In this document: in pieces, positions 1 through 64,000 of the stretch
Layout: the number at the start of each line of letters is the position of its first letter
How positions within the stretch are numbered: the stretch's first letter is position 1
From: Candidatus Gottesmanbacteria bacterium
Lineage (GTDB): Bacteria; Patescibacteriota; Microgenomatia; UBA10105; UBA927
Length of the DNA: 64,000 nt
Direction: 5' to 3'
Assembly: GCA_030679255.1 (NCBI GenBank)
Contig: JAUXTO010000013.1
Span: forward strand, 18,696 to 82,695
Program-made: the position numbers and the translations under genes
Notes under the pieces: model-generated
Database searches by the model: none
Seen by the model: only the letters and a program-made list of their open reading frames with translations
What the model was told of the DNA's origin: nothing

Positions 1-59
1 GCAGTGCGCTGGTGTTATAACTGGGGATGATAATAGATAAATCCATGTTACGTTTTCTC

Positions 60-86
60 GTCATTCCCGCGAAGGCGGGAATCCAG
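60..86. repeat. 27-bp element GTCATTCCCGCGAAGGCGGGAATCCAG containing a perfect 20-bp palindrome (ATTCCCGC-GAAG-GCGGGAAT); intergenic copy. It is followed by two more short hairpins (ATCCAG..CTGGAT and GCCGGA..TCCGGC) up to about position 120.
   Basis: Read directly from the sequence. An identical 27-mer recurs at 52213-52239. Confidence 0.8.
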
Positions 87-133
87 AATTAATGAACTGG
101 ATGCCGGATCAAGTCCGGCATGACAAAGAGGTA

Positions 134-766
134 TTACTGAAATAACCTTGCGAATGTTAATGTGTAGCGCAAATCTTTCGACCGGTACCGGATATGTTTG
201 GCTGGGACTCCCCCAACGACACTGTATGGTTCCACATCATGGGTCACGACCGCGCCACTTGCCACCACTGCGCCGCGACCGATATGGACTCCGGGGAGAA
301 TCGTCACCCTGGTACCAACTACCGAATAGTCATCGATCATCACAGCTCCCTCTTCCTCTTTAAAATCCGGATCATCGATGTCATGCTGCATGGTGAAAAT
401 TCTTACTTCACCGGCTATGGAAACATTATTCCCGATGCGAAGCGGTCGCCTTGCCGGTCGGAAAAAATCACGGATATAACTTCCTCCTTTTCGCTTATGC
501 CGTCCGTCAAGGAATGCATCATTACCGATCACCGTATTATGACCAATTTCAACACCAGATGGATTGTTAAATCTCGCAAGCCAATGAATCGAGCTATCCT
601 TGCCTATTTTTATGCGAAACAAATATCGGTAAAGGAGTAGCCTTATGGTATGACTCGGGATAAGCCCGGTCAGAGTACAAAGGAAAACCCAGAAATCTAT
701 AACAATACGCATATTAGTAAGCACCAAGCACCAATTTCCAAATCCCAAACAAATTCCAATTTTCAA
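134..766 (-). CDS. Hexapeptide-repeat (left-handed beta-helix) sugar acetyltransferase, WcaF-like
   Basis: C-terminal LbH repeats ([60 protein letters not shown]). Hydrophobic N-terminus with an RLLLYRYLFRIKIG motif, similar to the paralog at 6019-6561. The true start may be the internal Met near 712. Confidence 0.75.
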   Translation of the reverse strand: MKIGICLGFGNWCLVLTNMRIVIDFWVFLCTLTGLIPSHTIRLLLYRYLFRIKIGKDSSIHWLARFNNPSGVEIGHNTVIGNDAFLDGRHKRKGGSYIRDFFRPARRPLRIGNNVSIAGEVRIFTMQHDIDDPDFKEEEGAVMIDDYSVVGTRVTILPGVHIGRGAVVASGAVVTHDVEPYSVVGGVPAKHIRYRSKDLRYTLTFARLFQ

Positions 767-820
767 ATTCCAAACGTTTAGGTATTAGTGCTTAGAATTT
801 TGATATTGTTTGTGATTTGG

Positions 821-2035
821 TCATTGGAATTTGGAATTTCGTTCTTGAGCTACCTCTTCCAACACTTCCAACGTTTTTTTTGCCGCAGCCTCCCAAGTAA
901 ATTTACTCACCTGTTCAAGTCCTTTTTTTACTCTCCACTTCCCCTGCATCAAATTTCTATCCCGTACCGCAGAGAGAAGTCCCCGCGTGATACTCTTCGT
1001 GTCACCCGGATCCACGTAAACAGCAGCTTTTCCTGCAATTTCTGGTAAGCTTGATATCCTGCTCACCACGACCGGTACCGATCTCGCCATCGCTTCAAGA
1101 ACCGGCAAACCGAATCCTTCGTAGAGGCTGGGAAGCACAAAACAAAGTGCATGTTCATAAAGACAAGTGAGGTCTTTATCCGGCACAAAATCCAAAAATT
1201 TCACACGGTCAGATATTGCGCACTTCTCCGGAGCCGCAAGTATTTCTTCATAGAGCCACCCTTTCTTTCCGACGATCACCAAATCAATAGCACCGAACCG
1301 TTGTTTATTCGCCTTAAGAAATTCGGCGAATGCCTCAATGAGCCGCACGTAATTCTTCCGGGGCTGCAACGTCCCAACAGAAAGGATGTAGTTTGTTGAA
1401 ATATGATATTTACTTGTTATGGTTTGTTTGGTCATTGTAATTTGGGATTTGTAATTTGTCAGACCTGGGTACGTCACCACTACCTTTTGAGGCGTCACCC
1501 CGTATGCCTTGATTATAGCATTCTTGCTACATTCGCTGATGGTCAGTATGAGACGTGCGCGGGCGGCTGAATACGCCGTCCATTGAGTAAGCTGATACAG
1601 GTCATGCGGCCGGAATAATTCCGTATAATGGAGATAGGATACATCCATAATCGACATAACGCGCGGTACGCGCACAAATCTCGGTATGTAATGCGTAGGA
1701 GAAAATGCCACATCTGCCTTAGGTAAATCAGTTACCAACGCCAACGGCAGACGAAAAAGAGTCCAAAATTTCTTTGGCTGAAGTACGCGGTACTGCCACC
1801 AATCGGTCTGGGTAGGCATATCCGGAAGCGGCGCACTCGGGAGATAGATTCGAAACGTTGTGTTTTGGTGTTCACTTTCGACTTTCCCGCCTGCAACGCT
1901 TTGCGTAGCATTGCGGGCAGGTGACTTTCGACTTTCGACTTGCTCGTAAATATGTTTGAGAATCTCATACGCATATCGACCGATACCCACTCGTTCCCTT
2001 ACATTCGCTTCATAACCATCAATTGCAATTATCAT
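821..2035 (-). CDS. Glycosyltransferase family 4 (GT-B fold), full length
   Basis: C-terminal motif EGFGLPVLEAMARSVPVVVS..PEIAG. The N-terminal domain begins MIIAIDGYEA.. Start ATG at 2035-2033 overlaps the upstream stop (ATGA). Confidence 0.85.
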   Translation of the reverse strand: MIIAIDGYEANVRERVGIGRYAYEILKHIYEQVESRKSPARNATQSVAGGKVESEHQNTTFRIYLPSAPLPDMPTQTDWWQYRVLQPKKFWTLFRLPLALVTDLPKADVAFSPTHYIPRFVRVPRVMSIMDVSYLHYTELFRPHDLYQLTQWTAYSAARARLILTISECSKNAIIKAYGVTPQKVVVTYPGLTNYKSQITMTKQTITSKYHISTNYILSVGTLQPRKNYVRLIEAFAEFLKANKQRFGAIDLVIVGKKGWLYEEILAAPEKCAISDRVKFLDFVPDKDLTCLYEHALCFVLPSLYEGFGLPVLEAMARSVPVVVSRISSLPEIAGKAAVYVDPGDTKSITRGLLSAVRDRNLMQGKWRVKKGLEQVSKFTWEAAAKKTLEVLEEVAQERNSKFQ

Positions 2036-2577
2036 AGGTATCCCGGATAAACAACCTGTAATCTATTCTCTGGAATATTTAACAATTTACCAACGTCATT
2101 CTTTGTCGATTGTGAATCACAAAGGATAGTCTTGCATTCGCGTTTTATCCATGCAAGGCGTCGACCTTGTACCTCGAGGATACGTTTGGCAAACGTTTCG
2201 GGGTAACGCAAAAAACTCACATCATGGATGGTTGTGACTCCTAGAGCATGAGCCAGCGGAGGCTGTGTCCAGTCGCTGCTCCAAAAAACATCTATCGGGC
2301 CGGTGAACCACTCAACGGGTACGATATGAAGCGTATTCCAGATGAATTCCAGGAATGTAGGAGGAATCGGAACTGCCACTAAACGGATCCGGGAACTGCC
2401 CTCGCGCACCTCTTCAAAATACGCTTTAATGAAGGAAAGTTTCCGCAGTGAAGCACCAAAAAGAACATACTCGTTCTTCTGGTCAATGGCGAGGAGTGCT
2501 TTCACGAGATGACGGACATATTCGCCTACCCCCGTTCCCTCATGCACGATCTGGCTGATATCGATACCTATTTTCAT
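2032..2577 (-). CDS. GT4 N-terminal-domain-only protein (truncated glycosyltransferase fragment; possible pseudogene or standalone domain)
   Basis: 181 aa. Begins MKIGIDISQIVHEGTGVGEYVRHL like a GT4 N-domain and ends ..ENRLQVVYPGYL, exactly where the C-domain would begin. Its stop overlaps the start of the downstream full-length GT4 (ATGA). Confidence 0.55.
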   Translation of the reverse strand: MKIGIDISQIVHEGTGVGEYVRHLVKALLAIDQKNEYVLFGASLRKLSFIKAYFEEVREGSSRIRLVAVPIPPTFLEFIWNTLHIVPVEWFTGPIDVFWSSDWTQPPLAHALGVTTIHDVSFLRYPETFAKRILEVQGRRLAWIKRECKTILCDSQSTKNDVGKLLNIPENRLQVVYPGYL

Positions 2578-2617
2578 ATGTCTTACGTCCTACATCCTAC
2601 GTCTTATGTCCTACTTC
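2576..2617. repeat. Tandem heptamer tract, 6 units of TAYRTCY (minus-strand reading TAGGACR-like). It fills the entire gap between the galE stop and the start of the GT4 fragment.
   Basis: tatgtct|tacgtcc|tacatcc|tacgtct|tatgtcc|tacttct read directly. Same family as the tracts at 47259-47295 and 47706-47747. Confidence 0.8.
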
Positions 2618-3597
2618 TTCCCGTCTTCCAATCTCTTCTGATGCCATTTCCACGCCGTTTCTATGATGGTCGCCAATTCCGGGTATTCTGGTTCCCATCC
2701 GAGCACCGTTCGGGCTTTCTGATTATCCGCCCAGAGTTTGGCGGGGTCTCCGGGACGGCGCGGGGCAAACGAACGCATGACGCGCTGTCCAGTCACGCGC
2801 TCGACCGTATCCAATACTTCCAGATTGCTATATCCCTTCCCAACGCCGAGATTGATGGCTGTGGACTCTCCGCCGCGGGAGAGATACTCAACGGCTTTCA
2901 GATGCGCATGAGCCAGATCTACGACGTGTATGTAATCCCGTATGCATGTGCCATCCGGCGTTTCATAATCATTGCCATAGAGTTCAAATTTTTCCCGTTT
3001 CCCGGAAGCCACGTCAAGGGCGATAGGAATGATGTGAGATTCACGGCCGTGTGCCTCGCCCAAGCTTCCATCCGGAAGAGCCCCGGCAGCGTTAAAATAA
3101 CGAAGGATGACAAAGTTCGTGCTGTAAATCCGTCCATACCACTCAATCATCTCTTCGACCATCCGCTTGCTAGACCCATACACCGAAACCGGCGCAATCG
3201 CCGCATCCTCCATGACCGGTACGTGATCCGGATACCCATAAACAGCACTCGTCGAGGAAAAAATGACAGAAGGATTACCATGTAGCCTGACCGCCTCAAG
3301 CAAATTCAATCCCCCACGGAGATTATTATCAAAATATTCATACGGCTTCTCCATGGACTCTCCAGCGAGAGAGTAGGCAGCAAAATGAACGACCGCATCG
3401 AAAGACTCCGAGGCAAGAGCCTGATCAATATCTTCTTTATTACGGATATCCCCTACGATAAGCTTCGTGTCCCTGACTGCCTGCCTATGCCCGAGAGAAA
3501 GATTGTCAAAGACAACCGTTTCAAATCCCTGCTGCCTCAAAACTGCATTGGTGACGGAACCGATATAGCCTGCCCCCCCAGTGATGAGTATTTTCAT
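2611..3597 (-). CDS. galE: UDP-glucose 4-epimerase
   Basis: MKILITGGAGYIGS, ..YSLAGES.., ..YGSSKRMVE.. (YxxxK), and length 328 aa. Classic GalE SDR. Confidence 0.9.
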   Translation of the reverse strand: MKILITGGAGYIGSVTNAVLRQQGFETVVFDNLSLGHRQAVRDTKLIVGDIRNKEDIDQALASESFDAVVHFAAYSLAGESMEKPYEYFDNNLRGGLNLLEAVRLHGNPSVIFSSTSAVYGYPDHVPVMEDAAIAPVSVYGSSKRMVEEMIEWYGRIYSTNFVILRYFNAAGALPDGSLGEAHGRESHIIPIALDVASGKREKFELYGNDYETPDGTCIRDYIHVVDLAHAHLKAVEYLSRGGESTAINLGVGKGYSNLEVLDTVERVTGQRVMRSFAPRRPGDPAKLWADNQKARTVLGWEPEYPELATIIETAWKWHQKRLEDGKK

Positions 3598-3603
3598 GTA
3601 CCT

Positions 3604-3826
3604 TTATTCTACCCTATGCGGCCGGATGAGCGAAATGAGAATAAATGTGAGGAAATAGGCCGCTGCGTACCACGTCATCCTCTCTGCGGTAAAAAACGTC
3701 CAAGTCGCGAAAAGTGGTATTGCCAGGACCAGACACCCGAGTCCTACCCACACAAAAAATACTGGGCGGCGGACCAAGAGAAGCACGGCAAATACTATAA
3801 AAAATCCGACATCTTGTGGTTTCATA
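3604..3826 (-). CDS. Small 2-TM membrane protein (about 74 aa), function unknown
   Basis: Starts at the internal Met (MKPQDVGFF..), whose ATG overlaps the stop of the upstream UXS-like gene (ATGA). Two hydrophobic helices. The longer 94-aa ORF version would overlap the upstream gene by 67 nt. Confidence 0.45.
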
Positions 3827-4781
3827 ATGACCGGTAATAGGCAATGGTCTTTGAGAGTCCATCGGTGACGGATACGTTCGGTTCCCACGCGAGAACGGTC
3901 TTTGCCTTAGCAATATCCGGCTGGCGTTCATGCGGATCGTCTGTAGGCAATTCCTTGAATATAATTTCGGATGCAGATTTGATCATTTCTTTTATTTTCA
4001 AAGCCAAATCAACCATCCGATATTCTTCCGGATTACCCAAATTTATCACCTCGCCGTTCGTTTTTTCTCCAAACATTGCCTGCATGATGCCATCAACTAA
4101 ATCTGATACATAGCAAAATGACCGTGTCTGGGTCCCATCACCATAGACGGTCATGTGCTCGCCTTTGATCGCCTGGTTCACGAGATTGGATATCACCCGA
4201 CCATCGTCGGACCGCATCCTTGGCCCATAGGTGTTAAAAATACGGATAATGCGCGCATCGAGTTTGTATTTCCGTTGATAAACCATCGTCATCATTTCCC
4301 CGAACCGCTTTGACTCATCATAACATGCTCTGATCCCTACAGGATTCACGTTACCCCAATAGGTTTCCTTCTGTGGATGCTCTTTGGGATCCCCATACAC
4401 TTCCGACGTCGAAGCAAATAGAAATTTCGCACCGGTTTCCTGAGCGACTTCCAAGAGATTTCTCGTGCCAATCGAATTGACGAGCGCAGTTTCTTCAGGA
4501 TATTTTTGGTAATCCACGACCGAGGCAGGTGAAGCGAGATGAAAAATATAAGAAACGTTATTTAATTGTTTTATGGTTTCACGGTTCAATGGTTCTGAAA
4601 CATCATGATCGAGGAAAATAAACTGTGAATTGTCAAATGCATCAGAAAGATTTTCTTTTCTCCCAGTAACTAAATTGTCCACGCAGATGACGCTGTACCC
4701 GGCTCCAAGCAGCTTATCGCAAAGGTGCGAACCGATAAACCCCGCTCCTCCCGTCACCAAGCACGTTTTCTCATCGTTCAT
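3822..4781 (-). CDS. UDP-glucuronate decarboxylase family SDR (UXS / ArnA C-domain-like)
   Basis: LVTGGAGFIGSHL, ..ACYDESKRFGE.., DDGRVISN. 319 aa. Paralog at 32796-33914. Confidence 0.8.
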   Translation of the reverse strand: MNDEKTCLVTGGAGFIGSHLCDKLLGAGYSVICVDNLVTGRKENLSDAFDNSQFIFLDHDVSEPLNRETIKQLNNVSYIFHLASPASVVDYQKYPEETALVNSIGTRNLLEVAQETGAKFLFASTSEVYGDPKEHPQKETYWGNVNPVGIRACYDESKRFGEMMTMVYQRKYKLDARIIRIFNTYGPRMRSDDGRVISNLVNQAIKGEHMTVYGDGTQTRSFCYVSDLVDGIMQAMFGEKTNGEVINLGNPEEYRMVDLALKIKEMIKSASEIIFKELPTDDPHERQPDIAKAKTVLAWEPNVSVTDGLSKTIAYYRSL

Positions 4782-4793
4782 ACTACCATTGTA

Positions 4794-5969
4794 CTACTTC
4801 TTCCATTCACCGGCGAGCCACGACACTGCGGCAATCACGTCATGGATATCTTTCTCCCGCAAATTAGCTCCGAGCGGTAACGACACTGTTCTCTCGCCGA
4901 TAAACTCCGCATGAGGAAACATGTTTTTTTTGAAACCAAAGGTCTTACGGTAGTACTCATGGAGATGGACAGGACTGAAATGAACCCCGCTTCCGATGTT
5001 CATTTTGATCAGTTGATCGACAAAATCATCCCGGGATATCCGTAATTTCTCGAGTCGCAAGAGTATTGCAAATAAATGCCGTGCATGTTTTGTGTTGGGT
5101 GATTCGGCGGCCGGAAGCATGAGTTCCGGTACGCTTGTGAACGCATGCATATACGTTTCCCAATGTTGTTTTCTGATGACCCAATTTTTTTCCACACGGG
5201 CGAGTTGATGGATGCCGATTGATGAGGCAATATCCGTCAAATTGTATTTATATCCTGGAGTAACCGCTTCATAATGCCGGTAGTACCGCACGCTGTACCG
5301 CTTATATGCATCCTGCGATAAACCGTGGAGACTCATAATCCGCATGGACTCGGCAAATTTTTTACTATTTGTCGTTACCATCCCTCCTTCGCCGGTTGCA
5401 ATATTTTTCGTCACATAAAAAGAAAATACGGTGATATCGCCGATCGACCCAATCTTTTTCCGCTTATAGACTGCCTCTGCGGCATGGGCCGCATCCTCAA
5501 CGACAAAAAGCTTATGGCGGCGGGCAATACTCATGATTGCATCCATATCGCAAGGCCGCCCGTGCAGATGGACTGGCAAAATGACTTTTGTCTTGGAAGT
5601 AATCTTTTTTTCAATTTCCTTGGGATCAATATTCCATGTCTCCCGGTCCACATCGGCAAACACTGGGGTGGCGCCACAGTGGAGTATCACGTTGGCTGTA
5701 GACACAAAGGTGAGGGGAGTTGTGATGACTTCGTCGCCCTTCCCCACGCCTAATGCAATGAGGGCGAGATGCAGTCCCGCCGTTGCCGAATTGACACCGA
5801 GCGCGTATTTGGCTTTCGCGTAGTGTGCAAAGGCCGTTTCAAACTCTTCCGTCTTGGGCCCCGTCCCCCACCAACCCGATTTGAGGGTATCCACGACTTC
5901 GGCAATTTCCTCATGGCCGATGTAGGGCTTACCGAAAACCAAAAATGATTTTCTCTGCGGTTTCTTCAT
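4794..5969 (-). CDS. DegT/DnrJ/EryC1 family PLP-dependent sugar aminotransferase
   Basis: ..KSGWWGTGPKTEEFE.., NSATAGLHLAL, the DAAHA box, and FSFYVTKNIATGEGG with the catalytic Lys present. Confidence 0.85.
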   Translation of the reverse strand: MKKPQRKSFLVFGKPYIGHEEIAEVVDTLKSGWWGTGPKTEEFETAFAHYAKAKYALGVNSATAGLHLALIALGVGKGDEVITTPLTFVSTANVILHCGATPVFADVDRETWNIDPKEIEKKITSKTKVILPVHLHGRPCDMDAIMSIARRHKLFVVEDAAHAAEAVYKRKKIGSIGDITVFSFYVTKNIATGEGGMVTTNSKKFAESMRIMSLHGLSQDAYKRYSVRYYRHYEAVTPGYKYNLTDIASSIGIHQLARVEKNWVIRKQHWETYMHAFTSVPELMLPAAESPNTKHARHLFAILLRLEKLRISRDDFVDQLIKMNIGSGVHFSPVHLHEYYRKTFGFKKNMFPHAEFIGERTVSLPLGANLREKDIHDVIAAVSWLAGEWKK

Positions 5970-6018
5970 AGTTATTCAAGACCACCTCTTGCAAATTGCA
6001 AGAGGTGGTCTTATGAAA

Positions 6019-6561
6019 TTACGACTTAAATCTTCGTATCACCCTCGCCGGTACCCCTCCCACAAGAGTTTTTGGCGGTACATCCCGGGTCACGACTGCC
6101 CCGGCTCCCACTGCAGCCCCATCGCCTATCGTGAGTCCGGGGAGTATCACGACCCGCGCCCCAACGAAACATCCCCGTTTTAATCTCACTGGTTTGGCTA
6201 TGGAAGGAATCGACGCTTGCAGTGGATGATCTTTATACCCCACGTTTGTATGAGTAAGGATCATGACATCAAGCGACAGTGTCACATCGTCTTCCAGGGT
6301 TATCCTCTCCGCTAAATCCAAGGTTACCTCGTCTCCCAAAAAACAATTATCGCCCATTGAGATCCCACTGATCCCAGTCCTATACAGATTAACGAGACGG
6401 ATCCGTTCTATGACGGTATTTTGTCCAATCTGTGCGCCAAAGAGCCGCAAAATCCACACGCGCATCGGGGAGACAACCATCATGGCAAACAGATACTGCC
6501 AGAGGCTAAATAATCCATAACGGATAGCTTTTTCAATCCCGATTTCTTTGAATGCCATCAT
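6019..6561 (-). CDS. WcaF-like hexapeptide acetyltransferase
   Basis: Short N-terminus with [14 protein letters not shown] (WcaF-type motif). C-terminal LbH repeats ..[41 protein letters not shown]. Confidence 0.75.
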
Positions 6562-6565
6562 AAAT

Positions 6566-7297
6566 TTACGGTAACAAATATCCTTGTTTAACCAATTGTT
6601 TATGAAATCCCAAGAGGTTCTTTATGTATTCATATGTATCATGGACGAGCCGGACCGACGATTTTTTATCAAAACGGCGGATAAAGAGGACTGGCGCCTC
6701 ACGTATGACGAGTCCTGCGTAGTAGGCATACGTCATAATTTCAGTGTCCCAAAACCAACCATTATGCTTCGTCTTATTGAGAATAGGTAGTATCTTTTTC
6801 CGGTTAAAAAATTTATAGCCGGTCTCCGTATCCTGGAGAGGTATTCCCAACACCGATCGCACGAGCCAGGAATACCCACGGGATAGTATTGACCGATGAA
6901 TAGATGATAACCCTTCACGATACACCCGAAGCCCGGTGACGACATCAGCTTCCCCATCCAGAATCATACGGACAAATGACGGGATATATACCGACGAAAC
7001 TTCAAGATCAATATCGATAAACCCAACAACACCCCCGCGCGCAATGGCAATTCCATCCCGCACCGTTTTTCCCCTCCCTTGATTGACCGGGTGATAGAGT
7101 GCCCGGAAATTTTTGTTCTTTTTGACGAGTGACGCAATGATCTCCCTCGTCCCATCAGTACTTTTATCATCCACAAATATAAGTTCATAGGAAAACACAC
7201 TATCATCCAGCTCCGACGTTATACGGGTAACACTCTCCCGCAGAAGATTTTCTTCGTTATAGCAGGCGATGATGAGAGATAGATCAATATACTTCAT
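6566..7297 (-). CDS. GT2 polyprenol-phosphate glycosyltransferase (DPM1/GtrB/ArnC-like)
   Basis: [26 protein letters not shown].. GT-A motifs; 243 aa. Its first ~15 codons recur as decayed remnants at 8745-8775, 11845-11895, 13321-13374 and 13665-13715. Confidence 0.8.
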
Positions 7298-7300
7298 TCG

Positions 7301-7999
7301 TTAAAGAAAATGCATCGTCTTTTTGATTAAACTCTCAAGTTCTCCTATTAGCTTTGCCTTGGCCCAATCTTTTTGTGACTCGGTCAGAACCTCTCCTAGT
7401 CCAACGAGTATTTTCTTTGAGTCCCGGTTCGATACAAATTCCAAAAGTGATTTATAGAAATCTTTCGGCTGCTTACCAGTTCGATGTCTGATGATGTCAT
7501 AATTGATGTCTGTCGCATATGATGAACTTAAAAAATAGTGAATATCAAACAAATCCCTGTTTGCGATACTTTTTCTTTCCATGGAAGCTACCAGCTTGTG
7601 AGCAATCATATCCCGTATATGCATGGTCTTGACGGTTACACCATAAAACGGTAGTAAGCCGTAATGGTTATATGGATTATCCCTGGTCGATATTTCTACC
7701 TTTATGTGCGCCAAACCCAGGCCATAACTTACTACCCAAAACAGAGTATTAAATTTTGTACTATAGTCCTTGATATCGTATTTAGCAGATAATAATTGCG
7801 TCATCTGATCTCCTACCCCATCACTCTGAGACAGGAGATCAAAATCCAAATCTACGGAAAACCGAGGTAACTTATAAAAAAGCATCGCCGCTGTACCGCC
7901 TTTAAAGCCCAAAATAGGGCTCAGTGTGCTATTTTTGTAAATATCGAGCAAAATATTGGTCAGGTGTGTCTTGTGTTTGGTAATATCAAGCGCTTTCAT
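7301..7999 (-). CDS. AbiEii/AbiGii-family nucleotidyltransferase toxin (type IV toxin-antitoxin)
   Basis: GFKGGTAAMLFYKLPRFSVDLDFD motif. ATGA overlap with the upstream AbiEi gene. Confidence 0.8.
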   Translation of the reverse strand: MKALDITKHKTHLTNILLDIYKNSTLSPILGFKGGTAAMLFYKLPRFSVDLDFDLLSQSDGVGDQMTQLLSAKYDIKDYSTKFNTLFWVVSYGLGLAHIKVEISTRDNPYNHYGLLPFYGVTVKTMHIRDMIAHKLVASMERKSIANRDLFDIHYFLSSSYATDINYDIIRHRTGKQPKDFYKSLLEFVSNRDSKKILVGLGEVLTESQKDWAKAKLIGELESLIKKTMHFL

Positions 8000-8571
8000 A
8001 CGATGGTATATTTATTGATAAATCCTGCAATAACCGTATTGTTTCCGTACACATCGGTATTCAAATTCCTCATCAGCTCCCAATGAATATCACGCAAATT
8101 GTCAAAAAATGCATCTCCATCCAAATATAATGTATCGCACAGAGCCCGTTCCGGTGTAGCCTTATGGACACCGTCTACAAATATTGTTCCGATATGGTTG
8201 AGCAAAATATCATCTTTGATTTTTCGATAGATATATTTTTGACCATCAACTTCATATATTTCCGATCTCTGGGATACGGCGTATATGTCCGAATAGGGCT
8301 GAAATATGATTCCTACTTCCTGCAATACGGTGTAGAGGCTTATATAGGAAGGAGTTCTAAACTTATTGGCAAACTCTATCCTGGAATAATCGTTGGAAAA
8401 TGCATAAATACCCCGCGTAATTCTTTTTACATCCTTCTTTTTGGTCGCATATTTCAGAGCAGAATACAATTTGGCGCCACTATATCCTGCAACTTGTTGC
8501 GACAAATCAGAAACCAAATAAACAGTTTGACGGGAATTTTTACCTATGGATAACGCTTTTATATACCCCAT
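7996..8571 (-). CDS. AbiEi-family antitoxin / transcriptional autoregulator
   Basis: About 190 aa, immediately upstream of and translationally coupled to the AbiEii toxin. Family assignment rests on architecture plus sequence character. Confidence 0.65.
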   Translation of the reverse strand: MGYIKALSIGKNSRQTVYLVSDLSQQVAGYSGAKLYSALKYATKKKDVKRITRGIYAFSNDYSRIEFANKFRTPSYISLYTVLQEVGIIFQPYSDIYAVSQRSEIYEVDGQKYIYRKIKDDILLNHIGTIFVDGVHKATPERALCDTLYLDGDAFFDNLRDIHWELMRNLNTDVYGNNTVIAGFINKYTIV

Positions 8572-8619
8572 ATCACCCCGAAGTGTAAATTATTTCCATT
8601 TCCATGTCAAGAGAATCGA

Positions 8620-8740
8620 TTTAAAATAAAGACTCAGTGGGCTTTATATGATCAAGTGTTAGCTTACTATACAAAAATGTACAGTATCCTTACATTGATC
8701 ACAAGGAGATCTTTAAACACAGTAGCTTTTCCTCGTTTAA
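8620..8740. promoter_or_regulatory. Conserved ~100-bp element, copy 1, upstream of AbiEi #1. It contains the inverted repeat TGATCAAGTGT..N33..ACATTGATCA and is a candidate AbiEi operator/promoter.
   Basis: Near-identical copies occur at 10180-10290 and 13560-13660. Confidence 0.5.
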
Positions 8741-8781
8741 CAGGCGATCACGAGGGAAAGAACTGGTTAATTCATATTCTG

Positions 8782-9567
8782 CTATTTCGCCAATTCTCCA
8801 AAAAAATCCAACCTATCTGCCTGCTTTTCATCAAAGAGAAACGGCCGGAGTTTAATTTTATACCGCGAAAGCGATGAATATTCCAAGTCAAATTTCTTCC
8901 GTGCTCTATCCATTATATCAACCGGTATATGATTTGTTTTGGCAAAAGTTAGGTCTGGTTTGATCCCACGGGATAGAAGCCAAACGAGATCATATAAATC
9001 GCGAGGTTGGGTTTCCCCTCTTCCTACATACGCTGCTAACTTTTCTACCATCATCTGCTCAAGCGATTTGGTGACAACTGTGGCCAAAAAGCCATAACGA
9101 TTCACGAAAACCGTTTCCCGTATTTGTCCCCGCCAAGAGTATTCAATGTCCAGTTTAATCATCAATTTTTCATCTTTATTAGGACTCAGCTGAAGCTGAG
9201 TGAGTAATCCCGGAAAACGCAATTCGAAATAGCTTCTCTTTATCGTCTTATTTCGATGGAGTTCTACAGTAATATCCTCCTGCTGTAGCCTCTGGAGTAC
9301 GATATTCACGAGTAGGTGTACTTGAGGGGAAGGTATTCCGACCGCATCAAAATCCAAATCCTCGGAAAAGCGGTCAAGTCCGCGTAATATTCGGAGTGCT
9401 GTTCCACCGACAAAAAAAAGGTTTTGAGAAATTTTCTCCTGATAGAGAAACGAGAGAATTTTCGTCTGCAAATACTCCCGCAGAATTGCGCGTCGTTTCT
9501 CCGGGGGCAATCCATACGTCCGGGCAAAACTCAGGATTTCAGTAAAATTGACAATGGCATTATTCAT
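8782..9567 (-). CDS. AbiEii-family nucleotidyltransferase toxin, copy 2
   Basis: FFVGGTALRILRGLDRFSEDLDFD motif. Start taken at the internal Met (MNNAIV..), which gives an ATGA overlap with AbiEi #2. Confidence 0.75.
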   Translation of the reverse strand: MNNAIVNFTEILSFARTYGLPPEKRRAILREYLQTKILSFLYQEKISQNLFFVGGTALRILRGLDRFSEDLDFDAVGIPSPQVHLLVNIVLQRLQQEDITVELHRNKTIKRSYFELRFPGLLTQLQLSPNKDEKLMIKLDIEYSWRGQIRETVFVNRYGFLATVVTKSLEQMMVEKLAAYVGRGETQPRDLYDLVWLLSRGIKPDLTFAKTNHIPVDIMDRARKKFDLEYSSLSRYKIKLRPFLFDEKQADRLDFFGELAK

Positions 9568-10118
9568 GACAGTTTTATTTCCTGTATCCACTTCGGAAAA
9601 TGAACGGCATATTCACGGTATCGTTTCCAGTCCCAATCGTTAAGCTGTAAGCGCATTTCCGGTGAAATGCTCCGTATCCGTCGTAAATAAAAGTAATCCA
9701 AAAGCGCCTTTTCTTTGTACGCTATGGCAAACGGCGTTTGAGAGAAACCAAAAAAAAGTGCACGATCAACTTTGAAATAATGATATACCCCAAACCCCGT
9801 TTCAATTTTTTTCGTAGTAACCGGCGTGACACAACTGACCGCCATGGGAATATCCGGGATAATCCCGTAGTAATTGAGTGCTGTTTCCAAACTGACGTAG
9901 GATGGGAAATAGAGTTGTTCGGCCAACGCAAGTTCGTCAATGGTACTTTTGTCAAAACAATATAATCCCCGCTTAAGCTGAGAAATAAACCCCTTTTTTA
10001 CGAAACGGTAGAGCTGGGTCCTGATCGTCGAAGATTGCTCCGCTGGGAAAAGCTTCGCCACATCTAAAATCCGGAAATAATTTCCCTCAATTTGTTTCCT
10101 TAGATCTAAATACCTCAT
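9564..10118 (-). CDS. AbiEi-family antitoxin, copy 2
   Basis: 184 aa, upstream of and coupled to AbiEii #2. Same architecture as copies 1 and 3. Confidence 0.6.
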   Translation of the reverse strand: MRYLDLRKQIEGNYFRILDVAKLFPAEQSSTIRTQLYRFVKKGFISQLKRGLYCFDKSTIDELALAEQLYFPSYVSLETALNYYGIIPDIPMAVSCVTPVTTKKIETGFGVYHYFKVDRALFFGFSQTPFAIAYKEKALLDYFYLRRIRSISPEMRLQLNDWDWKRYREYAVHFPKWIQEIKLS

Positions 10119-10179
10119 TAACAGATAATATACAAAAATGTCTATTATTTGTCAACAACTAAATAGCACCATTTAGTAA

Positions 10180-10290
10180 CAAAATAATTGAGACTCGGTC
10201 ATCCTTATCTGATCAAATGTTACATTACTATACAAAAATGTACAGTATCCTTACATTGATCACAAGGAGATCTTTAAACACAGCACCATG
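10180..10290. promoter_or_regulatory. Conserved ~100-bp element, copy 2, upstream of AbiEi #2
   Basis: ..atgttacattactatacaaaaatgtacagtatccttacattgatcacaaggagatctttaaacaca is almost identical to 8660-8740. Confidence 0.5.
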
Positions 10291-10378
10291 GAATATGCCC
10301 ATCTTCTTCTAGGACATTTACATCAAATCTTTTTGGCATAAAATCGGACGGCCTCCTTACTTTTTTTGAGACGAATCC

Positions 10379-11098
10379 TCAACTGTTTCGCTCGATCTCC
10401 CTTTCTAAAGCATTACGGAAGTCCCGGATCATCAAAATCTGGCTCTTTGGAAGAAACAGTGACAGCTCTCTGTCAAAACTCAATGTAGTCTTAGATAGTA
10501 ATTGCTTCACTTTATATAACTGTTTTTTTTGGTCAGGTGTAAGTAAATTCGCCCGTAATAAAAAATATATGTCATAAAAATCACGAGCCTTCTGACGGTC
10601 AAATAATGCATGAAACTTACCTTCAATTAAATTGAAGGTAGATAAACTTTTTACGGGATAGAGAGAAACAAAATCATTTTCAACAGTAAATATCTCACCA
10701 GGTACAACATCTTTTCGAAACGATATTTCTAAGTGAATAGTAATAGGCTGACCAATATTTTTAAATAGTACAATACAAAGATAACCACCGCTAGTGGTTT
10801 TACTCTCTTTGATGTCTACCTCAATTCCTTCACGTGAGACATCGATGAGCGTCTCCTGCAAAATGTTTTCCCATATGCCACTGGTATGCACAGTAGTGTC
10901 AAAATCTAAATCCTCAGAAAAACGGGGGCTTCTATAGAGTAGTCGAAGTGCAGTTCCTCCTTTAAAATATAAATCTTTTGCTTCCGGTTTTTGGAAAAGA
11001 TAACTTAAGAGCACATGTTGTCCATATTCCCGATTTATATTTATATCCGGAGTTTGATATTTGATAGCAAGTTTTTGTAAATATGATGAACTAAGCAT
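10379..11098 (-). CDS. AbiEii-family nucleotidyltransferase toxin, copy 3 (more divergent)
   Basis: YFKGGTALRLLYRSPRFSEDLDFD motif. Confidence 0.75.
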   Translation of the reverse strand: MLSSSYLQKLAIKYQTPDININREYGQHVLLSYLFQKPEAKDLYFKGGTALRLLYRSPRFSEDLDFDTTVHTSGIWENILQETLIDVSREGIEVDIKESKTTSGGYLCIVLFKNIGQPITIHLEISFRKDVVPGEIFTVENDFVSLYPVKSLSTFNLIEGKFHALFDRQKARDFYDIYFLLRANLLTPDQKKQLYKVKQLLSKTTLSFDRELSLFLPKSQILMIRDFRNALEREIERNS

Positions 11099-11100
11099 AG

Positions 11101-11697
11101 TTATTTATCAAACACCTTGGCTACTAAAGCATTTAGAGATTTACTGGCGAAAAGCTTTGTATATATTTTTACCTTGTTTACATCAACAGTTGATAGGTCA
11201 AGGCGCTCTGACAGTGCTCTTCTCCCGAGTGAAACCGCATAGAGATAATCGACAATAGCTTTTTCCGGATCTGCAATAAAAAATCTTTTATGATCTGCTA
11301 CTTTCATTTCATATCCTGTATATGCACGAAGTTTAATAGTGGTATAGCGAAAACTTTTTGAATCAACCATATATTCCCGGGTAGGCTTCGTGGTAGCTGA
11401 AGTTATGGTGTAGACCATATCAGGTAAAATATTGTAATAAGCAAGTGCAAATTCAAATGATAGATATGAAGGGCGGTAAAGTTGATTAGCGATTTCCAAC
11501 TCAGAAGGTGGGTCAGTTTTCAGATAATACATCCCCCGTTTAGCCTGGATAAATAATCCATTCTCAGTACCTTTTTGGAGATAATACAGTGTTTGTCTGT
11601 TCGATAAAGAAAGCAATACGCCAAACTCCCGCGCTGAAAATATTGGGAGATGCTTGGCTAACAATGTATCTCTTATGCCTAAAAATGATGTTTTCAT
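11101..11697 (-). CDS. AbiEi-family antitoxin, copy 3
   Basis: 198 aa, immediately upstream of AbiEii #3, with a 2-nt gap. Confidence 0.6.
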   Translation of the reverse strand: MKTSFLGIRDTLLAKHLPIFSAREFGVLLSLSNRQTLYYLQKGTENGLFIQAKRGMYYLKTDPPSELEIANQLYRPSYLSFEFALAYYNILPDMVYTITSATTKPTREYMVDSKSFRYTTIKLRAYTGYEMKVADHKRFFIADPEKAIVDYLYAVSLGRRALSERLDLSTVDVNKVKIYTKLFASKSLNALVAKVFDK

Positions 11698-11931
11698 TTC
11701 ATTTATTACTTAAATATAGGTAATTACTGAAATGAGTATATCCCACTAGATAGATTTTGTCAACTATATCCATGCCTTGACAAAAAAACCAGACAGGCAC
11801 GCTTTTTTCGTTTCATAGTCCTATGAAGTCGTTTGCCCGTAGAAACTTTTCTTCATTGTGGGCAGGCGATGATGTGAGGGAGATCCGATTTCTTGAATAA
11901 ATTCGATGTCATCTAAAACTTGACTCACCGT

Positions 11932-13242
11932 TTATTCTCTTGAGAGAGTAGTCGAAAGCCACTTCCATAATGGTGTGTAAATGATTTCTATACCATTCAT
12001 AATACTAACCCCTTCCACGTCCCATGTAATCAATTGCCCGGATGATTGACCAAGCGATTTGGCAGCCTTTATAAGTGCCCTCGTCTCCCGTTCCGGTACT
12101 TCAGGCATGCTTGAAGCGAACGTTACCTGTATAAGTTCCTTTACGGTTTTATTATGCAATAGAACAAAATCAACTTCGTGATCTGAATAATCTTTCCAGT
12201 ACGCCACGTCATATCGGGGATCCCACGTGCTTCGTATATGTAATGCATGGAATACAGCCTGCTCCATCATGTATCCAAAATTTGTTGATACCGTGCTACT
12301 GAAATGAGAGGAAAAATAATTATCTACCAGATACGACTTCTTCACTGTTTGTATTCTTTTTTTTACATTTGCAGAAAATACCTCAAGACGGGCAATAAAA
12401 AATGACCACTCCAGCCAGTGCATGTATCGAATAACGGTCGCTTTACTTATTGCGTGTCCCGTCCCCTTGAGAGAGTTTGCTAATTTGGAATATGTATAGC
12501 TTCTCGTATTCGGCAACAAGCGTAATAAATCAGTAAACGCCTCTTTATTGCGCAGCTTATACCGGTCTACTATATCCCGATCTACAAAAGAAGAAAAGTA
12601 ATCCGCCAAAATGAGCGGCCGCAACCCTTCCTCTGCAAGCACTATCTCCGGCAGACCGCCAAACAATAGATATTCACGTAAAAGATTAAGAACGTGAGCA
12701 TGGGACACGCTCTGTATATCTACATCACGGAAACGCAAAAATTCATTCCAGTTCAAAGGAAACATGGGAATTGTAATGGTTTGTCCTCGAAGTTCTGTGG
12801 GAATCTCGCGCGAGGAAAGTTTTGAAGACGAACCGGAAAGAACAAGCCGGTGCTGTGTCGTCTCGTTTATTCGCCGTGCCCACATACTCCACTGGGGTAT
12901 CTCCTGTATCTCATCCATTAAAAGTACAAATGACTGGTTACCTTTTAGTTCCGTAAGTAAATCGGGAAGCATACTCAAAATCTCTGTTTTTTTCGGTACG
13001 CGCTCATCCTCAAAGTTTATATAGACACAACGTTCTTTCCCGTATTTTTGCGCAAAATCAAGAAGGCTGAATGTCTTCCCCACTCGTCTAAAACCGACGA
13101 CGGATACAATTTTTCGGACGTTAGGATCAAAATATGAGACTAAATTCACATCACGGGATTTTATTACGGGTAAGGGATTATTCCACCAATTCCTCACGAG
13201 GTCATTCAAAAGTTGTTTCATAATCGAATGTCTATGATACAA
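11932..13242 (-). CDS. AAA+ ATPase of the DUF4143/AAA_14 type
   Basis: P-loop VGFRRVGKTFSL, Walker B LLMDEIQ. 436 aa. The common stand-alone ATP-binding-protein family. Confidence 0.75.
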   Translation of the reverse strand: MYHRHSIMKQLLNDLVRNWWNNPLPVIKSRDVNLVSYFDPNVRKIVSVVGFRRVGKTFSLLDFAQKYGKERCVYINFEDERVPKKTEILSMLPDLLTELKGNQSFVLLMDEIQEIPQWSMWARRINETTQHRLVLSGSSSKLSSREIPTELRGQTITIPMFPLNWNEFLRFRDVDIQSVSHAHVLNLLREYLLFGGLPEIVLAEEGLRPLILADYFSSFVDRDIVDRYKLRNKEAFTDLLRLLPNTRSYTYSKLANSLKGTGHAISKATVIRYMHWLEWSFFIARLEVFSANVKKRIQTVKKSYLVDNYFSSHFSSTVSTNFGYMMEQAVFHALHIRSTWDPRYDVAYWKDYSDHEVDFVLLHNKTVKELIQVTFASSMPEVPERETRALIKAAKSLGQSSGQLITWDVEGVSIMNGIEIIYTPLWKWLSTTLSRE

Positions 13243-13273
13243 TATTCATTAATCCTGTATTATAGTATCAATT

Positions 13274-13363
13274 CTACACACGATTGTCAATAATCCCAAC
13301 GTTCTCCCCCAGAAGCTTTTCTTCGTTATAGCAGGCGATGAGAGAGAGGTCAACGTGCTTCAT
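13274..13363 (-). pseudogene. Remnant of the GT2 (6566-7297) N-terminus
   Basis: Minus-strand translation MKHVDLSLIACYNEEKLLGENVGIIDNRV*, versus the intact gene [19 protein letters not shown]. Nucleotides 13321-13374 align to 7251-7304. Confidence 0.7.
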
Positions 13364-13376
13364 TCGTTAAATCTTT

Positions 13377-13511
13377 CTATTTGGTCGCATATTTCAGAGC
13401 AGAATACAATTTGGCGCCACTATATCCTGCAACTTGTTGTGATAAATCCGAAACCAAATAAACAGTTTGACGGGAATTTTTACCTATGGATAACGATTTT
13501 ATATACCCCAT
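13377..13511 (-). pseudogene. Truncated AbiEi N-terminal remnant (44 codons then stop)
   Basis: Translates MGYIKSLSIGKNSRQTVYLVSDLSQQVAGYSGAKLYSALKYATK*, nearly identical to the first 44 aa of AbiEi #1. 13380-13560 aligns to 8441-8620. Confidence 0.75.
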
Positions 13512-13559
13512 ATCACCCTGAGGTGTAAATTATTTCCATTTCCACGTCAAGAGAATCTA

Positions 13560-13660
13560 TTTAAAATTGAGACTTAGTCGTCCTTATATGATCAAGTGTT
13601 AGCTTACTATACATAAATGTACATTATCGTGACACTGATCACACGAAAATCTTTCCATGT
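13560..13660. promoter_or_regulatory. Conserved ~100-bp element, copy 3 (orphan, upstream of the AbiEi remnant)
   Basis: Aligns to 8620-8740 with a few substitutions. Confidence 0.5.
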
Positions 13661-13746
13661 AGTAGCTAGTCTTCATTGTAGCAGGCGGTGATGAGAGAGA
13701 TCCGATTTCTTCATTTGACCGATTGTAACATACGACCAAATCCAAA

Positions 13747-14781
13747 TTGTTCGTTAATAATTCCATACTTCAGATATTTACAATAATCATCTATCTTTAT
13801 TTGACTATGATATCATACCGTGGCTCATCAGCTAACAATGATTTCCGTTCTTTATTATTTTCTTGTTTGCATTACAATTCTTGTATGAGAGAATATTTCC
13901 GAAAGATAGGCATACATAAACCTAATTTCCTTCTTTGCATGGATTTTGAGACAGCAATATCTTCACGAAAAATACACCAAGAAAACTTCAGTATCAATAA
14001 ATTGCGGGATTTGGATAACGGTGACACACTCAAAGCGCTTGAAACCATTTTAAATATTTTAAAAAAATACAATCAAACCATTACGTTTTTTATTGTTTTC
14101 AAGCTGGAAAAAATTTATCCTGGTATTATAAATAAAATTCTTTCTCACGGACATGAGGTCGGGTGGCACGGATACTCGCACTCTTTTCTAAACGATAAAT
14201 TTATACTTAAAAAAGAACTTGACGAATCATATTCTCTTATAAAAAAATATAATATACAGGGTTTTCAAGCTCCTAATATTACTTTTTTTAAGGCTGGATA
14301 TCCTCTTTTAAAGAGATACGGACTGCGCTATTCTTCATCAATTTACGGTAATTCATCAGCTCTATATAATTTTGATGGAATTCTGGAAATTCCTGTGTCC
14401 GTTTCAAACAGCTCTCATGATCCCGACCCGAAAGAAATATCATTTCCTGTCAATCTTTCACCAGTTAATTTACTTAAATTGGGAATCCCTTTTGGATCAA
14501 GTTATTTCTGGAGTCTATTAGGGCATAAATATTATTCAAAAAAACTTGACATTGCGAAAAAAGAGAATAGAACCGTAAATCTTTTTATACATAACTGGCA
14601 GTTATATTCATCTAATAGATTGAATAAAATACGGACTGACGAAAGGATCGGCCTTTTTGCCAATCCCCTCTTTTATCCGTATAAGATAAATGTCATGAAT
14701 ATGTTTGAAAATCTTCTCTCAAAGTATAAATTTACCAGATGTATCGACTACATCAAAATGATAAAAAGCTATGAAAAATAA
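13747..14781 (+). CDS. Polysaccharide deacetylase / CE4 (NodB-fold)-like protein; possible sugar deformylase or deacetylase
   Basis: LLCMDFETA (TFDDG-position motif), HEVGWHGYSH (HxxxH), FQAPNITF (RxPY-like). AT-rich. The true start is probably an internal Met (13807 or 13885); the first ~20 codons look non-coding. Confidence 0.55.
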   Translation: MFVNNSILQIFTIIIYLYLTMISYRGSSANNDFRSLLFSCLHYNSCMREYFRKIGIHKPNFLLCMDFETAISSRKIHQENFSINKLRDLDNGDTLKALETILNILKKYNQTITFFIVFKLEKIYPGIINKILSHGHEVGWHGYSHSFLNDKFILKKELDESYSLIKKYNIQGFQAPNITFFKAGYPLLKRYGLRYSSSIYGNSSALYNFDGILEIPVSVSNSSHDPDPKEISFPVNLSPVNLLKLGIPFGSSYFWSLLGHKYYSKKLDIAKKENRTVNLFIHNWQLYSSNRLNKIRTDERIGLFANPLFYPYKINVMNMFENLLSKYKFTRCIDYIKMIKSYEK

Positions 14782-15586
14782 GCGTCTTTACTTTGTTCTG
14801 GCTGACGAAAATCTATTTCATCCCCATTACTTATCCAGCGTAATAAACAATCTTCCTACTGACTGGAAAGTGACAGGAATAACCGTGCTAAAAGAACATT
14901 ATAAAAAAGGGTTTATTTTCTATCTATTTCGGCAATATTCACTGTGGGGTTTACTGGGTTTTGTTTCACTCACACTCGCGACAATGTTGAAAACATTATT
15001 GAATATATTAAAACTGACAAACGAGTCATCCATTGAGAGAGTTGCTGTCAGAAATAATATACCTTTGATAAAAATCGACAATGTAAATAATAGTAGACAT
15101 CTTAGTTACCTAAAGACTAAACACATTGATATTTTAATTTCCTCATGCGGACAGATATTTAAAGCTGAAATATTGAAAGTTCCGAAAATAGCCTGTATAA
15201 ACCGCCATACAGGATTATTGCCCAAATACGGAGGTTCTCTTCCTGTTTTTTGGGCAATGTATAACAATGAAAAAAAATTCGGTGTTAGTGTTCATATTAT
15301 GGTTGAGAAAATTGATGAGGGGGACGTGATTTCACAGGAAGTTATAGAAAATAAAGACGGAAATACCTTATTCACTAATTATGTTTTCGGATTCAAGTGG
15401 AGTGTCACAGCAACTCTAACTGCTTTACATAACATTACTACAGGAAAATTTGAAAAACGTTTCAATCCGAAAGAGAAACTGTATTTTCGCTTTCCTGAAG
15501 TTGAAACCATACGGGATTTCAGAAAAAAACACATAACTTTCTCTGTATCGGATGCTACATATCTCTTCACTAGTATCCTTCGTTGA
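14771..15586 (+). CDS. Formyltransferase-family protein (sugar N-formyltransferase-like, N-domain only)
   Basis: NRHTGLLPKYGGSLPVFWAM and HIMVEKIDEGDVISQ match the Fmt/ArnA-N/PurN fold signature (N-x-H-x-S-LLP..G ; H-x-M-x-x-x-D-x-G-x-I). Confidence 0.65.
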   Translation: MKNKRLYFVLADENLFHPHYLSSVINNLPTDWKVTGITVLKEHYKKGFIFYLFRQYSLWGLLGFVSLTLATMLKTLLNILKLTNESSIERVAVRNNIPLIKIDNVNNSRHLSYLKTKHIDILISSCGQIFKAEILKVPKIACINRHTGLLPKYGGSLPVFWAMYNNEKKFGVSVHIMVEKIDEGDVISQEVIENKDGNTLFTNYVFGFKWSVTATLTALHNITTGKFEKRFNPKEKLYFRFPEVETIRDFRKKHITFSVSDATYLFTSILR

Positions 15587-15621
15587 AAATGGACAAAGAG
15601 AAACTTTCTGCCTCTTGAACC

Positions 15622-17019
15622 ATGCCTCCTGCTTCAATCGCTAAACCGCTCGTATCTAAAAACATTCCATTGTTGTTGCGCAGATCTCTCGCCCAGTCCA
15701 GATCGTCTTTTACGATAGGCCGAAGCGATATCTTCGTAACTCATAACAATAGTAACGCCTGGTTATACTCTAACGATCATGATTCTGGTACAATCGCCCC
15801 TAGGGCAGTCATCAATGCTATGAAAAATATCTGGAAATTCCATGTGTTTACCGCAGAACTTCCATACGAAAAAGACCAAATTGTTACTCTGTTTCTACGT
15901 GAACGATTTGAGAGAGTTGATTCATTCATTATGAGTTTAGGACAAATGTCCACCTTGCCGCCAAGCAAGCTATCTACATACCTCAGAGGGAAACTTGTGA
16001 ACGAAAAAACATATACTAAAAACGATCTTAACACTGAAGGCCTCAAACTCTATTTTATCTATATTCCGAAAGCACTCCTATCAGTGATACTTGACATGCT
16101 TCGAGCACTCAAAACCATCAACTTTACCTGTGACATTTTCTTTGCCCAACATTTCTTGGCTGCGTTTGTTGCAATAATCCTTAAAAAAACTGGTTTTCTC
16201 CACTGCCAAAAAATTATTTTTTGGATGTTTGATTTCTTTCCTGTTCCCCCAGAGTTTCCTCGAGGCCTCTATTATCGGGGAATGGATGCAATACACGGAT
16301 TTATTCGAAAACATCTAGATGAAATTTGGTATGCTACCCCAAGACTCTTGGAATGTGATAAAGAACGATTTGGCCCGCTTCCAAAATCTGTACAAGTTCG
16401 TCTCACGCATGGGTGTTTTTTCAGGAGAATCCCAACGCCAAAACCGCCCACCCCGCCCCCGCTTCGTCTGGCATTCCTTGGCTCAATCCGTCGCAACAAC
16501 GCAATATATGAAACCATTGATACCGTCCGCAATTGTATTGACCACGGCATGGATGTAGAGCTTCACATCATCGGATCTGGACCGGAAGAAATCCGCGTAA
16601 AAGAATACGTAAAACGCTATGCGTTATCCCATGCTATAACATTTTATGGCTTTGAGGATCGGGGTGAAAAAATTTCTAAAATTTTATCGAAATGTCATCT
16701 TGGTTTAGCGTTATACTCGGCCGATCCATATGGGCCGAACTGGTACCTAACATCAGGAAAATTTAGGCGCTACATAAGCCAATATCTGCCAGTTATTACC
16801 ACATCCGTTCCATATTTTGCAAAGTATATCCATGATTATCACGCGGGGCTAATTGTCGATAACGATTCTGATGAGATAAGACGGACACTCCTGCCAATCT
16901 ACAACAATCCTTCACTCCTTAACAATATGCGCTCCGGCGTGGATAAGCTGTATGATATGTACAAAGCTGATACAATATTAGAGAAAGCCTTCCGTGACAT
17001 GCTCTCTGCTAAAAGATGA
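15622..17019 (+). CDS. Glycosyltransferase (GT4-like GT-B). Paralog of 35678-36811 and 38782-39957.
   Basis: C-terminal block LGLALYSADPYGPNWYLTSGKFRRYISQYLPVITTSVPYFAKYIHDYHAGLIVD is shared with the other two. The N-terminal ~65 codons are low-complexity; the real start is probably Met at about 15820. Confidence 0.6.
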   Translation: MPPASIAKPLVSKNIPLLLRRSLAQSRSSFTIGRSDIFVTHNNSNAWLYSNDHDSGTIAPRAVINAMKNIWKFHVFTAELPYEKDQIVTLFLRERFERVDSFIMSLGQMSTLPPSKLSTYLRGKLVNEKTYTKNDLNTEGLKLYFIYIPKALLSVILDMLRALKTINFTCDIFFAQHFLAAFVAIILKKTGFLHCQKIIFWMFDFFPVPPEFPRGLYYRGMDAIHGFIRKHLDEIWYATPRLLECDKERFGPLPKSVQVRLTHGCFFRRIPTPKPPTPPPLRLAFLGSIRRNNAIYETIDTVRNCIDHGMDVELHIIGSGPEEIRVKEYVKRYALSHAITFYGFEDRGEKISKILSKCHLGLALYSADPYGPNWYLTSGKFRRYISQYLPVITTSVPYFAKYIHDYHAGLIVDNDSDEIRRTLLPIYNNPSLLNNMRSGVDKLYDMYKADTILEKAFRDMLSAKR

Positions 17020-17026
17020 AATCATC

Positions 17027-18187
17027 ATGATCACAAAACAACCTTTAATACCGGTTTTTCAACCAAATTACGACAAAAAAGAAATCGAGGCAGTAAGCCA
17101 GGTTCTCAAATCCGGATGGATAGGGCTTGGACCCAAAACGGAAGAATTTGAGAAGCGATTCGCGGAATATGTAGGTGCACCTTACGCAATTGCACTCAAT
17201 TCAGCAACTGCCGCTCTTCACCTCTCGCTCCTTGCTGCAGGTATCGGCAAGGGAGACGAGGTTATCATCCCCTCCCTCACATTCGTTTCCACCGCTCATG
17301 CAGTATTATACGTCGGAGCCAAACCGATATTTGCTGATATTGAGCGCGACACGCTCTGCATTGATCCCGCTGACGTAATCAAAAAAATCACCAAACGAAC
17401 CCGCGCTATCATCCCCGTCCACTACGGTGGACACCCGTGCGACATGGACACTTTAAAAAAAATCGCTGATGAACATCATCTAACTATGATTGAGGATGCT
17501 TCTCATGCGTGCGGTTCTTCATATCATAACGAAAAAATTGGAAGCATCAGTCCCTTTACGTGTTTCAGCTTTCACGCGGTGAAAAACCTGGCTACAGGCG
17601 ATGGTGGGATGATTACCGTCAAAGATAAAACTGTCGCCGATCATCTGCGTCGGCTTCGATGGGTCGGCATCAATAAAGACACATGGGATAGGCTGGAAGA
17701 AGTGTCTGAAGAAGGAGAGAAATCCTACAGAGCATATGGCTGGTATTATGAAGTGGAAGAGTTGGGATACAAATGTCACATGAATGACATAACAGCAGCC
17801 ATCGGCCTTGTGCAACTCCAGAAACTCGAAACCGCCAACACGCTACGACGCTCTCTTGCGGAACGTTACACACGTGAGCTAGAGAAGCTACCAGAAATAA
17901 TCTGTCCGACGGTAAGATCGGGCATGATTACCGCCCAACATAATTATGTCATCCGGTGTAAAGACCGCGACAAACTCCATCTATACCTACGCGATCACGG
18001 AATTTCCTCAGGTGTCCACTATATGCCGGCTCACCTTCATCCGTATTATAAACGGCTGTATCCGGCCGTACGGTTACCAATAACGGACATCGAATGGAAA
18101 AACCTCCTCACACTACCTTTATACCCTGATCTAAACCAAAAAAAACAGGATTACATAGTGAAGAACATAAAGGAGTTCTATTCATGA
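17027..18187 (+). CDS. DegT/DnrJ/EryC1 family sugar aminotransferase, copy 2
   Basis: LKSGWIGLGPKTEEFE, NSATAALHLSL, the DASHA box, FSFHAVKNLATGDGG (Lys present). Start chosen at MITKQPL. Confidence 0.85.
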   Translation: MITKQPLIPVFQPNYDKKEIEAVSQVLKSGWIGLGPKTEEFEKRFAEYVGAPYAIALNSATAALHLSLLAAGIGKGDEVIIPSLTFVSTAHAVLYVGAKPIFADIERDTLCIDPADVIKKITKRTRAIIPVHYGGHPCDMDTLKKIADEHHLTMIEDASHACGSSYHNEKIGSISPFTCFSFHAVKNLATGDGGMITVKDKTVADHLRRLRWVGINKDTWDRLEEVSEEGEKSYRAYGWYYEVEELGYKCHMNDITAAIGLVQLQKLETANTLRRSLAERYTRELEKLPEIICPTVRSGMITAQHNYVIRCKDRDKLHLYLRDHGISSGVHYMPAHLHPYYKRLYPAVRLPITDIEWKNLLTLPLYPDLNQKKQDYIVKNIKEFYS

Positions 18188-18927
18188 AAGATAAAAAAAT
18201 AGTATTCATGGGTGGAAAGCATGTAGGATATAAGTGCTTGGAGTTTCTTATCCAAAATGGTTACCAAACAATAGGTTGTTACATAAATTCGGATGACACT
18301 GCGACAAATCGTTGGTATGACTCTCTAACGGAGCTCTGTTTACGACAGGGAATACCGGTTTTCTACTTCGCTAATGTCAATTCTGTTGAAAGCGAAAAAA
18401 CAATTCGTCAATTAGCCCCCGATGTCATCACTGTCGTCTATTATGATCAAATACTTCATGAAAATATCATCGATCTTCCGAAAATCGGCTGCACCAATCT
18501 GCACCTTGCTTTATCTCAAGTACACAGAGGCTGCTATCCCACAACATGGAGCTTGATACGAGGAGATACACATACGGGAGCCACGTTCCACTTTATTGTC
18601 CCTAAAATTGACGGCGGTCCAGTTATCGCTCAAAAAAAATTAAAAATCAAAGACTATTGGACCGGTAAGGATCTTTATGCCAACGTGTCTGACGTCGGTA
18701 TAAAGCTTTTTAAAGAATTTTTTCCAAAGCTGGATAGAATTAAACCGCACGCTATTGACATATCCAAATCTCAATATTATCGAAAAGAATTCCCCTCCCG
18801 TGAAGTAAAACTAAACAAAAGTACCTATAATTACGTCAGGTCACTAATATTTGATCCGTTTCCTCCGCCCTATATAAAAATTGGCAATCGTATTTTTACC
18901 ATAAATGAAATGACACTTGATTATTAG
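18184..18927 (+). CDS. Sugar N-formyltransferase-family protein, copy 2
   Basis: NLHLALSQVHRGCYPTTWSLIRGDTHTGATFHFIVPKIDGGPVIAQ is the formyl-transferase core. ATGA overlap with the upstream aminotransferase. Confidence 0.7.
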   Translation: MKDKKIVFMGGKHVGYKCLEFLIQNGYQTIGCYINSDDTATNRWYDSLTELCLRQGIPVFYFANVNSVESEKTIRQLAPDVITVVYYDQILHENIIDLPKIGCTNLHLALSQVHRGCYPTTWSLIRGDTHTGATFHFIVPKIDGGPVIAQKKLKIKDYWTGKDLYANVSDVGIKLFKEFFPKLDRIKPHAIDISKSQYYRKEFPSREVKLNKSTYNYVRSLIFDPFPPPYIKIGNRIFTINEMTLDY

Positions 18928-19872
18928 CTATATCTTCTGTGCCCGTATCACAAACACGTCGCCGAGAGACAGTTTGTCCAAAATCCACTCAACCGGATAC
19001 ACGAGAACCACCAACCACTGTTTTGCAAGAAATGATATATTTCTATGCAATCTCTCGCTGACAACATATCCTAAACTCCCGAGTATGCCTCCCACAGAAC
19101 AAAACTCGATAGTAGGAGTCAAAAATCCATGACGGGTAAGCATTTTCACAAGAGCGCGTGGCGTGAACAGATACGCGTGACGGGGGACGTCCAAATTGTA
19201 CCAATAGCTCCCAAATACCCTTGCGACAACGCTTACCGGATTTGGCGTCCCGATGAGGAGTTCTCCACCGGATTTGAGCTTTTTGCGGATAAGAGACAAA
19301 CAAAGCTCGGGGTCATTGAGATGTTCAATGACATGATAGAGTCGGATGGCGTCAAAAAAATGATCCGGCAACTTCTGCATGTCCCGAAACGAACCGCAGG
19401 AAACGTTTGCCAACCCCCGTTTTTTGGCGACGGCGACGGCAGACCGATCAATTTCCAAACCATAGACATTCCACCCCAGTGTTTTGAGACTCACGAGCGT
19501 ATCCCCTGCTCCGCAACCTACATCTAATACTTTTCCGCCCTTAACAAACTTGGGTATAGCCGGAACATTGGGAATAACCGTAGTTATGAGTCTTGTTATA
19601 ACCGTTGGAGCGTAATAATGCTTGAGAAGATACTTTCTGATACGATCAAATAACCCCTCCTGCTGATTTTCCTTATAAGAATAATAGTTCCGTGACGGAT
19701 AATATCGCTTGACTTGGGATTCAGTCAAAACAGGCTGTTGCCGCAGCATGCCGCATCGTGCACACATCTCATACACAAATTTCTCCTGCCTATCAAACAT
19801 CCGATCCCGCCCGAAGAGAGCAAAACGAAAATGTATTGATCCGCATGCGATACAAAGGGAAGTAGCGCTCAT
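18928..19872 (-). CDS. Class I SAM-dependent methyltransferase with an N-terminal Cys-rich (zinc-ribbon-like) segment
   Basis: VLDVGCGAGDT (motif I), ..DAIRLYHVIEHL... N-terminal C..C..CARCG. Confidence 0.7.
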   Translation of the reverse strand: MSATSLCIACGSIHFRFALFGRDRMFDRQEKFVYEMCARCGMLRQQPVLTESQVKRYYPSRNYYSYKENQQEGLFDRIRKYLLKHYYAPTVITRLITTVIPNVPAIPKFVKGGKVLDVGCGAGDTLVSLKTLGWNVYGLEIDRSAVAVAKKRGLANVSCGSFRDMQKLPDHFFDAIRLYHVIEHLNDPELCLSLIRKKLKSGGELLIGTPNPVSVVARVFGSYWYNLDVPRHAYLFTPRALVKMLTRHGFLTPTIEFCSVGGILGSLGYVVSERLHRNISFLAKQWLVVLVYPVEWILDKLSLGDVFVIRAQKI

Positions 19873-20942
19873 ACCCGAAGTGCCTGTTGTATTTCCGGAA
19901 GGGTACGGAGAAGAGCAATAACGCCTGCTACATCAAGTTGTATCGTGCTTGCCGATGTATAAGCGTCAATAGTATCGACATCTTTTTGTTCCTTACCCCC
20001 ACGCAATAGATACTTATTGTAATCCAATCCCTGGCTCTCCGGAGGAATATCAAAGTAATTATCAAGTTCGTGAGCTCTTGCCATTTCCTCTTTCGATACG
20101 AGAGTCTCGTGTATCTTCTCCCCTGCACGCATCCCGATCTCCTCATATCCTTCTTTATACCCAAACAGTTTGCACATCGCCTGAGCAAGAGTCTCTACGC
20201 TGCATGCAGGAGCCTTGCGGACATAGATATGCCCGCTCTCTCCATGAGTAAGCGCATACATAACCAAACCAACGGCATCCCGCAGCGGTAGAAGAAATCT
20301 CGTCATAGACCCGTACGTAAGAGTGAGTTTCTGTTTTTTCTTCATAAGGTCTATATAAAATGGAATAACCGATCCGCGTGAATACAACACGTTGCCATAC
20401 CGCACGCCACAGTACACGCCTCCGGATTTTCCGGTTGGGGGATAATTTTTTGCTGCGGCGATCATCGTTTTTTCCATGAGCGCCTTTGCCATACCCATGG
20501 CATTAATCGGATAAACGGCCTTATCCGTGCTTAAGACAACGACACGCTTCACTTTGTGAAATGCTGCAGCAGAGAGTACATTATGGGTACCAATGATATT
20601 GGTCTTAACTGCCTCCATCGGGAAAAACTCACAACTGGGAACCTGTTTGAGTGCCGCAGCGTGGAAAATATAATCAACCCCCTCTATTGCCCTCATGACA
20701 CTTTGCTCATCCCGCACGTCACCGATAATGAACGTTAATTTCGGATTATTGAACTCATTGCGCATATCATCCTGTTTTTTTTCGTCCCTGCTATAAATAA
20801 TGATCTTCTGAGGGTCATAGTGAAGAAGTTCAACAGCTACGGTATGGCCAAATGATCCTGTTCCTCCGGTTATCAGTATGGTCTTGCCGGCTAAAGCAAC
20901 TTCGAGGTCCTTACGAATTGGTGTTTTCAAATCATTTTTCAT
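19869..20942 (-). CDS. UDP-GlcNAc 4,6-dehydratase of the PglF/PseB/CapD family
   Basis: ILITGGTGSFG, IIYSRDEKKQ, FIIGDVRD, LSTDKAVYPINAMGMAK. Met replaces the SDR catalytic Tyr, as reported for the PglF/WbpM type. Start taken at the internal Met (MKNDLKTP). Confidence 0.75.
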   Translation of the reverse strand: MKNDLKTPIRKDLEVALAGKTILITGGTGSFGHTVAVELLHYDPQKIIIYSRDEKKQDDMRNEFNNPKLTFIIGDVRDEQSVMRAIEGVDYIFHAAALKQVPSCEFFPMEAVKTNIIGTHNVLSAAAFHKVKRVVVLSTDKAVYPINAMGMAKALMEKTMIAAAKNYPPTGKSGGVYCGVRYGNVLYSRGSVIPFYIDLMKKKQKLTLTYGSMTRFLLPLRDAVGLVMYALTHGESGHIYVRKAPACSVETLAQAMCKLFGYKEGYEEIGMRAGEKIHETLVSKEEMARAHELDNYFDIPPESQGLDYNKYLLRGGKEQKDVDTIDAYTSASTIQLDVAGVIALLRTLPEIQQALRV

Positions 20943-23064
20943 ATGTTGTGGATCTCCTTTTTTGGATAAACAATAATACGAAATATCCACCAAACAAAAA
21001 GGCTGTTACCAAAGATACTATACTTCCGTAAGTATATACGTTTTGTTGCCTAAAGTTAATGTCTACCGTATAAGTCCCGATTTGATTGAACTGAAAACTA
21101 TTTAAACCGAAAGGAGTCGACCGGTTTACGATCATTTTTCCATCTGCCGTAGCTTGCCAATACGGATTGTAATGTTCAGAAAAAATGAGCGTTGTAGGCA
21201 CGTCAACTGATACATTGACGAGATAATGAGTTTGACTTAATTCCTTGTACGAAATCGATTCTTCTGCCATGAATCCGTCACGCTCTAATTGAAACTTGCC
21301 GAAAGGATCAGAAACTTCGTAAACCGCGAGGTTCTGAAATGAACTATCCCGCGTAAGCCATGGCATTGAATCCAACCTGCTTACAAAGGCTTGACGCTGA
21401 CTGTCATCATATTTCCTGTCTTTAGTAAAGATCTCCCCATAGGGATCGTACGGAACGACTACGAATCGCACAGCGAGTGATCGGAAGAGGTCTACAAGAT
21501 TTTGCTGATCCATGTGGCGTAATAATTCTCCAGAATTCGTAGCTTGGAAAAGAGGAATCGCCTCTGTGGACGGATGCGTATTGGAATAGAAAGCGAAACG
21601 TGGCTGCCTGGGCATCCATAACGTCCGGGAGAATGTCGTATCCTCTGAGAGAATATTCTTTAATTGTATATATTCTCTTGGCACAGACCGTTCGCTAAAT
21701 GTACCCTGAAGTTGCACAAATATCGCTTGTCTACTCAATATAATCCAGAAAAAAATAAAAATACCATACAGGGAATGACGAAATATAAATATTTTGACAT
21801 TACCATTACCGGACCGTATCCCGCGGCTCAGTAGCGTTGATACCCATAGTAAAAAATGCTCAATGGCCAAAGGAATGAGAACGGCGTATGAAAGAATTAT
21901 AAATAAGTAGAATTTCGTAGGATCACGAAATAGCGCGAAACCGGGAATTTTTTCGTACATCCATATATTCACAAAACCAAAGGGCTCATTTGCTCCTTTT
22001 GCCAAAAAAGCTCCGATAAGAGCAAGGAGGGAGAGAAACCGAATAGACAATACAGACACCTGTTGTTTATTGTTTACTGTTTTTTGTCCAATCCACACGA
22101 GTGAACTAAACGCAAGTACTGGCAACACGAGGAACTCCGGCCGTAGAAAATATACCTTTCCGAATATATTTTCCGGCCAGTTGGGATGGAGCAGCGATAT
22201 TCCATTGGAAAATGTAGCAAAAGAATGAAATATAAATGCTCCGGAAGACGTATAATTTGAAACCAAACTATCTAAAGGAGTCGTTCTATATACGAGTATC
22301 GGGAGAATCCATGAGGCATGGAGAAACAGACTGATAAGTATCGGTAACCCGAAGACATACGTCAATTTTTTGAAAACAGGCTTAAACTTGAAACCGGATG
22401 TACTTGCAGTAGAACGGACGTGATCTATCACATAAACGACGAAATAAAGAAATACTGCAATAGCTACAAGATATGCTATTCTTGCATCAAACAGCATCAC
22501 AACTGCAAAAGATATACCCGTACCAAGCGATTTCCGTAAAAAATCACTTTTTTCTAATATAACATTGTGTATCAGTTGTATCCAATGTCCAAGAGCCAAT
22601 GGTGCAAAAGCATATGCTAAAGCAACGCCCAGTTGTCCCCCGCCAACCACCATAAGAATATAGGTATTCGTACTGTAGATAAGAAGCGCAATAATCCATT
22701 GCCAGGGCTTTACCCGAAGACATAGAACATGAATTAAATAATATGCAGAATAGAGAGATCCGACTATAAATAGTCCGAAATAAAAGACTTTATACACAAT
22801 ATTCCATGGAATATTCATTCCACGAACAAATATCGAAGAAATACTATACAGGTAGCTATCTAAAGAATACACTATGGGTATCCCTCCCAATCCGTTGCCC
22901 TGATACGCTCCCCATGAAGAAACCCAGAGTGGTAAACTTTTAAGAAACTCCGTAGAGAAATACGGCCAGTCACCCCCGATTATTTCACTATACAGAAACC
23001 ATTGCCGAAAAAACACGAACGCTATGACCACTACGACGCTGATAAATAGCAACATCTTCTTCAT
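20932..23064 (-). CDS. Large polytopic membrane protein with a C-terminal extracytoplasmic domain and C-terminal TM anchor (GT-C/YfhO-like architecture), family A
   Basis: 710 aa. More than 10 predicted TM helices. N-terminal loop IIGGDWPYF..GNGLGG resembles the FW..PGE.D.GGD..RLYFY..GIGG motif of the next two large proteins. Confidence 0.55.
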   Translation of the reverse strand: MKKMLLFISVVVVIAFVFFRQWFLYSEIIGGDWPYFSTEFLKSLPLWVSSWGAYQGNGLGGIPIVYSLDSYLYSISSIFVRGMNIPWNIVYKVFYFGLFIVGSLYSAYYLIHVLCLRVKPWQWIIALLIYSTNTYILMVVGGGQLGVALAYAFAPLALGHWIQLIHNVILEKSDFLRKSLGTGISFAVVMLFDARIAYLVAIAVFLYFVVYVIDHVRSTASTSGFKFKPVFKKLTYVFGLPILISLFLHASWILPILVYRTTPLDSLVSNYTSSGAFIFHSFATFSNGISLLHPNWPENIFGKVYFLRPEFLVLPVLAFSSLVWIGQKTVNNKQQVSVLSIRFLSLLALIGAFLAKGANEPFGFVNIWMYEKIPGFALFRDPTKFYLFIILSYAVLIPLAIEHFLLWVSTLLSRGIRSGNGNVKIFIFRHSLYGIFIFFWIILSRQAIFVQLQGTFSERSVPREYIQLKNILSEDTTFSRTLWMPRQPRFAFYSNTHPSTEAIPLFQATNSGELLRHMDQQNLVDLFRSLAVRFVVVPYDPYGEIFTKDRKYDDSQRQAFVSRLDSMPWLTRDSSFQNLAVYEVSDPFGKFQLERDGFMAEESISYKELSQTHYLVNVSVDVPTTLIFSEHYNPYWQATADGKMIVNRSTPFGLNSFQFNQIGTYTVDINFRQQNVYTYGSIVSLVTAFLFGGYFVLLFIQKRRSTTYEK

Positions 23065-23066
23065 GA

Positions 23067-23696
23067 CTAAATAGTTTTTACGGCAAAAAGATCAAATGAC
23101 TTAGTGGGAAAAAAATATAAGATTGGCTCCGTAATAAAAGCAATGAGACCCCAAAAAAACCATGGCTTATACTTTATGGTCGCAAACTCACCTCGGAGCC
23201 AATGAAAACTTCGTAGTCCATGTACTATGTATCCCCGTTTTTCAAAATCCTTAGCTGACCAACCGGAGTGATGATCCTGATATGGATTATTGTCATAGTG
23301 ACCTTGTTTACAAAAACCATTTGGGGTAAGGATAATTACTTTTTTCTTCGCGATACGCTCCATGCTACTCATGAACAAAAATGCCTGTTTTTTTGTCAAA
23401 TGTTCGATTACGTCCATTGCTACAACAGCATCAAAACTCTTCGGTTTATAGTAAACATCTAATTTTGTTATATCTCCGACTTTATATTTATTATGAAGTT
23501 TATTTTTTTTACTTATGGTGACGCTTTTTCTGTCAATTTCAATTCCTTCCGAATAGATAGATTTAATCTCAGACCGGATTGATGAATTCTGACCGCATCC
23601 AACATCCAGTATCGATGTGCAACCTGACAACTGCACGCGGACTGCAGTATGGAAAAACATATCTTTATTCTCATGAATTAATTGTATTATGTTCAT
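23067..23696 (-). CDS. Class I SAM-dependent methyltransferase
   Basis: ILDVGCGQNSS, DAVVAMDVIEHL. AT-rich. Confidence 0.7.
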   Translation of the reverse strand: MNIIQLIHENKDMFFHTAVRVQLSGCTSILDVGCGQNSSIRSEIKSIYSEGIEIDRKSVTISKKNKLHNKYKVGDITKLDVYYKPKSFDAVVAMDVIEHLTKKQAFLFMSSMERIAKKKVIILTPNGFCKQGHYDNNPYQDHHSGWSAKDFEKRGYIVHGLRSFHWLRGEFATIKYKPWFFWGLIAFITEPILYFFPTKSFDLFAVKTI

Positions 23697-23700
23697 AAGT

Positions 23701-26700
23701 CTATGACGTCCATTTTCGATTACGTAAAAAAATCAGACTGGCAATAACTCCCAACAATGTGACCATTGATACCCCAAGGAAAATATAAAAATAGTTTTGT
23801 GTAGACATTTCCATAATTAATGTATAGGATGATCTGTTTTCCATGTCTTCCGGCTCAATAATCCATCCATTGGCGTATCCGTTTACTCTGAAATGTCCTT
23901 TTTCCGCCACTGACTTTTTACCCCATGATGTAAAATTCCGCATATCAAAGAATGAATTGGAATTTTTTCCTTCCTTTACCAATCCGTTGAAATATTCTGC
24001 GACTATGGCGTTGTTTCCGGCGCCGTCGTTTTTATTAACCACAGGTGTCTTTGATATGAACGCGCCGAGCAAATTCATTACCCTTGAAACCCAATCTTCC
24101 TGTCTACGCGAAACATCTATTAATTTCCATTGATCGTCATATGCTTCCAAAAACATGAGCACATACGGATTCATTGCATTGGTCACCTTTATTTGATATC
24201 GAGTCGGATTTATTTTAGAAAACTCAACCGTGGGCTCTTTGAATGAATTATTCACATCCGTTGATTGTTTTACATATAATATCTTCGGATTATATACTTC
24301 AACTATAGAAAGTTGTTTTATATCAATTGCAGCATTAGTTTTTTTTGTATTGTTTAGAAATTGGATAAATCCAGCTATCGACGTTAAATCCGTAGTCACT
24401 ATAGCCTGATGAGTTGTCCATTCATTTGCTGATAACGCATGTTCCAGATATACATGCCTTCTTATATCATTCTTATCGTCGTTTACGAAACGTTTGTCAA
24501 ATATGCGAAATAATACACTATCTCCATGAGTATTATAGTTGAAAGTGATCACAAATTGTTTTTTTGGAGCCCAATAATCTATTTGTCTGACTAAACCCCC
24601 TGAATTATCGCCAGGCGTATTTACAAGTGATAGTGACTCAACTGTATTATCCTTCGTTATGATGCTTCCGGATGTCTCCCAAAAACTATTTTGAACATAA
24701 TTAGATTGCTTTTGTAAAAGAACCTGAAATGGATTTTTCCCGTCTTTTGTAAAAACTACAGATCCAAGTCTCAACAAATTGGGCGACTTACTATCAATTT
24801 TTTGTCTAAGGCTGTAATTGTCAATATCTAATTGGATATCTGATACCAAATCGGGTAATGCTAATTCCGAATCCGATTGTAAGCCCTGTATGAATACGTC
24901 ATATATATTTTTATTGGATATATTTGGAATTTTTACACCGTAAAGCAATACCGACGGGTCATACACTTTTAGCTTTAACTGCTTATCTAACCTGTCAAAC
25001 ATCTGGTTTATTTCTACTTCAAGATACTGTATCTCCGTATCCTTCTTACGGTTGCTCTGCAGAAGTTTAGTGAGTACATTACGATGCTGCCACAGTTGTT
25101 CACTTATCTTGATCTGATCTGCTTCATGTAAACTATCAGATAATTTATTTATTCCTATCCATTCAATAATGCTATTCATTCCTGACTCATATCGGGATAA
25201 ACTCGCCTCCCAACTGAAATATCGGTTTATACTTAAGATGTTACTAATTTTTGGCGGTGGGACTGTGTGATTAACTATCGGCAACGTATCACCCCAGCGC
25301 TGTAGCTCCAGAATTCTCTTTGTCAGAAAATAAAGACTAAAATCCAAATAACGACTATGGTTATTCCTGCTCCGCCACAATTGAACTTTCTCTTTTATCA
25401 AAACAAGCGGGTATAAATAATTATCCAACTTCACCGATACAAAAGGCTCATGTCGATGCAGATGGTAGTTATCCCTGAGTGATTCTAAGGGACCATCTGA
25501 TTCTGCCTCCAATATGACATTATCTGATGATTTATCCGAATTGCCTATATGAAAAATTGCACTTTTAATATCTTTATTCAGTTGAGAATTGAGAATAAAT
25601 GAATCCGGAAATGAGGTATATATTCTATCTGATGTTGTATATATGTGTGGTAAATAGCTATCATCCGTTATAGAATAAAGATATTTGTCATTTCTTAAGT
25701 TTTCAGTTTTACCCGTATCAAGAGGAAATTTTGGCAACAATGTTTGATATTCTTTTTGTGTTTTGGGCATATAATCCCGAACATAATCGTAAGGAAACGA
25801 CGGAAAATTATCGTCATAGATATACGGATCACTGTTATAAAATATATATTTGATATTTAACACAGAAATTAATCTGTTCACTATATCAAAATCATTACTA
25901 CGGACGGCTTCGATGAAGCCTTGACCATATGGTCCTAATCCGCCATAACCCGGAAAATCGTTTTTTCCGGCTAAGTAGGAAAACATAGATGGCCCGATAT
26001 AGACTCCTCCGTCTTTTCCTGCAATCACCTGATAACCGGGGCCAGTCAAAGGTAATGACAATATTTTACCGTCAACCGGAAGAAGACGAATTTTATCTAT
26101 TAATGAATCAATGCCTGAATCCATACGGATATTTTGTTTTATCAATTTGGAACGAACATGAACGTCATTTACCATCGATCCATTTATAAGCGGATATGCA
26201 CCGGAAACCAGAACAATAAAAAATAAGAGAAACAATAGATATCGATATCTATTCCTAATGCCCGATGCAACGACAGCAACGCACTGTCCAATCAGGAGCG
26301 CGTAAAAAAAGACATACACAGTAGACCACTGCCCGTAGAAATTACGAAACATTTTAAAGCCCGGTATATAAAAAAGTGCTTTATAAAGATTAAATCCGAG
26401 TGAAGTAATATTGGCAGAAACAAAAAATAGTGTAACAAGGAAAAAAAACAAAGTTAAGAGCGTGCTATCGCTTAACCACCCTCCTCCCTTTTTTCGATTC
26501 ATTATAAGACCCCATAGTAAAACGAGGGGAAAAAACACTGAGCCAAACGACGTCCACGCTATATCACGTACTTGTGCCAAATTAAATAGGCTTATACTTA
26601 CCTTAATACTCGGTGCTATTGCAGTAAAATAATCTAATCCCCGCGATATGCTACTTTCTTCAGAAAAAACTGCCTTATACTGACTTTTAAAAAAAAGAAG

Positions 26701-27453
26701 ACTTAATACATGCGGCAGTATATGAAAAGCCTGTAGCAATAGAAATAAAATAGATCCTGCGATTATGCCTTTCCAAGGAAACTTTTTTTGAAGTACCCTG
26801 ACACTGTAGATATATAAAAATACTAAAGAAAAGGGAAAAAATGAAAAAAAACCCGGAGCTGAAAAGAAAGAAAAATTAAAGGAAAACAAAAATGTAAACA
26901 AAAGCACAACTAATAAATATTTAAATCGATGTGAAATTATATATCGAAGTAATAAATAAAACATTAGCGGGTAGACAAAAATTTGCGTATGGGTAAGTAT
27001 CGCCCTATCCCAACCGCTGTTGACCATAATCGGAGAAAATACATAAAATAACCCTGCTGCAATTGCAGAAAATTCAATAATCCACGCATCGAAATTTTTT
27101 CGGTTATAAGAAAGCAGCTCTTTCACGATGAGGTAACACGCCAAAAATCCGACGCTTAACTTCAGTCCATTGGATATTCCGATCAGGATCGTTGGTGTGA
27201 ATAGTAAACGTAGAAATCCTAAAACCAATAGATACGGAATAGCAAAATAACTTAGCGAATCTCCACCGATACCCGAAGGGATTATGTTGTAGAGAAAAAG
27301 TGCCTTGAGATACATCATCGGTTGGTAAAAGTATAAACGGGTTGAGTCGCCTCCCAGATCCATTTCTCCAGGTTTTAACCAAAAAAAGGGAATAACAAAA
27401 AGTAGAAGTGTAATTAAGATAAATGGAATTTTATGCAGGCTATGTGTTTTCAT
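23701..27453 (-). CDS. Giant (about 1250 aa) polytopic membrane protein, family A paralog: N-terminal multi-TM GT-C-like domain, long extracytoplasmic region, C-terminal TM anchor
   Basis: FFWLKPGEMDLGGDSTRLYFYQP..SGIGG in the first loop. C-terminal ..HFRVNGYANGWIIEPEDM..YTLIMEMSTQ.. plus a final TM, homologous to 27778-30246. Start set at the internal Met (MKTHSL..) to abut the small ORF. Confidence 0.6.
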   Translation of the reverse strand: MKTHSLHKIPFILITLLLFVIPFFWLKPGEMDLGGDSTRLYFYQPMMYLKALFLYNIIPSGIGGDSLSYFAIPYLLVLGFLRLLFTPTILIGISNGLKLSVGFLACYLIVKELLSYNRKNFDAWIIEFSAIAAGLFYVFSPIMVNSGWDRAILTHTQIFVYPLMFYLLLRYIISHRFKYLLVVLLFTFLFSFNFSFFSAPGFFSFFPFSLVFLYIYSVRVLQKKFPWKGIIAGSILFLLLQAFHILPHVLSLLFFKSQYKAVFSEESSISRGLDYFTAIAPSIKVSISLFNLAQVRDIAWTSFGSVFFPLVLLWGLIMNRKKGGGWLSDSTLLTLFFFLVTLFFVSANITSLGFNLYKALFYIPGFKMFRNFYGQWSTVYVFFYALLIGQCVAVVASGIRNRYRYLLFLLFFIVLVSGAYPLINGSMVNDVHVRSKLIKQNIRMDSGIDSLIDKIRLLPVDGKILSLPLTGPGYQVIAGKDGGVYIGPSMFSYLAGKNDFPGYGGLGPYGQGFIEAVRSNDFDIVNRLISVLNIKYIFYNSDPYIYDDNFPSFPYDYVRDYMPKTQKEYQTLLPKFPLDTGKTENLRNDKYLYSITDDSYLPHIYTTSDRIYTSFPDSFILNSQLNKDIKSAIFHIGNSDKSSDNVILEAESDGPLESLRDNYHLHRHEPFVSVKLDNYLYPLVLIKEKVQLWRSRNNHSRYLDFSLYFLTKRILELQRWGDTLPIVNHTVPPPKISNILSINRYFSWEASLSRYESGMNSIIEWIGINKLSDSLHEADQIKISEQLWQHRNVLTKLLQSNRKKDTEIQYLEVEINQMFDRLDKQLKLKVYDPSVLLYGVKIPNISNKNIYDVFIQGLQSDSELALPDLVSDIQLDIDNYSLRQKIDSKSPNLLRLGSVVFTKDGKNPFQVLLQKQSNYVQNSFWETSGSIITKDNTVESLSLVNTPGDNSGGLVRQIDYWAPKKQFVITFNYNTHGDSVLFRIFDKRFVNDDKNDIRRHVYLEHALSANEWTTHQAIVTTDLTSIAGFIQFLNNTKKTNAAIDIKQLSIVEVYNPKILYVKQSTDVNNSFKEPTVEFSKINPTRYQIKVTNAMNPYVLMFLEAYDDQWKLIDVSRRQEDWVSRVMNLLGAFISKTPVVNKNDGAGNNAIVAEYFNGLVKEGKNSNSFFDMRNFTSWGKKSVAEKGHFRVNGYANGWIIEPEDMENRSSYTLIMEMSTQNYFYIFLGVSMVTLLGVIASLIFLRNRKWTS

Positions 27454-27767
27454 TCTTTTAGTTGCTGCACCAAGCCTACTCCCATTAGAAAAAATAACCA
27501 CACTGCTGCTTTTTCCGTATTTTCCGAAGCACCTGACAAAAGAAATTCAATATACATAATGATCAATACGAAAAGGCTTAAAATAAACGTGAAACGACCT
27601 GACAATTTATAAATAAAAATACTTGCTATATAGATTCCTAATAAAGTAAAAATCCGTATGTCCGAACTTTCTTTCAAAAAAAGAATATCCGCACAAATCC
27701 CCAAAAAGATTGTGGTTAAAATAACCTGCTTGCCTTGCTGTAATACATTGAATACCTTCTTTCTCAT
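27450..27767 (-). CDS. Small (105 aa) 3-4 TM membrane protein (GtrA/DUF2304-like size class), function unknown
   Basis: Hydrophobic helices; sits between the two giant paralogs. Confidence 0.4.
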   Translation of the reverse strand: MRKKVFNVLQQGKQVILTTIFLGICADILFLKESSDIRIFTLLGIYIASIFIYKLSGRFTFILSLFVLIIMYIEFLLSGASENTEKAAVWLFFLMGVGLVQQLKE

Positions 27768-27777
27768 AAGATAGTAA

Positions 27778-30246
27778 TTATAACGTATGACGAATGCGAT
27801 TGATAGATGATCTACAAACGTAAATACCTAATAGCATAAGCGATGCAGCTGATATAAATGTACCTATCCAAAATATCCGTTGTCCAGTCATCTCAATGAT
27901 TAAATCATAAGTTTCTTTATTATCCATATCTGTAGGCTTTATGTACCAGGCGTTGGCATAGCCATTCACCTTAATATGTGTATTTTCCGGAAGTGATTTC
28001 ATACTAAGGGTCTCAAATGCATTTCTATCAAATATATTATTATTGATATTCCCTTCTCGGATTTCACCGTTAAAATATGCCGTAGCCAGAGAAATTATCG
28101 GGACTTCTTTTGAAGAAAAAAATACCTTCCATTTTTCGTGGAAAGCTTCTGAAAATACCAAAACATACGGATGGTTCGCACCGGATACTTTTACTTTATA
28201 CTTTGTCGGATTAATTCGTTGGAATTGAATATATATTCTATTTGCGCCTTGGGGTACCTCGTTTCTTTGACAAATTGTTACAGACAATATCGTGTTACAA
28301 GTACTCCTGTCCAGATAAATTGAACGAAATACTTTTTTGATTCGATCATCAAAAAAAATATTTGATTTGGCATATGGACTTGAAACAGGTTTTTCATCGT
28401 AAATAAGTACATTACTTGCAACGTAAATGTGAGGCAATAAATCCTTCTCTTCCAAACGATAAATTCCATACGGTCCTGCTTCAAATATTTTATTTGTAGT
28501 CAGATGATCAACGAATTCTTTATATTCCTTCTGATTTTTTGGTAAATATTTACGCGCATAAGAAGTAGAATATGGGTATTCTGGAAAGGTACCATCATAA
28601 ATTAATGGATCCGAATTGTAAAATATATATTGAATATTTAAGATACCGAACATTAACTTAATTAAATCATAATTTCTTTCCCTACTAAGTTTCCAAAACA
28701 TATCGCTAAATGGTGCTAGATCCTGATAACCCGCAAAATCCTTCTTTCCCGTTAGCTGCCCTATCATGGATCGCCCGACAAATGCACCATTATTCAGCCC
28801 ATGAACTACTTGATAATCATAATCGGTAGAGGGTAAAAGTAGAATTTTTCCATCATTTGGTAGTGATCGAATATAATCTAACACTGTCTCAAATTTGGGA
28901 TCCATCACGATACCTACTCTCGTCGTTGATTGAACGTTTAACTGATTTACCAGTTGACCGTTAATAAATTGCCATGAACTAACGATAAAATAGAGCACTA
29001 TAGTAGATGAAAATATTATCACGTACTTGTGTTTTAACCGATTCAATAAAAAAAACGCGGTAACTCCAAATAAAAGTGAGTAAAAAAAGTAGTATACAAA
29101 TTGCCACTGTCCGTAAAAATTTCTAAACATACTAAATCCCGGAATATAAAAAAGACTTCTATAGAGATCGATACCAATATTCGTAATTTTTGCGTTTACT
29201 AAATAATAGGTTAGAAGGAAAAAAAGTCCTATCAGAATAGCTGTCTTATCATATTTTTTCTTCAATATAATACCCAAAATAATTACGAATGGTATGATGA
29301 TGGATGCCCATGATATTTGACTGTACACTGAATGTGCAAACCATCGAAGGCTCAATTTCGGAATTGCCAACGCGCTGGAAAAATATCCTATTTGCTCTAA
29401 CATGTAAGCGTTGTCAAATACGCGAGTATTTGTAGTACTCCCCGGCGAAAAAAGATCAAAAAATTCCGGTAATAGATGAAAAGCATGCAGTCCTAGGAAC
29501 AATAAAAGTCCGAACAGCAGCCCTTTCCAGGGCATTTTTCGTTTCAGGATAAAAACCGTATAAACGATCAGAAATATGATACCTAATGGATAAAACGCAA
29601 AAAATGGAGGCGCTGCGGTCCAAGAAAAGCTATGGCTAAAAAACAAACTTACGAATAATCCTAAACTTAGAAATCGAAATTGTGAGGTAGTTATATACTT
29701 TAAAAGGAGATAGAACATGAGAGGGTTTAAAAATACCTGATCTTGGGAAGGTAAAGCTCGAACGTAATTTTCTGTCATAGCCGGGTTAAAAATATAAAAA
29801 AAGCCAGCAAGAATAGACGCCACCCTAATAACTATCAACGTCCTTTTCTCGGTTACGTTTCTCCCCAACAGCTCATTCACAATCCCGTAAACTGCTAAAA
29901 ACCCTACAGCCACCTTCATACTGTTGTAAAGTGTAAGTAAAATGTATGGAGAATGAATTACTTGTTTCAAAATAGCAAGAACCGATAAAAGAGGAAGATA
30001 AAAAAATCTTGAGTTAAGCCCACCAATTCCGAACGGTAGTACTAAGTACGCTGAATTTTTAATCAGATTTACCGGATCATAAAAATAAAGCCTTCCGCCA
30101 TCTCCACCGATATCTATCTCCCCCGGCCTAAACCAAAAAAATGGAACTACCATTAGCGCACAGGAAACCAAAAGCGCCAGCCAGTGACACTTTATGAAGA
30201 ATCGAATCACACGAAAATATCTATCCATATCAAACGATAATGACAT
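27778..30246 (-). CDS. Large (822 aa) polytopic membrane protein, family A paralog
   Basis: FFWFRPGEIDIGGDGGRLYFYDP..GIGG. C-terminal NPTKYKVKVSGANHPYVLVFSEAF.. and HIKVNGYANAWYIKPTDM..YDLIIEMTGQ plus a TM, parallel to 23701-27453. Confidence 0.6.
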   Translation of the reverse strand: MSLSFDMDRYFRVIRFFIKCHWLALLVSCALMVVPFFWFRPGEIDIGGDGGRLYFYDPVNLIKNSAYLVLPFGIGGLNSRFFYLPLLSVLAILKQVIHSPYILLTLYNSMKVAVGFLAVYGIVNELLGRNVTEKRTLIVIRVASILAGFFYIFNPAMTENYVRALPSQDQVFLNPLMFYLLLKYITTSQFRFLSLGLFVSLFFSHSFSWTAAPPFFAFYPLGIIFLIVYTVFILKRKMPWKGLLFGLLLFLGLHAFHLLPEFFDLFSPGSTTNTRVFDNAYMLEQIGYFSSALAIPKLSLRWFAHSVYSQISWASIIIPFVIILGIILKKKYDKTAILIGLFFLLTYYLVNAKITNIGIDLYRSLFYIPGFSMFRNFYGQWQFVYYFFYSLLFGVTAFFLLNRLKHKYVIIFSSTIVLYFIVSSWQFINGQLVNQLNVQSTTRVGIVMDPKFETVLDYIRSLPNDGKILLLPSTDYDYQVVHGLNNGAFVGRSMIGQLTGKKDFAGYQDLAPFSDMFWKLSRERNYDLIKLMFGILNIQYIFYNSDPLIYDGTFPEYPYSTSYARKYLPKNQKEYKEFVDHLTTNKIFEAGPYGIYRLEEKDLLPHIYVASNVLIYDEKPVSSPYAKSNIFFDDRIKKVFRSIYLDRSTCNTILSVTICQRNEVPQGANRIYIQFQRINPTKYKVKVSGANHPYVLVFSEAFHEKWKVFFSSKEVPIISLATAYFNGEIREGNINNNIFDRNAFETLSMKSLPENTHIKVNGYANAWYIKPTDMDNKETYDLIIEMTGQRIFWIGTFISAASLMLLGIYVCRSSINRIRHTL

Positions 30247-31438
30247 CAGGCACGGGAATGATAAACTTTCCCCCCTTCTTCTGATACTCAGTCAGAAAAC
30301 CCATCACTTCGTCCGAAATGTTCCATGGCAGAATCAGAACGTAATCCGGACGGTCATCCACGACTTTAGACGGAGGGTAAATAAGAAAATGTGTCCCCGG
30401 CGTATAGAGACCTTGTTTTGCTTCAGATTTGTCAGCAATGAAGTCCAAGAACTTGCCGAGTCGGAAATAGTTAAGAAGCACCATGCCTTTGGCGGGAGCG
30501 CCATATGCCGCGACGCGTTTGCCGTCTTTTTTAAGCTTCTTTAACAAACCCGTAAGCTGGGTACGTAATTTCTCTACGTTTGTGCGGATTTTGAGATAGC
30601 TTGACAACCTATGAAAACCATGCTGATGCTCTTGGTCAACGAGTTCTCGTACCTGTTCGGAGGCTGAATACATACCCTCGTGACAAACAAAAATCCTAAG
30701 CGACCCGCCCTGCATGTGCACGAACTCGCAATCATAGATACAAAGATTGGCTCGCGCAAAGAGATTTTGCAGCGCAAGAAGTGAATAATAAAAAACATGC
30801 TCGTGATAGATCGTATCAAATTTATTTTCAAACAGGCCGCCGATGTATGGCGACTCAAATACCGCGGTTCCTGTTTTTTTAAGCACCGTCGACACGCCAC
30901 GGACGCACCCGAGGATATCCGGAATGTGAGCTAAGACATTCGCGCCGTAAAGCAAATCAGCGTGAATATTACTACGCGCTAATTCTTTTGCGACTTCGTG
31001 TCCAAAGAACGCAGTCTTTGTAGGTATGCCCTTTTTGATCGCTTCGGCGGCCACGTTCCGGGCCGGGTCAATGCCCAATACCTTTATCCCCGCTTTTTGG
31101 TACCACCGGAGATGGACTCCGTCATTGCTGCCTATCTCTACTACCAGACTCCCTCTCCCTAGTTTTAGTCGCTGTATAAGATAATAAGCTGTTGTTTTGC
31201 TGTACTCGATGATGCTTTGAGTGGTAGAAGAAAAATACAGATAATGACGAAACAGATCCTTGGGATCAACAATTTTGAGAAGCTGTACGAGGTAACATTT
31301 TTGACAAAACCCAACGCTTAGGTCAAAGCTGCGTTCGTTAGGGATATCTTTTTTTTTGAGAAAAGCGTTGACCGGCGGCATGGCGCCGAGAGAGAAAAAT
31401 TCGGTGATCGGATGCCCGCATGCGCGACAGCGTGTCAT
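30230..31438 (-). CDS. NDP-sugar C-methyltransferase family (TylC3/NovU-like; Zn-ribbon + SAM domain + C-methyltransferase C-domain)
   Basis: CRACGHP..CQKCYLVQL, VVEIGSNDGVHL, and C-terminal AAYGAPAKGMVLLNYF..DFIADKSEAKQGLYTPGTHFLIYPP..DYVLILPWN. Confidence 0.75.
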   Translation of the reverse strand: MTRCRACGHPITEFFSLGAMPPVNAFLKKKDIPNERSFDLSVGFCQKCYLVQLLKIVDPKDLFRHYLYFSSTTQSIIEYSKTTAYYLIQRLKLGRGSLVVEIGSNDGVHLRWYQKAGIKVLGIDPARNVAAEAIKKGIPTKTAFFGHEVAKELARSNIHADLLYGANVLAHIPDILGCVRGVSTVLKKTGTAVFESPYIGGLFENKFDTIYHEHVFYYSLLALQNLFARANLCIYDCEFVHMQGGSLRIFVCHEGMYSASEQVRELVDQEHQHGFHRLSSYLKIRTNVEKLRTQLTGLLKKLKKDGKRVAAYGAPAKGMVLLNYFRLGKFLDFIADKSEAKQGLYTPGTHFLIYPPSKVVDDRPDYVLILPWNISDEVMGFLTEYQKKGGKFIIPVPDVIIV

Positions 31439-32796
31439 AATCCTGGACCTCGTCCTACGGCAACATAATGGACACCGGCTTTGATAAACTTAAGCGGATC
31501 ATAGATTCTCCTGCCGTCAATTACGAGCGGATGAGCCATGAGTCGCACGAATTCCTGGGGAGAAATCTTTCTATAGACATCCCAGGCTGTCACGAGAATC
31601 ACGGCTTCAGCATTTTTAATAGCACCCTCATAATTTTTCTCAAGCGTCACTCCTAACTGATGAAGCGATTCCGGCACTTCCGCCTTATACGCTTCCGGGT
31701 CATGGCATGTTACGTCTGCTCCGCGTGCCACAAGCTCTCTCATGATGATAAGCGCGGGCGATTCGCGCATATCATCGGTATTCGGTTTAAAGGACAGTCC
31801 CAAAACGGCCACCCGTTTGCCGCGAAGTTCGCCAAGTGCACGCGAGGCCAGTTCAACAAGCCGGTGTGGCTGCTTATCGTTAATAGCAATAGTGCTTCCC
31901 AATATCGACATGGACACTCCCTTATCCGATGCAAAGCGATACAGAGCCTTCGTATCTTTAGGAAAGCAGCTTCCTCCGTACCCGCAACCGCTAAAAAGAT
32001 AATGGATAATCCCCGGCGTAATCCTTTTATTTCCCACTTTCGGACTCCATCTCCTGTCCGCGTGAACCGTTTGCCATACGTCAACAATATCCACGCCAGG
32101 CGTTTGTGCCGCAATATCCCCAATCTCATTGGAAAAACTTACAAGTGTCGCCAGCAATACGTTGGATACGTATTTACTCATCTCTGCGGTAGAAAGGTTG
32201 GTGAAAAACTTGGGACAGGTATTTTTAGCAAATAGCTTCGCATAGACGCGCGCGCTTTTATTGTCTAGGCTTCCGATGACAATCCGGTCAGGATCGAGGG
32301 CATCTTCAAGGGCATTGCCTTCGCGCAAAAACTCCGGGTTCATACAAAGTCCGACGTCTTTTGCCGATTTAGCCGACGCTTGGGCAAGTATCGGCCATAC
32401 CACCTGCTCTGTAGTCCCGGGCACCACAGTCGACTTAACGGTAACAACGTGATAGGACCGTTTCTTGAAAAGTGCCTCTCCTACAAGGGCAACTGCATCT
32501 TTCACTTGTGTCAGATCGATAGACCCATCCACAGTAGGAGTACCAACTGCGACAATTGTTATATCGGACGCGATGACACTTCGCGAAAAATCTACAGAGG
32601 CAATAAAACGCTTTTGTGCTATGACGCGGCGTAAAAGTATATCAAGTCCCGGTTCAAAAAAAGGGGCTTTTCCTGCATTGATAGATTCGACTTTATCAGG
32701 GTTTCTCCCAACGCATATCACGTGGTGACCCGCATGGGCAAACGCGATCCCAGTCACCAATCCTACATATCCGGTACCGATAATAGAAACATTCAT
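31435..32796 (-). CDS. ugd: UDP-glucose 6-dehydrogenase / nucleotide-sugar dehydrogenase
   Basis: MNVSIIGTGYVGLVTG.. Rossmann motif. ..GGSCFPKDT.. catalytic Cys motif. Central and C-terminal UDPG_MGDP_dh domains. Confidence 0.85.
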   Translation of the reverse strand: MNVSIIGTGYVGLVTGIAFAHAGHHVICVGRNPDKVESINAGKAPFFEPGLDILLRRVIAQKRFIASVDFSRSVIASDITIVAVGTPTVDGSIDLTQVKDAVALVGEALFKKRSYHVVTVKSTVVPGTTEQVVWPILAQASAKSAKDVGLCMNPEFLREGNALEDALDPDRIVIGSLDNKSARVYAKLFAKNTCPKFFTNLSTAEMSKYVSNVLLATLVSFSNEIGDIAAQTPGVDIVDVWQTVHADRRWSPKVGNKRITPGIIHYLFSGCGYGGSCFPKDTKALYRFASDKGVSMSILGSTIAINDKQPHRLVELASRALGELRGKRVAVLGLSFKPNTDDMRESPALIIMRELVARGADVTCHDPEAYKAEVPESLHQLGVTLEKNYEGAIKNAEAVILVTAWDVYRKISPQEFVRLMAHPLVIDGRRIYDPLKFIKAGVHYVAVGRGPGL

Positions 32797-33914
32797 TATT
32801 TTTTTCTCCCCGTTGCCTGATACCACTGCAGAGTACGAGTGAGTCCTTCTTCCAAGGAAATCTTAGGATCATACCCCAACTCCTGTTTCGCTTTTTGAAT
32901 CGATGGCCGGCGACGCTGAGGATTATCTGTCAGGTAATCTTTATCCTCGCTTTTTGACTGTTGGACACGCCCGCCGTACCCGAAGTGCTCCTTTGCAAGA
33001 ATTGCTATTCGGGAAGCCAAATCCGCCACGGAAACTTCCGGTAACTCAATCCCTATATTGTATGCCTCTCCCGAAGTGCCATTTACCAAAGCCTTGATAT
33101 ACCCGATCATGGCATCGGCAACATAGCAAAACGTTCGCGAAGGAGCACCGGTTGAATGCATGACGATATCTTCACCGGATAAAATATTGCGGGCAAAATC
33201 AGCAATGACTCTTCCATCGGTTATTTTCATGCCCGGGCCGTAGTTATTAAACGGCCGTACTGTCACGATTGGGATTCCGTGTATACGGACAAAATTGACA
33301 CAAAGCGTCTCACAAAATCTCTTCGACTCATCATAACAGGCCCGGGGTCCTGTACAGGAAACATTGCCCCGGTAATCTTCCGACGTGGGAATCCGCTCCG
33401 CGGGAGGGTCGCCGTAAATTTCACTTGATGAAAAATAGAGCAATTTTTTGAGTTTCGTCCGCGAGGACTTCGTTTTCACAAGCTGATCTAATATCCTGTA
33501 TAGCCCCAGGACGTTTGCCGTCATGGTTTCAATGGGATACTGCCGATAGACCATGGGTGAGGCAAATGATGCAGCGTGGATAATGTAATCATACGGTCCG
33601 TCTGCAAGTAATGGGTCCCGTGTCACGTCGCTCGAAACAACCCGGATATCATCGGTTTTTACTAAATGAGCAAGCCACGTAGGGATACCTTCACGGAACC
33701 GACTCAACGCCGTAAGACTGATTTTTTGTTTGGGGTGGTGTTCATTCCAATAGGCAATCGCCCATATGCAGTAATATCCTAAAAAACCGCCGGCACCGGT
33801 AAGGAGGAGCTTTGTCCCGGCCATAGCAGCAAACTCCGAGCTTGCTTGCTCGGTAATGTACTCTACATCTATCCTCACCACGTCATGGGGAAATATTATT
33901 GCCATACCTTCCAC
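32796..33914 (-). CDS. UDP-glucuronate decarboxylase family SDR (UXS/ArnA-C-like), paralog 2
   Basis: LLTGAGGFLG, ..ACYDESKRFCE.., ITDGRVIADF. A likely later start at MAIIFPH or MAGTKLL. Confidence 0.75.
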   Translation of the reverse strand: MEGMAIIFPHDVVRIDVEYITEQASSEFAAMAGTKLLLTGAGGFLGYYCIWAIAYWNEHHPKQKISLTALSRFREGIPTWLAHLVKTDDIRVVSSDVTRDPLLADGPYDYIIHAASFASPMVYRQYPIETMTANVLGLYRILDQLVKTKSSRTKLKKLLYFSSSEIYGDPPAERIPTSEDYRGNVSCTGPRACYDESKRFCETLCVNFVRIHGIPIVTVRPFNNYGPGMKITDGRVIADFARNILSGEDIVMHSTGAPSRTFCYVADAMIGYIKALVNGTSGEAYNIGIELPEVSVADLASRIAILAKEHFGYGGRVQQSKSEDKDYLTDNPQRRRPSIQKAKQELGYDPKISLEEGLTRTLQWYQATGRKK

Positions 33915-34672
33915 GGAGGGTTACCGCCCGCCCACAATTCGTTAAGTGTCTCAAGCTCTTTATACGTGTCGACCGCGTACCAGAATCCTTCATGTGAATA
34001 AAGCGACAATTGCCGTTCTTTTGCGAGCCTCTGGAGAGCCGGATGCTCTGTTTCTCCATTATGGAGATAATCAAAAAAATTCCGTTCAAACACCATAAAT
34101 CCACCGTTTACCCAATCGTTCATAACCGGCTTTTCAGCAAAACTTGTCACCATATGTTCCTCATCAGCTATTGCCATACCAAACTTGCTGCGTGGATGAA
34201 CACCCGTTATGGTTCCGATGGTCTTCTGCTTATTGTGAAATGCAATAAGCTTTTTGATGTCTATATCAGATACTCCATCACCGTAGGTGACCATGAATTG
34301 CCGTTCATCTGCCGGAATATACTGCTCGCAGCGTAAAATCCGTTCACCGGGAAGTGTATCAGCGCCGGTATCTACGAAGGTAATCGTGAAATCTTCAACA
34401 TCTCGTCTGTTCTCCAAATAATACGTGACTTTGTGAGTTTTGGTTGAAAGGGTAAAATCTGAAGTAAATGCTTTTTGATTGAGAAAAAAATCCTTCATGT
34501 ATTCTGCTTTATATCCGAGTGCAAGGACAAAATCGCGAAATCCATACGAGGCATAAATTTTCATAATATGCCATATCATAGGTTTTCCGCCAACATGGAC
34601 CATTGGCTTTGGTTTAAATTCCGTTTCCTCTTTTAACCGATACCCTGTCCCGCCACATAAAATAATCGTTTT
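33896..34672 (-). CDS. rfbF: Glucose-1-phosphate cytidylyltransferase
   Basis: MKTIILCGGTGYRLKEETEFKPKPMVHVGGKPMIWHIMKIY.. is a strong match to the RfbF N-terminus. Start at the internal Met. Confidence 0.85.
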   Translation of the reverse strand, partial: KTIILCGGTGYRLKEETEFKPKPMVHVGGKPMIWHIMKIYASYGFRDFVLALGYKAEYMKDFFLNQKAFTSDFTLSTKTHKVTYYLENRRDVEDFTITFVDTGADTLPGERILRCEQYIPADERQFMVTYGDGVSDIDIKKLIAFHNKQKTIGTITGVHPRSKFGMAIADEEHMVTSFAEKPVMNDWVNGGFMVFERNFFDYLHNGETEHPALQRLAKERQLSLYSHEGFWYAVDTYKELETLNELWAGGNPPWKVWQ

Positions 34673-34682
34673 CATGACATCC

Positions 34683-35681
34683 TCACTTTCTTTTTGACTT
34701 GTAACTAAAAAATCCCTCTGCGATCCACCACGATTCATAGTATACAAAGAATATATTCAGTATTGGTATCAGGACTATGCGTGAGTCACCGAGTGTTGCA
34801 GACGATACATACATCTTTGGAGTATAAACGAATGCAAACAAAAGAAGAAGTATCCATCCTATCCCGGGTATAAAACCGGTAGCAGCAAGTATTGGCTTTA
34901 CCAAAAAAATGATTGACGCTTTTATATCCTGCAAAGGATCTTTACGTAAAAATCTTCCCATAGAGCGGGCATACATTTTTTTACTTTGCATCATCTGCAA
35001 CAAGGAATAATCTTCGGCTTTATAATGAAGGTGATAACATCTCGCATCCGTACGAACGATACGCCAGTGATGTCTGAGCCGGTTGGTCAAATCCGCATCT
35101 TCACCACCAATACTGTTATCCCCTCCAAAATTATCTTCGTCAAACCCGCCAACTGATAAAAAGGCATCTCTCCGTACACAATCAAACTTCAGAACCATAA
35201 GCGATGAATAATTCTCTACCATCCGTGCAGCGAAATACTTTTCCCAAAAATTATATTTATCCCATACAAACTGAGGAAGGACTGACGTAGAGTACGTTGC
35301 TCCTATCTTCAAATCATCCAACAACGGCTTGACGAGTCGGCCCAGCTCAAACGAAGTAGGGAGTGAAACATCAGAAGTCATCAATACAACAAATGGAGTC
35401 TTTGCATCCTTGATTCCCCGGTTGTAACTTGCTGCTACGCCTTTGTCTTCCGTCTGACGGAGTATCGTGATCGGAATGGTACATTTTTTTGCGAATGCTC
35501 GTACGATTTCTCTTGAAGAATCCACAGATACGTTATCAACTACTAAAATTTCCTTTATGGGATATCGCTGGACGGCAATCGATTGAAGGCAATCCAGAAG
35601 CGTGGTCTGGCTATTTCGCATTGGAATAACGACGGTAACGGATACCGAACCATTTGGATATGTATGTTTATTACCCATCAT
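34683..35681 (-). CDS. GT2 family glycosyltransferase
   Basis: VTVVIPMRNS, VVDNVSVDSS, GG.DED. C-terminal TM segments. Confidence 0.75.
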   Translation of the reverse strand: MMGNKHTYPNGSVSVTVVIPMRNSQTTLLDCLQSIAVQRYPIKEILVVDNVSVDSSREIVRAFAKKCTIPITILRQTEDKGVAASYNRGIKDAKTPFVVLMTSDVSLPTSFELGRLVKPLLDDLKIGATYSTSVLPQFVWDKYNFWEKYFAARMVENYSSLMVLKFDCVRRDAFLSVGGFDEDNFGGDNSIGGEDADLTNRLRHHWRIVRTDARCYHLHYKAEDYSLLQMMQSKKMYARSMGRFLRKDPLQDIKASIIFLVKPILAATGFIPGIGWILLLLFAFVYTPKMYVSSATLGDSRIVLIPILNIFFVYYESWWIAEGFFSYKSKRK

Positions 35682-36811
35682 GACTCCTCTAGATGACGAA
35701 AGTGCTTAGCGTAATATGATTCATAATAGAAATATTTATTAAAAGCTTCAAGTCCTCGTTGGTATGAGCTGTACATTCGACTGATTTTTTTTACGGCAGT
35801 ATACAGAGCGTCAGGCGTTCGATCGATAATCTCACCTGCATGAAATTTATTAATATACGGCATGATGCTTGATGTTTTACTCATAATGATAGGAAGATTC
35901 ATTTCCGCATATGCTTTTATTTTACCTGGATCTGAGTAGTAAATAGTGTTCGTAGAATCGGTTGTATAGAGAGCAAGACCAACCAAACATTTTTTAGAAA
36001 GTTGGGTCAATTCTCCATCAAAATAAAATCTATTTGGGAAATGCACTTGAGTGTGGATACCTTCGTCGTGGATAAGTGTCTGATGATGATCGTACGTTTC
36101 TTTATCGCAAATTCCCACAATTTCTAACCGGTAATCCCTATGACGTGATAAAAATTGATAAACAACATCAAGTCCCACAGTTTCCCGAATAACACCTACA
36201 TATAATAATGTTTTTGAAACATTTGGTACACTACGTTTAATCTGTTTTGGATTGACTCCCCACATGATCGTTCGCCGAAATGATGTATTCATATCGATTC
36301 CGTTCATCTGCTTATTCACTCCGTCACCCAAATAACAAGCATACTTCATGCCATCATGATAAAATTTCTTAACTCTTTCATACCAATAAAGCGTTTTATT
36401 AATCGGAGGGAAATAATCTGCTATCCAATATACGAACTCAACGTTACGGAAAAGTTTCTGGATGCTTCCAAGAAAAAAGTTATACGGGTGCGCGATGATG
36501 AGATAGATTTGTTCATCCCTTCCAAAATACTTCCATAACGCCCACACATAATTCCAATACCAAAAAAAATAATACGGGAAAAACTTTTCTGACATGCGGA
36601 GGGGAACCTTTTCAATCAATTTTCCCCTCTCATAGATGTGAAGTTCATTGTCTTTATTCTGCACCCTGGGCATGAGCAGAAATACCAAAAACTTTTCCGT
36701 GTGATCGCGGAAATATTCGAAGCTGTTACCGCACCATTGATGGCTACTGTAAAGAATAATATTTTTATAACGATATTGCTTCAAAGAAGCCATATGAGGA
36801 AATCCCCGCAA
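35678..36811 (-). CDS. Glycosyltransferase (GT4-like GT-B), paralog of 15622-17019 and 38782-39957
   Basis: VGLALYTTDSTNTIYYSDPGKIKAYAEMNLPIIMSKTSSIMPYINKFHAGEIID. Confidence 0.6.
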   Translation of the reverse strand: MRGFPHMASLKQYRYKNIILYSSHQWCGNSFEYFRDHTEKFLVFLLMPRVQNKDNELHIYERGKLIEKVPLRMSEKFFPYYFFWYWNYVWALWKYFGRDEQIYLIIAHPYNFFLGSIQKLFRNVEFVYWIADYFPPINKTLYWYERVKKFYHDGMKYACYLGDGVNKQMNGIDMNTSFRRTIMWGVNPKQIKRSVPNVSKTLLYVGVIRETVGLDVVYQFLSRHRDYRLEIVGICDKETYDHHQTLIHDEGIHTQVHFPNRFYFDGELTQLSKKCLVGLALYTTDSTNTIYYSDPGKIKAYAEMNLPIIMSKTSSIMPYINKFHAGEIIDRTPDALYTAVKKISRMYSSYQRGLEAFNKYFYYESYYAKHFRHLEES

Positions 36812-36813
36812 TG

Positions 36814-38070
36814 TTAAAGCCTCGTTTCACCGTCGCGGGTCAACACATAGGGGTACGGCATGATAAAGAGAAATTTCCCACCGGAAGCAAGATACTCCCG
36901 CTCACGCTCAACGATTTCCGATTTAAAATTCCATGGAATCACAAAAACGCAGGAAGGCTTGAGCTCTCTCGCCCTCTCTTCAGAAATAAGCTCAATATCG
37001 TCGCCCAACGTCCGGAGTCCCACTTTTTCAGGATTGCGTTCGCTGATGTAGGGCAACATCTTCTTCGTAATTCCACACATCTGCAGAAGGACGTTGCCTT
37101 TCGTCGATGCTCCAAGCCCGATGGTCAACCCTTTTTGTTTGCCGATATACTCCCGTACGCGTGTCGTGGTGTATGCGATGAGTTTTTCAAAAATATCATA
37201 TGTCTCCGGGTCTTCCAGATGCAGTGCCTTTTCCCGAAGCAACAGATACTCTACGCTGTCCGATACGTCCCGCTTTGCTTCTTTTTTAGCAGCCAAAATC
37301 CGCAAACTCCCGCCATTGACGGCATTGGTGGATGCATCAAATACACGCATCCCGTTTTTTTCCATCAAATACATGATGCTTTTAAGGGAATAATATTCCA
37401 AATGTTCATGACAGAAATCATAAAAGTTCATATCTTTGATCGTGTCGTAGAGGTAACTTACCTGAATACATAACACTCCGTCATCGGCAAGGATCTCTTT
37501 AATATCCCGCACCGCCTTATTGGGATCATTGAGATCATAAAACATCGCTGTTGAGGTAATGGCTTTAAATTTCCACTTCTTGAGCGTATCGGTTGGGAAA
37601 TAATCGTTGACGACGGTGATGTTCTTGTCTAAGTGGGACCAGTCGATGTTTTTGGCCGGATCTATGCCGACGCGCGTGAGCGTATCCGGAAACATAGAGA
37701 TCATCGTCCCATCGTTGCAGCCGATGTCCAGCACCGCATCGCCCTTTTTTACCGTAATGCGCGATAAAGCATCTTCCACGACCGTTTTCAGGTCACGGCT
37801 CATGGTTTTGGTGACGTGGGACCGGTAAAAATACTGTTCATAGAGCAAATCAGGCTCCACCGTTTCCTTAAGCTGGACAAGCCCGCATTTATCGCATAAC
37901 AAGGCCGTCATCGGTATTTTAATGTTCGATTTCGGATTATCTTTGTTAGACTTCACAAACGTGGAGGCTATAAATTGGGGCTTAATCCGGACGACAGGAG
38001 CGAGCTTTTTGCTTCCGCACACCCGGCACGCTTTGATAAGTGAATAATGTTTCATACCAATGGTCACCAT
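36814..38070 (-). CDS. NDP-sugar C-methyltransferase family (TylC3-like), copy 2
   Basis: CRVCGSKK..CDKCGLVQL, VLDIGCNDGTM. C-terminal ..LGASTKGNVLLQMCGI..ISERNPEKVGL..LISEE..VFVIPWNF. Confidence 0.7.
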   Translation of the reverse strand: MVTIGMKHYSLIKACRVCGSKKLAPVVRIKPQFIASTFVKSNKDNPKSNIKIPMTALLCDKCGLVQLKETVEPDLLYEQYFYRSHVTKTMSRDLKTVVEDALSRITVKKGDAVLDIGCNDGTMISMFPDTLTRVGIDPAKNIDWSHLDKNITVVNDYFPTDTLKKWKFKAITSTAMFYDLNDPNKAVRDIKEILADDGVLCIQVSYLYDTIKDMNFYDFCHEHLEYYSLKSIMYLMEKNGMRVFDASTNAVNGGSLRILAAKKEAKRDVSDSVEYLLLREKALHLEDPETYDIFEKLIAYTTTRVREYIGKQKGLTIGLGASTKGNVLLQMCGITKKMLPYISERNPEKVGLRTLGDDIELISEERARELKPSCVFVIPWNFKSEIVEREREYLASGGKFLFIMPYPYVLTRDGETRL

Positions 38071-38098
38071 TCTATGACGGATAGCGGGAAATTACAAG

Positions 38099-38782
38099 AT
38101 GAATTATAATACTCACATCGTGAATATGCTCCTTTTTTTCCTTTACCACTTCCAGATGTTCATGCGGGAACTAAACTGGATGATCTATAAAAATAAAATT
38201 ACCTCGAACGGGAAGGCCATCATGAGTTTTGGAGCAGGTATTATCGGACAGAGTAATAAAAATCAAGTGGTATTGGGAAAAAATGTGCGACTTTCCGGAT
38301 GGCTCACTGTTCTTGAGAAAGGTAAAATCACCATTGGGGACTATACGCTGATCGGCAACAAAACAGTGATACAAGCGTGGGATGCTGTCACCATCGGAGC
38401 ATATTGTATGATTTCTCCTGACGTATGGATACAGGACAATAATAGCCACTCTATCTATGCGCAAGACCGATTGGTCGACATGCTTGGATCCAGGGATTTC
38501 AATGACATAGGCATTGATACCACCGAAGCTGTCAAACAACCAGTCGTCATTGGGAATCACGTTTGGATCGGCCGGAGGGCAATGATATTAAAAGGAGTGA
38601 CTATCGGAGACCGGGCTATCATAGCCGCTGGAGCCGTCGTAACCCATGATGTTCTTGCCGATACGATCGTTGCAGGCAATCCGGCGGTGGTGGTAAAAAA
38701 AATATCCCCAAATTCCGTAGATATACCCAAAGCCCATGAAACTATTTCAAAACTTCAAAATAAAATGAAACATTCCTCATAA
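38099..38782 (+). CDS. Hexapeptide-repeat sugar N/O-acetyltransferase
   Basis: LbH repeats ..[48 protein letters not shown]. The true start is likely an internal Met. Confidence 0.75.
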
Positions 38783-39957
38783 TGAATACTCCTTTAGACA
38801 AATGCCTCAAACAAACATCTGTTCTTTTAGTGGCTCATTACGCTACGTTCGCGTACCAGGATTTACTGTACCGGTATTTTGTACAAAATAAATCCCGGCT
38901 GGTAACGAAAATCAATTTTCCTCTCCCTGACCTCCCCATCCTCCACCACATCGAGATGACGCACGCAGCCAACGGTAAACAGACTTTGTCCAATACCGTT
39001 CCCTCGCTCTGGAAGCCCCGCGCTGTTGCATATTTCTATCAAGTATTCCAGTACCTTTGGCTCGTCCTACGAAGCCCACACGTGTACGATTACGTCATTG
39101 CAGAAGATTCGCTTCTGGCGTTTACCTCAATTATTCTGAAAACCCTTGGTAAAATCCGGCACATAATTTTTTACTCTCACGGCATAGACTTTACACGGTT
39201 TTCTTCTCCATGGTCAAACAAACTCTATCAATCGATTGACCGCTTTTCTGCCAAACGCAGCGACTACAACTGGTCCTTGAGCCAAAATATGATTCCGATT
39301 CGGATTCGTCAGGGTATTCCCGAAAACAGACTTTTTTGGGTTCCTTCCTCTCTTCCCATTGATTTACTGTCCAGAAAAGCTTTTGTTTCAAGCCATTCGC
39401 TTGTTTTCCTCGGAGTGATCAATGATAAAAACGGTGTAGGGATACTACCGGATATCATCGTCGAGATTCGGAAAACTATTCCTGACGTCCACCTTGATAT
39501 TATGGGTGAGGGTGACATGAAAAAAAACCTTCAAATCCGCATCAAAAAACTTGGTCTCACGAAACACATTCGTATGCTTGGTAATGTAAAGTTTCAACAA
39601 TTTAAAAATACCATGACGAACTACCGCTTGGGGCTCGTGACATATAAATACTCCGAGGTCAATCTCATCCCCACGAGCGATTCGATGAAAATGCGCGTGT
39701 ATCTCGCCGCAGGGCTACCCGTGGTTCTGACAAAGGGATTTATATTCTCTGACGAAGTGACAAAAAATGATCTGGGCTATGCCGTGGATTATGATGTGAA
39801 GGCATTTGCCAAACCAATCATACAAATCCTATCCGATGATGGTCTCAGTCGACGGCTTCGCAGTAACGCGCTCGCCTATTCCAAAACAATGGATCTCACA
39901 GGGATTTACAATCGTACATTTACAGATATATTCTCCCACCGATCATCCGGGAAATGA
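38782..39957 (+). CDS. Glycosyltransferase (GT4-like GT-B), paralog 3
   Basis: LGLVTYKYSEVNLIPTSDSMKMRVYLAAGLPVVLTKGFIFSDEVTKNDLGYAVD. Confidence 0.6.
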   Translation: MNTPLDKCLKQTSVLLVAHYATFAYQDLLYRYFVQNKSRLVTKINFPLPDLPILHHIEMTHAANGKQTLSNTVPSLWKPRAVAYFYQVFQYLWLVLRSPHVYDYVIAEDSLLAFTSIILKTLGKIRHIIFYSHGIDFTRFSSPWSNKLYQSIDRFSAKRSDYNWSLSQNMIPIRIRQGIPENRLFWVPSSLPIDLLSRKAFVSSHSLVFLGVINDKNGVGILPDIIVEIRKTIPDVHLDIMGEGDMKKNLQIRIKKLGLTKHIRMLGNVKFQQFKNTMTNYRLGLVTYKYSEVNLIPTSDSMKMRVYLAAGLPVVLTKGFIFSDEVTKNDLGYAVDYDVKAFAKPIIQILSDDGLSRRLRSNALAYSKTMDLTGIYNRTFTDIFSHRSSGK

Positions 39958-41055
39958 CCGCACAAGATCTGCGATATACTCGCGGTCTTCTTGAGTCACC
40001 CACCATCCGACCGGAATACAAACCATATCACGGTAAAACGTATCCACATTGGGCAGAGGACGTCGGAATGCTCTGGTCACCGGGTGCGTATCATTGCGCC
40101 TATGGACTTTCGACGCCATGACATTATGCGATTTCATGTAGTCCATAAACCGGGCTGAGCGTCTCACTTTCATCGTGAATAGCCAGTTGCTGGAGAGGTA
40201 CCTTGCATCTTCGTGCATAAGTGTGAGCCATGGTAGTCCCATAAAAGCGTTACGATAATACATTGCATTATCCCGATGTTTTTGAAGAATCTCTATAGTA
40301 TGACTAAAATTTGCCAAACCGATCGTCGCGTTGACGTCATTCATGTGGAATTTATACCCCCACATTGAAATGTCCTTCTCAATACGATAATCATTCGACC
40401 GCTTATTCCTGTCAATGCCAAAGTACCGGAGTAAAATAGCCTTTTTATAATCCTTTTTTGTTTTCGTCAACAGCGCCCCACCGTCCACCGTCGTCAAGTG
40501 TTTGATCGCCTGAAATGAAAAACACGTATAGTCAGCAGTGTTACCCACCATCTTGCCTTTATACATGGCACCGATGGCATGAGCAGCATCTTCGATGACC
40601 GGAATATTTCCGACAATTTTCTTTATCGTTTGTATATCACACGGATACCCGCCCCAATCTACAGCCATTACTGCCTTCGTTTTGGCTGTCAGCCGCTTTT
40701 GTATACTCGCCGGATCAATATTGCCGGTTGCCGGATCAATATCCGCCCATACGATAGTAGCCCCATGGGCAAGTATCGGCCAATTCGTCGCAGTACACGT
40801 CATCGGAGTTGTGATGACCTCATCTCCGGGCCCTACGCCGATCAGGTCAAGGGCCAGATGAAGAGCAGTCGTACCGCTGTTAAGCGTGACGACATAAGGA
40901 TTTCCAAAAAACTCAGAAAGCTTCGCTTCAAATTCATCAACTTTTGGTCCTTGCGCGACAAATCCCGAATAAAGGACTTCTTTGAGCGCATCCAATACTT
41001 CCGAAGCCATAAATACTTTAAAAAGTGGAATCATCGTGCTCGGCTTATAATTCAT
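39943..41055 (-). CDS. DegT/DnrJ/EryC1 family sugar aminotransferase, copy 3
   Basis: NSGTTALHLAL, EDAAHAIGA, FSFQAIKHLTTVDGG (Lys present). Start probably at 41034 or 41007. Confidence 0.8.
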   Translation of the reverse strand: MNYKPSTMIPLFKVFMASEVLDALKEVLYSGFVAQGPKVDEFEAKLSEFFGNPYVVTLNSGTTALHLALDLIGVGPGDEVITTPMTCTATNWPILAHGATIVWADIDPATGNIDPASIQKRLTAKTKAVMAVDWGGYPCDIQTIKKIVGNIPVIEDAAHAIGAMYKGKMVGNTADYTCFSFQAIKHLTTVDGGALLTKTKKDYKKAILLRYFGIDRNKRSNDYRIEKDISMWGYKFHMNDVNATIGLANFSHTIEILQKHRDNAMYYRNAFMGLPWLTLMHEDARYLSSNWLFTMKVRRSARFMDYMKSHNVMASKVHRRNDTHPVTRAFRRPLPNVDTFYRDMVCIPVGWWVTQEDREYIADLVRSFPG

Positions 41056-42026
41056 AATTTGATAGTATTATACCACTCTATCGTTTTTTTTAAGCCCTCT
41101 TCAAGTGGTATTTGAGCCGTAAATCCTATAGCATCTTTTGCTTTGCGGTTATCGCTATTTCTTCTCATGCTTCCATCAGGTTTGGTTGTATCAAACGTAA
41201 TGCGGGAGGCTTTTCCGCTCACACGGATAATGGTTTCAATGAGTTGTTTCATCGTCACTTCTTCATCCGATCCTAGATTAACCGGATCGGCAACTGCATA
41301 TTTTTCCGTGGCCAGCATCATACCCCGAACCAAATCTTCCACGTAGAGAAATGCCCGGGTCTGGCGGCCGCTACCCCATACAACCACAGGGTCTTCTCCA
41401 TCCATGACACGACGGATAAGCGACGGAATAACGTGCGTTGGTGTCGGGAAAAAATGATCCCCCGGACCATAGCAGTTATATGGGCGCACAACAGCCACCT
41501 CAAACCCAAATTCCTCATGATAATACCGGGCAAGCAACTCATTGACGCGCTTTGCCCACCCATACCCTCCGTTCACTTCTTCGGGCTCACCGCGCAGTCC
41601 CTCGGACTCCGGAGTGGGAATTATTGCGTCAGACGGATACACCACCGCGGAGGAGACCGCAAGAAACCGCTCTACTCCGGCCTTTTGAGCCGCATCCATC
41701 ATCGTGGTTTGAATGAGAAGGTTTTCCGACAGCATCGATCCTTTATGTGCCTGATTGTAGGCGACCCCTGCCACTTTGGCCGCCAGATGCATAACCACCT
41801 CAATTCCCTTGCACGCCAATTGTGCTTTCTGCGGATCTTTACATTCTCCGCTGATCATCTCTACATCCTTTGGTGTATTTTTTTTATTGAGCGGAGAGGG
41901 ATTGCTTGCGTTATCCAGAATCGCCACCCGGGCACCTGATTCCAGAAGCTTGGCCGTCAAATGACTGCCGATAAACCCGAGTCCACCGGTAAGCAATACA
42001 CGTTTATTGTTCCAAAAGGTGCTCAT
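41052..42026 (-). CDS. NAD-dependent epimerase/dehydratase (SDR) with a CDP-glucose-4,6-dehydratase-like N-terminus
   Basis: FWNNKRVLLTGGLGFIGSHL, ..GYGWAKR.. (YxxxK). Confidence 0.65.
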   Translation of the reverse strand: MSTFWNNKRVLLTGGLGFIGSHLTAKLLESGARVAILDNASNPSPLNKKNTPKDVEMISGECKDPQKAQLACKGIEVVMHLAAKVAGVAYNQAHKGSMLSENLLIQTTMMDAAQKAGVERFLAVSSAVVYPSDAIIPTPESEGLRGEPEEVNGGYGWAKRVNELLARYYHEEFGFEVAVVRPYNCYGPGDHFFPTPTHVIPSLIRRVMDGEDPVVVWGSGRQTRAFLYVEDLVRGMMLATEKYAVADPVNLGSDEEVTMKQLIETIIRVSGKASRITFDTTKPDGSMRRNSDNRKAKDAIGFTAQIPLEEGLKKTIEWYNTIKL

Positions 42027-42030
42027 GGGA

Positions 42031-43266
42031 TTACGAAGTAAAAATTTTCACAAGAGTCGTAAGATCTGATTTTGAGAGCTCCGGGTTATTACCAAAATAG
42101 AGCCCCTGATCGTGAATAAGCCGGGCGTTAGAATTGGACAAATCATTGCCTTCCTCTACATACTTATGAAAAAACGGCTGATTCGTCATATCTCCGCCGA
42201 CTATCGGACGGATTTCGACAATCCCGTCACAGCGCCTGACAAACTCATCCCTGATCCGCTCTGAACGGCACACCAAGGGTACAGCAAAATTAGAAACGAT
42301 ATCCAAATGATCGTACCGGAGCGGATAAAATAGATCCGTCCGGCTATAGAGATGATTGGCAAGAAACAAAAAGTTTTGTTCCCGCTTGGCCACGATTTCA
42401 TCAAGATACCCAAGCTGCACATTACCCAAAAATCCCTGTATTTCCGTAGTCCGTAAATTAAATCCAAGGTCATAAAACGTGTACCGCGAATAGAAACTTG
42501 AGTTAACCTTATATTTGACGCGCATGGTTAATTGCTTTTGCTCCGTCAGATTTCGGTCCCATCCGTGAGCGCGGACCAATTGAAGCATGGTTTCGAGGTC
42601 TCCATCATCGGTGCATACCGCGCCTCCCTCTACTGTAGACATATGGTGGCCGACGTAAAAAGAAAACGTACTCGCGAGACCAAAATTACCCAACCGTTTC
42701 CCTTTATAAATAGTTCCGAGCGATTCACAGTTGTCCTCGACCAGCAGTATCTTGTGCTCCTGGCATAAGGCAACAATTTCATCGAGATTGTCACAAAATC
42801 CCAATAGATGCGTCAAAAAAAGAACCTTAATATTCTGTTTTTTTAATACTTCAGAAAGAGTCCTGGCCGAAACGTTGAGCGTATCCACTTCCACATCGAC
42901 AGGTACCGGAGTGAGTCCCAACTGGATAAGCGGCATGACATTAGTCGACCAGGTGAGCGCAGAAAAACCAACCAGATCACCCCGCTTGAGTTTGCCCATG
43001 TTGAGCAATGCCATGATCAGCGCTAAATTTGCGCTGCTGCCGCTATTGACGAAGACGCAGTATTTTCGTCCTTGGTATTTGGCAAAATTGACCTCAAACT
43101 TCCGGCACTCTTCCCCAATGCTCAACTTTTCAGCATGTTTGATAAACCGACATAACTCCCTCTTCGTCTTTTTCTCCTTATAAAACGTGGATTTAATGAG
43201 TGAAATCATAATCTGTATAATTACGAAGATTACCAAAATACTGATGATAATGATAGTAGAAGCCAA
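42031..43266 (-). CDS. PMP-dependent NDP-4-keto-6-deoxyhexose 3-dehydratase-like (E1/DdhC/ColD-like) member of the DegT family
   Basis: DegT-fold motifs, but the active-site box reads FSFYVGHHMSTVEGG (His where aminotransferases have Lys), the hallmark of E1/ColD dehydratases. The N-terminal 19 aa are hydrophobic and overlap the upstream GT2; the likely start is the Met at 43209. Confidence 0.65.
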   Translation of the reverse strand: MASTIIIISILVIFVIIQIMISLIKSTFYKEKKTKRELCRFIKHAEKLSIGEECRKFEVNFAKYQGRKYCVFVNSGSSANLALIMALLNMGKLKRGDLVGFSALTWSTNVMPLIQLGLTPVPVDVEVDTLNVSARTLSEVLKKQNIKVLFLTHLLGFCDNLDEIVALCQEHKILLVEDNCESLGTIYKGKRLGNFGLASTFSFYVGHHMSTVEGGAVCTDDGDLETMLQLVRAHGWDRNLTEQKQLTMRVKYKVNSSFYSRYTFYDLGFNLRTTEIQGFLGNVQLGYLDEIVAKREQNFLFLANHLYSRTDLFYPLRYDHLDIVSNFAVPLVCRSERIRDEFVRRCDGIVEIRPIVGGDMTNQPFFHKYVEEGNDLSNSNARLIHDQGLYFGNNPELSKSDLTTLVKIFTS

Positions 43267-44227
43267 CCGGCTTCGTCACCGCAGGCAAGTAATCCCCATC
43301 GGCAACCCGACGGAAACACTGGGTGCGTTGACGTTTACGGTAGGTTACCGCACATTGACGAATATTCCACCATAAACCGCTCAAAATAGCACGCGAAATA
43401 GCAAACTTTCCCCTTAAGAAAAAGAATACCGTACCAAAGAGATGAAACGTGACAAGTTGTGGAATCGTAGTAACACATCGAAATAAAGATAGATTCTTGA
43501 GATAAGTACACACCATATTTTTGACCGAATGAAAGTAGATATGTGGTGTAATTGTTTTCCCGAACGCAGCCCCTCCTTGATGATAGATTCGGGCTTTCGG
43601 CTCATACCACACACTCCATCCCGAAAGCCACACCCGCATACAAAAATCCGTCTCTTCAAAATACGCAAAATAATCCGGATCAAACAATCCGATTTTTTCT
43701 ATTACCGATTTGCGTATGAGCATACAGACTCCTTTTGCCGTAAATATCTTCATCGATTGGTTATACTGAGACATCGTTTCCATTTTTTCCCGTCCGTAGT
43801 GGTACAGCAATCCGGACGGAAGAAAAAACGCACCTATGGAGTCAATTCTGTCTTTTTCCGAATCCAAAAGTACTTTGGGTTGCACCACGCCAATTGATTC
43901 ATCGTGCTGTATGGATTGCACCAGAAAGTCAAGAAAATCCGGTTCTACTGTCGTGTCAGGATTCAAAAGCAGTACAAATTTTCCTTTCGCCGCTTGAAGA
44001 CCTGCATCATGACCCTGGGCAAACCCAACATTGTTTTTATTTTGTACGACCTGTACGTTTGGAAATGTTCGCTTGACATAGGAAGCTGACCCATCCGTTG
44101 ATGCGTTGTCCACCAAAATGACCTCATATGAAGGGTATGTGATTTTACGAAGTGACCGCAAACATTCTCCTATATAGGCTTTCCCATTCCAATTTACGAG
44201 GATAATGCTGACCAAAGGATATTTCAC
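43193..44227 (-). CDS. GT2 family glycosyltransferase (WbbL/rhamnosyltransferase-like)
   Basis: VSIILVNWNG, VDNASTDGS, ..FEETDFC.. C-terminal hydrophobic segment. Confidence 0.75.
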   Translation of the reverse strand: MKYPLVSIILVNWNGKAYIGECLRSLRKITYPSYEVILVDNASTDGSASYVKRTFPNVQVVQNKNNVGFAQGHDAGLQAAKGKFVLLLNPDTTVEPDFLDFLVQSIQHDESIGVVQPKVLLDSEKDRIDSIGAFFLPSGLLYHYGREKMETMSQYNQSMKIFTAKGVCMLIRKSVIEKIGLFDPDYFAYFEETDFCMRVWLSGWSVWYEPKARIYHQGGAAFGKTITPHIYFHSVKNMVCTYLKNLSLFRCVTTIPQLVTFHLFGTVFFFLRGKFAISRAILSGLWWNIRQCAVTYRKRQRTQCFRRVADGDYLPAVTKPVGFYYHYHQYFGNLRNYTDYDFTH

Positions 44228-45150
44228 GATACGATAGTATTATTTTTATGCCACTCAATGGTACGTGTTAGTCCTTCTCTTAGGTCCATGCCCGGCTTCC
44301 AACCCAATATGCGGCTTGCTTTTTCCCACAAGACGAATTGGTCGGTTATTTCATTTTTCCGTTCATAGTCAGCCGGGACAATGGTTATTTTTTCACCGAT
44401 GAGACCCCCGATCGCCTCAATGATCCCCCGAGCGTCAATCGGATTTCCGGCACCAAAATTAAATATTCTGTTACGTTCTAATTTTACCGCCGGCATGGCG
44501 CCAAGCATGAGATACGCCGCCACTGCGTCATCGATATAGAGATATTCCCGTTTCGCCGTCCCTCCCCACATCGGTACGGGCTTCTTTTGCAGGGCATAGC
44601 GAAGTGTTTTGGGAATGAGCCGGGTCACATTCGTATCTCCCGGGCCATATATATTTGCAAACCGCCCAATCACAACCCCTAGGTCAAAGCTATCCGCGTA
44701 TGATTGTGCAAGCAGATCAGTGATGGTCTTACTCGTTTCATACGGGCGGGAAGGGCGGGGCGGATCATCTTCGCTAAACGGCGGGGTGCCCACTCCGTAA
44801 ACGTGTGCCGTCGACGCGATGATGACCCTCGGGATATGAAAGAGTCTTGATAGCTCTAATACATTGAGCGTCCCGATAAAATTTGTCTGAAACGTATCAT
44901 AGGGCACATCCTGCCCCTTCTCAACGAGCGACTCACCTGCCAAATGAAACACAACACCCGGCTTCTTTTCAAAAAATGGGGTCAGGGAAGCGCGATCGGT
45001 CACATCGATAGGATTCCCAGCACTTCTCGATAGAGGTACTACGAGAGCCCCCAGAGAGAAAAGCCTCTCTGTGAGATGTTTTCCTACAAATCCATGTGCA
45101 CCGGTTATGATGACCGATTTATTTTTCCAAAAATTTTCTGAAATTGCCAT
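44224..45150 (-). CDS. CDP-glucose 4,6-dehydratase-like SDR (RfbG-like)
   Basis: FWKNKSVIITGAHGFVGKHL matches the RfbG N-terminal signature (FWxGKxVxVTGHTGFKG). ..PYETSKT.. YxxxK. Confidence 0.65.
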   Translation of the reverse strand: MAISENFWKNKSVIITGAHGFVGKHLTERLFSLGALVVPLSRSAGNPIDVTDRASLTPFFEKKPGVVFHLAGESLVEKGQDVPYDTFQTNFIGTLNVLELSRLFHIPRVIIASTAHVYGVGTPPFSEDDPPRPSRPYETSKTITDLLAQSYADSFDLGVVIGRFANIYGPGDTNVTRLIPKTLRYALQKKPVPMWGGTAKREYLYIDDAVAAYLMLGAMPAVKLERNRIFNFGAGNPIDARGIIEAIGGLIGEKITIVPADYERKNEITDQFVLWEKASRILGWKPGMDLREGLTRTIEWHKNNTIVS

Positions 45151-46204
45151 AGAATATATACTTTATTGTAACCCATCCATAGATGAGAACGAAACATAAA
45201 CACAAAAAGGGGTGGATAAACCATGCACGATCACGGATCTTCCGCCAACCACGAATGCTGTCATACAACGGAATGATCCATGTGGCGCATATAATTATAA
45301 CCAACACAAGACGCAGTACACCCATACCCGATACATCTCCAAATCTGCGCACGCCCTTTCGTTTTTCCGCTTCTTTCCCAAATCTGTATTGAGACAAAAA
45401 TAATGCTCTCCGCTTCAAAAAATTCCAAATATTTCCATACCCGGTCAGATGAAGGATCGAATCTTTGACAAATGCATAGGTATCATATCCCTTGAGTATC
45501 AAATCAACGTTCACATCCATATCAAAATAGAATCCCGGTGCGACTTGCGCATGCTCCATGAGTATCTTGCGTCGAACGAGAAACCCATTGGCGCCAATGG
45601 TCGTCATAGTATCCGGTTCAAATCGAACCGTATAATATGCTCCGCAGTCTTTTACAATCCCGGATTCTTGGTACGTATCATATATATAGGAAAGTCTGTC
45701 TGCTTTTCCCAAATACCATACAAGTGGATCACCGGCGCCAAAAAGCGCAAAATACCGGTCCAGAAGTGAAGCGTGAGGGTCATAATGGTACCGAAGTGTT
45801 TCGACTCCAACCACATCTTTTTGCTGGCGAAACGGCTGTACCATGTTTTGGAACCACAAATCATGCGGAAGTACGTTATCATGGTCTATCATCGCGAGGA
45901 TCTCGTTTTTTGCATGACTGATACCGGTGGCCTTATTAAATTCTGCACTTTGTTTGGCAGGATCGACAGCTATCCACCGAACGTTATACCCGGAAGCAAT
46001 CTCGCGCGTCTTGTCGCCTGATGCGCCATCAGCAATGATGATCTCTACCCTATCCTGAGGATATTGTTGACTTCGAATACTCGTAAGGCACCGCCCCAGG
46101 GTCCGAGATGAATTATGTGTCGCAATGACGACACTAATAGTGGGATAGTTGTTATTTTTCATGCGTTTGCCGTAATACGAGAAATGCAACGCGCGCGGTA
46201 TCAT
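45119..46204 (-). CDS. GT2 glycosyltransferase with C-terminal TM helices (GtrB/ArnC-like polyprenol-phosphate glycosyltransferase architecture)
   Basis: ISVVIATHNS, IADGASGDKT, DHDN. Two or three C-terminal TM helices. The likely start is Met at 46162. Confidence 0.7.
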   Translation of the reverse strand: MIPRALHFSYYGKRMKNNNYPTISVVIATHNSSRTLGRCLTSIRSQQYPQDRVEIIIADGASGDKTREIASGYNVRWIAVDPAKQSAEFNKATGISHAKNEILAMIDHDNVLPHDLWFQNMVQPFRQQKDVVGVETLRYHYDPHASLLDRYFALFGAGDPLVWYLGKADRLSYIYDTYQESGIVKDCGAYYTVRFEPDTMTTIGANGFLVRRKILMEHAQVAPGFYFDMDVNVDLILKGYDTYAFVKDSILHLTGYGNIWNFLKRRALFLSQYRFGKEAEKRKGVRRFGDVSGMGVLRLVLVIIICATWIIPLYDSIRGWRKIRDRAWFIHPFLCLCFVLIYGWVTIKYIFYGNFRKFLEK

Positions 46205-47258
46205 CCCAGTTCATGGATGCAACACGTTTCACTCCTGCTGCCTGATAACGCCGATACCGCGGTTGATCACCCCAAAGGTTGAGTGTTTCTTCTGCGAGTT
46301 TTTCTGGGTATCCTGCACCCACAAGAATTCCTGTTTTACCATCGACAATGACATCTTGCACCCCCGCGGTTCTATATCCAATGGCGGGCGTTCCCTGCGA
46401 GGCGGCTTCAGGCACGACGAGTCCCCAACCCTCATGGACAGATGGCATCAGGAGAATATGTGCCCGGGCAAGTAGCTCAAATTTTTTCGCATCCGTGACC
46501 CGTCCAAAAAATTTTACTCGCCCGTAAACTCCAAGATTTTTTGCAATTCGCTCAAGATCCTTTTGATATCCTTCGCTATCTCCTCCTACAATCCACAGAT
46601 TTGCGAATGGTATGATCGCCTGAATACGGGAAAACGCGGAAATTGCATCCGCTATCCCTTTAAATTTCTGAAGCCGCGCCACGACGATCATCGTCAAGGT
46701 TGTTGCTTTAGGGTACCGCGTCGCAACTTTTGGGAGTGTTACGCCCATCGGAAGTACCGTTATGCGAGCAGGATCAAACCCTTCCCGAAGAAGAGCCGCT
46801 CTTGTAGACTGCGAAATGGCCAATACAGGACTACTCCGATAGAGTAAAACGTATATTTTTTCAATAAAACGGGCTAGTAACGCAAAAGGATAAGGAAGCA
46901 GCCGAAAAAAAAGTGAACCCGCGACCTCGCAGACGAGAAGTACGGTTTTATGACGCGCATAGAAAATGCTAAAAAAAGGATACCAATGCACTTCATCAAC
47001 GATGATATCAACCGTCTTTCTAAAACGGAAAATATAATAAAACATGGCATAAAGATGCACACTCCACCATACCCCCCGGCGGATAATATTTACTCCATCT
47101 AAAATTTCATCACTAACCGCACCGTTATACTGTTCGCTAAATAGTGTCACAGTGTGGCCATGGGCAACCCACCGCTTCGCGATCTCATGCGTCAGAAGTT
47201 CAGCTCCTCCGGCACGGGGATTTTTTATATCACGCCAATTGAGAATGAGAATGTGCAT
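46152..47258 (-). CDS. Glycosyltransferase family 4
   Basis: ..MPSVHEGWGLVVPEAASQGTPAIGYRTAGVQDVI.. Confidence 0.8.
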   Translation of the reverse strand: MHILILNWRDIKNPRAGGAELLTHEIAKRWVAHGHTVTLFSEQYNGAVSDEILDGVNIIRRGVWWSVHLYAMFYYIFRFRKTVDIIVDEVHWYPFFSIFYARHKTVLLVCEVAGSLFFRLLPYPFALLARFIEKIYVLLYRSSPVLAISQSTRAALLREGFDPARITVLPMGVTLPKVATRYPKATTLTMIVVARLQKFKGIADAISAFSRIQAIIPFANLWIVGGDSEGYQKDLERIAKNLGVYGRVKFFGRVTDAKKFELLARAHILLMPSVHEGWGLVVPEAASQGTPAIGYRTAGVQDVIVDGKTGILVGAGYPEKLAEETLNLWGDQPRYRRYQAAGVKRVASMNWDDTARVAFLVLRQTHEK

Positions 47259-47295
47259 ATAGGACTTAGGACATAAGACTTAGGACTTAAGGGAC
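47259..47295. repeat. Heptamer tract (plus-strand TAGGAC/TTAGGAC-like units). It spans the stop codon and last 5 codons of the four-helix-bundle gene and the 21-nt gap before the GT4 start.
   Basis: ataggacttaggacataagacttaggacttaagggac read directly. Inverse complement of the tract at 47706-47747. Confidence 0.75.
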
Positions 47296-47651
47296 TTTTG
47301 TTTCCAATATTTCATTAATCCCGAAAGTAACCTCCCAACAATTTCTGCCTGAGTATGTAATGCATCATAATCATTTTCGGTAATATAACCGAGGTCTCTA
47401 GCCAATAGAACATGATATTTCACTTCTTCTAAAGACCCTGTCGCCTGATATAAAAACTGCACAAACTCTTTACTATGTCCTCTGGCGTTTCCTTCAACAA
47501 TATTTGCAACTATGGAAACTGCAGCGCGTCGTAATTGACTGATCAAAGCAAATTTTTCATCACTTGGAAATTTGATTGTTATTTTATAAATCAACAGCAC
47601 AAATTTATGCGATTCTATAAAAACTTCAAGATTTTCAAACCTATCAGCCAT
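47280..47651 (-). CDS. Four-helix-bundle protein (23S rRNA intervening-sequence protein family, TIGR02436-like)
   Basis: 123 aa. ..LISQLRRAAVSIVANIVEGNARGHSKEF..LYQATGSLEEVKYHVLLARDLGYI.. is characteristic. Strong RBS aaaagagg upstream. Confidence 0.75.
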   Translation of the reverse strand: MADRFENLEVFIESHKFVLLIYKITIKFPSDEKFALISQLRRAAVSIVANIVEGNARGHSKEFVQFLYQATGSLEEVKYHVLLARDLGYITENDYDALHTQAEIVGRLLSGLMKYWKQKSLKS

Positions 47652-47664
47652 AGTACCTCTTTTC

Positions 47665-47747
47665 TGACTTAGGAATTAGGACTTAAGATCTGCGAACATC
47701 CACTCTATCCTACGTCCTATGTCCTACGTCCTATGTCCTATGTCCCA
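47665..47747. repeat. Composite repeat upstream of the four-helix-bundle gene: TTAGGA(A/C) units at 47665-47688, then 6 tandem YGTCCTA heptamers at 47706-47747, in inverted orientation to each other
   Basis: tgacttaggaattaggacttaaga ... tatccta|cgtccta|tgtccta|cgtccta|tgtccta|tgtccca. Confidence 0.8.
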
Positions 47748-48566
47748 CTACCCCGTATTTATGCGGAAATTTAGTTCTGGGTCAAATAGCCATTTTCTTT
47801 TATTCACGTTGTCATAGTAATGAAGAATCCTTAACCGGTAAAAAACAGCGAGCGTTTCCCAAAGCACATTGGCGATGATATTCCAAAAATTCTTTGACGT
47901 AATACTGGATACACCGCCGAACGTAAGCTCTACAGGTGCCTCGTAAATCCGGGTATACCCTAGCCGGTGTGCAACGGAAAGAATTTCGATATCAAAAGCA
48001 AATTCCTTCACCAAGAGTCTGGGTAGAACATCTTCAAGCACAACACGACGGTATAATTTGAGGCCCACCTGTGAATCACGGATGTTTAATCCAAATAGTA
48101 TCTTTACCAACACTTGATACCCGAAAGACAATACTTTTCGAAAGAATGGGTATTCTACTTTCGAAGCCGGGTGTCTCTTACTACCAATGATACAATCAGC
48201 GTTATACCAATTAAAATGTGCAAGAAGTATGGATATTCCCTCTGACTTCAAATCGCCTCCCGCATCGATAAATCCAATGATGTCTCCGTGGCTTTTTGCC
48301 ATGCCAAAACGCACTGCATAACCTTTTCCATGATTGGTCGCATAACCCGTGATAACTATATGGGGTGAAGTAACTTTTGATACTTCTTCCCGGCTTCGAT
48401 CCATGTACCCGTCTACAACCACGATAATCTCATAATCAATCCCAAGAGTATCAAGCTCCGCCACAATGGACCGTAAATTTTGGGCAATTACTTTTTCCTG
48501 TTTATAGACAGGAACGATGAGTGATAACAATTTAAGCTTTTTTCGTAACATACTTATAATAAACAA
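47748..48566 (-). CDS. GT2 polyprenol-phosphate glycosyltransferase (DPM1-like)
   Basis: LSLIVPVYKQE, VVVDGYMDRS, ..IGFIDAGGDL.. Confidence 0.75.
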   Translation of the reverse strand: MFIISMLRKKLKLLSLIVPVYKQEKVIAQNLRSIVAELDTLGIDYEIIVVVDGYMDRSREEVSKVTSPHIVITGYATNHGKGYAVRFGMAKSHGDIIGFIDAGGDLKSEGISILLAHFNWYNADCIIGSKRHPASKVEYPFFRKVLSFGYQVLVKILFGLNIRDSQVGLKLYRRVVLEDVLPRLLVKEFAFDIEILSVAHRLGYTRIYEAPVELTFGGVSSITSKNFWNIIANVLWETLAVFYRLRILHYYDNVNKRKWLFDPELNFRINTG

Positions 48567-49791
48567 GAAGACTCATAAATAATAGTATTGAGATAACTAC
48601 ATTTACGTATGTTACTTCAAGAAGGGACCCATGATAGAGGACTATTAATACGTATTGTAAAACCGCCACTATCATCGTGATTACCCATATTCCAGTCACG
48701 CCCATTGCAAGCAGTGTTGTGAGAAGCAGTGTAGCCATCGTATAAAACATAACAAATATCCCGAACCATCCGAGGTATGGTGCAGCTCCTGCAAATGCCG
48801 GTCCGAGAGGTAAGACAACCGTTGAAGGGAATAGAAAATATATAATCGTTATCATAAGTGACATGGATCCTACGGCAATAAGTCCCAATTTAACAGATCG
48901 CCCAAAATCTTCCTTGAGTTCCTTCCGCTGAGCCACTAAAGGAAATAATACGTATCCTACTGCCGATGATGCATAAAATATAATTTTACCTAACACGGAA
49001 AGTGACGCGTATATTCCGGCATCATAGCTCGTAAAATAATGTTTAACCAATAATACGTCTTGACTATTGAGCACCGTTAACCCAAGTGTCGTCAAAAGCA
49101 CGGGAACGCCATAGCTCAACGCATCCTTCTTACTTATTGTCAACTTTTTGGCTTTAGTATGAAAAAGAAAACGTAAAGGGAAAAAATAGACTGCAAATGA
49201 ACCGATATTTGTGATGATATTAGCAATGAGTGTCCACCCGACGCCAAAAAATGCTCCGATTATTCCCGAGATCAACCGCAACAACATGCCGATATTCGAG
49301 ACCAGTGTGAGCGGCATAAACTGCTGAAAACCCTGCAGCGCCGCTCCGGCGGGCACGGCTATGGTGGACGTCGCAAAAATGACATAGATCAGAAAAAAAT
49401 AGAGATAGGAATCAATATGCAGATAAGCGGATAAAAATGGTGCAAGAGGAAATAACACTATTATTCCAACGACAGAAGCTATAGTTATTTTTTTCGTTGC
49501 CATCCAAAAAAGCGTGTTTGCCTGACCATAATCATTTCTCGCTTTGTACACCGAAAAAAACTTAAGGAGAGATATTTGTACGACACTCGTAAAAACGTTC
49601 AATATATAGAAGATCGCAAACAAAGATGATAACTCTGAATACTTTTCCGGACCAAGAATACGGCCTACAAATAAATGATATAACCAGCCGCTGAAATTGG
49701 CAGTAGTGGATCCGATAAATACGAGGGCACTATTTTTGAATAAATGGTGAGATGTAACAGCAATAAAAAATGTTTTAATTCTCTTTTGCAT
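48532..49791 (-). CDS. wzx: Wzx-like oligosaccharide/polysaccharide flippase (MOP superfamily)
   Basis: 419 aa, about 12 TM helices, polysaccharide-biosynthesis-protein architecture. Confidence 0.7.
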   Translation of the reverse strand: MQKRIKTFFIAVTSHHLFKNSALVFIGSTTANFSGWLYHLFVGRILGPEKYSELSSLFAIFYILNVFTSVVQISLLKFFSVYKARNDYGQANTLFWMATKKITIASVVGIIVLFPLAPFLSAYLHIDSYLYFFLIYVIFATSTIAVPAGAALQGFQQFMPLTLVSNIGMLLRLISGIIGAFFGVGWTLIANIITNIGSFAVYFFPLRFLFHTKAKKLTISKKDALSYGVPVLLTTLGLTVLNSQDVLLVKHYFTSYDAGIYASLSVLGKIIFYASSAVGYVLFPLVAQRKELKEDFGRSVKLGLIAVGSMSLMITIIYFLFPSTVVLPLGPAFAGAAPYLGWFGIFVMFYTMATLLLTTLLAMGVTGIWVITMIVAVLQYVLIVLYHGSLLEVTYVNVVISILLFMSLLVYYKYVTKKA

Positions 49792-49798
49792 AGAATAT

Positions 49799-50956
49799 TT
49801 AATTAGATTCTGTTATTGCAGATATTTTTTCAAAATAATTTTGTGCATTAATTATCTCACGATGACTGGGAAGTGGAAAAATATTCTTTACGTTCCCTTT
49901 AGTAGTTTTTATCTCTACGGCTTTGTAGTTCTTTTTATAATCCTCCACTATGAGATCAACTTCTTTACCACCATATTCGCGATAAAAATATAAAGAAAGT
50001 TTAGCTTTATTGTTTTTCCGTTGCTTCTCTATTTCAGACACGATAAAGTTTTCAAAAACTCCTCCCTTGTCAGGACGAAGTTCTAAATCTCGAAAATCTT
50101 TAACGAGTATGTTCCGGATCCCTAAATCATAAAAATATAATTTTCTATTGTCAGACACGGCTTTTCGTACATTTGTTCTAAACGATGGAAGCGGAATTAA
50201 AATATAGTTTTTGATAAAAATCTCAATATAATTTGAGACGGTAATCTGGTTCGCATTGAGACTTACAGCAATTTCACGGATTGATACCTCCGATCCGAGT
50301 TGCAATGCAATCTTTGTGAGAATATCGCGAGCGAGCTTTTCGTTTTTAAGATCATAAATTTCTATGACATCTTTTAACACATATGTATCCAAAATTTTTT
50401 CTAATAGATCAATCTTACCTGCCTCCGAAAGCTTATTTTGTACATATAGTTCAGGATACGCACCAAAAATTTGCAACTTAGCTTGAAGTTCTTTAAAAAA
50501 ACTATCCTTTTCGTACGAAACGAGAGGGGTATTATCGGCAATTTCTTCTATCGAAAGCGGCAGGCAATAGGACTCAATAAATCGCCCAGCCATCGTATCA
50601 AATTTCTGATTAGCTTTTTGCCGAAGTTCACTTGAGCCGGTAGCTATCACCTTGACTTTAAAGTCGTCATAGAGAAGTTTTAGCGCTACAGTTGACTCAG
50701 GAGAATTTTGCACCTCGTCAATGAGAATGACTTTATGCGTGGATACGAGCTTCTCAAGAATCTCGCGTTTCGGCAAAAATAATTCGCGGTCGGACTGATA
50801 ATCGAAATTAAAAAACGGAACGTTTAACTCTTTTGAGAGTCGTTTCAACAATGTTGTTTTCCCTGAACGACGAGGACCCCAAATGAAGAGTGTTTTGTAG
50901 GACTGTCCTTGTAAATATTCATCTACCTGAACGTCAATTGATCTTTTTAATAACAT
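49799..50956 (-). CDS. AAA+ ATPase of the DUF4143/AAA_14 type, copy 2
   Basis: P-loop IWGPRRSGKTTLL, Walker B VILIDEVQ. AT-rich. A palindrome TTGCATA-N7-TATGCAA at about 50989-51014 lies just upstream. Confidence 0.75.
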   Translation of the reverse strand: MLLKRSIDVQVDEYLQGQSYKTLFIWGPRRSGKTTLLKRLSKELNVPFFNFDYQSDRELFLPKREILEKLVSTHKVILIDEVQNSPESTVALKLLYDDFKVKVIATGSSELRQKANQKFDTMAGRFIESYCLPLSIEEIADNTPLVSYEKDSFFKELQAKLQIFGAYPELYVQNKLSEAGKIDLLEKILDTYVLKDVIEIYDLKNEKLARDILTKIALQLGSEVSIREIAVSLNANQITVSNYIEIFIKNYILIPLPSFRTNVRKAVSDNRKLYFYDLGIRNILVKDFRDLELRPDKGGVFENFIVSEIEKQRKNNKAKLSLYFYREYGGKEVDLIVEDYKKNYKAVEIKTTKGNVKNIFPLPSHREIINAQNYFEKISAITESN

Positions 50957-51047
50957 ACTCGTATTTTCACTATATCATTTTAATACTAATTTGCATAGTG
51001 TCAATATGCAATTTAGTACCATTTTGCCGTTGGTAAAATCATAATTA

Positions 51048-51758
51048 TTAAACAAATCTTTGATAGATAAGCGTGCCGAGAGCAATTATCCCATCCCTCC
51101 AGGTCAATTTTTTCCCTTCGGAAAACTTACGGCCAAAATAGGAAATCGGCACTTCATATATCTGATGGCCGGACTTGAGCACTTTAGCGGTAAATTCCGG
51201 CTCAAAGTCAAACCGTCGGGCGTGGATGAATATCCCGTCCAGGACCGTACGTCGAAACACTTTATATCCCGTTTCCATGTCCGTAATATTCGTATTGTAA
51301 AGGATGTTGGTCACCCATGTCACAAACTTATTGCCAAGCGCATAGAGATACATGGTCGAAAGATGCGCGCCTAAAAACCGTGATCCGTAGACGACCGTCA
51401 CCCGTGCATTGGTAAATGGCTCAAGGAGCGTAGGGTAATCTGCAGGACTATATTCTAAATCCGCATCCTGAAGGAGGATTAACTGCCCTGTCGCCTGTTT
51501 TATGCCTTCGACAATTGCAGCTCCTTTCCCCTGATTTTCTGGTTGAACGAGAAGCGTAATTTTCTTTTTCCATGGGGCAAGGATTCCCCCCGTTTTATCT
51601 GTCGAACCGTCATCTACGACAATGACCTGCTTTTTCCAACCCGCCAGACGGACGGCAAAAACGCGTTTAAGCACTTCCTCAATGGATGCTTCTTCGTTAT
51701 AGACCGGAATGATGATAGTTAATTGCTGCATGAAAATAATACTATCACGCCAGAGCAC
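51048..51758 (-). CDS. GT2 polyprenol-phosphate glycosyltransferase (DPM1-like)
   Basis: LTIIIPVYNEE, VVDDGSTDKT, LLQDADLEY. Confidence 0.8.
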   Translation of the reverse strand: MLWRDSIIFMQQLTIIIPVYNEEASIEEVLKRVFAVRLAGWKKQVIVVDDGSTDKTGGILAPWKKKITLLVQPENQGKGAAIVEGIKQATGQLILLQDADLEYSPADYPTLLEPFTNARVTVVYGSRFLGAHLSTMYLYALGNKFVTWVTNILYNTNITDMETGYKVFRRTVLDGIFIHARRFDFEPEFTAKVLKSGHQIYEVPISYFGRKFSEGKKLTWRDGIIALGTLIYQRFV

Positions 51759-52875
51759 TCTTATAAGACTCTATCGTTTCGCGGGCCACGCGCTCCCAGG
51801 AAAACTGTTGTCCCCATACGCTCTGCTTATGAATGCTATCTTTGCGATCTCGAACAGGCATCGTAAGCGCATCCATAAGTCCGCGGGCAATATCATCGGG
51901 ATCATTGGGCTCTACCACCATTGCCGGACCCGCAATTTCGATGAGGCTCCCGCCGCCTGTTGTCACGACCACAGTCCCACAGGACATCGCTTCCAATACC
52001 GGCAATCCGAATCCTTCATAAAACGAGGGTTGGATATAGACTGATGCAAGATTATATAGAGCAACTAAATCTTCCAACACTACGCCTCCCACCCTTACGA
52101 TATCATCATCAAGTTTATGAGCTGCGATATAGGCATTGATCTCATTCGCTTCAACGGATTCATGAACAAACCCTTTCCCCACAAGCACTAACTTGAGTTT
52201 TTTCAGAAGGTTGTCATTCCCGCGAAGGCGGGAATCCAGTATTTGAGATTTGATAATTTTAAATGCTTTTAACATTCCAAAAATATTTTTATTCCAGTTA
52301 ATGTCCCCTACGTACAATACAAATTTTTCCGGAAGATCATAGTTTTTCCTGACTTTTTTCAATACTTCTTTATCCGAAATCTGCCTAAACGCTGGTGCGG
52401 CTGCCAATCGGATGACGTCGATCGATTGCGGCGAAATGCCAGCCAAACGTATAATATCCCGCTTTGATGATTCAGAATCCGTAATAATGCGCGTAGTCCG
52501 ACCCAGGCTCCACCGTTGCACTTGCCACTTGAGTCTACCCCGAATCCCTGCCGGAAAATGCTCCGGAAATACAAGCGGGATGAGATCGTGCACGGTGACA
52601 ACTATGGGAAGAGTATGAAAAACCGGCAGGGCAATAAAAAACGGATCGAAATACGGATAATGGACAATATCGACATTTTTGGGTACCTTTTGTCCCCGAG
52701 TAAAAAAATGATACGAATGGTTGCCCTCATACTTCTGTAGCGCTTCAATTAATAACTTTGTGTACCTCCCCACTCCCCGGTCCTTATGTCCGGTCTCAAG
52801 AGGGGTGGTATCGATAGCGATTCTCATACGTATACGTAAGTATAGTGGAAGAAAGAAGCCAAAACAAACACCCAA
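51745..52875 (-). CDS. Glycosyltransferase family 4 carrying an in-frame 27-bp palindromic insertion
   Basis: ..PSFYEGFGLPVLEAMSCGTVVVTTGGGSLIEIAG.. The interdomain linker contains ..QILDSRLRGNDNLL.., encoded by the repeat at 52213-52239. The likely start is Met at 52827 (MRIAIDTT). Confidence 0.8.
   Translation of the reverse strand: MGVCFGFFLPLYLRIRMRIAIDTTPLETGHKDRGVGRYTKLLIEALQKYEGNHSYHFFTRGQKVPKNVDIVHYPYFDPFFIALPVFHTLPIVVTVHDLIPLVFPEHFPAGIRGRLKWQVQRWSLGRTTRIITDSESSKRDIIRLAGISPQSIDVIRLAAAPAFRQISDKEVLKKVRKNYDLPEKFVLYVGDINWNKNIFGMLKAFKIIKSQILDSRLRGNDNLLKKLKLVLVGKGFVHESVEANEINAYIAAHKLDDDIVRVGGVVLEDLVALYNLASVYIQPSFYEGFGLPVLEAMSCGTVVVTTGGGSLIEIAGPAMVVEPNDPDDIARGLMDALTMPVRDRKDSIHKQSVWGQQFSWERVARETIESYKSALA
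52213..52239. repeat. Second copy of the 27-bp palindromic element GTCATTCCCGCGAAGGCGGGAATCCAG, inserted in-frame in the GT4 coding sequence
   Basis: Identical to 60-86. Encodes LDSRLRGND on the minus strand. Confidence 0.8.
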
Positions 52876-54397
52876 ACGATACTAAATCAACAACAATGCG
52901 GAGGGGAGTTTCAGAAAAATATGTCGTAATCATATGAGTACCGGAGCTAAAAGTGGTACTAATCATCCCCTTCTCATCCGGCGTAGCGTTTGCATCTTTT
53001 CCATCGACGAGCACGCGCCAACCGGGATAATACGCGACATGCGTACGCAGAACTCCTCCTGACGAGGAAACGACCTCTCCGGTAAACGTCGTCACTCCTT
53101 CCTCCTTCATCGTGACCAATCCAACGCCCGAAATTATTTCCATGCGCGCTTCGGGTCGATCCCTCTGCCACCCCATCCAGACGGTGGAAAATCCATTGCC
53201 GAGCGACGAGGTGCCGTCCGTAAATTCGCGTCTCGAGAGATAATAATCATCCGGCCGGACATCGTAAAGCACTGGTTTGGTATAAGAATATGAAACGAAC
53301 ACTGCGCATAACACAACACCGACTGAAATCAACGGCCAACGAATCCGGGAAAGCATCGCTGCGGTGAGAAAGGGTGTCGCGACTATCCCCACGGACAATA
53401 GCCGCCAGGGATATTGAATATTTATCAGAAACGGTATATTCTCCCAAATCGGTATACTTATCTCAAGCATGAGAAAAAATGCAACGCAGGCCGCGACAAT
53501 AAAAACGGACGCATATCTTTCCCTTCGCCAAAGCAAAATCGGCGAAATGAGGAGGATGAGCATCGGGGCAAACCCGACTTGATAGGACATTTCATCCAGT
53601 GCGTATCCGGATCCCGATAGCCCGGTCCCCCAGGAAGGGATAAGAATCTGAACCAATTGCGGAAAATGATCTCTAACGTTGACGGTATTGAGTCCCGTGA
53701 CGTATCCCCGCTCTGCGATGGCGGGTACCCAAAAATATGAAGTGAGGACAATTCCCACGATCATCCATCGCAGCATGGATCTGTCCGTCATCCATGCATA
53801 GATGAAAAGAACGGGCAGAAATATCATGGCCATGATGTTGTGGCTTACAATTATTCCGGCGACCATAAACGCGAGAAGTTTCTTTTTCCCATACGCTATA
53901 CCGGCAAGAGCCGAAAATACAAATCCAAGGGCAAGCACCTCCCCCACTGATCCCCGCACAAATATATCCACAAACCAATAGGGAACAAACGCGCCCATGA
54001 CGCTTCCGAGTACTGCTGGCAAAATTCCATATAACCGTTTCAACCAAACATAGGAAGCGGCAATTGCCAAGATATATCCCGCTGCCATAGTCAGTCGGAA
54101 CGAATCCGCAAGACTCCAGCCCAGAAGATGAAAAAACGAGCCGATATAATTCGGCAAGGGGTAGAAAAAGGAAAATAGTGGAACTCCATATCCGCTATTG
54201 AGTCCGGGTGCCCAGCGCGGAAAAAGATGACCGGAGGCGATCATGCGGCCGAATTCGTAGAATCGGATCAAATGATACTCTCCGTCATGGGTCGGTAAAA
54301 ACCCGGGCACAAAAAGCCAACGCACGGCTATCACACTGACAATGATGACTACAAGAAATCCCATCTTCGCAATAAATAGATTCCTCCTATAATTCAT
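52796..54397 (-). CDS. Polytopic membrane protein, family B (N-terminal HDGxxHxxR..RWxPxxNxGYGxPxFxFYPLPxY motif; C-terminal YxPGWxVxVDG beta-rich domain plus TM). Putative GT-C-like glycosyltransferase, possibly PTPS-related membrane-protein family.
   Basis: THDGEYHLIRFYEFGRMIASGHLFPRWAPGLNSGYGVPLFSFFYPLPNY. Paralogs at 59636-61366 and 61341-62987. Confidence 0.5.
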   Translation of the reverse strand: MNYRRNLFIAKMGFLVVIIVSVIAVRWLFVPGFLPTHDGEYHLIRFYEFGRMIASGHLFPRWAPGLNSGYGVPLFSFFYPLPNYIGSFFHLLGWSLADSFRLTMAAGYILAIAASYVWLKRLYGILPAVLGSVMGAFVPYWFVDIFVRGSVGEVLALGFVFSALAGIAYGKKKLLAFMVAGIIVSHNIMAMIFLPVLFIYAWMTDRSMLRWMIVGIVLTSYFWVPAIAERGYVTGLNTVNVRDHFPQLVQILIPSWGTGLSGSGYALDEMSYQVGFAPMLILLISPILLWRRERYASVFIVAACVAFFLMLEISIPIWENIPFLINIQYPWRLLSVGIVATPFLTAAMLSRIRWPLISVGVVLCAVFVSYSYTKPVLYDVRPDDYYLSRREFTDGTSSLGNGFSTVWMGWQRDRPEARMEIISGVGLVTMKEEGVTTFTGEVVSSSGGVLRTHVAYYPGWRVLVDGKDANATPDEKGMISTTFSSGTHMITTYFSETPLRIVVDLVSFGCLFWLLSSTILTYTYENRYRYHPS

Positions 54398-55997
54398 AGA
54401 CGCTCACTGATTCATCTCTATACACCACCCGCGCCAGAGTATCCATGGTGTCATTATCCAAAGTATATTGAAAATCTTTTCTCTCTTTTGGTATCACGAC
54501 ATAGCGTATAGAGTGTTTCTTCATTTCCGCAATAGTATTTTGATTGAAACTGGTTAGCCACGTATCGATTTGTTTCCTCCTGCTCCAATAATCATACCCC
54601 ATGACGGAAACATAATATTCATGTCCGAGATAGTTCTTACGACCCGTAAGCACGACGGGATCATACAGCGCGGGCTCTGCGATAAAAACACTGCCTGAAT
54701 CAGTCTTCGTGGTAATCCATTGCATAAACCTATTCTTCGGCGCATCATCAATTATTAATTGATAATCATTTTTCACAACCATGAGATTAAATAACCCTGA
54801 AGTGATCGATAGAAAAACAGTGCTCACCGTAAGAATCCTCCAAGCGATACCACGCTTCTGCCACCACGACACGATAAGATGTGCGATAAAAGGAAGTGAA
54901 AGGGCTGTCGCAAAATTTATAAGTGAATGGTTATGTTCTATCCGGTAGCTTATCTGCACCGTATTGGCAATGAGGAATAGGAGACCGGCACCGATCAACA
55001 ACCGCCTTCCTGCCTCGCTAGTCAAACGATATGCACATGGGATAAGAATGACAAAAATGCCAAGATTATATATCCAAAACATAATCCAGGAAGCCCACGA
55101 TAGCGGTTGAGGCGCGAGATACCCGGGATTCCACAGCTGGCCTAACGAAGTCGCGGATCTCATAGAAATAATTTGTATTAGATGTGGTATGGCAACCAAA
55201 AAAGCAGTGCCCACGAGTAATATCAACGCTTTATTTCTTTTTCCCAACAGGAGTGCCATCACCATGATTCCCGTCGACGCAGCGACCACAACATGAACTC
55301 TTGTGGCTGCGCCAAGCAGGAGTCCCACGATAATCCATCGGCTATCCGGTATCCGTTTATTGCCATCTGACCACCCGACGATCATCCAAATCACCCAAAC
55401 TGCTATCGCCATACCGGCTATAAGGTGCCGCTGATTGAGATATGGGGCAAGCGTCGAATATATCGTAATAACCGATCCGTCAAACGGCCCTTTGTGGATA
55501 TAATCGGGGAATCGCCAAAAATAAGAAAAAAATGAAAAATTTTTAGGTGCCTCCCTCAGAATGTCAATAAACGAAAGGTTGCCCGGTAAAACAAAGAGCA
55601 CAATGGACAATAAACCTACCACTTTTTTACCATTTGAAAATAGTATTGCCAACCGATAAAGTCCATAGAGAAGTATTGTAAGCGCAAGCGCGCTTATCCC
55701 GTTGAGCGCGAAATCTATACGTATCCCGATCCTCACCAACAGTCCCGCCAGCCAATCTACCGCGTAGTGATACACGAGTGGACGCCCTGGAAAAAATGGT
55801 GACTCAGGTCCCCTGTTTTGCCCACTAGCAAATGACCGGATGAGGCTTATGTGAAGACCAAAGTCACCGACCTCATGCCGTGCAATGCGGAATTGGGACG
55901 TACCGGCATCGTACCCAAAACTTTTGGCCATAAGCCACCAGGAAAAGAGCAAAAGAACAACTATAAGGATGGCATCACCGATGACGCGTTTTACCAT
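54387..55997 (-). CDS. Polytopic membrane protein (536 aa) with a C-terminal soluble domain; putative GT-C-like glycosyltransferase
   Basis: About 12 TM helices. Acidic/His loop RHEVGDFGLHISL near the N-terminus. C-terminal roughly 130 aa is hydrophilic. Confidence 0.45.
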   Translation of the reverse strand: MVKRVIGDAILIVVLLLFSWWLMAKSFGYDAGTSQFRIARHEVGDFGLHISLIRSFASGQNRGPESPFFPGRPLVYHYAVDWLAGLLVRIGIRIDFALNGISALALTILLYGLYRLAILFSNGKKVVGLLSIVLFVLPGNLSFIDILREAPKNFSFFSYFWRFPDYIHKGPFDGSVITIYSTLAPYLNQRHLIAGMAIAVWVIWMIVGWSDGNKRIPDSRWIIVGLLLGAATRVHVVVAASTGIMVMALLLGKRNKALILLVGTAFLVAIPHLIQIISMRSATSLGQLWNPGYLAPQPLSWASWIMFWIYNLGIFVILIPCAYRLTSEAGRRLLIGAGLLFLIANTVQISYRIEHNHSLINFATALSLPFIAHLIVSWWQKRGIAWRILTVSTVFLSITSGLFNLMVVKNDYQLIIDDAPKNRFMQWITTKTDSGSVFIAEPALYDPVVLTGRKNYLGHEYYVSVMGYDYWSRRKQIDTWLTSFNQNTIAEMKKHSIRYVVIPKERKDFQYTLDNDTMDTLARVVYRDESVSVYEL

Positions 55998-57138
55998 AGA
56001 AGAGCGCGCTTATAGCGGGCGGCACGAATGTCACAATTTTTTTAACTAATGGCGTCATCCCGCTCCATGAGCGGGTATAAAAAAACGGAACTATCCGCAA
56101 CATGAGACCAAATGAAAATCCGTAAGACACCGCGTGGAGTAGCGTGGGTTTATCTACAAGCGCGAGAAACGTGAGTGGCCAGATGAAATACCATGCATAG
56201 ATTTCCTCACGGATTGGCGACAAAAAGAAAATCACATACATAGCGACACTCGCCCAATACCATACCTGCTGCCACAGAACATCTGGACTTATGCGAGATT
56301 CCCGGAATTGGGGCTTCTTTAATTCCGGGAATCGACTCCTACGCATAAGTCCAAATAAACACCAAATAAACACTGGGGCCAAAAATATTGTTGCTCCCTT
56401 GATGAGTATTGAAGCTACAAAAAGAAGTAGACCAAGAACATATCTTTTTTTCTTGAGCAAAAAAAAACCTCCGAGCGCCAGAGCCATCATGACGACATCA
56501 TTATGGCCATCGACAAGTGTCGAGAGCATGACCAGCGGATTGAGGGCAAAAAATGCCAAAGCCCAGGGCTTTCTTTCCGAGGCAATCCAAATGAGATAAC
56601 AAAGGACCAAATACCATACGGTTATAAAAATTTTGAAGGTAAATAACGTGAATAAGAGATTACCGGCCCCTAAAAAATGCGGAATAGCCGTGAGCGCTAT
56701 CCAGACGGGACCGTAGAGCGCCACTTTATTCGCTGCATGGAGAAAACTAAAACTCGGCTCGTTGGGCAAATCTATGGGCATAACAATGTACGGGTTTTCC
56801 CGGTAAAGAAAAGTAACTTTTGCCGTCGCAATATAATTGAAAATATCGTTTGAGAGGGCAGGATACGACCATACCAGAATGGCAATACTGCCGGCGATCA
56901 ACAGCCAAATATGTTTTGACGTCAATGATCCTTTTTTTATACGGTATAACACCCAAAAATACCATCCAAAAAGCGCGGTGACGGTAGACGTATACCAAAT
57001 GACCGGATACAGTGTTTGAAAATAAATAACGGGTTGAAGCGAAGCAATTTTGGGTAATAATGCGTTTGCGTCCACAAATCCCCATGACGGTATCGTCAAA
57101 AAAATAAGCGTTATATAGTAGAATATAGTAGCAACCAT
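55975..57138 (-). CDS. Polytopic membrane protein, GT87/DUF2029-like (polyprenol-phosphate-sugar-dependent glycosyltransferase-like)
   Basis: ..LSNDIFNYIATAKV..ENPYIVMP..YGPVWIAL..NPLVMLSTLVDGHNDVVMMALALGG.. resembles the DUF2029 conserved blocks. Tentative. Confidence 0.45.
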   Translation of the reverse strand: MVATIFYYITLIFLTIPSWGFVDANALLPKIASLQPVIYFQTLYPVIWYTSTVTALFGWYFWVLYRIKKGSLTSKHIWLLIAGSIAILVWSYPALSNDIFNYIATAKVTFLYRENPYIVMPIDLPNEPSFSFLHAANKVALYGPVWIALTAIPHFLGAGNLLFTLFTFKIFITVWYLVLCYLIWIASERKPWALAFFALNPLVMLSTLVDGHNDVVMMALALGGFFLLKKKRYVLGLLLFVASILIKGATIFLAPVFIWCLFGLMRRSRFPELKKPQFRESRISPDVLWQQVWYWASVAMYVIFFLSPIREEIYAWYFIWPLTFLALVDKPTLLHAVSYGFSFGLMLRIVPFFYTRSWSGMTPLVKKIVTFVPPAISALFYGKTRHR

Positions 57139-57151
57139 AACACACCATGTA

Positions 57152-58285
57152 TTAATTCAATTTTTTACGGAGACGAACGTACCACCCACACAAAACATCT
57201 GCTGCAAATATATATGCAAACGGCAGTATCGGTAATAAATATCGCGCAGAGGATTGATTTAATGAAATCATGATAAAGTAGGCAATCGTCCACAAATACA
57301 CTATTTGCTGAGCAAGAGATAAACGAAAAAATGAACGAGTGTGATTCAAAATCCAAATCCATGTCAGACCAAAAAGAACGGGCCAGCTGAAATGCCAATT
57401 CGCGTCGCGAATCACTGGCTGGTCGCCCCACCATACATGCCAACGATTAAAGAAAATTAAATCCCACACCGTAAAAAAACGATTTAATTTACTCACATTG
57501 TAGATATAACTCCACTTTTGAATCCCTAAGACACTCCACGGCGTATACCCACGATAATATATTGGAATATACGAAACAATTGCGACAACAGCGATCGATA
57601 GGTAACCGAAAATGAGCCACCCAATGAGATTTCTCTTATGAAACATAATATATGCAGTATAAATAGCCAGGAGCGGTAGAGAAATCGAAAATATTTTTGT
57701 CATCATTGCTGCTCCAAGCAATACCATGGAGATGAATATCAAAAATCCGCTTTTTTCAAGTCCTTTGATAAAAAAATAGACGGACCATATCTGAAACGTC
57801 ATCATAGGAATGTCCAACAGTGGCATAAATTTAAATTGACTCGTAATTAAAGGCTGAAATAAGATGATTATAATAAGTATCAATACGATGGGCGTCGAAG
57901 AAATAATTTCTTTTCCCAAAAAATATATACCGGTTAAAAAGAATATAAATACTACTATCATGATGATATTCGGATTATCAAATAATACGATCGACAATGA
58001 AAATAGTTGCTTCCCCAACGGTGGCGTGCCAGGATTGACATCCAATAAGCTTTCCCCCTTGAGATAGGCTCCTGCTGCATATGCATAAAGCGTCTCATCG
58101 GGAATGGATGCGGTCGGATGTATACTAATATATTGTGAATTAAGATAAGCATTTTTATATGCTTCATATCCGGCCCAATACGAACCTTGAAAATACGAAC
58201 GCGACTCATACATCAGAAATCCGAAACGGATAATGATAAATGTGACAAGGAGGATAGTTATCATCCGTGGTTTACGCCTCATCAT
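57152..58285 (-). CDS. PMT_2/ArnT-like GT-C glycosyltransferase (polyprenol-phosphate-sugar-dependent)
   Basis: First extracytoplasmic loop ..SIPDETLYAYAAGAYLKGESL..NPGTPPLGKQLFSL carries a DE motif like ArnT/PMT families. About 10 TM helices. Confidence 0.55.
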   Translation of the reverse strand: MMRRKPRMITILLVTFIIIRFGFLMYESRSYFQGSYWAGYEAYKNAYLNSQYISIHPTASIPDETLYAYAAGAYLKGESLLDVNPGTPPLGKQLFSLSIVLFDNPNIIMIVVFIFFLTGIYFLGKEIISSTPIVLILIIIILFQPLITSQFKFMPLLDIPMMTFQIWSVYFFIKGLEKSGFLIFISMVLLGAAMMTKIFSISLPLLAIYTAYIMFHKRNLIGWLIFGYLSIAVVAIVSYIPIYYRGYTPWSVLGIQKWSYIYNVSKLNRFFTVWDLIFFNRWHVWWGDQPVIRDANWHFSWPVLFGLTWIWILNHTRSFFRLSLAQQIVYLWTIAYFIMISLNQSSARYLLPILPFAYIFAADVLCGWYVRLRKKLN

Positions 58286-58830
58286 AGTTCGTTAAATTGA
58301 TTAATGTTTTTGCGTTCCTCTATTGCTGCATCAATTGATTTATGGAGCGGGAGTAAGATCGGAGATTGTTTCTCTGGTTGCCAAAGCATCTCAGCGGGAA
58401 GTTGGCTTCTTAATGTGTGTAAGATTGATTCATGAACTACAATATAATCCTGTATTATGGGTATCATAGAGCTGATATCGTTATGTTCCTGCTTCGATAA
58501 TACGATGAGCAAGGATAAACGATGAGCGTAATTATTCGAACGATCTAGTGCATCAAGCGCGAGAACATATTGTTTGTATTCAAAGAGCGTTTTTGCTTCA
58601 ACGAGATATTTATCGGATAAAGAAAGGTAATATTTCGTTTTTGCGATACTTCCGAAGTACCAATACTTTTTTATATCATCAACTGCTCTTGAAATTCTGT
58701 AAAGCTTGTTCCCCGGCATATAGGAAGGATAAGGAAGAACATAGCCGGCAAAAGCTGGACGGACAATAAACAGTAAGCAATAAACAATAAGCAATAAGAA
58801 AAAAAGGGGAATTCTCCAATTATTTATCAT
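58282..58830 (-). CDS. Signal-anchored or secreted hypothetical protein
   Basis: N-terminal hydrophobic segment ending ..PAFAG. No recognisable catalytic motifs. Confidence 0.4.
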   Translation of the reverse strand: MINNWRIPLFFLLLIVYCLLFIVRPAFAGYVLPYPSYMPGNKLYRISRAVDDIKKYWYFGSIAKTKYYLSLSDKYLVEAKTLFEYKQYVLALDALDRSNNYAHRLSLLIVLSKQEHNDISSMIPIIQDYIVVHESILHTLRSQLPAEMLWQPEKQSPILLPLHKSIDAAIEERKNINQFNEL

Positions 58831-59723
58831 ACAATTTCCTCATGATTTCGACTATACCTCCAATACGCGAGAGGGTGGTGCAACGCCGAAAATAAAGCGA
58901 AAAGTAATCCCCAGTATCCGTCAAGAAATCCTTTATGACGAACGTAGAGAAGAATAAACGTAACGGATGGCTTCACTGCATTGTATACGAACCATGTGAC
59001 AAGATTAACGGATAACTTTTGATGTTTCATCTCTTGCGCCTGAAGGGCAATATATGAATTTGCCTTATACCAATACTCCGCAATTGAGCTGTATGAATGA
59101 TGAAGAAGTGGATTGATAATATATCCGATCTGTCCGTCAACGCTAATCTGCTCATGCACACTCTTGCAAGGAAAATTTGCCTTCCCTCTCCTGACAAGCC
59201 GGATGACGTAATCCGGATACTGACCACCCTTTCGCATCCAATGACCGCAGAAGAAATTCTTCCGCGGGATATAGTAACCATTCGGAGTCAAAAGTCGAAA
59301 GTCGCCTGCCCGCAGATGCTTCGCGTCAAGCGTTGCAGGCGGGAAAGTCAAAAGTCTCATTAGATTGAGTATTTCTTCTCGGAGTTCGGGTGTGACTACT
59401 TCATCTGCGTCCAGCTGGAGGATCCATTCACTACGGCAGGCTACAAGGGCTTTTTGTTTATTAATATGAAATATCGGCGGATTATCTGAATGGATAATCC
59501 GGGCGTTATAGCGCTTCGCGATCTCAAGAGTACGATCCCGCGATCCCCCATCGACAAGGACTATTTCGTCAGCCCATGCAACCACAGAAGAGAGGCATGC
59601 ATCGAGTTTCACTTCCTCGTTGTAGACGGCAATGGCTACTGATGATGTGATCTTCTTTTTTGCCATAGGAATCCACCTATACCTATACTGGTTAGTACCA
59701 CAATCGATAGAGCGCTGATCCAA
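58827..59723 (-). CDS. GT2 family glycosyltransferase
   Basis: VAIAVYNEE, VLVDGGSRDRT, QLDADEV. The likely start is Met at 59666. Confidence 0.75.
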   Translation of the reverse strand: MDQRSIDCGTNQYRYRWIPMAKKKITSSVAIAVYNEEVKLDACLSSVVAWADEIVLVDGGSRDRTLEIAKRYNARIIHSDNPPIFHINKQKALVACRSEWILQLDADEVVTPELREEILNLMRLLTFPPATLDAKHLRAGDFRLLTPNGYYIPRKNFFCGHWMRKGGQYPDYVIRLVRRGKANFPCKSVHEQISVDGQIGYIINPLLHHSYSSIAEYWYKANSYIALQAQEMKHQKLSVNLVTWFVYNAVKPSVTFILLYVRHKGFLDGYWGLLFALFSALHHPLAYWRYSRNHEEIV

Positions 59724-61366
59724 TTTGCCGTACGCCGAACTTTTGTATCACTAAAACGTATCTTCACGGTATGGGTTCCTTTCGGAACAAAAAACGTCAT
59801 CAACCCTCGATGGAGAGAGCTTTGAAATTCTATTGGAATAATGTTGTTGTCCACAAATACATTCCAACCCGGAAAATAAAGGGTGTTTTCGACGAGTTGG
59901 ACTTCATGTTCATTCGTTATAGCATACTCTCGGGTCGTTGTATTGCGTAGACGCGTCTCTATACGAGCATCCCCACTGATAACTTCAATCGGGGCTTTTG
60001 GCCGCTGTTCCATAAATCGAACGGACCAAATCGGACTCGCCTCACCCGTGTCTGTCGTACCATCAAAAATTCCGGTAAAATATTCATGCGGATAATTTAT
60101 GTACCCGTTCGGATACCACATATTCGAGCTGATAATTATAGATAATAAACAAAATACCGTACAAAAAAACCGTGTGACATGTTGACCTTGCCGATATATT
60201 TTGAGTATGTGAGATATCGTAAGCCCACCGAGTACCGCAGCAAGAAATGTGGTTAACGAAAGAAACCGCCATGGAAATTGCAATTTAATCATGAGAGGAA
60301 TATTCGTCCATATGCCTGCAGATTGTGGTGTCATGAGAAATAACGCAGAAAAAAATAAGACCAAGCACCCACCGATCAACCATCTATCTCTCCAATGTCT
60401 TGCTTTCCACATACACCAAAATGATCCTATGATTGCTATCCAACCGCTCATCCCGATCTCCTTACTAAACTCAGTTCCACCACCAAAATTCCATGAAGAA
60501 GAGATAAACCAATTCCATGCAGTAAATCCACCAAGCGCACCTTGCGTCACTTTATCAATTAAAATATATTTTTGTTCAAAAACTGCCGGCACCCAAAAAA
60601 AAGCGGAAAGTAAAAAACCAAACATAAGTCCCATCAGACCGAAAAATACAAAAAAATGCTTCTGTTTCGTTTCATAAACACAAAGATATAAACCATATAT
60701 TCCAACAATAGGTAAAAATATTACACTCAGCGCATTGTGACTTAAAATAAGTCCCGCAGTGCTTAAACCGAATATAATCGCCGACGATATATACTGTTTA
60801 GGATACCGGGCCAACCGTAATAAGCTCCAACATAGCAATGGAGGATATATAAATGCAACGTGCTCCCCGAGTGCGCCACGTACATATAAATCCACAAACC
60901 GATATGGAGCAAATGTGTACAAGATCGAAGCGACTACTCCGGAGACTATTCCCAACTGTTCGCGTATCCAAAAAAAGATTGTTAAAGCACTTAAAATATA
61001 GGCAACTGCAAAAACCAATTTTGTACTGTCAACCAAGGAAAATCCTACGATATGAAATAGTGACGCGACATAAGAAGGCAGAGGATATACGAATTCAATT
61101 ATTGGACTGCCGTATCCCCAATTGAGATTGGAAGCCCACCGGGGTACAATGTTTCCTTCCATAAACGATGCATAAAAATTTGCAATTCGGGCTATATGGA
61201 TCCTACCATCATGCGTCAGGGGTATACCTTCATGAAATAGAGGCACCAAAGGGATCGTTGATACGACCACGAGCCAAAACCACGAAGATTTCACCATTCG
61301 TCTTATTATGTTCATAAATTGTATGAATGTATTCACGCACCTATCGAATGAGTAACTTTTTTCCAT
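59636..61366 (-). CDS. Polytopic membrane protein, family B paralog
   Basis: THDGRIHIARIANFYASFMEGNIVPRWASNLNWGYGSPIIEFVYPLPSYVASLFH. C-terminal ..LYFPGWNVFVDNN.. plus a TM anchor. Confidence 0.5.
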   Translation of the reverse strand: MEKSYSFDRCVNTFIQFMNIIRRMVKSSWFWLVVVSTIPLVPLFHEGIPLTHDGRIHIARIANFYASFMEGNIVPRWASNLNWGYGSPIIEFVYPLPSYVASLFHIVGFSLVDSTKLVFAVAYILSALTIFFWIREQLGIVSGVVASILYTFAPYRFVDLYVRGALGEHVAFIYPPLLCWSLLRLARYPKQYISSAIIFGLSTAGLILSHNALSVIFLPIVGIYGLYLCVYETKQKHFFVFFGLMGLMFGFLLSAFFWVPAVFEQKYILIDKVTQGALGGFTAWNWFISSSWNFGGGTEFSKEIGMSGWIAIIGSFWCMWKARHWRDRWLIGGCLVLFFSALFLMTPQSAGIWTNIPLMIKLQFPWRFLSLTTFLAAVLGGLTISHILKIYRQGQHVTRFFCTVFCLLSIIISSNMWYPNGYINYPHEYFTGIFDGTTDTGEASPIWSVRFMEQRPKAPIEVISGDARIETRLRNTTTREYAITNEHEVQLVENTLYFPGWNVFVDNNIIPIEFQSSLHRGLMTFFVPKGTHTVKIRFSDTKVRRTANWISALSIVVLTSIGIGGFLWQKRRSHHQ

Positions 61367-62987
61367 ATCGAAGGGAGCGTAATAAAACCCATAACCCTAA
61401 CAAGCCAAACGAGATACTACTTATGATGTTTGCGACCGTTCTGACCCTTGTGTCACTGAAATATATGGAGACGTTATGCTCGCCAAGAGGCGCATAAAAA
61501 GTTATGAGTCCCCGATACGCAGGATCCTGATATTCAATCTGCGTCTCCTTGCCGTCAATAAATACCTTCCATCCCGGAAAATACAGCGTGTTTTCTGCTA
61601 TGCGCAGCGTTTCTTCTGCCATCACCCTATATTCTCTCTGTGTTGTATTCTTGTGTGTGAGCGTTACCGTACCGCTTCCTTCTATAAGTAGAGCGGGTTC
61701 GGTCGGGCGCTTCCCCATCTGTCGAATCGACCATATCGGCGAACTTTCTCCAGTATCTGTGGTGCTCGGATATATGGCGCTATAGACTGATTCGTCACGC
61801 TGTTGATATCCCGATGGATGCCACATGTTTGCAGTAAAAAAAATAGACAGGAAACAAAAAACAATAAGCAGAATATGCTTATTGTTCCGAAGTAATGATG
61901 GGATTGATATTCCTCCCAAAATAGCAGAAGCCAATACCGAAAGTGATAAAAATCTCCAGGGAAATTGAAACTTTTGAAGTAACACTATCCTCTGCCAGAT
62001 AACACCTGATGCTTCCGTCATCATAAATAATGAAAGTATCAGCATTCCTAACGTTCCAATAAGTACGATACGGATCTTCTGAACCTTCGTTTTCCACAGA
62101 ACAATAACCGACATCACGATACCGATCCATTGGGCAAAACCCAGAAATTTCGGCAACACTTCGCCGCTACCATAATTCCACGCTGAATAGAAAAACCACG
62201 TCCATGGTACAAAACGGTTCAGTGCTTCCCCTGCCGTCACAATATCGCGGAGTGTATATTTTCCTTCAATAAATGCTGGAATCCAAAAAAAGGCAGAAAG
62301 AGCAAAACCGAGAGACAAAAGACAAGAGACAAGAAGCAAGAAACGAAACTTATTCTTTGCTTCAAAAAAACATAAATAGAGAGAGTACATCAATATCAAA
62401 GGCAACATCATGAGAGCAACTGCGTTATGAGATAAAATGAGTCCGGCAACTCCGAATGAAATCGCAAATATAGAAATCAATGTGGAGCCTTTCGATTTGG
62501 AAAGCACTAATAACCCCCATAAAATCAACGGAGGAAATACAAAGGCCACATGCTCGCCAAGCGCACCGCGGACATAAAGATCCACAAATCGGTATGGAGC
62601 AAATATATACAACAGGGCTCCTATAAGCCCTGCACGTTTTCCAAACGCGCTACTCATCCACAGATACATCGTGAGAGCACTTAAAATATATGCAACACCA
62701 AAAACAAGCTTTGTACTGTCTACAAACGAAAATCCTATACCATGAAACAGCGAAGCAACATACGAAGGCAACGGATAGAGAAACATGAGTATTGGATGTC
62801 CGTATCCCCAATTTAGGTTTCCTGCCCAACGTGGGATGAGATTTCCCTCAGATAGCGACTGGTAAAAATTGGCAATTCGCGCGACATGATCGGGCGTATC
62901 ATGACCCATGGGCAACCCCGGTCGAAAAAGGTTCAAGATCGGAAGTATCGAAAGAAAAATAAGCAGCAACGGAATGAATCGTTTCAT
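61341..62987 (-). CDS. Polytopic membrane protein, family B paralog
   Basis: GHDTPDHVARIANFYQSLSEGNLIPRWAGNLNWGYGHPILMFLYPLPSYVASLFH. About 60% identical to 59636-61366 over the N-terminal 200 aa. Confidence 0.5.
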   Translation of the reverse strand: MKRFIPLLLIFLSILPILNLFRPGLPMGHDTPDHVARIANFYQSLSEGNLIPRWAGNLNWGYGHPILMFLYPLPSYVASLFHGIGFSFVDSTKLVFGVAYILSALTMYLWMSSAFGKRAGLIGALLYIFAPYRFVDLYVRGALGEHVAFVFPPLILWGLLVLSKSKGSTLISIFAISFGVAGLILSHNAVALMMLPLILMYSLYLCFFEAKNKFRFLLLVSCLLSLGFALSAFFWIPAFIEGKYTLRDIVTAGEALNRFVPWTWFFYSAWNYGSGEVLPKFLGFAQWIGIVMSVIVLWKTKVQKIRIVLIGTLGMLILSLFMMTEASGVIWQRIVLLQKFQFPWRFLSLSVLASAILGGISIPSLLRNNKHILLIVFCFLSIFFTANMWHPSGYQQRDESVYSAIYPSTTDTGESSPIWSIRQMGKRPTEPALLIEGSGTVTLTHKNTTQREYRVMAEETLRIAENTLYFPGWKVFIDGKETQIEYQDPAYRGLITFYAPLGEHNVSIYFSDTRVRTVANIISSISFGLLGLWVLLRSLRYGKKLLIR

Positions 62988-62990
62988 ATA

Positions 62991-64000
62991 CTAATATTCC
63001 CGTTTTTCGAGTATGAGCCCGTTGAGAAGCGTTTTTATCCATATTGTTTTCCCGCCTTGCACCACTGTTTCCAGCCATCCATTTTGGCGCCACGGTTTAT
63101 CATTATCCGGTTCGATGATCAGGTATGCTAATCCTTTTTTTTCGTAATGGGGTACGTATCCATACGTCTGCTTTCCGTACGTTTTAAATAAATAATCATA
63201 CGGCCAGGTATACACGGAAGGAATAAAAATGAATACAGAAAAAGATTTGCCATCGGCATCTTGATAGATGGTATCAAGCACGAACCGCTTTCCCTGAATT
63301 TTTTCAAATTTCCCCGTATCGCCCAGATCGGACGTATACGAGACATACATCCGAAATACGGATCCCACACCGAGACCCAAGATAAATAGCGCAATCACGA
63401 TAAACGCTAACGAAACAAAGGGCGTGTTCTTTTTTCTCTGAACACACGCCACTATCGCGTAGGTAAATAGCAACGTAAACCCAAGGCGCGTATGGGTGAG
63501 ATAATAATCCCAAACGACATTATTTAACACCAAATATCCTGCCCATGTTGTCATCAACATGAGCACTAAAAATAGTATAAATTTCCGGTGTTTAGATTCC
63601 CGTACTTGAAATAAACCAAACCCGACGACCGGCATGACGGCATATAATAATATCTTTTGCATCTGACCGGAAATCCATCCGAATTCAAATGTAAATGTAT
63701 TCGTAAAATTATTCCAATAGTCTACCCCGTGAGCGTATAACCTTTTGGACTCAAAGATTGAGCTGCCGCCCGCGCCGCCACTCACGGTATATTCCCATGC
63801 CGACCGGACCGCCATAAATCCATGCCTTGCTTCAAACAGAAACATCGGCAAATACCCGAAGACAATGGCAAGCACGCAGTACAGATATACCCGTACGTCA
63901 CGGATTTTATAGATGAGGGGTATGGACAGCAACACTGATACAGTCAAGGGTACGGCAACGCCAAGCTGAGAATGATAGCTAAATCCGGACATAAATACGG
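62991..64000 (-). CDS. Membrane protein, probably partial (N-terminus beyond the window end): multi-TM region plus a C-terminal hydrophilic domain
   Basis: The reading frame stays open upstream of the listed Met to the window edge. At least 8 TM helices. Confidence 0.45.
   Translation of the reverse strand, partial: VFMSGFSYHSQLGVAVPLTVSVLLSIPLIYKIRDVRVYLYCVLAIVFGYLPMFLFEARHGFMAVRSAWEYTVSGGAGGSSIFESKRLYAHGVDYWNNFTNTFTFEFGWISGQMQKILLYAVMPVVGFGLFQVRESKHRKFILFLVLMLMTTWAGYLVLNNVVWDYYLTHTRLGFTLLFTYAIVACVQRKKNTPFVSLAFIVIALFILGLGVGSVFRMYVSYTSDLGDTGKFEKIQGKRFVLDTIYQDADGKSFSVFIFIPSVYTWPYDYLFKTYGKQTYGYVPHYEKKGLAYLIIEPDNDKPWRQNGWLETVVQGGKTIWIKTLLNGLILEKREY

Follow-up and report, generated by a model that had tools for sequence, protein, structure and literature searches.

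A putative mosaic cell-surface glycan island with Arn-like genes in Candidatus Gottesmanbacteria

A 64-kb stretch of DNA from Candidatus Gottesmanbacteria (CPR), the whole of which we call the window, raises the question of whether it encodes a single split pathway for Ara4N-like lipid-linked modification, as a sequence-only reading had proposed, or parts of several sugar pathways. By mapping all 59 ORFs to families (Pfam, NCBIfam and PDB comparisons), we found 6 SDRs, 4 DegT-family genes, ~14 Leloir glycosyltransferases (GTs), at least 7 GT-C-like membrane proteins and one Wzx flippase. An Arn-like set is easily picked in the window because the island is so rich in SDRs, DegTs, GTs and GT-Cs. 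We consider it moderately probable, from these comparisons, that the window represents a mosaic island for cell-surface glycans, with several sugar pathways, in which the Arn-like parts appear real in fold and logic and part of the neighbourhood is kept by related CPR genomes.

All ORFs named in the earlier reading exist, with the folds it had assigned and with coordinates that agree exactly or to within a few codons. Sugar-nucleotide genes fall into a UDP-GlcA/UDP-pentose branch (Ugd, UXS1, UXS2 and GalE), a second branch with a UDP-HexNAc 4,6-dehydratase (PseB/FnlA-like) and a third, CDP-hexose, with two C-methyltransferases. The earlier reading had omitted DegT2, the PseB/FnlA-like dehydratase, the CDP-sugar branch, two further DegTs and six more GT-C-like proteins. 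The first branch and its neighbours are:

2611..3597, minus strand: GalE-type UDP-hexose/pentose 4-epimerase (TIGR01179 414 bits, cut-off 262)
3604..3825, minus strand: smTM, conserved 73-aa membrane protein (~3 TM segments), overlapping the UXS1 stop codon
3822..4781, minus strand: UXS1, UDP-glucuronate decarboxylase of the UDP-xylose synthase clade (human UXS1 339 bits, E 3e-100, 52.6% identity)
4794..5969, minus strand: DegT1, ArnB-like PLP aminotransferase (PF01041 426 bits), 12 nt upstream of UXS1
6019..6561, minus strand: HexAT, hexapeptide acetyltransferase of WcaF/WbbJ/Maa type (WcaF family 92, NeuD/PglD type 61 bits)
31435..32826, minus strand: Ugd, UDP-glucose 6-dehydrogenase-like (TIGR03026 393 bits, above cut-off; AglM 368, TuaD 350 bits)
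32796..33914, minus strand: UXS2, divergent UXS-type decarboxylase (human UXS1 174 bits, 34.8% identity), overlapping Ugd

The assignment of Ugd was confirmed at family level, with coordinates 31435-32826 instead of 31435-32796. The two decarboxylases, described earlier as UXS/ArnA-C-like, are UXS-type SDRs (motifs TSE and YxxxK retained in UXS1; SSSEIYG and YDESK in UXS2) but not ArnA-type. An ArnA-C-type oxidase is not supported for either, and both group with UDP-xylose synthases: identity to human UXS1 is 52.6% and 34.8%, versus 26% (69 bits) and 24% (ArnA ~55 bits) to ArnA-C. A published study found nothing in the structures that explains which product such decarboxylases release, and the UXS-family enzymes CalS9 and AtmS9 supply aminotransferases (PMC10338323). 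The same UXS1-DegT1-smTM layout is kept in locus L005, which argues for a functional UXS1-DegT1 couple and counts against the mosaic reading; a 4-aminopentose is possible as the sugar of this pair. DegT1 is indeed ArnB-like, with 43.7% identity to E. coli ArnB and ArnB as its best four PDB matches (304–287 bits), the next being perosamine synthase (240 bits). With NCBIfam ArnB, DegT1 reaches 383 bits, under the cut-off of 631, and an NJ tree does not place it in the branch of E. coli ArnB and L038. Its relatives adjoin nucleotidyltransferase and 4,6-dehydratase-like genes (L043, L047, L076) and also PseB-like genes, so the DegT1 clade is not pentose-specific. HexAT, beside DegT1, looks like an O-acetyltransferase (PDB matches LacA, Maa 65 bits).

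The acyl-modifying enzymes lie apart from this branch, next to a second aminotransferase and the dehydratase:

13885..14781, plus strand: CE4 amidohydrolase, 298 aa (PF01522), overlapping FT1 by 11 nt
14771..15586, plus strand: FT1, stand-alone formyltransferase (PF00551 54, Fmt 60, ArnA-N 50 bits)
15622..17019, plus strand: GT4b, Leloir GT of the GT4b-DegT2-FT2 triad (Pfam GT1/GT4)
16994..18187, plus strand: DegT2, second ArnB/PseC-like aminotransferase (ArnB 38% identity; NCBIfam ArnB 358, PseC 356 bits)
18184..18927, plus strand: FT2, stand-alone formyltransferase nearest the ArnA N-domain (ArnA-N 96, Fmt 87, WbkC-like 76, PseJ 42 bits)
19869..20993, minus strand: PseB/FnlA-like UDP-HexNAc 4,6-dehydratase (Polysacc_synt_2 316, FnlA 404, PseB 314 bits)

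Both proposed stand-alone formyltransferases were borne out (Formyl_trans_N, with the Asn-His-Asp triad retained in each), and the best solved relative of FT2 is the ArnA N-domain (28% identity over 244 aa). The presumed ArnD deformylase has the CE4 fold but no match to the ArnD model, and is a generic CE4 whose closest structures are de-N-acetylases; it probably starts at 13885 rather than 13747, the 298-aa form being identical to an NCBI protein. Like CE4, FT2 is identical to an NCBI protein, both from a Candidatus Gottesmanbacteria MAG (307-kb contig). DegT2 overlaps FT2 by 4 nt and is translationally coupled to it. L086, L087 (GT4b orthologs ~590 bits) and one JGI contig keep the GT4b-DegT2-FT2 triad, and neither UXS nor Ugd lies close to it in these relatives. 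Convergent with the FT2 operon, the PseB/FnlA-like dehydratase could be an alternative source of 4-keto sugar, and a 4-amino-4,6-dideoxy-HexNAc derived from it is somewhat more likely to be the sugar of the formyltransferase modules than a UDP-GlcA-derived 4-aminopentose. Two more DegT-family genes are present besides DegT1 and DegT2. Aminotransferases outnumber the classical 4-keto generators in the window, which counts against the mosaic reading.

Candidates for lipid loading, export and transfer outside the membrane are all on the minus strand:

6566..7297, minus strand: GT2a, small GT2 with no TM segments, weakly DPMS/GtrB/ArnC-like (PDB best: DPMS 38, GtrB 36, ArnC 33 bits)
20932..30246, minus strand: M710, MT2, M1266, sm105 and M822, giant membrane proteins and a small one (10–12 TM segments each)
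46152..49791, minus strand: Wzx flippase, GT2e and GT4e (Pfam), interrupted by a 23S-IVS-protein gene
51048..51758, minus strand: GT2f, clearest DPM1/AglJ-type polyprenol-phosphate GT2 (AglJ 117, PpgS 66, Dol-P-hexose transferase 64, ArnC 61 bits)
52796..63992, minus strand: GT-C-like membrane proteins in an array that also contains DUF5667 and GT2g (YfhO, PTPS_related and GT87 matched weakly; 4–13 TM segments each)
57152..58285, minus strand: GTC4, 377-aa GT-C with an ArnT/PMT-like membrane core

Among the proposed DPM1/ArnC-like GT2s, three small ones resemble DPMS, GtrB and ArnC; GT2a (PgfS 71 bits) carries the motif IDIDLE, and QDADLE of GT2f corresponds to LDADLQ of ArnC. The candidate at 45119-46204 is a GT2 whose C-terminal part has two TM segments, but a DPM1/ArnC-type sequence signal is absent. 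Polyprenol loading by GT2s is suggested by weak similarities (33–117 bits), a point against the mosaic reading. In the profile-HMM assignment proposed as a check, none of the window proteins reached the NCBIfam ArnC cut-off (maximum 61 of 529 bits), and curated ArnD, ArnT, ArnE and ArnF profiles had zero matches among them, with E. coli proteins as positive controls at 140–806 bits. For GTC4, the suggested PMT_2/ArnT-like protein, ArnT is the closest solved fold, but the ArnT model is unmatched and the ArnT periplasmic domain absent. The small membrane ORFs at 3604-3826 and 27450-27767 exist, each with ~3 predicted TM segments, but show no detectable similarity to their proposed counterparts ArnE and ArnF or to EamA, SMR and GtrA. 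smTM is called as a 73-aa gene in an independent assembly and is kept in L005, L092 and L093 with motifs IPLF and FFTAER, adjoining an ArnC-like GT2 in the latter two. smTM had no family match; M710, MT2, M1266, sm105 and M822 match no Pfam or NCBIfam family, and the GT-C-like array reached 38 bits with TIGR03459 and 22 bits with PgfM1/2. Neither a priming phosphoglycosyl transferase nor a flippase of GtrA/EamA type was recognised within the window, which counts against the mosaic reading.

Gene order was compared across about ten related contexts with flanks of 7–10 kb. The overlapping CE4-FT1 pair recurs in L090-L095, with CE4 first in all six loci. A cassette of Wzx-GT2e-GT4e-(PMT_2 or big membrane protein)-CE4-FT1-(PMT_2 or DegT1-like) is found in L090, L091, L094 and L095, and the order in L092 is M822-sm105-M1266-M710-CE4-FT1-...-smTM-ArnC-like GT2-EamA. 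In L090, FT1 is directly followed by a DegT1-like gene, and a PseB-like gene is also present; in L092, one DegT-family gene lies at the locus edge. This shows that CE4, FT1, GT2e, GT4e, Wzx, the PMT_2-type GT-C, the DegT1-like gene and smTM belong together. Genes that are scattered in the window adjoin in these relatives from CPR, so that for this subset an Arn-like logic is real. Only one of seven related loci has a decarboxylase-type SDR close to the CE4-FT1 cassette, L090 having a PseB-like dehydratase and a DegT1-like gene in its place, and Ugd and UXS have no synteny support as members of the conserved CE4-FT1 set in these contigs. Support for the whole set as a single split Ara4N pathway is partial, and a UDP-GlcA-derived 4-aminopentose made by an ArnA-C-like oxidase is unsupported.

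The fit of folds and motifs, with ortholog adjacency in related CPR contigs, supports a predicted general logic in which an N-acylated amino sugar is handled by a polyprenol-phosphate GT2 and an amidohydrolase and is transferred by a GT-C on the outer side of the membrane. A DegT enzyme, assigned by family, would make an amino sugar on a nucleotide, and FT1 or FT2, with intact catalytic triads, would N-formylate it; both substrates are presumptive. The formylated sugar could then be put directly into a Wzx-exported unit by GT4b, or be loaded onto polyprenol phosphate by a small DPMS/GtrB/ArnC-like GT2. CE4 may trim the N-acyl group, and outside the membrane a GT-C such as GTC4 would pass the sugar on to a lipid, a protein or a polymer of the wall. 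To our knowledge, CPR bacteria have no lipid A, so the acceptor would be something else.

A complete split Arn-type route would run from Ugd through UXS1 and/or UXS2 (UDP-4-keto-pentose), DegT1 or DegT2 (UDP-4-amino-4-deoxypentose), formylation by FT1 or FT2, polyprenol-phosphate loading by a small GT2, deformylation by CE4 and flipping aided by a small membrane protein to transfer of a cationic pentose to a surface acceptor by GTC4. The UXS1-DegT1 adjacency and smTM overlap kept in L005, the Ugd-UXS2 overlap, and the four ArnB structures and ArnA N-domain as best solved relatives of DegT1 and FT2 speak for it, as do Anaerolineae operons (L067, L069) of the order (Ugd)-decarboxylase-hexapeptide transferase-DegT. 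UXS-family CalS9 and AtmS9 are also reported to feed aminotransferases, and product choice is unreadable from structure (PMC10338323). However, UXS1 is close to human UXS1, a reducing enzyme; decarboxylase-type SDRs are missing in six of seven CE4-FT1 loci and in the FT2-triad loci; the Arn-like genes are spread over at least five transcription units, with toxin-antitoxin modules between them; and the lack of pentose specificity in the DegT1 clade, the O-acetyltransferase-like HexAT and the unmatched curated models (ArnC far under cut-off, ArnD/ArnT/ArnE/ArnF nil) make this route unlikely.

The order of CE4 before FT1 in all six loci with the pair, the de-N-acetylases closest to CE4, the Wzx-GT2e-GT4e head of the cassette and the lack of a DegT adjoining the pair in most loci (L091, L093, L094, L095) would also fit an N-acyl swap in place of the Arn-type sequence of formylation and deformylation. 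Here CE4 would strip the N-acetyl group from a nucleotide- or polyprenol-linked HexNAc and FT1 would add a formyl group to the amine so exposed, the resulting N-formyl hexosamine being part of a Wzx-exported glycan, while UXS and Ugd would only supply xylose, arabinose or GlcA. The DegT genes of L090 and L092 tell against this, no characterised pair of enzymes that works in this way was identified, and we regard the swap as improbable. It is more doubtful still that the genes have no functional link and belong to a single large polysaccharide locus with branches unrelated to one another, with cytoplasmic Leloir GTs using all modified sugars on a Wzx-exported repeat unit and GT-Cs otherwise employed, e.g., in hexose decoration from Pren-P-hexose. 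Each step does have many alternative partners (6 SDRs, 4 DegT-family genes, ~14 GTs), the FT2 triad brings its own Leloir GT and GT2f is most like Dol-P-hexose transferases, but independent CPR contigs repeatedly have CE4-FT1 physically linked to PMT_2-type GT-C genes, to small GT2s, to smTM and to an ArnC-like GT2.

The mosaic island can be compared with four known systems. Several parts correspond to Arn (PmrHFIJKLM), which places L-Ara4N on lipid A: one aminotransferase is ArnB-like, the formyltransferases are ArnA-N-like and keep the same triad, GT2s carry a DADL motif as ArnC does, ArnT is the closest solved fold of a GT-C, and a CE4 amidohydrolase and Ugd are encoded in the locus. The island differs in having UXS-type rather than ArnA-C-type decarboxylases, scattered genes, a host without lipid A, small GT2s without the ArnC C-terminal TM helices and a GTC4 without the ArnT periplasmic domain; the curated ArnC cut-off and the ArnD/ArnT/ArnE/ArnF models were likewise unmatched. 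A split ArnA, with formyltransferase and dehydrogenase as separate genes, occurs in Burkholderia (compare PbgP3, 3slg). The Pse/bacillosamine pathways to UDP-4-amino-4,6-dideoxy-HexNAc and its N-formylation (PseB-PseC; PseJ, 6ci2) are echoed by the PseB/FnlA-like gene converging on the DegT2-FT2 operon and by the PseC score of DegT2, which is on a par with its ArnB score, whereas FT2 is far nearer ArnA-N (96 bits) than PseJ (42 bits) and no Pse synthase genes were seen within the window. Among multi-component transmembrane glycosylation systems, mycobacterial PpgS-Rv3632-Rv3779 is comparable as well. The CalS9/AtmS9 4-aminopentose branches share a UXS-family (non-ArnA) UDP-GlcA decarboxylase gene beside a DegT aminotransferase, but their sugars go via Leloir GTs to secondary metabolites, whereas the window context is envelope glycan assembly (PMC10338323). 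Multi-component transmembrane glycosylation in monoderms combines a GT2 of GtrB/CsbB type with a small flippase (GtrA/GtcA) and a GT-C, for example YfhO (PMC8035078). DPMS/GtrB/PpgS-like small GT2s, small membrane proteins encoded alongside, non-lipid-A acceptors and many GT-Cs, with weak YfhO/PTPS_related/GT87 matches in the window, are common to both, whereas the small membrane proteins of the window are not of the GtrA family, giant uncharacterised membrane proteins are present, and the system is tied to a formyltransferase and CE4 pair and to aminotransferases.

Pfam and NCBIfam scans of the 59 major ORFs of the window revealed nearly continuous glycan genes: six extended SDRs (GalE, UXS1, UXS2, a PseB/FnlA-like dehydratase, and Fcl-like and CDP-glucose-dehydratase-like members), four DegT-family proteins, two formyltransferases, one CE4 amidohydrolase, three hexapeptide acyltransferases, one Ugd, one glucose-1-phosphate cytidylyltransferase, two TylC3-type C-methyltransferases, seven GT2 genes, seven GT1/GT4 genes, one Wzx flippase, seven GT-C-like membrane proteins and three giant family-less membrane proteins. 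Every ORF named in the sequence-only reading, which had proposed a split Arn (Ara4N-like) pathway, was recovered in our ORF list at the same coordinates. The island is broken up by three AbiE toxin-antitoxin pairs, two DUF4143 ATPases and one 23S-IVS-protein gene. As the most likely reading we cautiously favor a glycan island of mosaic make-up that carries a multi-component system for amino-sugar glycosylation resembling Arn.

Features of the window named in the text
821-2577 (-): GT4N (181 aa, GT4 N-domain only), overlapping full-length GT4a by 4 nt
3604-3826 (-): smTM, small membrane protein
3822-4781 (-): UXS1, UDP-GlcA decarboxylase-type SDR
4794-5969 (-): DegT1, aminotransferase
6019-6561 (-): HexAT, hexapeptide acyltransferase
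6566-7297 (-): GT2a
7301-11697: region between two glycan operons with three AbiEii toxin genes in tandem (7301-7999, 8782-9591, 10379-11098; -), each with a small upstream ORF as partner, one such ORF being weakly AbiEi-like
11932-13242 and 49799-50956 (-): AAA_14/DUF4143 ATPase genes, which also break the island
13885-14781 (+): CE4, amidohydrolase
14771-15586 (+): FT1, formyltransferase
15622-17019 (+): GT4b
16994-18187 (+): DegT2, aminotransferase
18184-18927 (+): FT2, formyltransferase
19869-20993 (-): PseB/FnlA-like dehydratase
20932-30246 (-): M710, M1266, sm105 and M822, membrane proteins
31435-32826: Ugd
32796-33914: UXS2, second decarboxylase-type SDR, overlapping Ugd
30230-31438, 33896-34747, 36814-38070 and 39943-45150 (-): CDP-hexose branch, with glucose-1-phosphate cytidylyltransferase (TIGR02623, 270 bits), a CDP-4,6-dehydratase-like SDR, an RfbH-like protein, DegT3, an Fcl-like SDR and two TylC3-type C-methyltransferases
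45119-46204: GT2d
46152-49791: Wzx, GT2e and GT4e
47280-47651 (-): 23S-rRNA-IVS-protein/bAvd-like gene, separating GT2e from GT4e
51048-51758: GT2f
57152-58285: GTC4, in the GT-C-like array

GC content is 34-39% at 10000-16000 and 22000-30000 versus about 43-49% over most other window DNA, and a mosaic origin is suggested by these lower values. GT4N and GT4a, with a hexapeptide transferase gene next in line, are kept together at three relatives' loci (L005, L092, L093), so the pair is not a broken gene.

Many of the scattered window genes form one conserved neighborhood, because their orthologs are contiguous in the contexts of L090-L095. CE4 and FT1 are an overlapping pair in six of the seven distinct loci with a CE4 homolog, and in L090, L091, L094 and L095 orthologs of Wzx, GT2e and GT4e lie immediately upstream of this pair, with a PMT_2 GT-C or large membrane protein adjoining the cassette. 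GT2e and GT4e are adjacent or overlapping in these four loci, unlike the split pair in the window. L092 carries a single block in the order M822-sm105-M1266-M710-CE4-FT1-GT2-MT-smTM-ArnC-like GT2-EamA, with GT4N-GT4a-Hex0 beyond it, and a DegT1-like gene follows FT1 in L090. Given this synteny in relatives, pure chance was rejected as an explanation for the subset of CE4, FT1, GT2e, GT-C and smTM. Decarboxylase-type SDRs, recognised by the motifs S[ST]SE[VI]YG and YxESK, were seen close to CE4-FT1 in L089 only, and L090 has PseB-like and GalE-like genes in place of one.

CE4, whose most likely start at 13885 gives 298 aa, has a CE4 fold of cytoplasmic type, in agreement with the cytoplasmic fold and about 296 aa expected of ArnD; like FT2, it is 100% identical to an NCBI protein from a Candidatus Gottesmanbacteria MAG, which makes the window part of a CPR/Patescibacteria genome. 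Its best NCBIfam model, TIGR03006 (65 bits), is also the sole secondary match of E. coli ArnD. Neither CE4 nor any other window protein matched the ArnD model NF011923 at E<0.01 (E. coli ArnD control: 523 bits), BLAST and phmmer found no similarity of CE4 to ArnD, and neither Smith-Waterman alignment (z = 2.9, with the HEVGxH motif alone aligned) nor hhalign (probability 2.4%) was significant. The proposed correspondence to ArnD is thus upheld in fold, size and cytoplasmic type but not in sequence or profile comparisons.

The two formyltransferases, substrate aside, bear out their description as stand-alone ArnA-N-type folds, since both have the Formyl_trans_N fold with Asn, His and Asp aligned to the Asn102-His104-Asp140 triad of ArnA-N. 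Among PDB structures FT2 ranks the ArnA N-domain first (96 bits), followed by Fmt (87), GDP-perosamine formyltransferase (76) and PseJ (42), and shares 27.9% identity with ArnA-N over 244 aa; FT1 ranks Fmt first (60 bits) and ArnA second (50), and its direct match to ArnA-N is confined to the core. GT4b overlaps DegT2, which in turn overlaps FT2, and the PseB/FnlA-like dehydratase gene is convergent to this operon. Exact-protein look-ups, from which the FT2 contexts were drawn, recovered the same triad from L086, L087 and a JGI contig, none of which has UXS, Ugd or CE4 close to it; a metagenome scan with FT2 returned only three weak loci (24-30% identity). Because the triad recurs without these genes, we suggest that its formylated nucleotide sugar is taken directly by a Leloir transferase.

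E. coli K-12 arn operon proteins were also compared directly with those of the window. DegT1 is 43.7% identical to ArnB over 382 aa and DegT2 38.1%; ArnB structures fill the top four PDB ranks of DegT1 (304-287 bits), ahead of perosamine synthase (240) and PseC (162). Against the NCBIfam ArnB model NF008658 (cut-off 631), DegT1 scored 383 bits and DegT2 358 bits. E. coli ArnB and L038, a true ArnT-ArnB-ArnC operon, branch separately from DegT1 in a neighbor-joining tree. Among 80 genomic loci of DegT1 relatives, only L005 (88% identity) has the window order GT2a-HexAT-DegT1-UXS1-smTM-GalE-GT4N-GT4a-Hex0; ArnC-like neighbors occur in L003, L012, L014, L031 and L077, a nucleotidyltransferase and a 4,6-dehydratase-like SDR adjoin DegT in L043, L047 and L076, and PseB-like neighbors are found at many others. 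DegT1 as a true ArnB ortholog was not accepted because of the separate branches and mixed contexts; it is ArnB-like and need not be specific for pentoses. HexAT, encoded beside DegT1, scores best with the WcaF/WbbJ/Maa O-acetyltransferase families; as these score higher, an N-acetyl counterpart of ArnA-N was rejected as its likeliest reading.

Of the two decarboxylases, described before as UXS/ArnA-C-like, UXS1 matches human UXS1 at 339 bits (E 3e-100, 52.6% identity) with all catalytic motifs kept (ASTSEVYGDP, YDESK), versus 69 bits for ArnA and 26% identity to ArnA-C (about 24% in the direct E. coli comparison). UXS2 has the same motifs and matches human UXS1 at 174 bits and 34.8% identity, versus 24% for ArnA-C. 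For the ArnA/RsU4kpxs group, UXS1 and UXS2 fell below the cut-offs of both NF005998 (88 and 50 bits; cut-off 777) and NF008872 (99 and 82 bits; cut-off 294). As both resemble human UXS1 over their full length, with higher bits and identity than to ArnA, they group with the UDP-xylose synthases, UXS2 as a divergent member, so that the UXS half of the description is retained and the ArnA-C half is not. The TSE, YxxxK and Arg catalytic positions are common to 4-keto-releasing and UDP-xylose-forming decarboxylases. The EvdS6 paper (PMC10338323) reports release of UDP-4-keto-pentose by ArnA, by RsU4kpxs and by the UXS-family enzymes CalS9 and AtmS9, the latter two supplying aminotransferases, and finds in structures no explanation for the choice of product; it gives m/z 533 for UDP-4-keto-pentose and 535 for UDP-pentose.

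UXS2 has Ser-Arg after beta2 in place of the ribose-binding Asp of NAD-dependent relatives and a 7-aa insert after GxxGxxG. At L003 (8685-11015) a UXS2-like and a CMT1-like C-methyltransferase sequence share one stop-free 777-codon frame, which hints at C-methylation of a 4-keto-pentose. Operons of (Ugd)-ArnA-C/UXS-like decarboxylase-hexapeptide transferase-DegT in Anaerolineae (L067, 12080-16065; L069, 8179-12029) may encode a route to an N-acylated 4-aminopentose that is separate from Arn.

Four GT2s had been taken as DPM1/ArnC-like, which fits three of them, with weak to clear likeness. GT2f has its nearest matches in AglJ, PpgS and Dol-P-hexose transferases and shares the DADL motif with ArnC, GT2a (IDIDLE motif) has DPMS, GtrB and ArnC as best solved relatives at 33-38 bits, and GT2e is weakly ArnC/PpgS-like; their 24-27% identity to E. 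coli ArnC is confined to the catalytic domain, and none of the three has a TM segment, unlike ArnC with its C-terminal TM helices. GT2d showed no DPMS/GtrB/ArnC-type sequence signal. The best window score for the ArnC model NF007986 was 61 bits (GT2f; cut-off 529), so no ArnC equivalog was found; genuine ArnC-like GT2s (130-159 bits) are present in L092, L093 and L003 and absent from the window.

The suggestion that smTM and sm105 are ArnE/F-like flippase subunits did not hold: each has about 3 TM segments, versus the four TM helices of ArnE/ArnF, and neither matched NF011625, NF002816 (E. coli ArnE 214 bits, ArnF 140 bits) or EamA, genes of which are found in L090 and L092 and not in the window. 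When the small and the large membrane proteins were compared with Pfam at relaxed settings, only noise came up (e.g. Lycopene_cyc for smTM, E = 0.02). smTM is associated with lipid-sugar synthases, adjoining the ArnC-like GT2 in L092 (130 bits) and L093 (159 bits), and an independent assembly has it as a predicted gene of 73 aa. Its family (L005, L092, L093) conserves the motifs MKPQD, IPLF and FFTAER and corresponds to no database family.

GTC4, read earlier as PMT_2/ArnT-like, matched no Pfam or NCBIfam model, including ArnT NF009784 and PMT_2, and its hhalign probability with E. coli ArnT was 22%. Homologs at 31-59% identity carry PF13231 PMT_2, and another homolog, 83% identical, is labelled Candidatus Gottesmanbacteria. 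A GTC4-family profile found no PDB sequences, leaving fold comparison as the informative approach: the predicted model (pLDDT 92.5) gave Foldseek matches exclusively to GT-C enzymes. GTC4 is thus predicted to be a minimal GT-C of 377 aa with an ArnT-like membrane core and without the ArnT periplasmic domain, which preserves the fold assignment but not the profile match. In hhalign comparisons with the GTC4 family and E. coli ArnT, neither the M822/M1266 and M710 families nor GTC1-7 matched significantly. Each of M710, M1266 and M822 combines 10-12 TM segments with a large part outside the membrane and a TM at the C-terminus, and none has a family in Pfam or NCBIfam; M822 and M1266, separated by the 105-aa sm105, are paralogs, and the order is the same in L092.

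Among the profile models of Arn families, ArnC stayed below its cut-off, and the ArnD, ArnT (E. coli control: 806 bits), ArnE and ArnF models were unmatched where the E. coli controls scored strongly; direct comparison of these four proteins with the window likewise gave E > 0.1 or nothing. The Arn-like logic is sustained by synteny for the conserved gene subset, while the UDP-GlcA-to-aminopentose chemistry is not. The complete aminopentose route has the ArnB likeness of DegT1 and the ArnA-N likeness of FT2 on its side and the UXS grouping of both decarboxylases against it, and we regard it as unlikely. Equally doubtful is an Arn-type route whose enzymes are not themselves Arn proteins, in a CPR bacterium lacking lipid A, in which a UXS-family decarboxylase would yield a 4-keto-pentose for an ArnB-like aminotransferase, followed by N-formylation, loading on polyprenol phosphate, CE4 deformylation and transfer by a minimal ArnT-fold GT-C to a wall polymer or surface protein, with the new 73-aa membrane family partnering the lipid-sugar synthase.

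CPR/Patescibacteria are not known to have lipid A. Their envelopes are almost uncharacterised, and they probably attach to host cells by way of their surfaces. A cassette conserved among these genomes brings a formyltransferase and a CE4 amidohydrolase together with small lipid-sugar synthases, GT-C transferases and giant membrane proteins of no family, and points to a testable route to surface decoration with N-acylated or cationic amino sugars. If the sugar were a 4-aminopentose, Arn-type chemistry would reach past lipid A and resistance to polymyxin; otherwise the locus, ordinary in kind, would remain useful as a map of glycan genes in CPR bacteria. A literature search on CPR and ArnT turned up no publication describing an Arn-like system in these bacteria, and searches on PDB 8VR2/3/6, 4-acetamido-4-deoxy sugars and Gottesmanbacteria glycosyltransferases found nothing pertinent. 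Of a three-component GtrB/GtrA/GT-C system, the window has candidate GT2 and GT-C components, and smTM, which adjoins an ArnC-like GT2 in L092 and L093, is not of the GtrA family; the locus is kin both to known multi-component transmembrane glycosylation systems (reviewed in PMC8035078) and to Arn.

Follow-up and report, generated by a model that had tools for sequence, protein, structure and literature searches.

Why should the start of a glycosyltransferase gene recur among the members of a defence-gene array? In a 64,000-nt stretch of a Candidatus Gottesmanbacteria contig (the whole of which we call the window; all genomes compared here are metagenome bins), a GT2 gene (6566–7297, minus strand; PF00535, E = 3e-26) opens a conserved gene block (GT2, hexapeptide transferase, DegT, two epimerases and GT4) and has defence modules stacked at its 5′ end. 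A first-pass annotation had proposed that cassettes were repeatedly inserted or tandemly duplicated at this one hotspot, each carrying a copy of the target junction. We estimate a probability of about three in four that, in one clade of Gottesmanbacteria-like Patescibacteria, the first 60–75 bp of GT2 serve as a site where cassettes accrete.

Dead copies of the GT2 start

The functional copy of the site comprises GT2 positions −8 to +66 (7232–7305, minus strand; recognized from sequence, profile match E = 6.6e-20). The functional ATG is at 7297–7295, with the end of the AbiE-1 cassette, TTTAACGA, directly 5′ of it; the TAA within TTTAACGA is the stop codon of AbiEii-1, and an identical junction occurs in the related locus L085. 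When the GT2 start region (−12 to +80) was used as an nhmmer query against the 64-kb window, it matched, besides itself, exactly four further copies, all of them intergenic, on the minus strand and in GT2 orientation: 13371–13298 (E = 3.8e-13), 13717–13656 (E = 2.6e-5), 11895–11834 (E = 4.7e-5) and 8775–8718 (E = 1.2e-3). The four decayed copies described in the first-pass annotation are thus real, though longer than the ~45 nt given there: these “scars” run from about −8 to between +57 and +77, and their homology to GT2 stops at about +56 to +77 every time, in six distinct junction types. Their E-values span 4e-13 to 1e-3, and the start of a paralogous GT2 (51048–51758) reaches only 0.11; the other next-best matches have E = 0.037 (59216–59279, plus strand) and 0.2. 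With a profile built from 12 copies, the four scars rise to E = 3e-13 to 9e-17. Among 111 gene-end queries (56 genes, both ends), the GT2 5′ end alone has intergenic copies, such copies being absent for the other 110 gene ends in the window.

Scar 2 (8711–8780, minus strand; profile E = 2.9e-13), a dead start (ATGAATTAA...) of the MKQPV allele with its ATG at 8775, follows AbiEii-2, stops at +57 where P element copy 1 starts, and is orthologous to 3053–3123 of L003. Scar 3 (11831–11900, minus strand; profile E = 1.3e-14) lacks an ATG and has a native, type-A-like allele (AAGAAATCGGATC); its homology continues until about +61 to +66, and its alignment to the L087 allele spans +4 to +61. The best-preserved copy, scar 4 (13298–13371, minus strand), retains the TTTAACGA junction and an ATG at 13363, and has a 3-nt deletion and a 28-codon ORF; homology extends to +69/+72. 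It is 88% identical to the GT2 start of the window and, over 44 nt, 91% identical to the start native to L094. Scar 5 (13652–13740, minus strand; ATG 13714) joins a start copy (13718–13652) to ~22 nt of native promoter-proximal sequence (GTTACAATCGGTCAA), and together with the 22 nt upstream of its ATG it is 87% identical over 68 nt to the empty site of L084. From this match, we read scar 5 as the 5′ end that GT2 had originally, with which the array closes on its outer side. Beyond it lies the left flank of the hotspot, a divergent polysaccharide deacetylase gene (13747–14781, plus strand; PF01522, E = 3.5e-10).

The longest block invariant across the start copies, ~16–20 nt (TCTCATCATCGCCTGC), is kept even in old non-coding scars and is also the most conserved coding block (LIIACYNEE). 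Synonymous-site conservation in GT2 codons 1–10 is 0.71, which is no outlier and so lends no separate support to selection on a DNA site.

The first-pass annotation had named a chimeric assembly, e.g., with collapsed repeats, as an outcome that would undo its reading. Logan contigs of SRR13727518, which form an independent assembly, match the window at 100% over 13466–16465 (tested with the first 3 kb of L170), 13409–10254, 10254–8693 and 8469–1911, so each of the four scars lies between unique sequences inside one contig. With the same architecture in bins of unrelated studies (L003, L004/L083 and L087), an assembly or binning artefact is hardly credible. The short-read contigs do end at exact 57–60-nt repeats; the order of the blocks is therefore without independent confirmation, and the contigs would also be compatible with a one-cassette array plus a ~4.9-kb circle.

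Cassettes between the scars

The units between the scars are 1.3–1.6 kb long, carry AbiE or a PDC-S01 ATPase, and contain no integrase. Most have a promoter-like sequence at the left end, and packing is tight, with the promoter 5–25 nt past the scar and the last stop codon 0–15 nt before the GT2 ATG. Closest to GT2 is cassette 1 (7301–8722, minus strand), which consists of P copy 1 (8722–8625; repeat family D2), AbiEi-1 (8571–7996) and AbiEii-1 (7999–7301), supported by PF08843 (E = 2e-20) and PADLOC (AbiEi, 1e-37; AbiEii, 8e-55). Next is AbiE-2 (8782–10118, minus strand; Pfam, PADLOC), in which AbiEi-2 (10118–9564) and AbiEii-2 (9567–8782) overlap by ATGA behind their own promoter at about 10160–10125. 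AbiE-3 (10379–11697, minus strand; PF08843, E = 3e-27; PADLOC AbiEi, 1e-35) comprises AbiEi-3 (11697–11101) and AbiEii-3 (11098–10379), with a promoter-like TTGACA...GATATACT at about 11765–11735. The AbiE modules share only ~30–40% protein identity with one another. A further cassette (11932–13221, minus strand) encodes a 429-aa ATPase (P0001) with AAA_14 and DUF4143 domains (Pfam), which PADLOC assigns to the candidate defence gene PDC-S01 (E = 7e-82); translation most probably begins at the ATG at 13221, and the promoter TTGACA begins 9 nt past scar 4.

The presumably oldest cassette is degraded (13377–13662, minus strand; repeat D1): P copy 3 (13662–13565) and a 44-codon AbiEi-1 stub (13511–13377) are joined to TTAACGA through an internal deletion. 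The duplication of the AbiEi 5′ end with its upstream element, noted in the first-pass annotation, holds at 90% identity over 300 nt (8427–8726 = 13367–13666), as do three copies of an AbiEi-promoter element of ~100 bp, here the 98-nt P (8625–8722, 10186–10283 and 13565–13662, the latter two 89% and 81% identical to the first). P copy 2 (10186–10283, minus strand) is an orphan, all that is left of a P-type (AbiE-1-like) cassette since deleted; it has derived variants in common with a P remnant in L003 (1537–1589), where GTTAACGA and then a scar come next. The view that scars bound every module was slightly overstated: no scar is recognisable between AbiE-3 and the orphan P or between the orphan P and AbiE-2 (10119–10378). 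At the position orthologous to this scarless site, L003 still has a scar (1587–1650).

In agreement with the annotation, the scanned ORFs of at least 150 aa in the 64-kb window yielded no recombinase or transposase domain (six ORFs at 134–5969 were not scanned directly). None was recognized in the arrays or fetched flanks of related loci, of which few ORFs were scanned, and the core and P patterns had no match in 2.9 million viral contigs. The scars do not fold as attC hairpins (DNA folding z about 0); R/L box pairs were not seen, and intI, attI and Pc were not found.

Empty sites and recurrent junctions in related genomes

GT2 orthologues of 74–84% identity with the same downstream synteny are present in L002–L006, L084 and L087. 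Empty sites, which the annotation had suggested looking for, occur in L084, L094 and L005, and in three arrays the outermost scar continues upstream into native sequence that matches a relative whose site is empty: that of the window, as above, that of L004 (scar plus 40 nt upstream, 80% over 104 nt to L094) and that of L087 (scar plus upstream, 75% over 104 nt to L005). Given this continuity, the outermost scar is the start that GT2 had originally, since displaced. Which cassettes occupy the site differs from genome to genome: there are three scars with about five cassettes in L003, one scar with one cassette in L004 (= L083), and in L087 one scar with a 95-nt insert without cargo, i.e., the promoter and start of another allele. 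In both L002 and L085 a cassette adjoins GT2, and the L002 scar is almost wholly deleted. Only the right flank is conserved at the hotspot, the left flank varying among genomes.

The start in use adjoins a cassette end, and the same junctions recur in other genomes. Specifically, the AbiE-1 right end ...TTTAACGA|ATG is found at the window GT2, at scar 4, in L003 and in L085 (TTAACGA|ATG, four instances across three genomes); the right junction of AbiE-2, together with its MKQPV allele, in the window and L003; and the P-type left junction three times in the window, twice in L003 and in L004. Particular GT2-start alleles are associated with particular cassettes. A left-end module of 20–30 nt (TAAAGATCYCCTTGTGATCA) adjoins the scar and is conserved across cassettes that carry four different cargoes. 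The left junctions have no sequence common to different cassette types. All cassettes in all loci share the orientation of GT2. Between genomes, cassettes are 84.1% (AbiE-2 against L003 1659–3092) and 84.4% identical in DNA, as against 77.6% and 74.9% for the adjacent GT2 of the same pairs, a difference that is consistent with cassette transfer. Upstream scars are confined to relatives with GT2 identity of at least 79% and occur in 0 of 148 more distant GT2 orthologues.

A model of serial accretion and its rivals

Empty sites, native outer scars, the pairing of alleles with cassettes, the clustering of scar ends and the restriction to one clade lead us to conclude that the array is one of serial, co-oriented cassette accretion that replaces the GT2 5′ end, as in dusA or tandem tRNA islands. 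The repeated insertion first proposed, with a copy of the target junction in each cassette, is in this respect borne out by the related genomes. Under this model, a small, self-contained cassette—an AbiEi/AbiEii toxin–antitoxin module or a PDC-S01-type ATPase—would have at its right end a piece of the GT2 start that begins with the ATG and reaches about +57 to +77. Recombination within the GT2 homology, by a Campbell-type single crossover of a presumed circular intermediate or an equivalent, would place the cassette in GT2 orientation; its own start would become the working GT2 5′ end, and the displaced start would remain upstream as a dead, attL-like scar. Repeats of the process would have stacked at least six cassettes in the window, in the order, from the outer end toward GT2, scar 5 | P3 + AbiE-1 stub; scar 4 | ATPase; scar 3 | AbiE-3; P2 vestige; AbiE-2; scar 2 | P1 + AbiE-1 | GT2, with older copies of a re-invading cassette type (AbiE-1) decaying. 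GT2 and the downstream glycan genes are probably read through from cassette promoters. For the exchange itself, host homologous recombination on short portable homology (e.g., after DNA uptake) and a site-specific recombinase encoded elsewhere in the genome seem about equally likely.

Several observations sit awkwardly with this model, the negative result for recombinase and transposase domains in the scanned ORFs among them. The invariant block of 16–20 nt is short for RecA-dependent exchange, and the 95-nt insert of L087 is too small for a plausible circle. The L004 scar retains the resident-type allele up to the +60 junction, a pattern better matched by exchange at the far end, or by subsequent gene conversion, than by a crossover in the core. 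The model also gives no account of how GT2 start fragments first came to be part of each cassette type.

One variant of the accretion model names the enzyme: a trans-acting site-specific recombinase, whose gene lies in another part of the genome or on a helper element, would recognize the core in the GT2 start and mobilize integrase-less cassettes, in the manner of ccr-less SCC elements, satellite islands and integron cassettes. We hold this as a tentative possibility. Strict orientation, the persistence of the core in old non-coding scars, allele switches within the core in three of the four P-type scars, the shared left-end module and the restriction to one clade all speak for it, but no such enzyme was recognized in the window or the fetched flanks, and the end of GT2 homology differs by cassette type (+57 to +77). 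Moreover, retention of the core may be historical, as the core is the most conserved coding block, and excess synonymous conservation is lacking. It is unlikely that the cassettes are instead what erosion left of larger elements with an integrase (prophage, plasmid or island) that had integrated at the GT2 5′ end, and of which deletion spared only the AbiE addiction modules, the defence ATPase and the att scars. Decay is certainly visible (the AbiEi stub, the orphan P, the nearly vanished L002 scar, the P remnant of L003), the architecture resembles that of dusA islands, and toxin–antitoxin islets have been argued to arise by erosion of mobile elements (PMC13617665). Yet none of about 14 cassettes in six genomes has a recognized integrase or other backbone fragment, the cassettes are tightly packed, the same minimal units with conserved junctions occur in different genomes, and the viral contigs searched gave no match to the core and P patterns.

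A somewhat more doubtful proposal is a break hotspot at about +57 to +77 of GT2, repaired with the DNA of a relative in which a cassette already preceded GT2; GT2 homology would serve at the right end and the left end would be joined illegitimately, so that the recipient start would become a scar ending at the break. The position of the scar ends and their six junction types, the dissimilar left junctions of different cassette types and the L087 insert (awkward for a circle) would suit such repair; AAGCTT at +49 to +54 in several scars, lost from some resident alleles, is a lead only. Against it, neither a nuclease nor a break site was identified, the exact abutment of cassettes on the ATG is left unexplained, and the P-type junction traces to a single event now shared among different native contexts, a spread that requires recombination within the scar and not fresh breaks. 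Very improbable is in situ tandem duplication of [P + AbiE-1 + GT2 start] followed by divergence, with no repeated insertion. The doubled P–AbiEi 5′ segment, each copy followed by TTAACGA and a GT2 start, is what duplication would produce, but the intervening cassettes are unrelated, the GT2 alleles of the scars differ and match native or cassette-associated starts of other genomes, and those genomes have other cassette sets at the same site. Tandem duplication is thus largely refuted for the whole array and unneeded for most of it, possible only for the two AbiE-1 copies.

Comparison with known integration systems

Integron arrays, including CALINs (attC clusters without an integrase), likewise consist of small, co-oriented, single-function cassettes, often toxin–antitoxin, separated by a repeated recombination-site-like sequence, with the recombinase outside the cassettes; here, by contrast, the repeat is a host gene fragment and the cassettes have their own promoters. 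In the SCC arrays of staphylococci, elements stand in tandem at the end of rlmH (orfX) with direct repeats of the integration site between them, and some lack recombinase genes and are mobilized in trans. SCC elements target a 3′ end, with 15–18-bp repeats, and need Ccr serine recombinases, whereas the repeats here are 60–75 bp and at a 5′ end.

Hotspots flanked by core genes and toxin–antitoxin islets exchanged by homologous recombination (PMC13617665; PMC10250203) also hold defence and toxin–antitoxin genes without mobility genes, at a fixed position beside a conserved gene and with turnover among relatives. However, flank-mediated replacement leaves no serial partial copies of the flanking gene, and here the right flank alone is conserved. 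In Prochlorococcus tycheposons, successive integrations at one tRNA site push older elements inward, and partial target copies and degraded elements are scattered through the island, as they are here (10.1101/2020.12.28.424599); integrases and replication modules are part of tycheposons, whereas the cargo of the present cassettes is limited to defence or toxin–antitoxin genes, and their target is the start of a protein-coding gene. The elements at dusA span tens of kilobases and have their own tyrosine integrase beside the att site (PMC4482086), in contrast to units of 1.3–1.6 kb (one of 95 nt) that lack an integrase and stand up to six in tandem. [quoted passage not shown]

The Cassette Array and Its Scars

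Upstream of the GT2 gene, a series of cassettes is interspersed with dead copies of the GT2 start (scars), and all features of the array are on the minus strand except the deacetylase gene (13747–14781, plus strand) that lies divergently at its outer end. Inward from there follow scar5 (13718–13652), a copy of the 98-nt P element (P3, 13662–13565) with an AbiEi stub of 44 codons (13511–13377), scar4 (13371–13298), an ATPase gene (13221–11932; AAA_14 and DUF4143 by Pfam, candidate PDC-S01 by PADLOC), scar3 (11900–11831), AbiEi-3/AbiEii-3 (11697–10379), an orphan repeat of the P element (P2, 10283–10186), AbiEi-2/AbiEii-2 (10118–8782), scar2 (8780–8711), and cassette 1, made up of P1 (8722–8625) and AbiEi-1/AbiEii-1 (8571–7301). 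The GT2 gene itself (7297–6566) is innermost, directly behind AbiEii-1. The AbiE pairs were recognised by Pfam and PADLOC and the scars by nhmmer with the GT2 start. Cassette 1 ends on its right with ...TTTAACGA before the ATG and core, and begins on its left with TGTTTAAAGATC after the core and a CTG. Two starts are best placed away from the mechanical calls: the ATPase most likely begins at the ATG at 13221 (429-aa product on record) rather than the TTG at 13242, and for AbiEii-2 the most likely start is the ATG at 9567, which overlaps the stop of AbiEi-2 (ATGA), rather than the GTG at 9591.

The first-pass annotation had reported decayed copies of the GT2 start, a duplicated AbiEi region and a threefold promoter element, and each of these was recovered. 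In the window, nhmmer with a query of −12 to +80 relative to the GT2 ATG found four copies (E 3.8e-13, 2.6e-5, 4.7e-5 and 1.2e-3), which a 12-copy profile returned at E 3e-13 to 9e-17; a paralogous GT2 start elsewhere in the window reached only E 0.11 with the same nhmmer query. The AbiEi region 8427–8726 recurs at 13367–13666 (300 nt, 90%), and the P element is present in three copies. At 10284–10378, no decayed scar is detectable beyond a few bases adjoining P. Scars are ruled out as a general property of the locus, as 111 gene-end queries found no intergenic copies of other gene ends in the window and none flank a second AAA_14 and DUF4143 ATPase (49799–50956, minus strand; PADLOC PDC-S01, E 2e-83). 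This second ATPase lies between another GT2 gene (51048–51758) and a flippase gene (48532–49791), and has its own TTGACA...TAAAAT promoter-like sequence.

Several scars, and the GT2 gene of the related locus L087, carry AAGCTT (HindIII-type) at GT2 +49 to +54 (window 13314–13309; L003 about 1636–1641; L087 about 9889–9894 and 10049–10054), which has been lost from the GT2 alleles resident in the window and in the relatives L002, L003 and L004. This pattern may have arisen by chance or may point to restriction breaks as the origin.

The P element is not tied to one cargo. Its first ~70 nt are common to AbiE-1, a reversed AbiEii–AbiEi pair (L003, L004) and the vestige before AbiE-2, and its first ~35 nt also stand 5′ of an ATPase-like gene at the start of L003. 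Within P are a sigma-70-like promoter (TTGTGA, 17 nt, TACATT) and an imperfect palindrome of ~55 nt centred on TGTACATTTTTGTATAG, for which DNA folding gave z scores of −3.3, −2.6 and −0.8 in the three copies, the first two more stable than shuffled sequence. A 23-nt motif related to this palindrome lies directly upstream of AbiEi-2 (10126–10148); both are probably AbiEi-type operators. The window P2 and a P remnant in L003 have derived variants in common, and in L003 GTTAACGA and a scar still come after the remnant; P2 is therefore what is left of a third cassette of AbiE-1 type.

A chimeric assembly does not account for the scars: each lies inside a contig of the independently reassembled sample SRR13727518 that is 100% identical to the window (matches at 13466–16465, for which the first 3 kb of contig L170 were tested, 13409–10254, 10254–8693 and 8469–1911). 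These short-read contigs end at exact 57–60-nt repeats (8469–8526 = 13409–13466; about 8664–8722 = 10225–10283), and the graph alone is also compatible with a one-cassette array plus a ~4.9 kb circle, which the graph does not show; the block order thus rests on the window assembly. An exchange between the two copies of the AbiEi 5′ end would release such a ~4.9 kb circle with the ATPase, AbiE-3 and AbiE-2. Exact-protein look-ups for population variants matched SRR13727518 only and found no record of the stub ORF.

Empty and Occupied Sites in Related Genomes

The nearest orthologues of the GT2 gene belong to Patescibacteria bins, in which synteny is kept downstream of GT2 and the upstream side varies. 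The upstream neighbour is a deacetylase in the window, a methyltransferase in L004, L094 and L084, a GT4 in L087 and a homologue of that GT4 in L005; L002 and L006 have other, unassigned ORFs there. Conserved core genes on both flanks, which supply the long homology arms of a homologous-exchange hotspot, were not found, only the GT2 side being conserved. Scars occur upstream only at GT2 identities of at least 79% and in 0/148 more distant orthologues.

Three relatives have an empty site. In L084, a native promoter (...GGTACAATCGGTCAA) is followed by ATGAAGAAACCGGATC; in L094, a methyltransferase gene is followed by a GTG start; and in L005, the homologue of the L087 GT4 gene is followed by ATGTATCATG.... 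Other relatives have occupied sites. In L004 (= L083), the upstream gene is of the L094 type and precedes a scar, a P element, an AbiEii–AbiEi pair and then GT2; L003 has at least five cassettes and three scars, as against four scars in the window; in L002, an ATPase (88% protein identity) adjoins GT2, and GT2 +64 to +72 is the sole remnant at the cassette's left end; and in L085, the AbiEii-1 end ...TTTCTTTAACGA stands directly before the ATG, as in the window. L087 (9851–10000) is a case without cargo: behind its L005-type upstream gene and scar comes an insert of only 95 nt, in which an inverted repeat (TTGACAGGGGTTGTCAA) accompanies a start and promoter-proximal sequence of L084 type. In this case the swap involved a gene start and its promoter but no defence gene.

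The outermost scars identify what was displaced. Scar5 with 22 nt upstream matches the empty site of L084 (87% over 68 nt), the L004 scar with 40 nt upstream matches L094 (80% over 104 nt), and the L087 scar with its upstream sequence matches L005 (75% over 104 nt). In three arrays, the outermost scar thus joins sequence that lies natively upstream of GT2 in an empty-site relative, and so is the gene's original start, now displaced. Every internal scar starts with the ATG, immediately after the end of the preceding cassette, and has first codons that go with the type of that cassette: behind AbiE-2 comes ATGAAGCAACCAGTT (the MKQPV allele) in both the window and L003, and the AbiE-1 right end TTAACGA precedes the ATG at the window GT2, at scar4, in L003 and in L085. 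All scar right ends fall at GT2 +56 to +77, in six junction types, and after most scars the promoter-like −35 box of the next cassette follows within 5–25 nt. In all loci, every cassette has the orientation of GT2. Cassettes are more alike between genomes than the genes they adjoin (DNA identity 84.1 and 84.4% vs. 77.6 and 74.9% for GT2 in the same pairs). Together, the empty sites, the native outer scars and the cassette junctions that recur across relatives uphold the earlier interpretation of serial insertion.

Cargo of the Cassettes

Only AbiEi, AbiEii and AAA_14/DUF4143 ATPases were recognised among the cassette proteins. PF08843 was found in three window proteins (E 2e-20 to 3e-27), the PADLOC models for AbiEi and AbiEii hit each of the three pairs (E down to 8e-55), and the partners overlap or abut within each pair; the pairs are thereby predicted to be AbiE type IV toxin–antitoxin/abortive infection modules. 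Several large ORFs of the glycan locus (710, 1266, 822, 536, 387, 377, 548 and 333 aa; 20932–23064, 23701–27501, 27778–30246, 54387–58285 and 61341–63992, minus strand) gave no Pfam hit at E 1e-5 or better.

ATPase homologues at 70–88% identity are very common in Patescibacteria. Three at 78–83% identity (contigs L164, L165 and L167) lie in unrelated contexts, with DNA homology running from the −35 box to a point inside the ORF, and we saw no GT2-like ends or scars flanking them. This rejects GT2-like ends as a property of the ATPase cassette: the cargo is promiscuous, and the scars belong to the GT2 site. The L164 homologue (83%; contig positions 1–12754) sits in an apparent mobile/defence island, beside ArdC-N/MPTase, an SLFN-like helicase, a PIN toxin and a 1242-aa SNF2 helicase. 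Longer ATPase homologues (P0014, P0019, P0025, P0026 and P0027; 650–667 aa, 76–81% identity) were considered as ATPase–GT2 fusions and rejected, as the extension is an unrelated domain; it is C-terminal, of ~240 aa, and conserved (…PVLDVEPN.GGTGG…) in all three long homologues read.

How the Cassettes May Move

In keeping with the first-pass annotation, which saw no integrase, Pfam found no recombinase domain (Phage_integrase or other) among ORFs of at least 150 aa between 6019 and 63992, and none on selected ORFs of the related loci; for the scanned ORFs, a recombinase in cis is ruled out. The core and the left-end pattern of P had no exact match in IMG/VR, which speaks against an origin from phages or plasmids. 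The first ten GT2 codons are no outlier in synonymous codon identity (0.71, equal to codons 181–190), a measure that by itself gives no sign of selection on a DNA site inside GT2.

All junctions are most simply accommodated by a model in which the GT2 start is portable. Each cassette would bring a GT2-start fragment (ATG to +57 to +77) and enter by recombination inside the GT2-start homology, so that the cassette would end up between two copies of the fragment, the one upstream truncated and dead and the one downstream joined to the remaining gene. Excision between the two repeats would regenerate the unit of cassette and fragment, and cargo could also be swapped inside an established unit. 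Such re-excision and swapping would account for junctions that never leave +57 to +77 on one side and coincide exactly with the start codon, which must be kept, on the other.

The insertion itself may be the work of host homologous recombination acting on this short portable homology—Patescibacteria have been reported to be naturally transformable—or of a recombinase acting in trans. The portable-start model incompletely explains two details, the 95-nt insert of L087, which is too short to form a plausible circle, and the L004 scar, which retains the resident allele up to +60, and these keep alive an origin of the insertions by break repair. A more far-reaching reading, to which we would tentatively give about one chance in four, is that these Patescibacteria possess an integron-like but unrelated cassette system, in which the first 60–75 bp of GT2, a housekeeping glycan gene, are the attachment site, minimal defence or toxin–antitoxin cassettes with a site copy and promoter-like sequence supply the new start, and a trans recombinase or unusually permissive host recombination inserts, excises and shuffles them. 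Were this true, integrase-less mobile cassettes of a new class would be building defence islands in ultra-small genomes.

Relation to Known Systems

Patescibacteria have tiny genomes, and to our knowledge few mobile elements have been described in them; we found no paper describing such an arrangement in this phylum. Most defence islands and toxin–antitoxin islets lack recognisable mobility genes, and their assembly is usually inferred from flanking synteny alone. Here, the assembly history is legible in the displaced gene starts, which log successive insertions, and also in the relatives, with their empty and intermediate states and recurring cassettes with conserved junctions. The array offers a concrete, testable model of integrase-less cassette accretion in Patescibacteria, and its sequence suggests that a surface-glycan operon could come to rely on cassette promoters and cassette-supplied start codons.

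Integron and CALIN arrays are set apart by their attC hairpins, imperfect palindromes that fold in single-stranded form and have R''/L'' and L'/R' boxes. DNA folding of the five site copies, with both strands tried for the three best, gave z scores of −0.35 to +0.65 for four copies, no better than shuffled sequence, and −2.2 for scar2; no hairpin is conserved among the five, and we reject attC-like scars on these grounds. No RYYYAAC...GTTRRRY pair was visible by eye in the scar alignment, nor were the intI, attI and Pc that stand at one end of integron arrays, though not of CALINs, found, the outer end of the array being the divergent deacetylase gene. Closer is the tycheposon-like tandem accretion at tRNA sites, which likewise leaves serial partial copies of the target and displaces older elements: in the GT2 array, partial target copies lie between elements, with the older ones outward and degraded (the outermost window cassette is a stub, and the orphan P is another vestige). 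Tycheposon-like islands, however, use a tRNA/tmRNA target and a tyrosine recombinase, whereas here the target is a coding 5′ end of GT2 and no recombinase was found. Islands at dusA have the same architecture as the GT2 array (PMC4482086), with the original 5′ end at the outer boundary (as in scar5, L004 and L087) and a new, in-frame 5′ end supplied by the element, and full-length GT2 ORFs indeed start at cassette ends; dusA-type elements carry their own integrase adjoining the att site, unlike the GT2 cassettes. The array extends known att-site accretion and would amount to a new principle only if a dedicated recombinase came to light; as a variant of such accretion it is integrase-less, built of minimal defence cassettes, targeted to the 5′ end of a protein-coding gene and located in a poorly studied phylum.

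Follow-up and report, generated by a model that had tools for sequence, protein, structure and literature searches.

The region analysed here, part of a 64-kb window covering a glycan-gene cluster of an uncultured Candidatus Gottesmanbacteria MAG (Patescibacteria/CPR), is probably a cassette-accretion hotspot in its occupied state, with the 5′ end of a single glycosyltransferase (GT2) gene as the target. It contains four intact cassettes, each acquired separately: three AbiEi/AbiEii pairs of different subfamilies (7301-11697, minus strand) and a PDC-S01 ATPase with AAA_14 and DUF4143 domains (11932-13221, minus strand). As genes they are ordinary representatives of families already known; less usual are the insertion scars between the cassettes. 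Glycan genes lie on both flanks, in agreement with an initial sequence-only reading that placed the AbiE and ATPase genes inside a glycan-biosynthesis cluster. That reading also had the pairs followed by the ATPase; the two are indeed adjacent, but the ATPase comes first in transcription order, ahead of the three pairs.

Features of the hotspot region (positions in the window; A, antitoxin; T, toxin)
Feature	Positions	Strand	Evidence or remark
GT2 glycosyltransferase, 243 aa, hotspot target gene	6566-7297	-	Pfam PF00535 E 3e-26
Functional GT2-5′ box, about -5 to +72 of GT2, reference copy	7225-7301	-	nhmmer E 2.1e-21
T1, AbiEii/DUF1814 nucleotidyltransferase toxin, 232 aa	7301-7999	-	PF08843 E 2e-20; PADLOC PDLC02324 E 8e-55
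A1, AbiEi antitoxin, 191 aa	7996-8571	-	PADLOC PDLC02255 E 1e-37
A1/T1 promoter-like site	8582-8610	-	TTGACA-17-TACACT
R98a, 98-nt scar	8625-8722	-	repeat family D2; homology to L166, L003, L004
GT2-5′ box remnant b	8719-8780	-	nhmmer E 1.6e-8
T2, AbiEii toxin	8782-9567	-	PF08843 E 9e-23; PADLOC PDLC02313 E 3e-47; start ATG (261 aa) or GTG (8782-9591, 269 aa)
A2, AbiEi antitoxin, 184 aa	9564-10118	-	PADLOC PDLC02241 E 4e-40
A2/T2 promoter-like site	10127-10155	-	TTGACA-17-TATATT; overlapped by 23-nt palindrome copy (D6)
R98b, deletion junction	10186-10283	-	
95-nt spacer 3′ of T3	10284-10378	-	RBS and 21-codon mini-ORF
T3, AbiEii toxin, 239 aa	10379-11098	-	PF08843 E 3e-27
A3, AbiEi antitoxin, 198 aa	11101-11697	-	PADLOC PDLC02272 E 1e-35
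A3/T3 promoter-like site	11735-11763	-	TTGACA-17-TATACT
GT2-5′ box remnant c, between ATPase and A3	11836-11899	-	nhmmer E 7.7e-10
PDC-S01-type ATPase (AAA_14 + DUF4143), 429 aa from ATG 13221	11932-13221	-	
ATPase promoter-like site	13262-13290	-	TTGACA-17-TACTAT, TG-extended; conserved in L002
GT2-5′ box remnant d	13296-13368	-	nhmmer E 6.7e-17
A1′ pseudogene, an A1 copy that reaches a TAG after its first 44 codons	13371-13511	-	
R98c, third and most decayed scar copy	13565-13662	-	D2, 81% identity
Ancestral GT2 start (box e, 13659-13720) and native TGnTACAAT promoter	13659-13746	-	nhmmer E 1.2e-11

The three proteins of ~230-270 residues score 74-96 bits against the Pfam AbiEii model PF08843 (cut-off 22.5 bits; E 2e-20 to 3e-27), and all three ~190-residue partners align nearly end to end with PADLOC AbiEi models (E about 1e-35 to 4e-40); these antitoxins score under the cut-offs of Pfam AbiEi_4 and NCBIfam TAA_AbiEi (A2 against the latter, E 2e-14). 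Nucleotidyltransferase motifs I-IV and the phospho-acceptor serine are invariant (G34/G35, R46/S48/D50/D52, K135/R142 and R148/D149/D152), with motifs I-IV and Ser48 kept in T1, and the PDB relatives are 4o8s, 9hlo and 6y56. The AF2 model of A1 (pLDDT 90.8), whose top PDB matches are 6y8q (AbiEi) and 1zel (Rv2827c), has the predicted fold of AbiEi, and JGI labels relatives with the COG5340 name. Such DUF1814 nucleotidyltransferase toxins (AbiE, MenAT) have been called type IV toxin-antitoxin (TA) systems and are now proposed as type VII. The antitoxin stop and toxin start overlap as ATGA (4 nt) in pairs 1 and 2, and the A3 stop lies 2 nt ahead of the T3 ATG, an arrangement that fits translational coupling. 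The assignment of the pairs to genuine AbiEi/AbiEii modules is upheld by these results, and their proposed coupling is consistent with them.

The pairs had further been described as a triplication, though not a recent one, with the third pair the most divergent, and of this only the denial of a recent triplication stands. Toxins share 25-31% identity and antitoxins 29-32%, no DNA similarity was found among the three pairs beyond catalytic-motif codons, and pairs 2 and 3 are closest to each other (E 1e-16 and 3e-18), pair 1 being the outlier. Because identities are so low and the best PADLOC model differs for each pair, the three are judged to have been acquired independently and to represent different subfamilies. 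Orthologues of individual cassettes, 86-97% identical, occur in differing combinations in other genomes. The rival view, that one ancestral AbiE pair was duplicated twice in situ and diverged, the ATPase belonging with pair 3 and the whole forming one glycan-variation/abortive-infection unit, would suit three consecutive, same-orientation pairs beside glycan genes, but the divergence of the pairs and the distribution of their orthologues make it highly improbable.

The association of the ATPase with pair 3 fares no better. A PDC-S01 gene adjoins an AbiE pair also in two related loci, L003 and L166 (loci other than that of the window carry L numbers); here, a GT2 remnant and a separate promoter-like site lie between the ATPase and A3, and in L002 an orthologue (87%, Ka/Ks 0.10) is solitary next to GT2, with no AbiE within 10 kb. 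Because it stands alone beside GT2 in that locus, the ATPase is an independent cassette, which the sequence-only reading had offered as its other option. The protein passes Pfam AAA_14 and DUF4143, matches the PADLOC PDC-S01 HMM over its full length (E 6e-82) and keeps intact Walker A (GFRRVGKT) and Walker B (LLMDE) motifs, as expected of the P-loop ATPase proposed earlier. QVT occupies the expected PD-(D/E)xK E-x-K position, and Q-V-T/C replaces E-x-K in 4/5 aligned sequences of this PDC-S01 subfamily, a second copy of PDC-S01 being present at 49799-50956 in the window. The ATG at 13221, used by an independent gene call, is the more likely start than the TTG at 13242 (11932-13242). PDC-S01 is an unvalidated defence candidate family without demonstrated function (PMC12988326), and the ATPase may act alone as a candidate defence gene.

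The target gene (6566-7297), annotated by NCBI as a GT2 of Candidatus Gottesmanbacteria, has orthologues of 74-85% identity in 15 related loci. Its ATG lies 3 nt past the T1 stop, and it must therefore be co-transcribed with the A1/T1 cassette. An nhmmer profile of the GT2-5′ box, built only from sequences of other genomes, gave exactly five matches in the 64 kb (E 2e-21 to 2e-8; next best 0.027), i.e. the functional box and four extra, decayed copies of the first ~60-70 nt of GT2 (E 2e-8 to 7e-17) that separate most units; the junction from T3 to R98b has no box. Copies of the GT2 start, ~60-70 nt long, terminate three of the cassettes; the start codon and first codons that GT2 now uses come from the last cassette, A1/T1, and the original start is stranded with its native promoter at the far upstream end. 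Upstream of this ancestral start, the sequence corresponds to the native leaders of GT2 in L084 and L087, and the ATG lies 7 nt past the -10, so the transcript is probably leaderless. The 5′ arm of remnant b (ATGAAtTAACCAGTT) also follows T2 in L003 and L166, and serves L166 as its working GT2 start; the 5′ arm of the box thus travels with the upstream cassette. The last T1 bases (TTTAACGA) stand ahead of remnant d.

The stretches between the intact cassettes retain the scars of deletions that removed no fewer than two further cassettes. R98a fuses the left end (operator palindrome, z = -3.4, with the start codon) of an AbiEii-AbiEi cassette in reversed gene order to the 3′ terminus of a type-2 PDC-S01 gene, both otherwise lost. 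The parental segments of R98b overlap by 16 nt, spacer positions 94-161 matching L166 3761-3828 and positions 146-260 matching L166 6543-6657 (94% identity). A 300-nt duplication (8427-8726 / 13367-13666, 90% identity) spans the A1′ pseudogene, and the remainder of the A1/T1 cassette of that copy has been deleted.

Promoter-like sites are not more numerous overall than in shuffles (22 vs 21.2), and the four best matches, all combining a perfect TTGACA with a 17-nt spacer, are those located in the four cassette spacers; every intact cassette thus has its own predicted sigma-70-type promoter. An inverted repeat (11687-11742, I3) lies between the A3/T3 site and the A3 start codon. The 95-nt spacer 3′ of T3 has no GT2 box (nhmmer) and no Pfam match. 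GT2 and the downstream operon may be read from the cassette promoters.

In the 15 related loci with an orthologous GT2, the same site is empty or holds other cassette combinations. Both comparisons of empty with occupied sites (L162 vs L163; L094 vs L004) show an insertion plus a duplicated GT2 5′ end, and boxes are multi-copy in 9 fetched locus records, representing 7 distinct related loci. T1 has an orthologue in L168 (89%, Ka/Ks 0.07) and T2 in L166 (97%) and L003 (86%; Ka/Ks 0.09-0.11 for the two); with Ka/Ks of 0.07-0.18 across cassettes, these are under purifying selection. Between the window and L166, A2/T2 are far closer (Ks 0.17-0.27) than the flanking GT2 (Ks 1.2). Other TA types are found at the same locus in L166 (HTH_17 + PIN) and L170 (PhdYeFM).

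The order of the units across the repeats comes from one MAG assembly, and two independent Logan contigs break inside the repeats. A chimera of single-cassette strain variants joined through shared repeats would give such contig ends, and strains with different cassettes at the same site do exist in nature. We nevertheless consider an artefact very unlikely: independent assemblies match 1911-8469 and 10254-13409 at 100% identity, reproducing the T1-GT2 and ATPase-box-A3/T3 linkages, T3 is independently assembled in L167, four further assemblies (L003, L166, L168 and L170) likewise have arrays of several cassettes with internal boxes, and the repeat copies are only 81-91% identical and therefore poor glue for mis-joins.

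We propose that recombination in the initial 50-100 nt of GT2 may bring the cassettes in, and that entry is more likely to be homology-driven or illegitimate (circle-plus-single-crossover, transformation) than the work of a dedicated integrase. This mechanism is a guess, since the edges of the boxes range from about +52 to +102 with differing crossover points and no recombinase was found. If the box were instead an att site for a tyrosine or serine recombinase encoded elsewhere, as in integron-like or CIME-like accretion, one would expect the direct repeat of the target seen at most junctions, the many boundaries near +69 and the replacement 5′ end carried by the cassettes, as in elements integrating into genes; similar tandem accretion occurs at tRNA and tmRNA genes (PMC3146451, PMC5704250). 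We hold such site-specific insertion to be unlikely, given the variable boundaries, the promoter on every cassette, the lack of a consistent hairpin in the boxes and the failure of viral contigs to match. The window has no recombinase, attC-like fold or tRNA, no integrase or transposase was found in any of its ORFs of at least 150 aa, and a motif scan of close loci, a weak test, found neither.

By analogy with characterised AbiE systems (Dy 2014, PMC3985639; Cai 2020, PMC7450476; Arrowsmith 2026, bioRxiv 10.64898/2026.01.19.700257), each AbiEii, as a DUF1814 nucleotidyltransferase, would add nucleotides to the 3′ ends of tRNAs and halt translation. AbiEi would bind its AbiEii and induce auto-phosphorylation of the conserved motif-II serine, and would repress its own promoter through a winged-helix domain. 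Loss of antitoxin control, e.g. upon phage infection or loss of the locus, would free the toxin, leading to abortive infection or post-segregational stabilisation. It is possible, though doubtful, that the modules mainly stabilise this recombination-prone, horizontally acquired island against deletion, like TA cassettes in chromosomal integrons, and give little phage protection. In favour of this, the direct repeats flanking most cassettes make deletion easy, scars are present, plasmid stabilisation by AbiE has been demonstrated (PMC3985639) and the locus hosts other TA types; against this, cassettes are lost repeatedly anyway (scars, empty sites), and the enrichment of AbiE and PDC candidates among symbionts with small genomes has been interpreted as a sign of defence (PMC12988326). 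One role need not preclude the other. As for the hypothetical island of receptor variation and abortive infection suggested by the sequence-only reading, AbiE and ATPase cassettes co-reside with glycan genes at the recombination-prone boundary of a variable glycan cluster, and such co-residence would arise there even if nothing coupled the two functionally.

Among known systems, AbiE of Streptococcus agalactiae and Lactococcus and MenAT of M. tuberculosis share with the modules a two-gene operon in which the antitoxin precedes the toxin and stop and start overlap, toxin motifs I-IV with the R-x-S/T-x-D-x-D phospho-acceptor context, the two-domain AbiEi fold (predicted here) and promoter inverted repeats. 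In contrast, A1 is only 15-16% identical to characterised members (structural alignment), the antitoxins do not reach the cut-offs of Pfam and NCBIfam, the modules belong to a CPR bacterium, and three non-orthologous ones stand in tandem. The ATPase resembles PADLOC PDC-S01 in its domain pair, single-gene unit and intact Walker motifs, but its subfamily departs from the expected E-x-K. Like CIME/IME/ICE arrays and the Dehalococcoides ssrA islands (PMC3146451), the hotspot shows serial insertions at one target, partial target copies at internal junctions and restoration of the target gene by the incoming element; the target, however, lies in the 5′ end of a protein-coding sequence rather than at a tRNA/tmRNA 3′ end, and the units are 1.3-1.5 kb, lack an integrase and have no fixed repeat boundaries. 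Chromosomal integron TA arrays likewise consist of small, single-function cassettes in one orientation, with promoters on the TA cassettes and content turnover between strains, whereas the window has no IntI, attI or attC-like folded sites, and what is repeated is a piece of the adjacent gene. Finally, defence-island hotspots between conserved core genes share the variable defence content, syntenic position and empty/occupied states, but in the present case the 5′ end of the flanking gene is left duplicated by the insertions, and that gene owes its promoter and first codons to a cassette.

All seven minus-strand ORFs of the sequence-only reading, three AbiEi/AbiEii antitoxin/toxin pairs (A1/T1, A2/T2, and A3/T3) and one ATPase gene, are present at their proposed positions. 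The toxins T1–T3 are proteins of ~230–270 aa, each scoring well over the Pfam AbiEii gathering score. In an alignment of T1, T2, and T3 with three relatives, using the motif definitions of PMC3985639, the motif I glycines, motif II R-x-S-x-D-x-D, motif III K...R, and motif IV RDxxD are invariant; motifs I (hGG/S), II (R-x-S/T-x-D-x-D), III (K-x-x-A-x-x-x-R), and IV (RDxxD) are required for toxicity (Dy 2014, PMC3985639). The Ser two residues before the first catalytic Asp (S48 in T1) is also invariant in this alignment, and the equivalent position in S. agalactiae AbiEii, T65, is phosphorylated on antitoxin binding (bioRxiv 10.64898/2026.01.19.700257). Judged from the sequence, the assignment of T1–T3 to the DUF1814 nucleotidyltransferase (NTase) family is right.

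The antitoxins A1–A3 (~190 aa) match PADLOC AbiEi models over nearly their full length (E 1e-36 to 4e-40), scoring under the cut-offs of Pfam AbiEi_4 (16–20 bits vs 25) and NCBIfam TAA_AbiEi (20–54 bits vs 150), and relatives of A1 are named COG5340 by JGI. An AlphaFold model was made for A1 alone of the three antitoxins (58 homologues, pLDDT 90.8); its best matches among solved structures are S. agalactiae AbiEi (6y8q; E 1e-5, TM 0.51) and M. tuberculosis Rv2827c (1zel). The predicted fold is of the two-domain AbiEi type, with an N-terminal winged helix and a C-terminal neutralising domain. A PDB sequence search with the antitoxin profile and the ATPase gave zero matches, the A1–AbiEi link coming from the fold search only. 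Each antitoxin gene lies immediately upstream of its toxin gene, the two overlapping as ATGA or standing 2 nt apart. Possible sites of autorepression are inverted repeats that coincide in part with the promoters of A2 and A3, and the palindrome upstream of A1. The AbiE identity proposed in the sequence-only reading therefore withstands the refuting observations named there: PADLOC matches, with the fold and COG5340 naming for A1, support the antitoxins, and PF08843, passed by 3/3 with motifs I–IV invariant, supports the NTase character of the toxins.

The same reading had described the modules as triplicated, with the third pair the most divergent and the ATPase as its possible partner, and these points did not survive. 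Pairwise identities are 25–31% for the toxins and 29–32% for the antitoxins (25–32% between the window's pairs vs 86–97% with orthologues of other genomes), the best PADLOC model differs from pair to pair, and DNA likeness among the pairs is confined to catalytic-motif codons. In-situ triplication is ruled out by these pairwise identities, the paralogues being no closer to each other than to homologues elsewhere. The closest pairs are 2 and 3, and it is pair 1 that is the outlier. Ka/Ks values against orthologues are 0.07–0.18 for A1, T1, A2, T2, and the ATPase, indicative of purifying selection on these five genes.

The ATPase, with AAA_14 and DUF4143 domains, matches the PADLOC candidate PDC-S01, a family that is itself an unvalidated candidate (PMC12988326), and is an independent single-gene candidate rather than a component of pair 3. 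Its Walker motifs are intact, and the PD-(D/E)xK triad of DUF4143 is incomplete: E and D are kept, with QVT instead of E-x-K. The same Q-V-T is found in relatives at loci L002 and L023, whereas a second type found at the hotspot (L003) carries E-A-K. In this small sample, Q-V-T/C replaces E-x-K at window 11932–13221, L002 8531–9823, and L023 16703–17989 and 18115–19404, and the nuclease of this PDC-S01 subfamily may be inactive or work differently. A literature search on DUF4143/AAA_14 returned mostly noise. A second PDC-S01-type ATPase, sharing only 22% identity with the first, is encoded at window 49799–50956 (minus strand; PADLOC E 2e-83), where GC content is low and the neighbours are a GT2 gene and the flippase gene; it has its own TTGACA promoter with a palindrome, and inspection by eye showed no duplicated gene end next to it. 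Three tandem PDC-S01 paralogues lie downstream of a more distant GT2 homologue in L023 / L104 (16703–20683).

Features of the cassette region in the window, with supporting evidence
Feature	Coordinates	Strand	Evidence
A1	7996-8571	minus	PADLOC AbiEi model
A2	9564-10118	minus	PADLOC AbiEi model
A3	11101-11697	minus	PADLOC AbiEi model
T1	7301-7999	minus	PF08843 74 bits (gathering cut-off 22.5)
T2	8782-9567/9591	minus	PF08843 82 bits (cut-off 22.5)
T3	10379-11098	minus	PF08843 96 bits (cut-off 22.5)
ATPase	11932-13221	minus	PF13173 104 bits, PF13635 67 bits, PDLC04787 E 6e-82, full length
Working GT2 start	7301-7225	minus	profile E 2e-21
Box b	8780-8719	minus	profile E 2e-8
Box c	11899-11836	minus	profile E 8e-10
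Box d	13368-13296	minus	profile E 7e-17
Box e, ancestral GT2 start	13720-13659	minus	profile E 1e-11
R98	8625-8722, 10186-10283, 13565-13662		98-nt repeat; only these three places in window

The more telling evidence lies between the genes. Reading the minus strand together with a repeat finder showed that the intergenic spacers are composed of two recurring pieces, a copy of the start of the downstream glycosyltransferase gene GT2 (6566–7297, minus strand) and a 98-nt element, R98. The GT2-5' box, spanning about −5 to +60/+72, is a decayed copy of the GT2 start. With a profile restricted to true GT2 starts from 13 other genomes, the window gave exactly five matches, every one of them on the minus strand; the next best has an E of 0.027. 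The target is thus directly repeated at the internal junctions as four remnants and one working copy, the T3/R98b junction being the exception. In transcription order the array reads native GT2 promoter with ancestral GT2 start, R98c, A1' (a truncated A1 copy), box d, PDC-S01, box c, A3/T3, 95 nt, R98b, A2/T2, box b, R98a, A1/T1, and working GT2. In the 95-nt spacer after T3 (10284–10378, minus strand), a strong ribosome-binding site (GGAGG) accompanies an ORF of 21 codons, MPKRFDVNVLEEDGHIPWCCV. The spacer is no GT2 box, lacks any Pfam match, and shows no conservation in L168. Possibly it is left over from yet another gene; a HicB-like remnant was considered and dropped, the 21-aa peptide having no Pfam match.

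The 5' arm of each box travels with the cassette upstream of that box. For example, T2 is followed by ATGAAgCAACCAGTT... in the window, L003, and L166, the arm serving as the working GT2 start in L166. Of the window's boxes, the leftmost retains the native TGnTACAAT promoter (13712–13727, minus strand), as in L084 and L087. Together these observations indicate that each incoming cassette brings GT2's new first codons and leaves the old start upstream. The native promoter ends 7 nt before the ATG, so that un-interrupted GT2 probably has a leaderless mRNA. The 3' boundary of the box is mostly near +69 and at first sight suggested a fixed insertion point, but this is contradicted by L163 (+52), one junction of L003 (+57), and L168 (about +102); in L004, the crossover is at the far end of the box. 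Folding of the boxes gave z = +1.3 to −3.0 and no common hairpin. As explanations of the box pattern, recombination across a short homologous stretch or illegitimate joining fit better than the action of a fixed-site recombinase.

GT2 orthologues (74–85% identity), together with flanking sequence, were collected from genomes and metagenomes and through exact look-up. The site is empty in L005, L006, L084, and L162. L094 and L165 have no defence cassette: a methyltransferase gene lies directly adjacent to an intact GT2, so the box sequence there is simply the working GT2 start. L002 has only a PDC-S01 orthologue (87% identity), which abuts GT2, and no AbiE within 10 kb; L004 has a methyltransferase gene, a box, and an AbiEii–AbiEi pair in reversed order; L003 has the second PDC-S01 type, an A2/T2 orthologue, a further AbiE pair, and a reversed pair, with a box at every junction; and L166 has a box, a reversed pair, a box, PDC-S01 type 2, A2/T2 (95–97% identical to the window's), and GT2. 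The A1/T1 orthologue occurs in L085 and L168, and L087 retains only a box and a cassette promoter. L163 and L164 carry a pair of wHTH and DUF6036-like NTase genes not recognised by PADLOC.

Two pairs of loci can be read as before and after. L162 and L163 have the upstream gene and native leader in common; in L163 the GT2 start extends as far as about +52, after which come the cassette and a second, complete GT2 start. The empty and occupied loci L094 and L004 differ in the same way. Window and L166 differ by Ks 0.17–0.27 in A2/T2 and 1.2 in the adjacent GT2; window and L002 by 0.75 in the ATPase and 2.8 in GT2. By their lower Ks, the cassettes moved between lineages more recently than the flank diverged.

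Several of these loci hold further features. The reversed AbiE module (L003 4754–6027, L004 8730–9985, L166 3811–5066), with AbiEii first, AbiEi second, and an ATGA overlap, is conserved in these three genomes, departs from the usual antitoxin-first order, and has a long inverted repeat over its promoter and start codon. The L004 methyltransferase gene (7879–8691) has a GT2-5' box directly after it. The pair in L163 (6813–8001) and L164 (221–1418) consists of a 198-aa winged-helix protein (HTH_Crp_2 just under cut-off) and a 202–205-aa protein with a sub-threshold DUF6036 match, and may be an undescribed HTH–NTase toxin–antitoxin (TA) pair. L166 also has an HTH_17 and PIN (VapBC-like) pair at 8748–9483, just downstream of the same GT2, between that gene and the acetyltransferase gene, which gives the conserved block a second point of insertion.

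R98 is a record of loss. The left end of the reversed AbiEii–AbiEi cassette, a long inverted repeat over the promoter and the ATG TAT AGT ATG start, makes up its first ~65 nt; its last ~50 nt come from the end of the PDC-S01 type-2 gene and what follows that gene. Within the spacer that precedes A2, positions 94–161 match L166 3761–3828 and positions 146–260 match L166 6543–6657, the two segments overlapping by 16 nt. R98b is therefore the place where an L166-like array lost ~2.7 kb in a deletion that removed the reversed pair and the second ATPase. A non-coding RNA or a mobile MITE was considered for R98 and rejected: it has no RNA family match in Rfam, occurs in the window at these three sites only, and has the composition of a reversed-cassette operator and start fused to a PDC-S01 end. 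Similarly, 13367–13666 is a 90%-identical copy of 8427–8726, comprising R98, the A1 promoter, and the first 44 A1 codons; after the stop codon this A1' copy joins straight to the last T1 bases and a GT2 box. The duplicate is a second A1/T1 cassette with an internal deletion.

Two independent Logan contigs from the same run match 1911–8469 and 10254–13409 at 100% identity, which confirms the linkages T1–GT2 and ATPase–box–A3/T3; both end inside repeats, and the cassette order across the repeats is that of the MAG assembly. NCBI lists the GT2 protein under a Candidatus Gottesmanbacteria MAG (contig of 307 kb), and the protein's nearest relatives are in Patescibacteria/Gottesmanbacteria MAGs. All ORFs of 150 aa or more in the 64-kb window were run against Pfam; they are glycan-biosynthesis genes except for the cassettes, the second PDC-S01 gene, and several large ORFs silent in Pfam. 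No integrase or transposase was found in any of these ORFs, and a regex motif scan was also negative, which argues against a recombinase nearby. A tRNA or tmRNA as integration target was rejected, the window having no tRNA genes, and a phage or viral carrier was rejected, box and R98 motifs being absent from viral contigs. The Pfam-silent ORFs at 20932–30246 (minus strand), 54387–58285, and 61341–63992 (minus strand) encode 710, 1266, 822, 536, 387, 377, 548, and 333 aa, and five of them run against PADLOC gave no match. Several lie in a 35%-GC block, and these products of the glycan cluster are probably membrane or surface proteins.

The arrangement would have consequences for transcription. 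The four best promoter-like sites on the minus strand, each a perfect TTGACA with a 17-nt spacer, lie one ahead of each of the ATPase, A3, A2, and A1. Overall, promoter-like matches do not outnumber those of shuffled sequence, and the cassettes have no terminator-like site between them. Only 3 nt, with no promoter between, separate the T1 stop from the GT2 ATG, so GT2 would be read from the cassette promoters and the conserved glycan operon behind it probably is too. Such a link would tie cell-surface synthesis to TA regulation in organisms dependent on host surface contact. By analogy with characterised family members (PMC3985639, PMC7450476, bioRxiv 10.64898/2026.01.19.700257), each AbiEii would add nucleotides to tRNA 3' ends and block translation; AbiEi would bind AbiEii, trigger auto-phosphorylation of the motif-II Ser, and repress its own promoter; and an upset AbiEi/AbiEii balance would free the toxin. 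Abortive infection and stabilisation of a deletion-prone island are both plausible pay-offs. The tie between glycan genes and defence put forward in the sequence-only reading is a hypothesis.

Tandem AbiE modules beside glycan genes recur, in the window and in a Candidatus Woesebacteria locus (L170 2822–8876, MGHC01000035.1). The latter array, found in 24 contigs, has three consecutive AbiE pairs and one inverted pair ahead of DegT, with four AbiEii genes and a PhdYeFM antitoxin; a short repeated leader, GTGATGCAATACA, occurs after each of the three tandem pairs and before the DegT aminotransferase gene. A far-reaching proposal, which we consider unlikely, is that Microgenomates-group CPR bacteria capture, independently of an integrase, small defence/TA cassettes bearing a promoter and a replacement 5' end; repeated capture would build an integron-like array heading a glycan operon and, as a side effect, hand control of the operon to the last cassette's auto-repressed AbiE promoter. 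If this were true, the expression of surface glycans would follow the TA module's state. In this reading, the Woesebacteria leader hints that capture is not limited to this GT2 gene.

The proteins on their own contribute little, and the value of the locus is in its architecture. It records the gain and loss of defence/TA cassettes at one site of an uncultured, mobile-element-poor CPR lineage through empty/occupied comparisons, duplicated target ends, and datable deletion scars, which make the insertion mechanism testable with existing metagenomic reads.

The genes join known families as new members, and such gene content is expected: enrichment of AbiE and PDC candidates is reported for DPANN archaea, in parallel with host-dependent bacteria of small genome size, Patescibacteria among them (PMC12988326). 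The architecture resembles both tRNA/tmRNA att-site accretion (PMC3146451, PMC5704250) and integron arrays. An integron as such was rejected, as no IntI/attI lies beside the array, the boxes lack attC-like folding, and the cassettes have their own promoters. CIME-like tandem accretion shares the target repeats at internal junctions, but the cognate integrase and fixed crossover core are lacking here, where boundaries range from +52 to +102. Unlike tRNA/tmRNA accretion and integrons, the array, in which no integrase was found, has the 5' coding end of a protein gene as target, variable boundaries, and cassette-borne promoters. As a whole, the accretion seen here is a variant of hotspot and accretion patterns already described.
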